Shown here: piece by piece, positions 1 through 23,650 of the stretch
How the letters are laid out: the number at the start of each line of letters is the position of its first letter
Position numbering within the stretch: position 1 is the stretch's first letter
NCBI GenBank assembly: GCA_048939245.1
Contig: JBHLPR010000033.1
Location: forward strand, 1 to 23,650
Source of the DNA: Promethearchaeota archaeon
GTDB taxonomy: Archaea > Asgardarchaeota > Hermodarchaeia > Hermodarchaeales > Hermodarchaeaceae
Direction: 5' to 3'
Length of the DNA stretch: 23,650 nucleotides
The notes under the pieces: generated by a model
What the model was told of the DNA's origin: nothing
The model's database searches: none
What the model saw: only the letters and a program-made list of their open reading frames with translations
Program-made: the position numbers and the translations under genes

Positions 1-2427
1 CCCAGTTCCGGTGGGTGGGTAATCAATATCGGTGCGAACGGCGTCTAGATTTGTCGCCCATGAGACGACGCTAATTATGATGGTGAAGTTTTGCGAACGA
101 TATTCCCAAGATGCACCTTCAATACGCAAGGTAACGTCATATTTGACCCTAAAAATTGCATCGCCATAGGAGATGTCGAATTTTTCAAAGAGCGTCGGAT
201 TAGAAGCGTTCGGTGTGAATGTACCTGGAGGATCTACCACTTCAACCCAAGGACCAGACCCAGTATAGTCTTCATATCTTGTATAAGTCACGATAGGCAT
301 TGGACTTTCAAAATCTGTTGTCCATGGTGTTGAGTTATAGGAGACGTAACTGGCTTGATAAGGATCATAGAATTTCACTTGACAGGTGTAGCCTAATGTT
401 TTCGAGGTTTCACCAAGGTATTCGTGGTCACCTACTTTTTGCGCAGGTTTAATCAATACTTCCTCGATAGGATTGACCAGGTTTATAGAGAAATTTAGAT
501 GTGAAGTGACATATCCGTCCTGTGTGAGTTCGACAGAAAACTTTGCAGTTAAACTAGGACGGAGTTGGCTGGTATCGAAATCCCATGAATAGGACCCATT
601 GTGGTGTGAAGTCATAGTCGTGTATTGAGATTGGAAATTACGATCCACGTATGTTAGTTGAGCAGTCCCAGTACCAATATAGGCCGAGGTATCATTATTC
701 TGCCATGATACTTTGACAAGAGTCTTATCACCCCAGATTATTTTTTGTCCATCGGATGGTGAGATTTTGGTGCCCTTTGTGTTGATAAAGACAGCAAAGT
801 TTTCTTCTCGCATTCCGCATTGATATGACGTGTTAAACGATACGGTCACTAACCAATCCGAACCTGCATCAATTTCATCGATGCTTGGAATTTGCCATGT
901 GGTGGTTTTTAATGAGTTATTCTGAGGAAAGAATTGGGGAGTTGTATCGCTTTGCCATAATGAACCGTCTGGGCGAAACAGAGATACATTTGCAGTATTA
1001 TCAGTGAGGTGTATTGTGCTGAATTTTGCTAGTATGCGGATGAAGTCGTCCTTGATGAAATAGTGCTCGTGGGTGAAATTGGTCCATGGTTCAGTGGGAC
1101 TTGTTTTTTGTTGGATGACAATTTGTAGGACCTGATTTGTGCTCGATACTATGATTGTGAAGGCTTCGTTAGCCGTGGGGACGCCATCCACTAATTTCAC
1201 GAAATGACTAGAGGTATTATATGAATAATGGGAAGGGAGTGACAATGTGTGTGAACTGTTTTTTACTATTGGGTTACTCCACCCTTCTTCAAGGTTTAAT
1301 CCGAAGCTGTATCCATCGTGATTAGGTGGGGGTAGTGGCGTAGGTGTGAGATAGCTGACTTGCCAAGTGGGTTGCCCATTAACAGGGGCAGAGAAGCTGG
1401 TAGTAGCAGCTCCATCCTTTTTGGTTTTTACATACATTGAATAATCGTAATGGAATGAAATTTCTTTGGAGGAATTGAATTGGAACAATTGATCAGAGTT
1501 CCAGCAGTTAGTGGGGGGTGCTTCGGTTCTATTCGCTGGATCAGCATAAACCTTGACTGTGCCTTTGTTACTCCCCGTATCTATGAATGTAGTATTATTA
1601 AGAGTGAGTCCAACTTCAGAGGGACTTCGCTGGGTAAGAATACGATAACGGAAGTTGTCAAAATAGATATAGCCCTGAAGAAGATTGTTTTTTCCACCAG
1701 AATATATAATGGAAATACTGAGTGTGACTGATCCATTGATGGGAGCTGAACTAAAACTTAGGTGGTCCCAAAATGCTGGAGAATAGACATCCGTGGTTTC
1801 TGACCAGCTCCCAATTTCAGTTCCATGATAGTTGAGGGCTACTCTGACTTGTAGCTCTTTTTTCTGGGTTATAAAAGGATGGTATTTGATGTCAAATTCG
1901 AGGGTTGAGTTGTAGGGCTGTTTATCTGAAGTGTAGGTAAAGGTATTTTCATAGCGGGCTTCGGCTGCATCATCTTCAAATCTATAATCAAGATGAATAT
2001 ATAAACAATCGGGGGGATTGCCTTCAAAACTAGTTGTGCCCCAGTCATGAACTATGGCACGCTCATTGCGCTCTTGTTCCCAGGCGGTTCCAGGTTCAGT
2101 TTGATTGAACTCCCCATTCGGAACTGGATCCCGGATTTCAAAGAGATTAGTTACCTCAGCTTGAAGTTGATAGCCCCGGTAGATGGTGGGGGTTTGGGGA
2201 AACCAGCTACCAAGATATGTAAACGTAGTATCTTCAACTCCATTCCTGTAGGTCATACTGCTGTCTTTGCGTGCGAATTCATAGACATCTAACAGGCCAC
2301 CAATGCCCTCGTAGGGAGAGTTAGGTGCTGCAGAAACACTTGGATTTGGTGTTAGGCCGGATGGCATGAAAATAATTACAGCAAATAGCGTAAAAACGGT
2401 AGCTAGTTCAATCTTACCTCTTCTCAA
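1..2427 (-). CDS. Gene A: large secreted Ig-like-repeat surface protein, collinear paralog of gene B; 3' end runs off the window (first 809 codons visible)
   Basis: Manual translation shows no stop from TTG at 2427 to position 1 (MRRGKIELATVFTLFAVIIFMPSGLTPNPSVSAAPNSPYEGIGGLLDVYEFARKD...WATNLDAVRTDIDYPPTGTG). It aligns throughout with gene B (WFPQTPTIYRGY, DPVPNG, IYFDNF, QCGMR, QVKFYD, FTPNAS). SD GGTG at 2434-2437. An in-frame GTG at 2436 is an alternative start. Confidence 0.93.
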   Translation of the reverse strand, partial: MRRGKIELATVFTLFAVIIFMPSGLTPNPSVSAAPNSPYEGIGGLLDVYEFARKDSSMTYRNGVEDTTFTYLGSWFPQTPTIYRGYQLQAEVTNLFEIRDPVPNGEFNQTEPGTAWEQERNERAIVHDWGTTSFEGNPPDCLYIHLDYRFEDDAAEARYENTFTYTSDKQPYNSTLEFDIKYHPFITQKKELQVRVALNYHGTEIGSWSETTDVYSPAFWDHLSFSSAPINGSVTLSISIIYSGGKNNLLQGYIYFDNFRYRILTQRSPSEVGLTLNNTTFIDTGSNKGTVKVYADPANRTEAPPTNCWNSDQLFQFNSSKEISFHYDYSMYVKTKKDGAATTSFSAPVNGQPTWQVSYLTPTPLPPPNHDGYSFGLNLEEGWSNPIVKNSSHTLSLPSHYSYNTSSHFVKLVDGVPTANEAFTIIVSSTNQVLQIVIQQKTSPTEPWTNFTHEHYFIKDDFIRILAKFSTIHLTDNTANVSLFRPDGSLWQSDTTPQFFPQNNSLKTTTWQIPSIDEIDAGSDWLVTVSFNTSYQCGMREENFAVFINTKGTKISPSDGQKIIWGDKTLVKVSWQNNDTSAYIGTGTAQLTYVDRNFQSQYTTMTSHHNGSYSWDFDTSQLRPSLTAKFSVELTQDGYVTSHLNFSINLVNPIEEVLIKPAQKVGDHEYLGETSKTLGYTCQVKFYDPYQASYVSYNSTPWTTDFESPMPIVTYTRYEDYTGSGPWVEVVDPPGTFTPNASNPTLFEKFDISYGDAIFRVKYDVTLRIEGASWEYRSQNFTIIISVVSWATNLDAVRTDIDYPPTGTG

Positions 2428-2505
2428 ATACCACACCTTACCGCACGAAGCCCTTTCAGTTAAATGGTATACCCACTTGCCGATAACATATACTCAGCGG
2501 AGAAC

Positions 2506-2525
2506 TTTATGAGCATTTTCTGAAT
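2506..2525 (-). promoter_or_regulatory. Promoter of gene A: degenerate dyad (TTTTCTGAAT) plus degenerate TATA (CATAAA)
   Basis: Minus strand ATTCAGAAAATGCTCATAAA, with the same dyad-to-TATA spacing as the other three. Centre 93 nt from TTG 2427. Confidence 0.58.
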
Positions 2526-2663
2526 CATTCATCTAGACAACCTAGTGGACAAATAATGAGCATCGTTCAGGAGAGAGGGAATCTATGCTCTAACAAAGAC
2601 CTTATTTTACACTAAAATTAGCACTTTTAATGCTGTATTCACGAAGAGAGAGATAGCTGAGCT

Positions 2664-2679
2664 AATCAAGATCTTGATT
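2664..2679. repeat. Perfect 16-bp palindrome AATCAAGATCTTGATT in the B-A intergenic region
   Basis: Read directly. The core CAAGATCTT recurs at 2771-2779. Confidence 0.8.
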
Positions 2680-2802
2680 GTTGCGTTCTCAGAATATGAC
2701 CTAGATGGAAAAAACGACCTGATATCAAATTAGAAAGAGGCAGAAATCTGCTTTTCCGATTATTTTCAACCAAGATCTTTGTCAAATTATTCGTTCTAAT
2801 TA

Positions 2803-5800
2803 TTATTCGTCTTTTGAGTCATCAACGCGAAAATCCTTTTTACTTTTCACGACTTTTCCTTCTGCGGTGTCCTTGGTTTTTTTCTCCCGGAAGGTCTGTA
2901 AAACCTTTTGGCGTTCTTCCTCGGTGAGCTCCTTCAATTCTTCGAGCAACTTTTGACGTTCTTCTTCAGTTATTGCCGGTAATTCATCTGGTCGGAGTGT
3001 CTCATCTTCTGAGATAACTTGGGGTTTTTCAGCAATAGCTAGAGTGCTAAAAATTTCTCCCCATTCTTCTTTAGGCAGGGCGCGTAGTTGTTGTGCGATG
3101 CGCTCTTTTTCAAACGTGCTCAATTGTGGAAATTGCTTCAATCGGTCTTGTATTTCCTGTTCTAGCTCTGGAGACAGTGTAGGTTCTTTGATTTTTCGGG
3201 CAAATCGGGTGCCGTCGGCCATTTGTTGTTTTAAGTCTTCGATGAACCACACGCGTTCTGTGGCTGGAATGCGTTTCATTTCTTCGAATAATTCGAGCTT
3301 CTGTTCGTGTTCGAGGTGTGGTAATTGCTTTAATTCTGCCCAGATGGCTTCATCCTCAGCAAATCGTTCTTCATAATCAATAACAGCTGGAAGGCCTGTA
3401 GTAGGAATTGGTATCTGAATGGTCTCATAGGCTGGTTGGACAATGTGACTCATTAGTTCAGGTCGAGAGCCAATACGGTCGATATCCCCTTTTGAGAGTT
3501 TAGGCGTTTTGCCTTTATCGATGGTTCGACCCATTTTCCGCATTTTCCGGACTAGCCAAGGAATGGCAAGGACTCGCGTATAAGCGAGCCACAGGAATAT
3601 CACGATAATTCCAATTACTGCGGCTATAAGCCCAATTTGGAGTGTTTGCTGAACAATTTGACTTAAGGTGACCGCGACTACGATGTCTTCAGTTGAAGAA
3701 CTATATTGTAAACCACCAAGGGCCGCAATTTCAATATGGAGTGTATGAGGTGACAAAAGTGCCGGAACCATAAACGAATAGGACCCATCTCCATGATCGA
3801 ACATATACTGTCTATCAATACCGAGTTCAGGAATGGTTACCGTGAGATTGCCACCAATAACTGGTAAATTGTGATAGGTATCATTGTAAAAGACTACTAA
3901 GGTCCAGGCAGTGCCTGTATCAACGGTGCGAACTTCGGTGATAACTTGAATTTCCGTTGGTACCCGAATGACAAACAAGTCATAGGCGGGGCTTTGTCCA
4001 TTTTCGTAGTTTTGTAAAGTCATTGTGACTTGAAGAGAGTAGGAGCCTGGAGCAGCCTGCGACAGGTCCAAAGTGGCCACATAGAGACCGTTCTCATATT
4101 CGAGGACGCCTATTCCATAATCCCAAGTGTATGAGCCTGATGCAGCCACTATTGTAGTGTTTGTTGCGTCGGTGAAGTTAAAGTATAATGTGAGAAGTTC
4201 ACCACGAGGAACAGTCCAAGTAATTCCTGTCAGATTTGACACAATATCTTCTGGGGCATAATAGGTTTGAATTAATACTAGGTCAAGGGTTGTTGGTTGC
4301 GGACGAATGAAAACTTCAACAGAGGCTATGGCAAAATCATATCCTTCGAAATCAACAGTGAGAGTGACTTGCCAGTTACCAGTGGGATAAATTGTGGAGG
4401 GTAATGATGTGGTGTACCATCCAGGTGTTCCCATTGGCTGCAATAACCCTGCTGAAGTGCCCCAGAAATATGTAACATTTGCACCATCAATGTGGAGATT
4501 ATGATGTGTATCATTGAAGTATACTTGTAGCGTGAAATTTGCTCCATAATATACTTCCTGGACAGTAGGAAAGGCTTGGAGTTCTGTGGGAATTAAAATT
4601 AGTGTAACGCTGATGGTCGTTATGCGTTCGATGACATTCTGCCCTCCCGCGGTGACATAGATGATATATTGCCCTTTTGTTAAGCCGGCGCTATTTAGCG
4701 TAGCATTATAGATGTTGCTGCCGACAAAGACGAGGTCCCCCGTCCTGCTAGTTGCCCAAAGATATGTGACATTGGCGTCTGCAATGCCTGTGCCATAGAT
4801 TGTTGTGAAGTTAACCGATATTTCAAAGTTTTCGCCCACAACGATTTGAATATTTGAGGTTATTGGACTAAGAATTGTATCAGTGGGCAGTATATTGAGC
4901 ATGATAAAGCCTGTGCCAATTTGGTAGCCAGTCTTGTTTGCTTGAATTGTTACCACATAGGCACCTGTGTCCGCAGCGGCCCCGAATGAGACGTTGTATA
5001 CTCCAGCTCCGATAAATGCCATAGTTCCATCTCCGCCTAGCCAGTGGTATGAAGTTGTTGAGTCGTTGATTAAACGTCCATAAAGATCCGTGACTCGCGC
5101 AGTGATTACTACTAATTCAGTCGAGTTATATTCCGTTGTAACTGGAGAAGAGGAAATGACTTCGACAAATAAAGGAATGGGAATCAACGTTAGAGAGACT
5201 ATTACCGTTCGTTGTGCAAAGTGGTCTCGCCAGATCGTAATGTTAATCGCGTGTGTTCCAACAGCTCGACAAGAGGTGTTAAGAATTAAAGCGTAGGTTC
5301 CATTTCCATAGTAGATAATAGTGTAATAGCTTACATTCCAATCGGTGGCAACATCTGCAAAGGGTACCTGCCCTCCATGATCCACATCATAGTAGTCGAG
5401 GCGAATTGTGATATTGAAGCTTAAGGGATGATTGGGAACATAATCTGGATCCGCTTCAAGCGTTGTCTGGATTTTTCGTATAACGAAGTTTTCAATTATC
5501 GTAAATTCCTGATAGTGACTCTTTTGGGCACTTATTGTGACTGTATAACTTCCTTCTGAGCGGCTTATTGTCTGGATTGTAAGTACGTAGGCTTGTAATG
5601 TAGAATTGTAGAAATAGCTCCAATAGAAGTCGTTCCAATCGCAGTCAATAACCGCTCCAGAAATTGGGGACCCACCATCATCGAGGTTAGAATAAGTGAA
5701 GACAATAATTAGGTTATCACCCCAGGGAACAGTCGTCCCCGGATCAAGCGATTGCCGCTGAAGCACAGTGAGATTATCTCGAACTTGGAAGGACACAAAC

Positions 5801-8800
5801 ACTTCCGAATCATCATAATGGGTTTTCGCTAATGTAACAATGAGCGTAAACGGTTGCATTCCCGTTCCTATTCGTGTGGTATTAAGAATCAGAGTATAGG
5901 ATCCATCGGGATTAAATACCAGCCAGTAATCGACACCCAAAATATCATTTGACGAGTTGAAGAAACCATTAGTTGAAACAAACGATAAGTCGGCACCATA
6001 AATCGGAATGGTACTGTGATCGGTGTCATTGTAGGATAAGGTGATGGTTACATTTTGGCCCCAAGGGATAGAGACTGTGTCAGCCAGACCAAATCCTGTA
6101 GTTTGTATTGGACGTAACGTGATTTCGAAATATTTGGATTGACTAGTGTAATTTGTGCGACTGAACAAGATTGTTACATAGTAGGTGGTTTCAGTAATAT
6201 TTCCCCAGAATGTAATGGTATATGTTCCATCTAAATTATTATAGATGGAATAGTTACCGTTAGGATAACCTCCAATAGATTGAGTCGCATCTGTTATGGG
6301 GATAGGGCTTCCTGAAACAATATCATTAAACGTAAGAGTTACTGTGAAATCATCATCATAAGGCAGATCAACTAGTGATCCCGGATAGTCCTTTGTGAGC
6401 TCTGTGTTTCGCGCTTCTACAATCAGTCGTATCTGGATTGATTGGGACGCGCAGTTGGGGGAGCTTGCATTCAATAACAGATCAGTGATTCCGAGTCCGA
6501 TATCAGTGGTATCCAGAGTATAGGTATAACATCCATTTGAGAGCTCATTTAAGGCGGTTTTCGATGTTCCGATGACGAGATGTGCTGTTGCGCCCGTAAT
6601 TCCTGTGTCGTTTTCTGCGAAGTGATAAAATACTGTGATATTGAAATCTTCGTTCCAATAAAGGCGTGCTTCGTAAGCATCGGTATTATTGTTATACTGG
6701 GTCCATCCATCACCTGCTGGTGGAGATGAAATTGCTGTTCGAACCGCATCCAAGTCTGTAGCGGTTTGAACAATCCGGATGATGATGGTGAAGTTTTGTT
6801 GCTGATAGTCCCAAGCGGCGTTCTCAATTCGCATGGTGACTTCATATTTTACCTGTGTTACCCCAGAATATTGAGAATCAACCTTTTCGAATATGATTGG
6901 GCTAGAAGCATTAGGAGTAAAACGCCCCTCAGTAATATAAGTCCAGTCGGATCCGGACCAATGATAGCGAGTAAAGTTTACTCGCACATTTTCATTCCAT
7001 ACGCCTGTATCATTACGAACATAGGCTTGTTCGTATAAATCGTAGAATTTGACTTGGCTGATATAGCCTTCATCACTGGTGGTTTCTGCCGTATATTCAT
7101 CGGGACCTGTTTGTTGGGAGGGGTGAATCATCGTGTAGCTTAGATCATTGACTAGATTGATGGTATAAGTGAGCTGCGTTCCCGTCACGTTTACATAGCC
7201 ATAGTAGAATAATTCGACATAGAATTCTGCAGCCCGATCAGGACTCATCAAATTTGTGCCAAAGTCTAACTCGTATGCCCCTTGTCCGTTTGCAGTCATA
7301 TTCACGTATCGGGTTTGCAGATTACGATCAATATATCGAATTCGAGCGGACGCGTCAGAAATGTAAGCTCCAGTATCATTATTTGCCCAGGTTACATTTA
7401 CAAAAACATTGTCCCCCCAGAGAACACGGGCACCTGGATCCGGATCGATTTTTTCGGTAGCCGTTTCAATGGCAATAGTGAAGTATTGGGCACGCATACC
7501 ACATTGTGTATCGTTATCAAAGGATACAGAAATTTGCCAATTGCTGCCCGCATTATCTGCATCAATTTGGTTGATTTGCCAAGCTGAGCTAACAATTGTA
7601 TTTTCAAGAGAATCAATAGTTGGTGAGGAATCACTATTCCAAAGCGTTCCGTTGGGATAAAATATCGATACATCCGCGGTATTATCTGAGGGACCAATGG
7701 GTCGTAATGTGGCAAGAACTCTGAGCCAGTCATCCTTTACATAATATTCACTTGAGGATACGTTAGTCCAAGGACCAGATCCGGTGCTGCTCTTTTGCGG
7801 ATATATTTCTAAGACGTAATTTAGACTAGAAGCAACAATACGGAATTTGTCACCTACAGAGGCTAGGTCTTCGTCTAACTTGAAGAAGTGGCTGGTTGCG
7901 TTATAGGAATATTGAGTTGTAGGAATAACATCATCAGTACTATTTCTAACTTCAACGAGATTCCATGTTGATCGTAAGTACAAGCCATAGCTATACCCGG
8001 CATATCCATCGGGAGGACGCCCGACAGGAATGGTGTAGTTTATATTCCAAGAAGGAGTTTCATCGGCAACCGTTGAGAAATCGGTTAAAGCGGCATTGGG
8101 ATTTTCACTTTTAATGTACATAGAGTATTCAAAGTCAAAACTAATATCCGCATAGGAAGAAGAAGTGAATTCAAACGATTCATCTGAATCCCAGCAAGTT
8201 GCTAATGAAGCTTGTTCCTTTAAGCTTGGGTCAGCATAAACATTGACTTCGCCTGCATTTCCAATAGTATCGGAGACAGCCGTTCCGTTGAGTGATAGCC
8301 CTACTTCACTGGGCTTACTATCAGTGCCAATGATGTATTGAAAATTATCAAAGTAAATATGTCCTTTCGTATTAGCATTGCCTCCCCCCTGTTTTTGGAT
8401 GGTGATGCGAATCATGACAGTTCCATTGACAGCTGCTGTTGGAAAACTGAGGGAATCCCATGATGTTGGACTATAAAGATCAGTAGTATTTGTCCAGCTT
8501 CCAACTTCTGATGCTTGATATCTGACCGAGACTTTGACATGGAGCCATCCCGCCTTGGAGATATCTTCTGAAAAACGAATATCAAAATATAATCTGAGAC
8601 TATCTGGGGTGATTGATGAAGTGTAAGAAAAGTCGTTATCTATCCACGCGTAGGCAGTGTTGGGAACAGTGCCATATTTGAGTTCGGCGTCAAGACAATA
8701 ACCAGGATTGCCACCGGTCATATTATCGATGGATTTGACTAATCCGCCTGTGGAGTCTGTTAAGGTCCAATTATTATCCGGTTCATCATATTGGTCAAAA

Positions 8801-9120
8801 TCGCCATTAGGAACAGGATCTTCGGTTCGGCGAAGGTTAGAAACTAAGCTCTGTAGGTGATAGCCGCGATAGATGGTAGGGGTTTGGGGAAACCAGGTGC
8901 TTAGGTACGAGAAGGTGGTTCCATTTATTCCATTAGAAAAAAGGGCACTATCGTTTCGAGCAAATTCTGTAACATCGAGGGAATCACCTAAGCCTTCATA
9001 TGGAGAATTAGGAGGTGCCGCAGCCATCACCACATTATCAAGATTCATCTCAAGAGGAGATGAGAAAATAATGACCGCCATGAAAAGAATCAACGTTAAG
9101 GAACCGATTTTTTTATCCAT
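2803..9120 (-). CDS. Gene B: 2105-aa single-pass surface glycoprotein (signal peptide, CBM-like head, ~12 Ig-like stalk repeats, TM helix, cytoplasmic domain with 3 helical repeats)
   Basis: Long ORF. Hydrophobic N-terminus, TM IGLIAAVIGIIVIFLWLAY (~3580-3636), charged helical tail, many N-x-S/T sequons. SD GGTG at 9128-9131, 7 nt before ATG. Ends in tandem TAA TAA. Confidence 0.95.
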   Translation of the reverse strand: MDKKIGSLTLILFMAVIIFSSPLEMNLDNVVMAAAPPNSPYEGLGDSLDVTEFARNDSALFSNGINGTTFSYLSTWFPQTPTIYRGYHLQSLVSNLRRTEDPVPNGDFDQYDEPDNNWTLTDSTGGLVKSIDNMTGGNPGYCLDAELKYGTVPNTAYAWIDNDFSYTSSITPDSLRLYFDIRFSEDISKAGWLHVKVSVRYQASEVGSWTNTTDLYSPTSWDSLSFPTAAVNGTVMIRITIQKQGGGNANTKGHIYFDNFQYIIGTDSKPSEVGLSLNGTAVSDTIGNAGEVNVYADPSLKEQASLATCWDSDESFEFTSSSYADISFDFEYSMYIKSENPNAALTDFSTVADETPSWNINYTIPVGRPPDGYAGYSYGLYLRSTWNLVEVRNSTDDVIPTTQYSYNATSHFFKLDEDLASVGDKFRIVASSLNYVLEIYPQKSSTGSGPWTNVSSSEYYVKDDWLRVLATLRPIGPSDNTADVSIFYPNGTLWNSDSSPTIDSLENTIVSSAWQINQIDADNAGSNWQISVSFDNDTQCGMRAQYFTIAIETATEKIDPDPGARVLWGDNVFVNVTWANNDTGAYISDASARIRYIDRNLQTRYVNMTANGQGAYELDFGTNLMSPDRAAEFYVELFYYGYVNVTGTQLTYTINLVNDLSYTMIHPSQQTGPDEYTAETTSDEGYISQVKFYDLYEQAYVRNDTGVWNENVRVNFTRYHWSGSDWTYITEGRFTPNASSPIIFEKVDSQYSGVTQVKYEVTMRIENAAWDYQQQNFTIIIRIVQTATDLDAVRTAISSPPAGDGWTQYNNNTDAYEARLYWNEDFNITVFYHFAENDTGITGATAHLVIGTSKTALNELSNGCYTYTLDTTDIGLGITDLLLNASSPNCASQSIQIRLIVEARNTELTKDYPGSLVDLPYDDDFTVTLTFNDIVSGSPIPITDATQSIGGYPNGNYSIYNNLDGTYTITFWGNITETTYYVTILFSRTNYTSQSKYFEITLRPIQTTGFGLADTVSIPWGQNVTITLSYNDTDHSTIPIYGADLSFVSTNGFFNSSNDILGVDYWLVFNPDGSYTLILNTTRIGTGMQPFTLIVTLAKTHYDDSEVFVSFQVRDNLTVLQRQSLDPGTTVPWGDNLIIVFTYSNLDDGGSPISGAVIDCDWNDFYWSYFYNSTLQAYVLTIQTISRSEGSYTVTISAQKSHYQEFTIIENFVIRKIQTTLEADPDYVPNHPLSFNITIRLDYYDVDHGGQVPFADVATDWNVSYYTIIYYGNGTYALILNTSCRAVGTHAINITIWRDHFAQRTVIVSLTLIPIPLFVEVISSSPVTTEYNSTELVVITARVTDLYGRLINDSTTSYHWLGGDGTMAFIGAGVYNVSFGAAADTGAYVVTIQANKTGYQIGTGFIMLNILPTDTILSPITSNIQIVVGENFEISVNFTTIYGTGIADANVTYLWATSRTGDLVFVGSNIYNATLNSAGLTKGQYIIYVTAGGQNVIERITTISVTLILIPTELQAFPTVQEVYYGANFTLQVYFNDTHHNLHIDGANVTYFWGTSAGLLQPMGTPGWYTTSLPSTIYPTGNWQVTLTVDFEGYDFAIASVEVFIRPQPTTLDLVLIQTYYAPEDIVSNLTGITWTVPRGELLTLYFNFTDATNTTIVAASGSYTWDYGIGVLEYENGLYVATLDLSQAAPGSYSLQVTMTLQNYENGQSPAYDLFVIRVPTEIQVITEVRTVDTGTAWTLVVFYNDTYHNLPVIGGNLTVTIPELGIDRQYMFDHGDGSYSFMVPALLSPHTLHIEIAALGGLQYSSSTEDIVVAVTLSQIVQQTLQIGLIAAVIGIIVIFLWLAYTRVLAIPWLVRKMRKMGRTIDKGKTPKLSKGDIDRIGSRPELMSHIVQPAYETIQIPIPTTGLPAVIDYEERFAEDEAIWAELKQLPHLEHEQKLELFEEMKRIPATERVWFIEDLKQQMADGTRFARKIKEPTLSPELEQEIQDRLKQFPQLSTFEKERIAQQLRALPKEEWGEIFSTLAIAEKPQVISEDETLRPDELPAITEEERQKLLEELKELTEEERQKVLQTFREKKTKDTAEGKVVKSKKDFRVDDSKDE

Positions 9121-9193
9121 TTAAACACACCACGGACTCAAATTGGCTTAATGAAGGTTGATTGCCCCGCTGTAGTAAAACAGTCAAATAAGG

Positions 9194-9215
9194 TTTTATC
9201 AGTTTTTCCTGAAAT
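9194..9215 (-). promoter_or_regulatory. Promoter of gene B: TTTC-CT-GAAA dyad plus degenerate TATA (GATAAAA)
   Basis: Minus strand ATTTCAGGAAAAACTGATAAAA. Centre 89 nt from ATG 9120. Confidence 0.7.
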
Positions 9216-9240
9216 GTTCGTTTAACAAAATAGAGTTGCG

Positions 9241-9279
9241 AAATAAAAGAAAGGAGACGGGAGCACCCCTTGTGCCCCC
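9241..9279 (-). terminator. Putative terminator after gene C (GC hairpin plus pyrimidine/U tract)
   Basis: Minus strand GGGGGCAC-AAGGG-GTGCTCCC (8-bp stem with one G-U pair) followed by GTCTCCTTTCTTTTATTT, starting 11 nt after the stop. Confidence 0.55.
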
Positions 9280-9290
9280 AAGTAATTTTT

Positions 9291-12200
9291 TTAGTCATGC
9301 TTTCGTTCGGTTTCCTCAAGCGCGCGAATGACTTCTTCTTGTTCTTCTTTAGAGAGCCCACGAAGTTGTTCGACAACCGCGTCTTTTTCTTGGGGTCCGA
9401 GGGCTTCAAGCGATTGGAGCCTGGCATGGATACCAGGATCGACCCCTTCAGGAACAGGTTCGGGTTCGGCGGGGAGACGTCCGAAGCGGGTGCCGTCGGC
9501 CATTTGGGATTTGAGGTCTTCGAGGAACCAGATTCGATCCTTGGCGGGGATGCGCTTCATCTCTTCGAAGAGTTCGAGTTTTTGGTCGTGGCCCAGACCT
9601 TCGAGTTTTTCGAGTTCGTTCCAGATGATTTCGTCTTCGGCTTCCCGTTCTTCAACGGTGATAGCCACAGGGAGAACGGTAGCGCCAATGGGGATGCCGA
9701 TAGCTCCATACGCGGGTTCGATAATAGTTTCCATGGATTCCGGTCGAGAGGCAATGCGATTGACATCGCGGTTGGACAGATGTGGTGTCTTGCCTTTGCC
9801 GAGGGTGTCAGACATTTTGCGCATCTTTCGGACCAGCCAAGGAATAGCGAAGACTCGGGTATAGGCGAGCCAGGCAATGAGGATAATGATGCCGATTATG
9901 GCAGCGATTAAGCCATAGCGGAGAGTGGCCTGGACGATAGGGTGAAGGGCGACAGAAACATTAGTTTGGTGGGTAGCAATAGAATAGATTAAACCGGTTT
10001 CCGCTCGAAATTCCATAATATAGGTTAATTCCGCAGGAAAGACAACAGAGGGTAAGGTATAGGTGCCATCACCATTATCAGTGAGTATTAGTCCTTCATC
10101 GTCCGTTATACCAGGGATAAATACAGTTACTGTGGAACCAGGAATTGAGACATTATGATCTAGGTCCCATAAGGTGAGCGTTAGGGTCATCACCGTTCCA
10201 GTATACCAGTTAGTATTGATAGGAAGTCCTCGAATTTCGGTTCGCACTAAGGTAACAGTAACTGGGAGTTGGAGGATTTGTGCTGTTTCATAGTTTTGTC
10301 TGGTAAGCGTGATGTCGAGATAATAGTTAGCTGGCGATATTTCCGTCATATTCAGCAACGCTACATAGAGGCCGTCTTCGAAGGTTAGTGTGCCACTTCC
10401 ATAAAACCAGGTAAAGGCGCCGATTGCATCTGCGATGGTATTATTTGCGTAATCGGTGAAATTGAAATGAAGATACAAGACGTCGCTGCGTGGCACGGTC
10501 CAAGGCTGGGAAATGTTCAACCAGGTTTCCATACCTGTTGAGGGGTTAATCATCAATGCGCTTATTAGTTCGAGTTGTGTGGGTCGTTGTTCAATGTAAA
10601 TGGTGGCAGAGTTTACCACGAATTGAAAACTGGGTTCATTGGCTGCAAAGGTTGCGGTGTAAACTGAACCTGCAGAAAAGGCAGTGCTTGGTAAGGTGAT
10701 TGTGTACCATCCTGCAGTTCCATTGGCTAGTAGATTTCCTGAATACGGGCCCCAGAAGTATTCGACGGTTGCTCCGGTGATTGGAGTATCGTTAAACAAG
10801 TTGCGGAAATAGATATTGATGGTGAAGTTAAGACCCCAATACACTACGTATGTGGTGGTTTCTGGTTCAAGAGCTGCAGGGATTAGGGTTAGAATCAAAC
10901 TAATGGCTCGAGATTGGGAGTCAACGTTTGGCGAAGATGCAGTTATGTAAAGGGTATACGATCCTGCAATTAGACCCATTGTATCGATTGTACCGTTATA
11001 GATGCCTGGAGCCACTTCAACGTAGGTGCCGTAGAGTGAACCTACATAATAGGTGACGTTGGCAAGTTGTACGGGGTCACCAAAAATGGTGGTATAGTTG
11101 ACCGGAATTGCAAAAGATTCGCCCACAATATAGGAGAGGCTATATTGTCCACTTGGGACTGTGTCGAGGATACTGCCGATTTGTTTGATATGGATCAGGA
11201 TTCGATGGACTGATGGGATGACATTAGGTCCCTCGACGTAAGCTGTGAGATAATGTATTCCGATGTTTCCTTTAGAGGAATTGAATACAAGCCCATAGAG
11301 TCCATTAATGCCTGAGGCGTTAAAGTCAGTTCCTCCGGTCCATGAAAACGTGACATTCGCGTCATTGAAATTTTCATAGAGGAAGTTTTGGACATGAATT
11401 TCGACCCAGAAATCTTCTCCATAGGTGACGTTAACTGGTTCGCTTACCGTCGTTGTGATAATAAGAGTCATTGGTGTGACAAAGATGGGTATGCGGATTT
11501 GTTGACGTTGATAACGCTCCCGGTAGAGGGTTACATTCATCATGTAATTTCCTATGGAGCCTGGACCAGTACTGTTCAGCTCGATGTAGTACCAGCCATC
11601 AGTTCCTTCACTTATCGTATAGAATCCTGTGGTCCAGTTGCAGACCACTGTGGCCCCGATTACGCCGCCTCCAATTTTCTGCGTGTAGTGAATGGCGACG
11701 GTGGTATTTCCTCGCCAGGGCACTTCAACCCCGCCTACTTGGGGTGACTCAACATCGGTTTCGGAAACGATGTCGATGAGAATGAAACAGTGTGCATCGT
11801 CATAGAATCCTTTGCTCGCATTGACACGGATCCAAAACTGTCCGACAGTTCCAGGATCTTGGGCGTTGATTTCTGCTTCGTAGTAGCCAGTTCCTGAGAC
11901 GTAGTGAAAATTGATGGTTCCTGTGGTCCAGTTGCCTTCAACGGTGGCAGGAGGCTCGAGCCAGGAATTGCTATCAGAGTCCTCATATCGGACTTTGGGG
12001 AATAGGGGTTGATTTTCTAAGAAGGCTTCAATGAGTGGTTCGCGGGGGGTGAGAGAAGTCGAATGCTCCATAGTATAAGAGAGGAGGAATTCCCCGGCTT
12101 CCGTTGAATTATCCCAAATGACTGAAATCTGATAGGTGCCACCGGTAGTATTCCAGCCATCATTGAAAAAGCTTGTAGAGTAGACCCAGCCTGTGGCTAT

Positions 12201-13847
12201 CGGATTGACTAATTCAGTGAAGTAGATGCCTCCACCTGGGTGATAGATTGTAATATTGGCTTGGGTTGATGTTATTCCCTGAGGTGGATTATTTAAGCTA
12301 TCTAAGATTCGGGCAAGAACCCGTGTTGTATTCCCTGCGCGTATCGCGGAGGTTGGAGTCCACCCTCCATCAAAGATTTGTAACTGTGCTGAATCGACGT
12401 AGTTATGCGATTCGGCTTCAATATACCAATACCCATCAGGACTATTCGTGATATTAGTTGCGGGAATGCTGAGATAGCCATCACCCAATCCTCCTCCGTC
12501 GCATAAGTGGACTGTGTTTATTGTTGGGAGTTGAGGTTCGGATACATATGTGACATTCCAATCGGTTGGAATTGTGAAGTTAAAGTGATCATTCCAGTAG
12601 AGAGTCGGCATGGCGAGTTGATAATACATCTTCCAGACAGTGTTTTGCCCGCCTGATGCGATAAATTGGGTACCGGAAGTGAAGGGATCTTGCGCATAAA
12701 GTGTTGTGCTAAATTTTTGTGAATAGAGATTGGTGTCAACCGTTAGGGTTACATCAATGTCCATGTCTGGATTTGGTGGAAAGGGCGTCGGGGTCCAATT
12801 TAGCTGCGCGATCACAGGTGAGGTTGTCCAAGGGTTGGATAGTTGATCCTCGGTTACATGTCCTACACCAAAGGTGTCGTCGACAACATTTAATCCATTC
12901 ATTTGAAGATTAATGTCAGAAGGACGAACAAGGACTTTGATGTAAACAATTACATTATCAAAACGTGCACGCGGTTGAGGATCCGGCGAAAAGCGAGTAC
13001 TGCTATCGCCTGTATAGCGAAGACCGACTTGAACATTAAGACCATCGCTGAGATTGATAATACCAGGAGAGAAGGGGTGAAGGCCAGTATTGGTCCATGT
13101 AGCCTCAGCAACCTGAACATTATCAAATCCGATGGAGTAAACATAACTGCCATCTACCCTTGCATACACTTGGAATGGCAGACCAAGCCCCCATACCGAA
13201 TCTGTTTGTACCCAATAATCAAAGCTTATTGATGCAGAAAGGACCTGCCCTCTTGGTGGAATGGCGATTGTTTGATTCCAGCGAGCATAGTCTTGTGGAT
13301 CATAAGAATACCAACCGCCCCCCCGATCATTACCATCAATAAAGCATTCGACAGCAGGATTTCCTGTTCCGTGACCAGTAGCGCGATAATAATTTGTAAT
13401 AGTATTGGTCCAGGAGCCGGCATCATATGTGAGATTCGTCCAATATTGGGCTGTATTGTCAAAGGTTGGATTTAGAATCCAGCTACGATTTTCTGCAATT
13501 TGGTAAACGTAGGTGTAAAGCGTGTATCCTTCCCATCCGGGAGGAAGAACAGCCTGGACGGTATCGTTGTAGCGAATACTCGATGAACTATCATAAATGA
13601 GATGAAGATTCTGCCCCGCATCTGTCCGGTTAGCATATTCGGCTACATTTCGAGTAGTGCCAATACCAGAATAATCAGGATTTGGAGTATCTGGTTCTCC
13701 ATTTGGGAGCCAGGGTGAAGCAGCAGAAGAAGCAGCGTTCCCATTTGGAGAGAGAGAGGGATCTAATCCCTGTGTTGGTAGGGGTTGAAGAATAAGAGGA
13801 ATTAGAAAGAGAAAAATCACGAAAATGGCAACTGGTCGAATTTTCAT
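9291..13847 (-). CDS. Gene C: ~1518-aa single-pass surface glycoprotein (~7 Ig-like stalk repeats, 2 cytoplasmic helical repeats)
   Basis: The ORF track starts at 13862. ATG 13847 (MKIRPVAIFVIFLFLIPLILQP) is preferred because GGAG lies at 13857-13860 and promoter spacing then matches the paralogs. TM YGLIAAIIGIIILIAWLAY ~9861-9917. Confidence 0.93.
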   Translation of the reverse strand: MKIRPVAIFVIFLFLIPLILQPLPTQGLDPSLSPNGNAASSAASPWLPNGEPDTPNPDYSGIGTTRNVAEYANRTDAGQNLHLIYDSSSSIRYNDTVQAVLPPGWEGYTLYTYVYQIAENRSWILNPTFDNTAQYWTNLTYDAGSWTNTITNYYRATGHGTGNPAVECFIDGNDRGGGWYSYDPQDYARWNQTIAIPPRGQVLSASISFDYWVQTDSVWGLGLPFQVYARVDGSYVYSIGFDNVQVAEATWTNTGLHPFSPGIINLSDGLNVQVGLRYTGDSSTRFSPDPQPRARFDNVIVYIKVLVRPSDINLQMNGLNVVDDTFGVGHVTEDQLSNPWTTSPVIAQLNWTPTPFPPNPDMDIDVTLTVDTNLYSQKFSTTLYAQDPFTSGTQFIASGGQNTVWKMYYQLAMPTLYWNDHFNFTIPTDWNVTYVSEPQLPTINTVHLCDGGGLGDGYLSIPATNITNSPDGYWYIEAESHNYVDSAQLQIFDGGWTPTSAIRAGNTTRVLARILDSLNNPPQGITSTQANITIYHPGGGIYFTELVNPIATGWVYSTSFFNDGWNTTGGTYQISVIWDNSTEAGEFLLSYTMEHSTSLTPREPLIEAFLENQPLFPKVRYEDSDSNSWLEPPATVEGNWTTGTINFHYVSGTGYYEAEINAQDPGTVGQFWIRVNASKGFYDDAHCFILIDIVSETDVESPQVGGVEVPWRGNTTVAIHYTQKIGGGVIGATVVCNWTTGFYTISEGTDGWYYIELNSTGPGSIGNYMMNVTLYRERYQRQQIRIPIFVTPMTLIITTTVSEPVNVTYGEDFWVEIHVQNFLYENFNDANVTFSWTGGTDFNASGINGLYGLVFNSSKGNIGIHYLTAYVEGPNVIPSVHRILIHIKQIGSILDTVPSGQYSLSYIVGESFAIPVNYTTIFGDPVQLANVTYYVGSLYGTYVEVAPGIYNGTIDTMGLIAGSYTLYITASSPNVDSQSRAISLILTLIPAALEPETTTYVVYWGLNFTINIYFRNLFNDTPITGATVEYFWGPYSGNLLANGTAGWYTITLPSTAFSAGSVYTATFAANEPSFQFVVNSATIYIEQRPTQLELISALMINPSTGMETWLNISQPWTVPRSDVLYLHFNFTDYANNTIADAIGAFTWFYGSGTLTFEDGLYVALLNMTEISPANYYLDITLTRQNYETAQILQLPVTVTLVRTEIRGLPINTNWYTGTVMTLTLTLWDLDHNVSIPGSTVTVFIPGITDDEGLILTDNGDGTYTLPSVVFPAELTYIMEFRAETGLIYSIATHQTNVSVALHPIVQATLRYGLIAAIIGIIILIAWLAYTRVFAIPWLVRKMRKMSDTLGKGKTPHLSNRDVNRIASRPESMETIIEPAYGAIGIPIGATVLPVAITVEEREAEDEIIWNELEKLEGLGHDQKLELFEEMKRIPAKDRIWFLEDLKSQMADGTRFGRLPAEPEPVPEGVDPGIHARLQSLEALGPQEKDAVVEQLRGLSKEEQEEVIRALEETERKHD
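9481..9650. repeat. Near-identical direct repeat, copy 1 (cytoplasmic-domain core of gene C)
   Basis: 7 mismatches in 170 nt versus 14501-14670, including a 62-nt exact run at 9583-9644. Confidence 0.9.
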
Positions 13848-13927
13848 TGAATAACGCTCCATACAAGTTCAATGCATGCAAAGAAGACTACGCTGGTGTA
13901 GCCAGATAGTTAGACACATAATAGGAA

Positions 13928-13951
13928 TTTAAATAGATTTCCTGAAATCTA
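13928..13951 (-). promoter_or_regulatory. Promoter of gene C: perfect dyad TAGATTTC-CT-GAAATCTA plus TATA box TTTAAA
   Basis: 8-bp inverted arms at 13934-13941 and 13944-13951; TTTAAA at 13928-13933. Centre 95 nt from ATG 13847. Confidence 0.78.
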
Positions 13952-14051
13952 CGGTTAAAGAAAGCATCTAAAGAAAAACAATCAAGGGCTTTTTCCCCAG
14001 TGTTTAATCGTGTTGCGTTAGTTAATCCATTCGGTTTCCTCGTGATAGGAA

Positions 14052-14298
14052 TTAGTCCTTGTCTCCTTCCTTTACCGTATATTGATAATTATGAGGCTCT
14101 AAGACCTCTTCGCTTTTTTAGGGAGAAGATTTTTTATCTATTTAAAAAGGTCTTTTTTATTTGCTATGTGTAGTTTTTGTATCGAGAAGGACTTGGAGCT
14201 GTTCTTCAGGCACTTTGATCTAATAGTTTCTCGAGAGAACAAATTGCCGCGCGAGCAAAGCGGATGCCATCCATCATCTATCATTTCAAGTAGTTGAG
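14052..14298 (-). pseudogene. E': degraded copy of the last ~85 codons of a gene-E-like paralog
   Basis: With frameshifts it reads LNYLK**MMDGIRFARAAICSLEKLLDQSA/EEQLQVLLD.../KKDLFK*IKNLLPKK/EEV.../QYTVKEGDKD*. Gene E reads LEDLKHQMADGTRFQRAQITPPEGLLDKTAEEQIIQARLD...KKTLFKQITSLPPKEREEVF...QYDIENEEDTS* (21413-21670). Confidence 0.85.
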
Positions 14299-14310
14299 AT
14301 TAAGCGGATT

Positions 14311-17300
14311 TTATTCGGTTTGCCGCGTGGTCTCTTCAAGTGCTTTGATGACTTCCTCTTGTTCCTCCTTTGAGAGCCCGCGAAGTTGTTCCACAACCGC
14401 TTCTTTCTCTTCAGACCCTAAGGCCGCAAGTGATTGAAGTCGAGCATGGACTGTGGGATCGACACCTTCGGGGACCGGTGTAGGTTCAGCTGGAAGGCGC
14501 CCGAAGCGGGTGCCGTCGGCCATTTGGGATTTGAGATCTTCGAGGAACCAAATCCGGTCCTTGGCGGGGATCCGCTTCATCTCTTCGAAGAGTTCGAGTT
14601 TCTGGTCGTGGCCCAGACCTTCGAGTTTTTCGAGTTCGTTCCAGATGATTTCGTCTTCGGCTTCTCGTTCTTCGATGGTAATGGCGGCTGGTAGAACAGT
14701 GGCGCCAACAGCGATTCCGATGGCACTATAGGAAGGCTCGATAAGGGTTTCCATAGATTCGGGTCGAGTGGAGATGCGGTTTATATCTCGGTTGGAGAGG
14801 TGAGGGGTTTTTCCTTTACCGAGGGTGGTTGACATCTTGTGCATCTTCCGGACTAGCCAGGGTATAGCGAAGACCCGGGTATAAGCAAGCCAGGCGATGA
14901 GTATGATTATGCCGATTATCGCTGCTAGCAAACCGATTCGGAGTGCTTGTTGGACGATGGGATGCAAAGTGACTTGGATATTGATTTGGTGTGTGGCAAC
15001 TGAATATTTTATTCCCGTTTCAGCGGTGAATTGGGCGACCATAGTCGTTTCGCGTGGGAACGCAATTCCTGATAAGGCGTAGGTGCCATTTCCAAGATTG
15101 AGGAGCTCAATACCTGATTCTGATGTGATATCTGGGATGTAGGCGGTAATAACAGCATCAGAGATTGTGATGTTATGATCCAAGTCCCATAACGTACAAA
15201 CGAAGGAGTAGGCACTTCCCGTATTGACCTGAAGATTGGTTGGTAAACCCCGAAGTTCGGTGCGTACTAAGGTGACTGTAACGGGTAGTTGAGTAATTTG
15301 AGCGGTTTCGTAGTTTTGACGGGTAAGAGTGACGTCAATGAAGTATAGACCGGGTGATGTCTCGTTCATGTTAATCTGCGCGTAATACAAACCAGCATTG
15401 TATGTGAGGACTCCGCTTGCATAAAGCCAATTAAAGGAACCAGTGGCATCTGGGATTGGGTTTCCATTGCTATCAGTGAAATTGAAGTAAAGGAATAGTA
15501 TGTCACTGCGGGGAACGGTCCAGCCTGTGAGATTCAACGTGGTATACATGTTAAGGGGTTCATAATACATTCCAGCCGCACTTAATTCTAATGTTGTCGT
15601 CTGCGGAATTATATTCACTGTTATAACACAGATGGCAAATTCATATGTAGGTACATCAGATGCACAGGTTACCTCATATATGGCTCCCGCGGCGAAAATG
15701 GTAGTAGGAAGGGTGATAGTATACCAGCCAGGGGTACCAGTTTCTTGCATTGAACCGATCATGGTTCCCCAGAAGAAGGTAATATTAGCACCAGTGATAG
15801 GGCTGTTGTGGAAGGTATCGTTGAAGTAGACATCAATGGTGAAGTTTGTGCCCCAATACTCATTGATGAGTGAATCTGTGGGTGATAAGTCGGTAGGAAT
15901 GACCTCTAAGAATACATTCACTACATCGAATCGTTCAACGGCGTTAGGTGTACTGGCAGTAACATAAAGACTAAACTGACCTAATCCCAAGCCTAGACTG
16001 TCAATAGTCGCGTTGTAGATACCCTGTCCAATATGGATAAGTGAGCCATTGCCACCTGCCCAAGTATAGAGGAGGGTAGCGCTAATTATTGGGCTGCCAT
16101 CAACAGTGCTGAAATTCGCTGAAACTTCAAAACTTGAGCCTACAATTGTAACAATAGTAGGAGTGAGTAGGGTTAAAATTGTGTCAGTAGGAAGAATGTA
16201 TAGAGTAACCGAACCGATACCAGTCTGACAATTTGTTTTAACGGCTTCAATTGAAACTAACCATGTTCCTACGTCCTGATTCGCCGTAAATGAGGCATTA
16301 TAGATGCCGTTACCCAGGAAGGTCATTGGTGCATCAGGAAATCCTCCCCAATGATAGGTGACTGTTGAATCGTTGATACGTCGTCCATAGATATCGAGGA
16401 TTCGAACCGTGACAACGACATCTCCTGCAAACTCGGTTGTCCAAGGAGATGTGGAAAGTATGGAAACATAGAGTGGTAGTGGATTAATGGTAAATTGAAC
16501 TATCGTTGATCGCGTTTCATAGAAGTTACTAGCGAATTCGAGAGTGAAGTTGGCTAATCCAACAACTTCGTTTTCGGTTGGTACTTGAATTTGATAGGTG
16601 CCGTTTGGAAAGACTTGTAGAACTGACCAACCGGTCCAGCTAATCCAGGTGGTTACTGTTGTATTAGTGGGATCTGAGAGCACTAAACTGTGATCGACAT
16701 CCATGTAGGTGGCATAGAGGATGAGCGTGTCACCCCAATAGAGTTGCCCAAAGATCTCCCAAGTGAGGGTTGTGTGGATTGCACGTACATAACCACTCAT
16801 TAGAACTGAATGAGATTGATAGTAGGGAGCAATGTTGGATGGCCAGGTGACATTTACTAGAAAAGTGAACTGGCCCAATTCAGGAAAGTTGTTTGTATCG
16901 ATGAGTAACAAGTAGCCGTTAAAGCCATTGTTAATCATTTGCACATTATACACGAGGGTGATTGCGGGATGGCTTGTGCAGATGGCATTGATTTGAACGT
17001 AACCAGTGGTATTATCGATGGCAGTGTATGGGGCTTCGGTCATATTGTATTGAATAATAAAGATTAGGTCATCGCCAAAGGGTTGAGGTTCAGGGGGTGT
17101 ATAAAGTACCGTAGTTTTTGTACCAACGACATAGACACGGACATTTGCAGAGGCATTCCCATAGAATGGTATGAACCCAGCGTCCCACGTGGCATTAATC
17201 ACGAATTCGTGAAAGACGTTGACCGTTCCAAAAGCACTGGTATCAATCGAGACTCGGTAGGTATCATCAACTAAAGCTGTAACATAATAGAATATCGGAT

Positions 17301-20300
17301 TGAGTGGGGTTCCATCCGTGGCATTATATACTAAAATTCCGACATGGGCTCCAAAGGTATCGTTTGCGATATTTCCATGTCCGGATAAATCATAGTAGAC
17401 GAGGGTAACATTGAAAGTCGCACCATAATCAGTTGTGGGAATGTATGTAGGAGATAAACTAGACAGTCGTGAAGTTACAACCATATTTGCGATAAGGTAG
17501 CGCTCTTGATAGGTGGGGGGTGAAGTAGGCCAATCAACGGTAATGTTGAGTTGCCAAACGCCCAAGTCACTAACAGCTGATGTGTTGATGACTATCCAGT
17601 AGACTCCAGCAACCGGTTCTGAAATTGAGTAATGACTACTAGGAATGACCCACCCGACCCCGGAAACGTAGATGGGAGCTCCAGTGATAGGATTACCATC
17701 CTGTGAGCTGCTCGCATCTGACACAATGTAATGAACAACTATTGTGACATTGATACCCCATGGAGTAGGATCAAAAGCATCCGTTGATAGTGCGGTATAC
17801 ACTGTTCGTACGATAAAATTAACTGAGGAAAGGGTTGCAGGAGCGTAATGACCTGTGGTTACTTCTTCTAGTGCAATTGAAATTGTGTAGGTTTGGATTG
17901 ATGTGAGTGCAGATGCAAAGATAGTGATGCGATAGGAACCTCCACCGAGTGGAGTATAGGTGTAATCACTTGGGTTGAGGGGCCATGGTCCTATGGCTTG
18001 AACGACGATGTAAATACTGGGATCATTAATGCCTTCACTATTGTGTGAGCTTTCATCATCAAAGACAAGATAATCGACAATGATGATTACATTATCGCCA
18101 TAAGGCGTGGATTCGGGGGGTGTATAATCGAGACGGGTTCTAAGTTGTCGAACAGTGAAGGTTATGGAACGGAATGCACTCGCATATAGGTCATCTGCAG
18201 GATTGGGTTGTAGTGGATAGCTCGCGGCTATACCTAAGACATATTTTGCAATGGTCCCGAGTTCAGATTTGTAGATGGTTATGAGGTATTGACCAGCAAC
18301 GACTTCTGTGTAGGTGAAGTCGACCCCCAATACTAGAGGAGTACCGTTTAACGTGACGGTGAGTGAAGCACCACTTATTGGGTCACCATTATGTAATGTG
18401 CTTTGAGTGTCATCGATATGATAATAGATAGTGACGTTAGCATCTTCGTCCCAAGGAATAGGCTGAAGTGCATCATAATTAATTGAGCTTGAATATTGTC
18501 GAATGGACACAATTAGCGAAAGTGAACGGTTTGCATGGTACGGTTCACCAAACCAGCGTAGTCGAATTTCGAAATTATAGTTACCTACACCTGGAAGGTA
18601 AGCCGTGTTTACAAGGATGTTATAGGTTCCGCCTCCGAGGTCTTGAATCCAGAAGTAGTCCATTCCCGAAGGCCATTTGATGGTTCCATTCCATACTTCG
18701 AAGTGGAGTTGTCCCGTTATATTGAGAATGGGGGCACCTCCCGCGTCGAGGTCCAAACATAGAACTTCAATTGTCGAGTTTTCCTCGAATGGAACAGCAT
18801 TAGGTGGGGTATAAGTGAATTGGGTATTTCGTGCCTGGACGGTGACCATGAGATAGAATTGTTGGCGTTGGAACCGTTCTTTGCTGATTGTGATATTTAA
18901 TGCATAGGTTCCGAGAGGGAGTGCTGTACTATTGAGTTCAATAGAGTACCAGCCATTTCCGTCCTCCCAAATAGTGTAATAGCCGGCTGTCCAGTTGGCT
19001 AAGACATCGACATAGGGGATGCAGCCATTAATGCCAGCACCATCAGTTTTCCGCATGTAGTGAACTTGGATTGTTGCGTTTTCTAGCCAGGAAACGCTGA
19101 CTGAGGGAGATTGCGGACTGTATACAGTCGTTTCAGATGAGATATCGACGACAATATAGGTGAATGCAGCATCATAATAGGATTTACTTGCGTCAACCCG
19201 AATTGTGTAACGCCCAACGTCAGGTACATCCAAAGCGTTAATTTCAGCTTCGTAATATCCGGTGCCTGAAATCCAATTGAAGGTTATTGTGCCAGTCGTC
19301 CAATTCCCTTCAACAGTAGCAGGTGGAGATAACCAAACGTCTTTGTCCGTATCATTATATCGAACCTTAGGATACAAAGGTTGATCTTCAAAGAAAGCGT
19401 AAATGGTAGATTCTCGGGCTACTAGAGTTGTGGCATGGGTTACACTGTACGTGCTTTCGAGTTCTCCAGCTTCGGTTGAATTATCCCAGAAGACAACGAT
19501 TTTATAAAGCCCTCCAATTGTCGTTGCACCATCAATGGTGAACTGAGTGGAGGTAACCCAACCAGCCGCATCTGGAGCCACGAGTTCAGTGTACCAGATT
19601 GTTGATCCGTCAGGATTGTATATAGATACATTGGCTTGTGTGGTTGTAACACCACTTGGCGGATTATTCGAACCATCTAAAATTCTTGCTCGAACACGTG
19701 ACGTATTTCCTGACCGAACCGCAGCAATATTTTGCCACGTCCCATCAAGAATTTGGAGAACAACCGAGTCAACATAGTTATGCGATTCAGCTAGAATCGT
19801 CCAGTACCCATCAGGACTGTTCGTAATGGTTGTTGCAGGAATACTGAGATAACCATCACCTGGATCACCACCTTGACATTGAGCTACCTTATTTACAGTG
19901 GGTAGCTGGGGTTCTGAAACAAAAGTGATGTCCCAATCAGTAGGTATTGTGAAATTGTAGACATCATTCCAATATTGGGTTGGGAGTGCAAGCAGATGGT
20001 ACAAGGTCCATTCAGTGTTTGATCCACTTTCCGCATCAAATTGTATTCCTATTGCTGTCGGGCTCTGGGAATACAGAGTCTGAGCAGTTTTATTAGCATA
20101 CAAATTCACATCACAAAGGGCAGTAACCATAATTTCTAAGTCAGGGTTTGGAGGTGTTGGAGTGGGCGTCCAATTTAATTGGGCAATAACTGGTGAGGTT
20201 GTCCAGACAGCTGTAGGCACCTGAGTTATAGAACCACTACCGCGTGATGCATCATTTTGAACAACTAATCCATTCATTTCAAGATTTATCTCAGAAGGAT

Positions 20301-21201
20301 AAACGCGAGTATCAAGGTAAAGTTCGATGTTGTCAAAGTTCCCTTGCATCCAATTGTTTGAACTATACCCAACACTCATTGTTGAAATAATACCGACTTC
20401 AACTTCAATGGCATCCGATGGAATATTGAAAAGACCTGCATCAATTTCAATAAAGCCGGTATTATGCCAATTAGTATCACCAACTGCTTGAAAACCTGTG
20501 GCCCACACTTGCGTTCCATTAATGCGAATGTATACATTAAATAGCGCATTAGATCCCCAGGCACTGTTAACATAGTAATCCATCTTAATCGCAGCCCAGG
20601 CAATGTTGCTTCGGTTCACAGTGTAGGTTTGGGTCCACCAGGTTCGATCATTATTATCATAGCGATAGTAAGATCCGTCCCAGCGACCATCTTCTTGGAC
20701 GCGGACAAAGCCATTTCCATCAGTTCCACCAGACTGCCAAGATTGACTGAAGGTGTTGGATCCACCGAGGTCAACATAACCGCTAGTCCAGCTATTCGAA
20801 TTTCCATCGAAACTTGGGTTAATGACCCAGCAACGATTTTCATAAAGGTTGTAAATGGAATAATCAAGCTTGTAACCGGTCCAACCTGGAGGTAATACAA
20901 CGCTAGCAGAGTCATTATAGGGAGTTTGGGTGGAGCTGTTATAATACATGAAAATTGGCTGATTTCCATCTGTACGATTTGCAGTTTCATGAACCAGACG
21001 CGCTGCACCGACACCGGAATAATCTGGACTGGGAAGTGGAGGACTTGAGGGGTAAATAGGAGAGGGGGTCGAGTCAATCGAATTCGAGAAAGGGGTCGTA
21101 TCTTGGGAAAAAGCAGGCGTTGGTGTTCCCCAAATCGGATACATAACGAATGGGACGATTAATAAGAAAAATATCAAAAAATGAAAGGATAGTGACTTCA
21201 T
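14311..21201 (-). CDS. Gene D: ~2296-aa single-pass surface glycoprotein; same head type as C, ~14 Ig-like stalk repeats
   Basis: The ORF track starts at TTG 21246. ATG 21201 (MKSLSFHFLIFFLLIVPF) has GGAGG at 21209-21213, 7 nt upstream, and gives a normal signal peptide. TM IGLLAAIIGIIILIAWLAY ~14881-14937. Confidence 0.93.
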   Translation of the reverse strand: MKSLSFHFLIFFLLIVPFVMYPIWGTPTPAFSQDTTPFSNSIDSTPSPIYPSSPPLPSPDYSGVGAARLVHETANRTDGNQPIFMYYNSSTQTPYNDSASVVLPPGWTGYKLDYSIYNLYENRCWVINPSFDGNSNSWTSGYVDLGGSNTFSQSWQSGGTDGNGFVRVQEDGRWDGSYYRYDNNDRTWWTQTYTVNRSNIAWAAIKMDYYVNSAWGSNALFNVYIRINGTQVWATGFQAVGDTNWHNTGFIEIDAGLFNIPSDAIEVEVGIISTMSVGYSSNNWMQGNFDNIELYLDTRVYPSEINLEMNGLVVQNDASRGSGSITQVPTAVWTTSPVIAQLNWTPTPTPPNPDLEIMVTALCDVNLYANKTAQTLYSQSPTAIGIQFDAESGSNTEWTLYHLLALPTQYWNDVYNFTIPTDWDITFVSEPQLPTVNKVAQCQGGDPGDGYLSIPATTITNSPDGYWTILAESHNYVDSVVLQILDGTWQNIAAVRSGNTSRVRARILDGSNNPPSGVTTTQANVSIYNPDGSTIWYTELVAPDAAGWVTSTQFTIDGATTIGGLYKIVVFWDNSTEAGELESTYSVTHATTLVARESTIYAFFEDQPLYPKVRYNDTDKDVWLSPPATVEGNWTTGTITFNWISGTGYYEAEINALDVPDVGRYTIRVDASKSYYDAAFTYIVVDISSETTVYSPQSPSVSVSWLENATIQVHYMRKTDGAGINGCIPYVDVLANWTAGYYTIWEDGNGWYSIELNSTALPLGTYALNITISKERFQRQQFYLMVTVQARNTQFTYTPPNAVPFEENSTIEVLCLDLDAGGAPILNITGQLHFEVWNGTIKWPSGMDYFWIQDLGGGTYNILVNTAYLPGVGNYNFEIRLRWFGEPYHANRSLSLIVSIRQYSSSINYDALQPIPWDEDANVTIYYHIDDTQSTLHNGDPISGASLTVTLNGTPLVLGVDFTYTEVVAGQYLITIYKSELGTIAKYVLGIAASYPLQPNPADDLYASAFRSITFTVRQLRTRLDYTPPESTPYGDNVIIIVDYLVFDDESSHNSEGINDPSIYIVVQAIGPWPLNPSDYTYTPLGGGSYRITIFASALTSIQTYTISIALEEVTTGHYAPATLSSVNFIVRTVYTALSTDAFDPTPWGINVTIVVHYIVSDASSSQDGNPITGAPIYVSGVGWVIPSSHYSISEPVAGVYWIVINTSAVSDLGVWQLNITVDWPTSPPTYQERYLIANMVVTSRLSSLSPTYIPTTDYGATFNVTLVYYDLSGHGNIANDTFGAHVGILVYNATDGTPLNPIFYYVTALVDDTYRVSIDTSAFGTVNVFHEFVINATWDAGFIPFYGNASANVRVYVVGTKTTVLYTPPEPQPFGDDLIFIIQYNMTEAPYTAIDNTTGYVQINAICTSHPAITLVYNVQMINNGFNGYLLLIDTNNFPELGQFTFLVNVTWPSNIAPYYQSHSVLMSGYVRAIHTTLTWEIFGQLYWGDTLILYATYMDVDHSLVLSDPTNTTVTTWISWTGWSVLQVFPNGTYQIQVPTENEVVGLANFTLEFASNFYETRSTIVQFTINPLPLYVSILSTSPWTTEFAGDVVVTVRILDIYGRRINDSTVTYHWGGFPDAPMTFLGNGIYNASFTANQDVGTWLVSIEAVKTNCQTGIGSVTLYILPTDTILTLLTPTIVTIVGSSFEVSANFSTVDGSPIISATLLYTWAGGNGSLIHIGQGIYNATIDSLGLGLGQFSLYVTASTPNAVERFDVVNVFLEVIPTDLSPTDSLINEYWGTNFTIDVYFNDTFHNSPITGANITFFWGTMIGSMQETGTPGWYTITLPTTIFAAGAIYEVTCASDVPTYEFAICVITVNIIPQTTTLELSAAGMYYEPLNMYTTLNLTGWTVPRSDILFLYFNFTDSNGNPIPDATGSFNWLYASGVLTYNAGLYYAQINMNETSPGLYFIDVTLTRQNYETAQITQLPVTVTLVRTELRGLPTNLQVNTGSAYSFVCTLWDLDHNITISDAVITAYIPDITSESGIELLNLGNGTYALSGIAFPRETTMVAQFTAETGIKYSVATHQINIQVTLHPIVQQALRIGLLAAIIGIIILIAWLAYTRVFAIPWLVRKMHKMSTTLGKGKTPHLSNRDINRISTRPESMETLIEPSYSAIGIAVGATVLPAAITIEEREAEDEIIWNELEKLEGLGHDQKLELFEEMKRIPAKDRIWFLEDLKSQMADGTRFGRLPAEPTPVPEGVDPTVHARLQSLAALGSEEKEAVVEQLRGLSKEEQEEVIKALEETTRQTE
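14501..14670. repeat. Near-identical direct repeat, copy 2 (cytoplasmic-domain core of gene D)
   Basis: Offset 5020 nt from copy 1; all differences are synonymous. Confidence 0.9.
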
Positions 21202-21284
21202 AGTGATGCCTCCACTATTTTGATGGTTTATGCTAGCGATATCCAAAGCTGGAGTAGCACTATATCTAGCTCACAGGGCGGGGA

Positions 21285-21306
21285 TTTAAATGCATTTCCT
21301 GAAATG
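21285..21306 (-). promoter_or_regulatory. Promoter of gene D: dyad CATTTC-CT-GAAATG overlapping a BRE-like element, plus TATA box TTTAAA
   Basis: Minus strand CATTTCAGGAAATGCATTTAAA. Dyad centre 98 nt from ATG 21201. The motif recurs upstream of all four visible gene starts. Confidence 0.78.
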
Positions 21307-21360
21307 TGTAGTTGAAAGAAAGGATGAATAATTTATAACATTCTTCTCGAACATAATGTG

Positions 21361-21378
21361 AAACAGAAGAAAGGGAAA
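21361..21378 (-). terminator. Possible archaeal U-rich terminator after gene E
   Basis: Minus strand TTTCCCTTTCTTCTGTTT ~35 nt after the stop codon. Confidence 0.35.
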
Positions 21379-21412
21379 TCAATAATTGGAGTTTGATGTT
21401 ATAACCTGCCTC

Positions 21413-23650
21413 TTATGATGTGTCCTCCTCATTTTCGATGTCGTATTGTTCCTTGAGGGTTTTGAAGACTTCTTCGCGTTCTTTCGGTGGAAGACTTGTA
21501 ATTTGTTTAAAGAGGGTTTTCTTCTCCCGTTCGCTGAGGGCGGGAAGTTCATCAAGACGGGCTTGGATTATCTGTTCTTCAGCGGTCTTGTCTAAGAGTC
21601 CTTCCGGTGGGGTGATTTGCGCGCGTTGGAAGCGAGTGCCATCTGCCATCTGGTGTTTCAAGTCTTCGAGGAACCAAATCCGGTCCTTGGCTGGGATGCG
21701 CTTCATCTCTTCGAAGAGTTCGAGTTTTTGATCACGTCCTAGACCTTCGAGTTGGTCGAGTTCGTGCCAGATGTCGACTTCTTCGGCTTCTCGTTCATCC
21801 ACTGACAGGGGTATGGGTACGGCGCTAGTGGCAAAGGAGATTTTTGCTCCATCATAGGCGTCCTCCATCATGTCCGTCATTTGATCAGGGCGCGTGGCGA
21901 TGCGGCGTTGGTCTCGACCAGAAAGCCTAGGCATTTTGCCCCTACCTAAGGTTGTGGACATCTTACGCATCTTCCGGACTAGCCAAGGTATAGCAAAGAC
22001 CCGAGTATAGGCTAGCCAAGCAATGAGGAGGAGGATGCCAATTACGGCTGCGATTAGTCCGTATGTGAGGATTTGTCGAGTAAAGGGATGGGTCTGTACG
22101 CGCAGCTGGAGAGTGAATTCACCTGTTTCACAATTATCCGCTAGGGCAGTGATTGTGAGGTCAAAAATGCCTTCAAAGGTGGCGGGTACTCCGATTATTT
22201 CATATTCGCCGTTACCCAAATGAATCATCTGAGTAGGTGCTAGACCGAAAGTGGGGCCTTCTATGATGATAGTAGCGTCTGTAATGGCGAGATTATGCCA
22301 GGAATCAGTGAAGTTGACTCGAATACGGAGTATGTCCCCTACATAGACCTCATGGTAACTTGTATTGAGGACTGGATAGAGAAGATGGATTTCTGTGGGG
22401 ATATTCCGAATTTCAATGGTGAAGGAGATAATCGCTACATCAAAGTTTTGTTTTGAAAAGCCCACGGCGGCAGAGTAAGATCCAATTACGAGGGTGTTCG
22501 TATCAATGGTGACTTGGTATAGTCCATTGCCAATGTATTCAATATCTTGGAAGCCGATTTGGTAACTGATTATTCCTGTTGCATTGGAAATGGTTTGGTT
22601 CCAAAATCCTGTATAGTTGAAGGTGAATATGAGGAAATCGCCTCTGGGAGCCCAAATTTCATCAGGGTCAAGTTCATGGATTACGGTTCCGAGTTGGTCG
22701 CTGGTTTGGGCAGTAATAAGCGTGGCAGTGGTTGGTTGTTCGGCTACAAGGAGGAGTATTTGGGAGGTAGCGTCTTCATAGGCGGCGATTTGCGCGCGAA
22801 TTGTTATTGTGTACGTTCCCACAGATTGATTTACGACATGGATTGTGGCGGAATACCAGCCATCCGTACCGTTAGGAAGCATATCACCGGAGAACCCAAT
22901 GCCAAAGTAGCGTGGAATTGCACCTGTAATAGGTTTGTTCTCCGCAGTGTCGTTCAAATAAACTGAGAAGGTGAAGGTATCATTCCAAAATACGCTATAT
23001 GATCTGGACAAGGGCACAATGTCCACTTCTCGTCCACGGATGACGATGCTTACTGAGAGGAAGGCTTGCCAATAATCAACGGGAGCATTTGCGTCGAGGA
23101 AAAATCGAAGTTGATATGTTTCATTAACAAGGTAAAGTGATGCATCAAATGACATCGAAAAGTTGCCAACTTCACCAGATACTGGTGTAAGTGTTCCTGC
23201 ATCCACGATATCGGCTGTCGAATTATACAAGGTCCAGTTGGCGATATATGGAACCGATGTGGCACCAACGTCGATACCTCCACCGGATGGCGTAGAATCT
23301 AAGTCCTTGTAAAATACAATGAAGGTTCGACTTACGTTGTAAGGCACTTCAACAAAGGGAACAGTGGTTGGTGCTTTTAGCTCTAATTCGGTTCGATGTT
23401 CACGTGCAACAATTCCAATCGCCACGTCTGTATCGCTACTACCACTTACGGATATAGGCGCGGTTTGGTTATGGATACGAAATCGATCAATATAACGAAC
23501 ACTCACGTCATATTGATCAGGGAAAATATAAGTCGAAGCTGTAGGAGTAGCATTAAGGGCAAATATCGGAGCTCCTGAGGAGGCATTATCTAAAAAGACC
23601 TCTGCAAATGTTGGAAGCTGACTATTATCATACCAATCTCTAACTTCGAT
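21413..23650 (-). CDS. Gene E: C-terminal 745 aa of another paralog (Ig-like repeats, TM, conserved cytoplasmic domain); 5' end outside the window
   Basis: The frame stays open from the track's GTG at 23506 to the window edge (IEVRDWYDNSQLPTFAEVFLDNASSGAPIFALNATPTASTYIFPDQYDVSVRY...). No signal peptide at 23506. TM YGLIAAVIGILLLIAWLAY ~22007-22063. Confidence 0.93.
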   Translation of the reverse strand: MEVRDWYDNSQLPTFAEVFLDNASSGAPIFALNATPTASTYIFPDQYDVSVRYIDRFRIHNQTAPISVSGSSDTDVAIGIVAREHRTELELKAPTTVPFVEVPYNVSRTFIVFYKDLDSTPSGGGIDVGATSVPYIANWTLYNSTADIVDAGTLTPVSGEVGNFSMSFDASLYLVNETYQLRFFLDANAPVDYWQAFLSVSIVIRGREVDIVPLSRSYSVFWNDTFTFSVYLNDTAENKPITGAIPRYFGIGFSGDMLPNGTDGWYSATIHVVNQSVGTYTITIRAQIAAYEDATSQILLLVAEQPTTATLITAQTSDQLGTVIHELDPDEIWAPRGDFLIFTFNYTGFWNQTISNATGIISYQIGFQDIEYIGNGLYQVTIDTNTLVIGSYSAAVGFSKQNFDVAIISFTIEIRNIPTEIHLLYPVLNTSYHEVYVGDILRIRVNFTDSWHNLAITDATIIIEGPTFGLAPTQMIHLGNGEYEIIGVPATFEGIFDLTITALADNCETGEFTLQLRVQTHPFTRQILTYGLIAAVIGILLLIAWLAYTRVFAIPWLVRKMRKMSTTLGRGKMPRLSGRDQRRIATRPDQMTDMMEDAYDGAKISFATSAVPIPLSVDEREAEEVDIWHELDQLEGLGRDQKLELFEEMKRIPAKDRIWFLEDLKHQMADGTRFQRAQITPPEGLLDKTAEEQIIQARLDELPALSEREKKTLFKQITSLPPKEREEVFKTLKEQYDIENEEDTS
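21663..21730. repeat. Near-identical direct repeat, partial copy 3 (gene E)
   Basis: 68 nt with 3 mismatches to the gene D copy and 4 to the gene C copy. Confidence 0.85.

Follow-up and report, generated by a model that had tools for sequence, protein, structure and literature searches.

A tandem array of Asgard type-I surface glycoproteins with exchangeable CBM-like tips and a predicted intracellular dock

The window, i.e. the whole 23,650-nt stretch of DNA analysed here, is filled by five co-oriented giant open reading frames on the minus strand, whose products are paralogs of one another (Table 1), so that the tandem array of at least five members in the original prediction is real. The host, judged beforehand to look archaeal and Asgard-like, is an Asgard archaeon of the Hermodarchaeum genus, as borne out by a taxonomy check in which genomes of the same genus bear the names Hermodarchaeota or Ca. 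Hermodarchaeum yapensis. The array had also been thought to run on beyond both edges of the window. The left gene (member 5) is completed on contig C71 (77-nt overlap), with unrelated genes beyond, while the right gene (member 1) begins at the end of contig C11, behind an enoyl-CoA hydratase-like gene, with ~158 codons unassembled. Since both outer genes finish on these neighbouring contigs next to unrelated genes, the array has exactly five members, compared with 1-4 copies at the locus in relatives; the whole genome holds eight family members. The array slots are conserved orthologs across species, with the order A-B-C kept across the genus; in slots A and C, the heads of orthologs share 72-75% identity. 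Genes flanking the locus look metabolic. Thorarchaeota-type genomes carry a coupled pair of ~2590 aa each with stop-to-start overlap, which looks co-transcribed and operon-like, and the proteins of the family range from 1450 to 4500 aa.

Table 1. Positions of the array genes and their features in the window, unless a contig is named
Feature	Position	Strand	Remarks
Member 5 (slot D, ~1909 aa overall), 5' part	1..2436	-	remainder with TM and tail at C71:41786-45151
Member 5 CBM-like jelly-roll tip (res 101-269)	1630..2136	-	mapped via alignment A4
Member 5 upstream BRE-TATA-like element	2505..2525	-	degenerate copy
Member 4 (slot C, 2105 aa)	2803..9120	-	signal, head, 11 stalk repeats, TM, 257-aa tail with three helical repeats
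Member 4 TM and tail	2806..3648	-	TM (3577-3648), juxtamembrane motif (3385-3561), helix bundle 1 (3214-3375), rest of tail
Member 4 CBM-like jelly-roll tip (res 99-267)	8320..8826	-	
Member 4 upstream element	9194..9214	-	
Member 3 (slot B, short body, 1523 aa)	9291..13862	-	tip allele J2, 7 stalk repeats, TM, 188-aa tail
Member 3 two cytoplasmic three-helix bundles	9294..9656	-	mutually homologous; bundle 1 at 9495-9656
Member 3 juxtamembrane segment (res 1341-1399)	9666..9842	-	predicted adaptor-binding surface
Member 3 transmembrane helix	9858..9929	-	
Member 3 macroglobulin MG2-type domain (res 486-600)	12063..12407	-	
Member 3 CBM-like jelly-roll tip (res 125-311)	12930..13490	-	exchanged module, inserted in beta scaffold
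Member 3 upstream element	13927..13947	-	near-palindromic TTTC-NN-GAAA into BRE, then TATA box
Member 2 (slot B, long body, ~2296 aa from ATG 21201)	14311..21201	-	open reading frame 14311-21246; tip allele J1, 14 stalk repeats, TM 14878-14949, 188-aa tail
Member 2 CBM-like jelly-roll tip	20305..20838	-	
Member 2 upstream element	21284..21304	-	
Member 1 (slot A, ~1420 aa in relatives), 3' half	21413..23650	-	stalk, TM 22004-22075, 196-aa tail
Member 1 5' part, with different head	C11:80414-81894		on neighbouring contig

The four CBM-tipped genes each code for a signal peptide followed by a jelly-roll tip, a stalk of 7-14 Ig-like repeats, a single membrane helix and a tail of 188-257 aa. In the complete members, an N-terminal hydrophobic signal segment and a single C-terminal TM helix enclose an outer part with 36-54 N-glycosylation sequons, none being found in the tail, and 6-8 K/R per 25 residues follow the TM, as opposed to 0-4 preceding it. 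Both the sequon split and the K/R excess support the intracellular tail of the original prediction, and sequence features indicate that the array proteins are exported, N-glycosylated and anchored by one TM helix. The stalks differ in length, as had been noticed, with 7, 14, 11 and 9 Ig-like repeats in the four CBM-tipped genes. Archaeal S-layer glycoproteins likewise combine a signal peptide, dense N-glycosylation sites, Ig-like domains and a C-terminal TM, but end in a short anchor with hardly any cytoplasmic sequence instead of a 188-257-aa tail with folded helix bundles, and fold comparison with S-layer proteins gave partial domain-level matches only (TM ~0.13-0.14). Searches of Pfam and NCBIfam with the five array proteins returned nothing above cut-off.

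The head was modelled with a pLDDT of 93. Its tip jelly roll resembles the alginate-binding CBM 8zqf (Z 12.8, rmsd 4.1, 170 aligned), many CBMs being tied at Z 10-12, and its MG2 domain is matched at Z 12.3 (rmsd 1.9, 101 aligned), a repeat from a large adhesion protein (6xi3, Z 10.7) aligning with it as well. Since MAM and cleaved-adhesin domains come within ~2 Z units of the CBM matches, the jelly-roll fold by itself is no proof of sugar binding; the modelled fold suggests that the tips may bind glycans. Among 53 heads no match to Pfam CBM families was found, a PDB sequence search with the head profile gave nothing significant, and the ESM Atlas returned only leads below 0.9. The lectin-like fold that had been predicted for the divergent tips is thus supported, but only four of the five heads are CBM-like, the head of member 1 being different and unmatched by the head profile; an assignment of this slot-A head to DUF2341 was dropped, as Pfam gives no support. 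Giant stalked adhesins with lectin tips are known among bacterial RTX/Ig-repeat adhesins and archaeal adhesin-like proteins, and share with the array a CBM-like tip, tandem Ig-like repeats in variable number and exchangeable tips. The array proteins differ from them in their type-I topology, a folded cytoplasmic tail of 190-260 aa, a predicted cytoplasmic adaptor (see below) and the lack of a Pfam/NCBIfam match.

Tips move between gene bodies. Four relatives carry a tip whose identity to member 2 peaks at 78-88%, as against 24-48% to member 3, on a body mostly nearer member 3; the tip and body trees are incongruent in both directions (AU p 8e-11 and 1.6e-8), and every one of the four tip-body combinations is observed. 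Assembly chimeras are an unlikely source of these mosaics, since the identical mosaic occurs in several independent genomes. In Thermococcales, VARTIG is a hypervariable Ig module of a large archaeal surface protein that is varied by recombination between genomes, in a paper in which Asgard archaea are unmentioned (PMC8416519); there the variable domain is a C-terminal Ig, whereas the array proteins vary in an N-terminal jelly roll and have a conserved cytoplasmic tail behind the TM.

Tip exchange might also serve to evade viruses or predators instead of selecting ligands, if the members were fixed subunits of a hetero-oligomeric glycoprotein coat that takes the place of an S-layer, with the tails and the adaptor as inner scaffold. 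The conserved slot order and slot A and C heads would fit such a coat, as would the coupled pair retained in Thorarchaeota-type genomes and an S-layer-like density of ~1 sequon per 35-42 residues (PMC11284389). Cultured Asgard archaea have complex surface proteins on a membrane without S-layer, those of Ca. Lokiarchaeum ossiferum being unordered (PMC9834061). However, the range of protein lengths and the 1-5 copies per locus suit a fixed lattice poorly, and a single head type is found combined with three different tail types, so that a structural coat is considered unlikely.

The TM and cytoplasmic domain, originally described as near-invariant, are 45-89% identical among the array members, with only the recent pair P0003/P0004 at 86-89%. 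The tails cluster by slot and not by genome, and the closest tail pair differs at 37 of 71 four-fold sites (52%) in spite of 89% protein identity, which argues for purifying selection on the tails. Gene conversion as the main cause of tail likeness is rejected on the same two grounds; occasional conversion is possible, since the four-fold difference of this pair is lower in the tail than in the head (66%) and the stalk (74%). The tail is most conserved in bundle 1 and has a strongly basic juxtamembrane helix. Fold searches with the tail gave generic three-helix bundles and long helices only, the best match to protein A/GA-type three-helix modules (Z 6.7, rmsd 2.8, 55 aligned; Foldseek E >1) falling under the level meaningful for helical bundles. 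The ESM Atlas yielded no usable match, and a MgtE/FliG-like repeat found no support in the fold searches. That the tail is not a characterised anchoring family therefore holds in Pfam, NCBIfam, and PDB sequence and fold searches. The original prediction had called for a profile tally of the tail. Among the Asgard genomes searched, all Hermodarchaeia (13/13) and all Thorarchaeota-type genomes (49/49) have the full tail; every Odinarchaeia-like genome (4/4) gives a tail match, and 42 of 45 Lokiarchaeia-like genomes match in the juxtamembrane part alone.

A candidate partner of the tail is a longin-like/winged-helix protein that is single-copy in this genome (G000 C86:1946-3490) and 92-95% identical across the genus. 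In other Asgard lineages, genes with the TM and juxtamembrane motif are followed by the adaptor gene at 4-46 nt (once 167 nt), namely in 3/3 evaluable Odinarchaeia-like loci, 1/1 in f20 and 7/7 Lokiarchaeia-like loci; the homolog in cultured Lokiarchaeia, of ~1240 aa, has the adaptor next to it. Adaptor homologs are also present in the families f18 and f12, where tail matches are few or absent, and there stand behind other genes. Here some 117 kb of the contig chain C86-C11-gap-C15 separate the adaptor gene from the array. A complex model of the adaptor with the membrane-proximal tail of member 3 scored 0.80, against 0.01 for the best control; in the benchmark, 58 of 80 solved complexes but only 2 of 110 mismatched pairs come up to the score mark, counts that are only a rough guide for the alignments used here. 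The runs share at least 87% of contacts, with a partner pLDDT of at least 72. PDB sequence searches with tail and adaptor profiles gave no significant match to either chain, which makes a pass owed to memorised structures less likely. The basic juxtamembrane segment is predicted to dock onto the C-terminal region of the adaptor, including the invariant F332, P334, E335, L359 and L362, leaving the adaptor N-terminal domain free. On the tail, the predicted interface is the very segment that alone is matched in Lokiarchaeia-like genomes; its residues are no more conserved than the remaining tail (0.44 vs 0.47), and the member 3 helix bundles lie outside it, so that it gives no explanation for the conservation of bundle 1. 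A C57 protein whose tail was tried as a fused adaptor copy shows no similarity.

It is improbable that the tail is merely a membrane anchor on acidic lipids and the adaptor prediction spurious in this lineage. The basic juxtamembrane helix and the unlinked tail and adaptor genes of this genome would agree with such an anchor, but the complex model passes with clean controls and the gene adjacency is conserved in other lineages. One common intracellular partner behind different outer modules, as originally proposed, thus gains a candidate with a passing structure model, while the repertoire is small and each tail is its own and diverged. All eight family members could share one adaptor dock, as modelled for member 3 and suggested by motif conservation for the others. 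In Clostridium thermocellum, the RsgI anti-sigma factors form a set of paralogs whose extracellular carbohydrate-binding modules vary; each has one TM, a conserved partner-binding domain in the cytoplasm and its own cognate sigma factor. Compared with these, the array proteins have the opposite topology, no Pfam match and one adaptor predicted for all.

The winged-helix domains of the adaptor family match HTH_5, TrmB and MarR (best E 3.5e-8), and the adaptor N-terminus has a motif pattern like longin/uDENN starts, its profile matching other longin-like ORFs; Pfam gave winged helix only and no NPR2 match for the adaptor. Of six same-genus relatives, five have the adaptor gene directly behind a small-GTPase gene, with Arf/Roc Pfam matches (E 1e-19) and an N-terminally fused adaptin-sigma/longin-like domain (weak, E 0.013). 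The longin-like pattern, the winged-helix domains and the small-GTPase neighbour recall the Asgard NPRL2/NPRL3-like longins, which have been tied to nutrient signalling and two-component fusions in the passages available (bioRxiv 10.1101/2020.10.19.343400; PMC12290439). These passages give no link to surface-protein tails, and the adaptor is likened to such longins by pattern. The tails might be clustered by a ligand of the tip, and the adaptor, as a GAP/GEF-like factor, might switch the small GTPase. The conserved gene order, the free N-terminal domain and the GAP activity of eukaryotic longin proteins toward small GTPases (PMC12290439) would favour transmembrane signalling. On the other hand, the catalytic motif and the adaptor-GTPase contact are putative, a long flexible stalk would transmit conformational change poorly, and an unrelated gene separates the GTPase and adaptor genes in this genome, which leaves such signalling doubtful. 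Only tentatively, an ancient Asgard chain may be drawn from exchangeable lectin-tipped receptors to one NPRL2-like adaptor and a small GTPase, which by its organisation would be a prokaryotic forerunner of eukaryotic adhesion-receptor/adaptor/GTPase signalling.

Upstream of four visible starts lies the BRE-TATA-like element TTCA(G/C)(G/A)AAA-N5-WTAAA. Under a stricter pattern, 4 of the genome's 1685 upstream regions match, each of them that of a family gene, and a matrix built from relatives alone places family genes 1st-3rd genome-wide, so that the element is beyond chance. A generic promoter is rejected, as tRNA upstream regions have BRE-TATA-like sites without the TTTC half. Member 1, whose start lies outside the window, is preceded by a different, conserved BRE-TATA-like element; the element that had been noticed before every visible start is thus not common to all five members. 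Sequence evidence thus supports a promoter-like element for each member.

Vertebrate clustered protocadherins are tandem genes (~50-60 members) with variable ectodomains, a conserved element per promoter and related cytoplasmic ends. The array resembles them in its promoter-like element per member (four shared, that of member 1 distinct), but has no shared constant exon, each gene encoding its own tail; the five members have no Pfam cadherin match, and the head folds as a jelly roll with an MG2-type domain. The protocadherin-like organisation that had been suggested is therefore a loose analogy, given the few members and the operon-like Thorarchaeota-type pairs. The variation seen is tip exchange between genomes, not protocadherin-like choice inside one cell. 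An identity code, in which each cell would express one or few members at random and recognise itself tip to tip, could draw on the individual promoter-like elements with their shared conserved site and on the exchangeable tips. Such a code is very improbable, however, with 1-5 genes per locus, a separate tail for each, no invertible segment found in the sequence and metabolic-looking neighbours.

The array is probably best explained as tandem-duplicated Asgard type-I surface glycoproteins that form a small repertoire of receptors or adhesins docking on a common intracellular partner. By its sequence, each protein is exported, N-glycosylated and spans the membrane once, with its tail inside; a stalk of 7-14 Ig-like repeats would hold out a head with a modelled CBM-like jelly-roll tip. 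Recombination among paralogs and lineages swaps the tip and alters stalk length, presumably to vary recognition, while purifying selection keeps the tails. The basic juxtamembrane segment would bind the C-terminal region of the single-copy adaptor, a dock that motif conservation extends from member 3 to the others, and the three-helix bundles would be free for a second partner or self-association. With a putative promoter for each gene, four of them with a family-specific site, expression may be co-regulated yet separately tunable. The adaptor most probably serves to anchor and position the fibres, and may also pass on signals.

In the literature searched, whose coverage left out most subscription papers, no description of the receptor family or of a tail-adaptor link was found; the present array adds a tested tip exchange and a proposed model of the array. 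The papers found do not establish what the surface proteins of cultured Asgard archaea are or how they connect to the cytoplasm, and the array family is a concrete candidate. Tip exchange marks the tip as the domain most likely to set partner or virus specificity. For the Asgard archaea, as relatives of eukaryotes, the array gives a testable model of how the cell surface may be linked to the cytoplasm. The question at stake is whether a eukaryote-signature longin-like protein anchors surface receptors, which would bear on how cell-contact machinery was wired before eukaryotes.

The window, which is the complete contig C15 of a 2.5-Mb genome, is filled by five ORFs, all on the minus strand, and since genomes of the same genus carry Hermodarchaeota names, including Ca. 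Hermodarchaeum yapensis, the host is an Asgard archaeon, in agreement with the original prediction. The latter had also proposed at least five paralogs running past both edges; the five tandem genes are real (members 1 to 5, right to left), but no further members lie on the adjoining contigs. Member 5 at the left runs on into contig C71 via a 77-nt overlap, with unrelated genes beyond, and the 5' half of member 1 at the right forms the end of contig C11, where an enoyl-CoA hydratase-like gene precedes it; ~158 codons are unassembled. Because both edge genes end at unrelated neighbours, the array comprises five members. In relatives the locus is bounded by hydratase-like and nitroreductase-like genes and holds one gene in the sister genus, three each in G008, G012 and G014, and at least four in G003 and G004. 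Three further tail-bearing paralogs are found elsewhere in the host genome, one standing alone and two forming a pair on C28 (Table); the tails of the pair are 68% identical, and proline-rich linkers and variant upstream elements are present.

Table. Coordinates of features in the window, in the host genome (G000) and in relatives
Feature	Location	Remarks
GC-rich hairpin, then T-rich run; terminator-like	window 9245-9280	just past member 3 stop
Modelled tail interface, member 3	window 9666-9842	alignment residues 37-95
Stand-alone member, ~2690 aa	G000 C24:1-6582 + C7:2-1552	two-contig gene joined through a 46-nt overlap; upstream element present as a strong copy
Second tandem pair, 2923 + 4511 aa	G000 C28:21811-44324 (L004, L005)	17 + 33 repeats
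946-aa protein	G000 C57:6681-9518 (L006:2682-5519)
Full-length adaptor gene	G000 C86:1946-3490
Adaptor C-terminal extension	G000 C86:3043-3490	~150 aa, Lys/Glu-repeat-rich
552-aa membrane-anchored protein gene	G000 C86:112-1767	between longin-GTPase gene (C39 end) and adaptor gene
TnpB-like gene, IS200/IS605-type (by eye)	L035:9760-11007 (G001:C14)	inserted just upstream of the pre-array hydratase gene
1143-aa ORF	L089:11969-15397 (G103:C84)	TM+juxtamembrane motif present twice; apparently an in-frame fusion of two short surface proteins
Slot-A ortholog, Odinarchaeia-like	L087:1397-4150 (G019:C1, about 206400-209150)	one in-frame TGA where Hermodarchaeia have Cys

Every complete member consists of a signal segment, an ectodomain bearing 36-54 sequons, a single TM helix with basic residues after it, and a tail with 0 sequons; the anatomy is modular and the tail lies inside the cell. 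In the head model of member 3 (pLDDT 93) a jelly roll (residues 125-311) is predicted as an insert within a beta scaffold, and structure alignment of the model relates it to numerous carbohydrate-binding modules, with a best Z of 12.8 (rmsd 4.1, 170 residues); this tip may bind glycans. An MG2-type domain (residues 486-600) matches complement/alpha-2-macroglobulin domains (Z 12.3, rmsd 1.9, 101 residues). Stalk repeats of ~95-110 aa number 7, 14, 11 and 9, and the outer architecture, a lectin-tipped Ig stalk, is of a known kind. The head of the first gene (slot A, member 1) is unrelated to the others. For the tail, the model predicts that the TM helix continues as a basic juxtamembrane helix, followed by a pair of short helices and then by two bundles of three helices each, the bundles being homologous to one another (hhalign probability 96), with a third, partial copy in slots C and D (members 4 and 5). 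The in-frame TGA of the Odinarchaeia-like slot-A ortholog may reflect a sequencing error, pseudogenisation or recoding; the f20 ortholog is an open reading frame without this interruption.

Among the array members, identity is 18-49% for heads, 23-52% for membrane-proximal stalks and 45-89% for TM and tail core, such that the predicted contrast between divergent tips and a conserved interior is real, but the interior is not near-invariant. Across genomes the tails group by array slot. The tails of members 2 and 3 (slot B) share 89% of residues, yet 37 of their 71 four-fold sites are different, indicating that tails are kept by selection. Between species, conservation extends along the full length in slots A and C (heads 72-75%, tails 78%), and slots B and D are more variable (heads 54% and 47%, respectively). 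That the array forms a structural coat is doubtful, and it falls outside the short-anchored S-layer proteins. It likewise lies outside the clustered protocadherins, to which its organisation had been likened, and a protocadherin-like code is very improbable.

In four relatives the slot-B jelly roll reaches peaks of 78-88% identity with member 2, against 24-48% with member 3, while the bodies are mostly nearer member 3, and this switch maps to the modelled insert. In a jelly-roll tree of 19 homologs two alleles stand apart at 100% support, and the body tree divides otherwise; tips and bodies are found in all four pairings, and neither alignment accepts the tree of the other (AU p 8e-11 and 1.6e-8). 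At the sequence level this demonstrates exchange of tips between gene bodies. G004 joins a foreign head (25-36% over 900 residues) to a member-2 body (82-91% in the majority of windows, starting at residue 1501), and the same head family occurs on longin-like tails (C57 of the host; Helarchaeota) and on short tails, so that heads, stalks and tails behave as shuffled modules. In the 946-aa C57 protein, a head of slot-C type (45% to member 4) is joined to a tail of another, longin-like kind, and its gene shares the upstream element of the array; ~5.7 kb away on that contig is a gene for a Rab-like GTPase. Recombination also varies one domain in the Thermococcales VARTIG proteins (PMC8416519), as it does the tip here.

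The upstream element consists of TTTCAGGAAA, two bases and a TATA box, ~70-105 nt ahead of the starts. Archaeal promoters carry a BRE at a characteristic position, which the purine run matches; the TTTC half, absent from tRNA upstream regions, makes the element a near-palindrome. Of 1685 upstream regions in the host, 4 contain its pattern, and all of these belong to family genes. The element, which the original prediction placed before every visible start, is common to slots B-D, but slot A is preceded by a conserved BRE-TATA-like site of its own, together with a distinct upstream motif (nine genomes). Because the elements are family-specific, intergenic gaps measure 170-448 nt and one gap holds a clear GC hairpin and T run, separate transcription with a common regulator for slots B-D is favoured, and members may be expressed separately. 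Separate promoters are not general in the family, since Thorarchaeota-type pairs overlap from stop to start and no internal promoter was seen within them. Thorarchaeota-type first genes (L077, L080, L082-L086) have another upstream motif, TTCGAAAAA and/or TTCGATTTTT, and a similar site precedes the C24 member of the host.

A broad tail profile matched 13/13 genomes of the host family, 49/49 of f6 (Thorarchaeota, from names of the matching proteins), 4/4 of f2 (probably Odinarchaeia-like) and 42/45 of f9 (probably Lokiarchaeia-like), in the last limited to TM and juxtamembrane segment; the searched genomes of f4, f13, f18 and f21 gave no match. Thorarchaeota-type genomes have 1-15 matches each, often tandem pairs of ~2590 aa. 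In Odinarchaeia-like and Lokiarchaeia-like loci the gene for an orthologous 365-aa cytoplasmic protein, the candidate adaptor, begins a few bases behind a head-plus-TM gene, and the two adjoin in 3/3, 1/1 and 7/7 evaluable loci from three families. Adaptor paralogs of Odinarchaeia-like and f20 genomes (L129:1-3307, L130) also adjoin surface proteins with a slot-A-like N-terminal domain, and in several Thorarchaeota-type genomes (G045:C20, G073:C7, G082:C1, G099:C1) the coordinates place a divergent paralog at a distance of some 9-15 kb from a family member of 4000-5000 aa. The host has one full-length ortholog, 92-95% identical across the genus, with a Hermodarchaeia-specific extension that 360-375-aa homologs lack.

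The complex model of this adaptor with the tail of member 3, the one member covered, scored 0.80 (best control 0.01), above a pass mark reached by 58/80 solved complexes vs 2/110 mismatched pairs, counts that are only rough for the alignments used here; runs agreed in at least 87% of contacts, with partner pLDDT of at least 72. The predicted interface joins the tail segment common to Lokiarchaeia-like proteins to the adaptor C-terminal region, including invariant F332, P334, E335, L359 and L362; the tail helix bundles are not named in it. That the tail is a lipid anchor only appears unlikely beside this model. The core pattern is recognisable in 8/8 host paralogs, and one dock may be common to all members. 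The one common intracellular partner of the original prediction thus gains a candidate, for member 3, but the tail interface does not exceed bundle 1 in conservation and the adaptor gene is unlinked to the array. In 5/6 relatives a small GTPase carrying a longin-like domain at its N-terminus is encoded directly ahead of the adaptor; most relatives keep this gene pair side by side, and in the host the 552-aa protein gene is inserted between them. A link to the small GTPase may exist, and true GTPase signalling is a less probable reading.

The alternatives of a structural coat, true GTPase signalling, a lipid anchor only and a protocadherin-like code overlap in part with the reading that we consider somewhat probable, an adhesin/receptor repertoire anchored on one adaptor. 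NPRL2-like longins have been catalogued in Asgard archaea, the parts of these sources consulted giving no link to surface proteins (10.1101/2020.10.19.343400; PMC12290439). The array is real, and the family is apparently undescribed in the literature searched; new are the bounded extent and slots of the array, a formal test for exchanged tips, the test of the promoter element and a model, scoring above the pass mark, that would join an array tail to an unlinked, single-copy adaptor.

Follow-up and report, generated by a model that had tools for sequence, protein, structure and literature searches.

A tandem three-helix module predicted in the cytoplasmic tails of giant single-pass surface proteins of Asgard archaea

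The region analyzed here corresponds to the intracellular end of giant surface proteins, a single-pass family in an uncultured Hermodarchaeota archaeon. Four such ends can be seen in the window, that is, the whole stretch of DNA that was analyzed (23,650 nucleotides), and they carry the same tail module. This module is a domain family missed by current databases, and its named members are all annotated as hypothetical proteins. Each full unit of the module is predicted to be a small, acidic three-helix bundle that folds by itself. We infer a docking function for these bundles: with a probability of roughly 0.55, the tails are non-catalytic docking modules that link varied ectodomains to one or more common cytoplasmic partners.

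Translation of the window gave five giant open reading frames on the minus strand, four of which (genes B, C, D, and E) have visible C-termini. Alignment of these C-termini revealed one order: a transmembrane (TM) helix, then a juxtamembrane helix of basic character, then a block that is almost invariant, followed by its degenerate copies. The TM helix of all four tails contains an invariant GLIAAxIG and is followed by AIPWLVRKM(R/H)KM..T..(K/R)GK.P.LS and then by the block W.EL..L..L...QKLELFEEMKRIPA..R.WF.EDLK.QMADGTRF, in which the positions written out are invariant. The first-pass annotation had reported such a common block in all four tails, and translation and alignment bear it out. The tails had also been regarded as cytoplasmic, and three observations agree with this. 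Every complete gene of the array has a signal-peptide-like N-terminus, a basic cluster directly follows the TM helix, and N-x-S/T sequons number 157 in 5,779 aa of ectodomain versus 0 in 817 aa of tail. The giant surface proteins are probably N-glycosylated.

In gene B, positions 2803-3579 of the minus strand, where the domain had first been placed, span the stop codon up to 4 codons before AIPW. The true start of the conserved module is the TM helix, about 25 codons further upstream (3568-3642, minus strand), which contains the small-xxx-small motif GLIAAVIG and the exit motif YTRV. Continuing along the minus strand of gene B, a basic amphipathic juxtamembrane helix, AIPWLVRKMRKM...KGKTP, occupies 3496-3567 (pLDDT 91-94; net charge +5), and a middle segment at 3370-3495 consists of two short predicted helices (residues 26-32 and 35-50 in the AlphaFold2 model, pLDDT 69-81) and then a hydrophobic, Pro-rich stretch. 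Unit 1, a predicted three-helix bundle running from ERFAEDEAIWAEL... to ...ADGTRF, lies at 3202-3369 (helices 65-80, 87-99, and 102-118). A flexible linker at 3160-3201 (pLDDT <50) connects it to unit 2, also a predicted three-helix bundle, at 3019-3159 (helices 133-143, 151-163, and 166-178; unit HMM i-E 5e-16). A shortened unit 3 at 2878-3015 has two helices (201-212 and 216-233) and lacks helix 1. The end of gene B, at 2803-2877 with the stop codon, is Lys-rich, then acidic, and is predicted to be disordered (pLDDT 41-44); B orthologues keep this Lys-rich-then-acidic pattern.

The other three tails are likewise on the minus strand. The tail of gene C (9294-9923) comprises the TM helix at 9849-9923, the juxtamembrane helix at 9777-9848, the middle segment at 9651-9776, unit 1 at 9483-9650, a linker at 9438-9482, and unit 2 at 9297-9437. 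The corresponding elements of the gene D tail (14314-14943) are found at 14869-14943, 14797-14868, 14671-14796, 14503-14670, 14458-14502, and 14317-14457, and those of the gene E tail (21416-22069) at 21995-22069, 21923-21994, 21797-21922, 21629-21796, 21575-21628, and 21434-21574, the last being followed by a short acidic end. The linker that separates the two units differs in length among paralogues, from 14 to about 100 aa.

The repeat unit has a length of about 47 residues and is free of gaps. When the profiles of units 1 and 2 were compared, they aligned with an hhalign probability of 96.7% (P 4e-10) over 41 columns, and HMMs of the two units matched each other reciprocally among the genome's 26,880 ORFs, with i-E values down to 1.7e-4. 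In a 47-column alignment of 26 units from different positions and lineages, the only gaps were of single residues at the ends. The internal repeat recognized in the first-pass annotation is therefore real, but its proposed size of about 35 aa with two helices is not: the unit has about 47 aa and three predicted helices. The 34-aa strings of that annotation begin within helix 1. The copy number had been read as two in genes C, D, and E, and as three plus a Lys-rich end in B. Two units are indeed present in C, D, and E; B has two, a third that lacks helix 1, and the disordered Lys-rich end. When compared with the HMM of units 1-2, this third unit matched at positions 10-44 only (i-E 0.05), and a third unit is present only in B-type and C71-type tails.

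AlphaFold2, supplied with a 40-sequence alignment, modeled the tail with a pLDDT of 78 and a pTM of 0.35, which implies that the modules are predicted with confidence and their mutual arrangement is not. This model places the helices of unit 1 at 65-80, 87-99, and 102-118, and those of unit 2 at 138-146, 152-162, and 167-184. Each set forms an up-down-up three-helix bundle of about 50 residues. Unit 1 superimposed on the protein A domain 5cbn with a VIA-align Z of 6.4 (rmsd 2.4 A over 51 residues), and unit 2 on three-helix bundles of the protein A/GA type with Z 4.8-5.3; P domains of measles, Sendai, mumps, and Hendra viruses were also among the best structural matches (Z 5.0-5.4). This fold match is generic; Z values below 8 are common among helical bundles, and a shared fold alone tells nothing of function. 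Foldseek searches of the PDB with both models returned nothing at E 0.001 or better.

The B/Z domain of staphylococcal protein A, the streptococcal GA module, and the X domain of paramyxovirus phosphoproteins are, like the units, small up-down-up three-helix bundles, and they bind proteins. Protein A also strings its domains in tandem on linkers, and the helix 1-2 junction is similar in both (LPNLNEEQRNAFIQSLK vs IPGLSEEEKERLVEQLK). The sequence likeness to protein A, however, amounts to only 7-9 bits per domain. An E of 1e-10 is reached only when the 7-8 bits of each of five identical engineered repeats are added up, while the natural protein A domain 4npd gave E 0.87 in a different register. 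Pfam GA matched two of the 26 units at E 0.038, and Pfam protein A was absent from the matches listed in the per-unit scans. Protein A and GA are bacterial and extracellular, whereas the tail module is archaeal and cytoplasmic. The likeness is probably a convergence on a common small fold.

Searches of Pfam (with whole proteins, tails, and single units), NCBIfam, and PDB sequence profiles gave nothing at family thresholds. No enzyme family or motif appeared in the Pfam or NCBIfam searches, in keeping with the earlier remark that the tails carry no catalytic motif. The best scores of two Pfam families fell below their gathering cut-offs: DUF3106 (PF11304) reached 18.9 bits (E 0.0021) in the E tail against a cut-off of 24.3 bits, and the YqbF HeH motif (PF21488) reached 17.3 bits over 18 residues of the C tail against 27 bits. 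UBA was found neither among the Pfam matches listed nor among the top VIA matches. A full-text search of the literature found no description of the module.

The source genome contains eight copies of the tail, and the ORFs that carry them reach 4,511 aa. All eight, four in the window genes and four elsewhere, match the module as defined from alignments A2/A3: a C-terminal TM helix, a basic helix (A/S)(I/V)P(W/K)xVR..., unit 1 with L79, F108, and Q115 within it and R121 just past its third helix, and one or more additional units, the whole forming the end of a large protein rich in sequons. The module was found in 18 of the 18 Hermodarchaeota-family genomes searched, with 1-9 copies each, and in about 80 genomes of family f6, which is taken to be Thorarchaeota and in which most genomes carry it. 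Among 400 Asgard genomes, some families gave no match, for example f4 (0 of 31) and f19 (0 of 22). Unit 1 has been retained in Hermod, Thor, Hel, and Odin-labelled lineages alike, and the tandem array keeps its synteny between species. Every named true match is an Asgard "hypothetical protein"; among the matches found, the module is restricted to Asgard archaea. The first-pass annotation had raised an Asgard origin as a possibility, and this proved right.

Unit 1, which had been called almost invariant, is under stronger constraint than any other part of the protein, whether paralogues or species are compared. Paralogues are 70-100% identical in unit 1 versus 22-43% in the ectodomain, with 56-88% in the TM helix. 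Against orthologues from four of five species, the dN/dS of unit 1 is 0.03-0.08 at dS 0.65-1.8, the fifth being dS-saturated; the ectodomain has about 0.10 between species. Conservation drops sharply in the later units (39-43% identity between B, E, and C/D). Across 40 tails, R35 and P60 of the middle segment are nearly invariant, and conserved polar positions occur in helix 3 of unit 1 (R105, D111, and Q115) and just beyond it (R121). Judged by helical periodicity, W107, D111, and Q115 would share one face of helix 3.

Could this likeness arise from gene conversion and a common helix-capping composition (L-S/P-x-E-E), the tail being a charged spacer with no specific function? Local conversion does occur: unit 1 of C and D is identical in protein, its dS being 0.27 against more than 1.5 in the flanking segments, and the dS of C/D against E is likewise only 0.66-0.74. 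The unit HMM also matched unrelated repeat proteins of the LSPEE type (P0042 and P0046), which, together with the eukaryotic repeat protein P0041, were set aside as compositional. Recent conversion nevertheless looks confined to unit 1 of C and D. Unit 1 of B is synonymous-saturated against C, D, and E and yet 70-74% identical to them, orthologues from other species are under the constraint given above, and the same positions are conserved in unlinked paralogues, which lie on other contigs, and in further Asgard classes. An absence of specific function is thus very improbable and already largely refuted. The first-pass annotation had named disorder of the tail and a pure gene-conversion artefact as grounds for abandoning its reading; the folded prediction and the constraint across species speak against both. 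A different proposal, that the tails tether DNA or RNA at the membrane through a helix-hairpin-helix-like (HhH) motif (L..IPGLG...K..L), starts from the C28 paralogues, whose unit 1 reads ELDKIPGLGPEEKAVLA and resembles the HhH pattern h-x-x-h-x-G-h-G-x-x-x-A-x-x-h. It is barely credible, and the HhH identity was rejected: no HhH family matched in Pfam even at E up to 10, nor in per-unit scans, the glycines vary (PHLEHE in B; S, T, or D in unit 2), and the units are acidic, with net charges of -8 and -5.

Two further explanations concern what the tail does for the giants themselves, and both appear unlikely. In one, the TM helix and tail cluster the giants, as homo- or hetero-oligomers of tandem paralogues, and thereby organize the surface coat from within the cell. 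Conservation of the TM helix far exceeds that of the ectodomain, and its invariant GLIAAxIG is of the small-xxx-small type known from helix-helix packing; moreover, unit 1 is nearly identical in co-located paralogues, and the array keeps its synteny. Small three-helix bundles of the protein A/GA kind, however, are usually monomeric binding modules, and a pTM of 0.35 indicates no defined packing even in a single chain. A complex prediction with two copies of C tail residues 60-185 and alignment A3, run without controls, scored 0.00 and speaks neither for nor against self-association. The other explanation, of equally low probability, assigns the tail to the biogenesis or anchoring of very large exported proteins (their insertion, topology, retention, or quality control), for example as a stop-transfer signal with a folded cytoplasmic stopper or as a point of attachment for a chaperone or a translocon factor. 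Outside unit 1, the strongest conservation in the 40 tails is indeed that of the TM-exit/juxtamembrane motif, in which P3 and R7 never vary and W4 and V6 are conserved to at least 90%. A similar exit motif, Y-x-R-x-x-h-h-P-(W/K/R)-x-x-R, is found in single-pass proteins of Asgard archaea whose tails are quite unlike this one, which suggests a generic membrane-proximal role for the juxtamembrane part. A few basic residues, however, suffice for stop-transfer, and biogenesis leaves unexplained both the two folded modules with dN/dS 0.03-0.08 and the retention of unit 1 from Hermod to Odin-labelled lineages.

If the tails are docking modules, the basic amphipathic helix probably lies along the inner face of the membrane. 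The short helical and Pro-rich segment would come next, and then the two full units, plus the shortened third in B, with flexible linkers joining the full units as beads on a string. Widely different ectodomains, only 22-43% identical, would in this way all connect to one cytoplasmic partner or one set of partners. Units 2 and 3 could be spacers rather than binding modules, since they are much less conserved than unit 1.

A more specific form of coupling between outside and inside, tentative at best, would have the juxtamembrane segment and bundles recruit eukaryote-like machinery to the giants. It draws on a Lokiarchaeial receptor family (Lokiarch_08060 (P0198)/P0165) in which an adaptor-like module would have become fused into the tail beside the unit. 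These are also single-pass Asgard giants with a similar TM-exit motif, composed of an ectodomain, a TM helix, a longin/roadblock-like module of about 230 aa, one probable unit, and a TPR-like end. They differ in having no Hermod-type juxtamembrane or middle segment and a single, weakly matching unit. In 120 of 120 members this probable unit has a fixed place after the different cytoplasmic module. With an HMM built without any member of the family, it scored 20-29 bits, and the median i-E was 8e-4 at the scale of a genome. The longin-like reading of the upstream module in P0165 was made by eye, and Pfam gave nothing for it. The recruits named for such a link are longin/winged-helix adaptors with small GTPases, or else cytoskeletal or ESCRT components.

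Eukaryotic adhesion receptors and variant surface families, such as integrin beta/talin, cadherin/catenin, the constant domain of clustered protocadherins, and the acidic terminal segment of Plasmodium PfEMP1, offer a comparison. In common with these, the Asgard proteins have a predicted signal peptide, a large modular ectodomain that is probably glycosylated, a single TM helix, and an acidic, non-catalytic, conserved tail that is shared by paralogues with widely differing ectodomains. There is no sequence or specific fold relationship, the host is archaeal, and docking is only a candidate function; the Asgard tail consists of duplicated three-helix bundles, in contrast to the short linear motifs or armadillo-binding peptide of the receptors. 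Archaeal S-layer-type glycoproteins, including PGF-CTERM substrates, share the signal peptide, the sequon-rich ectodomain, and the single C-terminal TM helix with basic residues. Their TM helix, however, stands at the extreme C-terminus and is followed by a few basic residues only. A PGF-CTERM/archaeosortase sorting signal, expected to have its TM helix within the last ~30 residues, was rejected for the Asgard tails, in which 185-261 structured residues follow the TM helix.

Cultured Asgard archaea have no ordered S-layer and display numerous complex surface proteins, which are thought to mediate cell-cell contacts relevant to eukaryogenesis (PMC9834061). Folded, constrained, and lineage-specific, the tail module is a concrete bait for intracellular partners of the Asgard cell surface; being small and soluble, it could be expressed alone. 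If the link from outside to inside is true, the closest relatives of eukaryotes would have a prokaryotic counterpart of the coupling between adhesion receptors and adaptors.

No stand-alone protein with the unit was found: among the genome's ORFs of at least 40 aa, the unit HMM matched the eight giants only. Several short candidates were rejected. P0047 (208 aa) is a gene end cut by the contig end, with an in-frame ectodomain upstream, and three of the matches of about 155 aa (P0143, P0146, and P0142) start at the internal Met of E-type tails and are probably artefacts; the genes of P0143 and P0146 are interrupted by a run of N. The gene neighbourhood pointed to no partner, as no conserved neighbour is common to the Hermod and Thor loci. 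The Hermod array is flanked by metabolic genes in four species, and the Thor loci have a different downstream block in common.

The window spans the whole of contig C15, from a 2.5-Mb genome that is 88% complete, and carries five giant surface-protein genes, all co-oriented on the minus strand: A (1-2436, truncated at its 3' end by the contig edge), B (2803-9120; 2,105 aa), C (9291-13862; 1,523 aa), D (14311-21246; 2,311 aa) and E (21413-23650, truncated at its 5' end by the contig edge). Every complete giant has a hydrophobic, signal-peptide-like N-terminus, and the giants consist of a long ectodomain rich in N-x-S/T sequons, then one hydrophobic helix near the C-terminus with 185-254 residues beyond it. 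Four ectodomains contain 54, 36, 50 and 17 sequons, a density of about 27 per 1,000 aa, against 0 in the 817 aa of the four tails. Because sequons are confined to the ectodomains and a +5 basic stretch directly follows the transmembrane (TM) helix, the tail is, judged from its sequence, cytoplasmic, as the first-pass annotation had it. Pfam identified no domain in the ectodomains of A-E (more than 7,000 residues), where the best matches, K319L-like PKD and SGBP_B_XBD, fell far under their cut-offs. Big_1 or Invasin_D3 matches were seen in a few relatives.

The TM helices of B, C, D and E (3568-3642, 9849-9923, 14869-14943 and 21995-22069, minus strand) share an invariant small-xxx-small motif, GLIAAxIG, which may serve in helix packing. 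The motif at the TM exit, Y-x-R-x-x-h-h-P-(W/K/R)-x-x-R (examples: AYTRVFAIPWLVRK, GYRKRYLIPKRR, FYRQQILLPRQR, VYRGVVVPKKRE), also occurs in single-pass Asgard proteins whose tails are unrelated (loci L106, L107 and L097), and could act as a general topogenic or lipid-facing signal.

The span originally annotated for the B tail, 2803-3579, extends from the stop codon to four codons before AIPW, and aligning the four visible C-termini recovered the reported tail motifs letter for letter. The profiles of units 1 and 2 align over 41 columns (hhalign probability 96.7%, P 4e-10), and an HMM of one unit detects the other among the 26,880 ORFs of the genome; by these sequence comparisons the repeat is real. 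Its length was put at about 35 aa; this should be corrected to about 47 aa, since 26 diverse units, drawn from all three positions and from several lineages of Asgard archaea, give a 47-column alignment whose only gaps are single residues at the ends (consensus I...LD..P.LS.EEK..L...LK.L..EER......L). The reported copy numbers, two units in C, D and E and three with a Lys-rich end in B, hold with the reservation that the third unit of B is degenerate: it lacks the first helix, matches HMM positions 10-44 (i-E 0.05) and forms two helices in the structure model. Of the 116 unit-bearing proteins collected, two units occur in 91, three in 14 and one in 10. All inspected three-unit proteins are of the B/C71 tail type, and the one-unit proteins are mostly fragments, plus the Loki type.

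In the two paralogues on contig C28 (L007:1231-1959 and L008:1117-1899, minus strand, in ORFs of 2,923 and 4,511 aa), units 1 and 2 are joined by a Pro/Lys-rich linker of 70-100 aa with PPP runs such as PPPKLPPPEKVPPPKK. In eukaryotes, poly-proline tracts recruit profilin or SH3/WW domains, and the C28 runs may be likened to them by analogy. Another protein, P0042 (975 aa), carries a TM helix at its N-terminus and a tandem array of 13 repeats of about 45 aa (MSPEERAAL...MSAEDAAALLKAL). It is matched by the unit HMM with i-E down to 2e-12 once iterated, which probably reflects convergent helix-capping composition and not homology.

The tail repeat is a duplicated unit with a predicted three-helix fold. 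The possibility that the tail is disordered had been raised; AlphaFold2 predicts folded units, with pLDDT rising from 66 with 8 sequences to 78 (pTM 0.35) with 40 tails. In the model of the C tail, numbered from AIPW, the juxtamembrane helix (residues 4-17, pLDDT 91-94), which is basic and probably lies on the membrane, is followed by two short helices (26-32, 35-50), a hydrophobic Pro-rich stretch, the three helices of unit 1 (65-80, 87-99, 102-118), a low-confidence linker (121-137) and the three helices of unit 2 (138-146, 152-162, 167-184). The pTM of 0.35 indicates that the modules are unfixed relative to one another. Foldseek returned no significant match for the tail models. Against 48,161 PDB representatives, VIA-align matched both units to small three-helix bundles of up-down-up topology, including the B4 domain of protein A (Z 6.4, rmsd 2.4 A, 51 residues), Embp, BibA, a streptococcal beta-protein domain and paramyxovirus P-protein X domains (Z 5.0-5.4), with Z 4.8-5.3 for unit 2 on protein A repeats, values in a range that VIA-align itself rates uninformative for helical bundles. 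The unit profile also matched protein A at the junction of helices 1 and 2 (LPNLNEEQRNAFIQSLK), at only 7-9 bits per domain. The models place the units in a three-helix-bundle fold class, and homology with protein A-type bundles is not claimed.

The window's genome contains eight copies of the module, each at the end of a giant ORF (up to 4,511 aa), and all 18 other genomes of the same family have it, with 1-9 copies each. An 8-tail profile searched with HMMER against 1.84 billion representatives gave 46 matches with E of 0.001 or lower, of which three are false and compositional; matches within complete proteins are C-terminal. The named members are all Asgard "hypothetical proteins" with Hermod-, Thor-, Hel-, Hod-, Loki- and Odinarchaeota labels, and no true match was seen in bacteria, eukaryotes or non-Asgard archaea. 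Across the phylum, a 40-tail profile matched 130 of 400 genomes, about 80 of them in genome family f6, which we read as Thorarchaeota because its tails resemble proteins so labelled. The f6 matches have E of 1e-17 to 1e-50, most at 1e-34 or below; those listed cover the full length, and their ORFs often measure about 2,580-2,600 aa. The f6 tails keep the same architecture: SVPKMVR...KGKIP, then ...LAEITGL...F..DL..M..SERPGF..EVI.QE, then ...LK..G(L/M)...EIE....QAK.LSKA..EA. Hel-like and other divergent forms retain the last two units behind a longer helical tail.

Conservation of this kind could in principle be purely an artefact of gene conversion, as the first-pass annotation had cautioned, or the tail could be a mere spacer. 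Conversion does occur in the window. Unit 1 of C (9483-9650) and D (14503-14670) encodes an identical protein with dS of 0.27, against dS above 1.5 in the adjoining segments (TM, juxtamembrane and unit 2), which in sequence terms is a short conversion tract restricted to unit 1; unit 1 of C/D versus E is more weakly homogenised (dS 0.66-0.74). Such local homogenisation among the window paralogues was seen only in unit 1, and synonymous sites are saturated between B and C, D or E. Identity between the paralogues is 70-100% in unit 1, 56-88% in the TM helix, 39-84% in unit 2 and 22-43% in the ectodomain. Compared with five orthologues of other species, unit 1 of B has dN of 0.035-0.084 and dS of 0.65-1.8 in four comparisons (saturated in the fifth), giving dN/dS of 0.03-0.08, against about 0.10 for the last ~970 residues of the B ectodomain. 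Judged from these substitution rates, gene conversion fails to account for the conservation of the tail, and both the pure conversion and the spacer readings are rejected.

The tail is modular, predicted to be folded, non-catalytic, strongly constrained, restricted to Asgard archaea and common to many different giant ectodomains. The units would act as docking modules for common cytoplasmic partners, and helical periodicity suggests the conserved W107-D111-Q115 stripe of helix 3 as a candidate contact face. Self-assembly of the tail, and a role in biogenesis or anchoring, are both retained as live alternatives to docking; nucleic-acid binding was rejected. Families of single-pass surface proteins that share an unvarying cytoplasmic tail, made of small helical binding modules, are known mainly from eukaryotes. 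The module was absent from the curated families of Pfam and NCBIfam and from the literature searched in full text; what is new is this domain family and its occurrence in Asgard archaea. The tail offers a concrete, expressible bait for exploring how the surface of Asgard cells is linked to their interior.

Stand-alone proteins with the repeat had been suggested as a point to check; the unit HMM found none in any ORF of the genome outside the eight giants, and the short "stand-alone tails" in databases are gene fragments or probable artefacts. The E orthologues of two genomes are broken at one shared site by an N run and a G+C-rich stretch (L086, G014:C3:36000-39600, at ~2780-2830; L087, G007:C28:19000-22600, at ~2500-2620), directly after KLSGRDQR or KLS, and gene callers then yield false tails of about 155 aa (P0143, P0146). 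Both assemblies come from one project, and the interruption is probably an assembly or masking artefact.

Weak matches in genome family f9 pointed to P0165 (1,623 aa; L097:1413-6281, minus strand, G215:C5; relatives P0166-P0285), which has a signal peptide, a sequon-rich ectodomain, a TM helix and a module of about 230 aa, followed by a single unit at residues 1434-1480 and an end that is Lys-rich and TPR-like. The ~230-aa module appears longin/roadblock-like by eye and has no Pfam match. At least 168 clusters match the 439-residue cytoplasmic region, a large conserved Lokiarchaeial family of giant single-pass surface proteins; the 120 listed, including Lokiarch_08060 of Lokiarchaeum GC14_75, are 56-89% identical across 90-100% of this region. 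A unit HMM built without any Loki sequence has its best match at one common place in all 120 (20-29 bits), ~144 aa from the C-terminus in the printed examples and farther in one longer protein. The single Loki unit is a probable, not proven, homologue of the tail unit. The window's genome also encodes homologues of the ~230-aa module, two fused behind a TM helix in smaller surface proteins (G000:C57:8796-9494, L106; G000:C64:7-657, L107) and three as free cytoplasmic proteins (L108:1513-2106, plus strand, 197 aa; L109:1249-1911, minus strand, 220 aa; L110:838-1872, minus strand, 344 aa), which are candidate partners of the tail.

The tandem arrays of four Hermod species are flanked by syntenic metabolic genes, and the Thor loci have a different downstream block in common. 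In four genera (L099, L100, L102 and L104 of genomes G372, G318, G326 and G335), the tail (3') side of the Thor-type giants carries conserved genes, named by eye, for a protein of ~360 aa (MVKVAVVKT...), a membrane protein resembling UbiA-like prenyltransferases, one PHP-like protein (SAFDLHTHT...) and a second membrane protein of ~345 aa, with an aminoacyl-tRNA-synthetase-like gene next in the three loci reaching far enough. These genes may help to make glycans or lipid carriers for the surface proteins, or may simply be syntenic.
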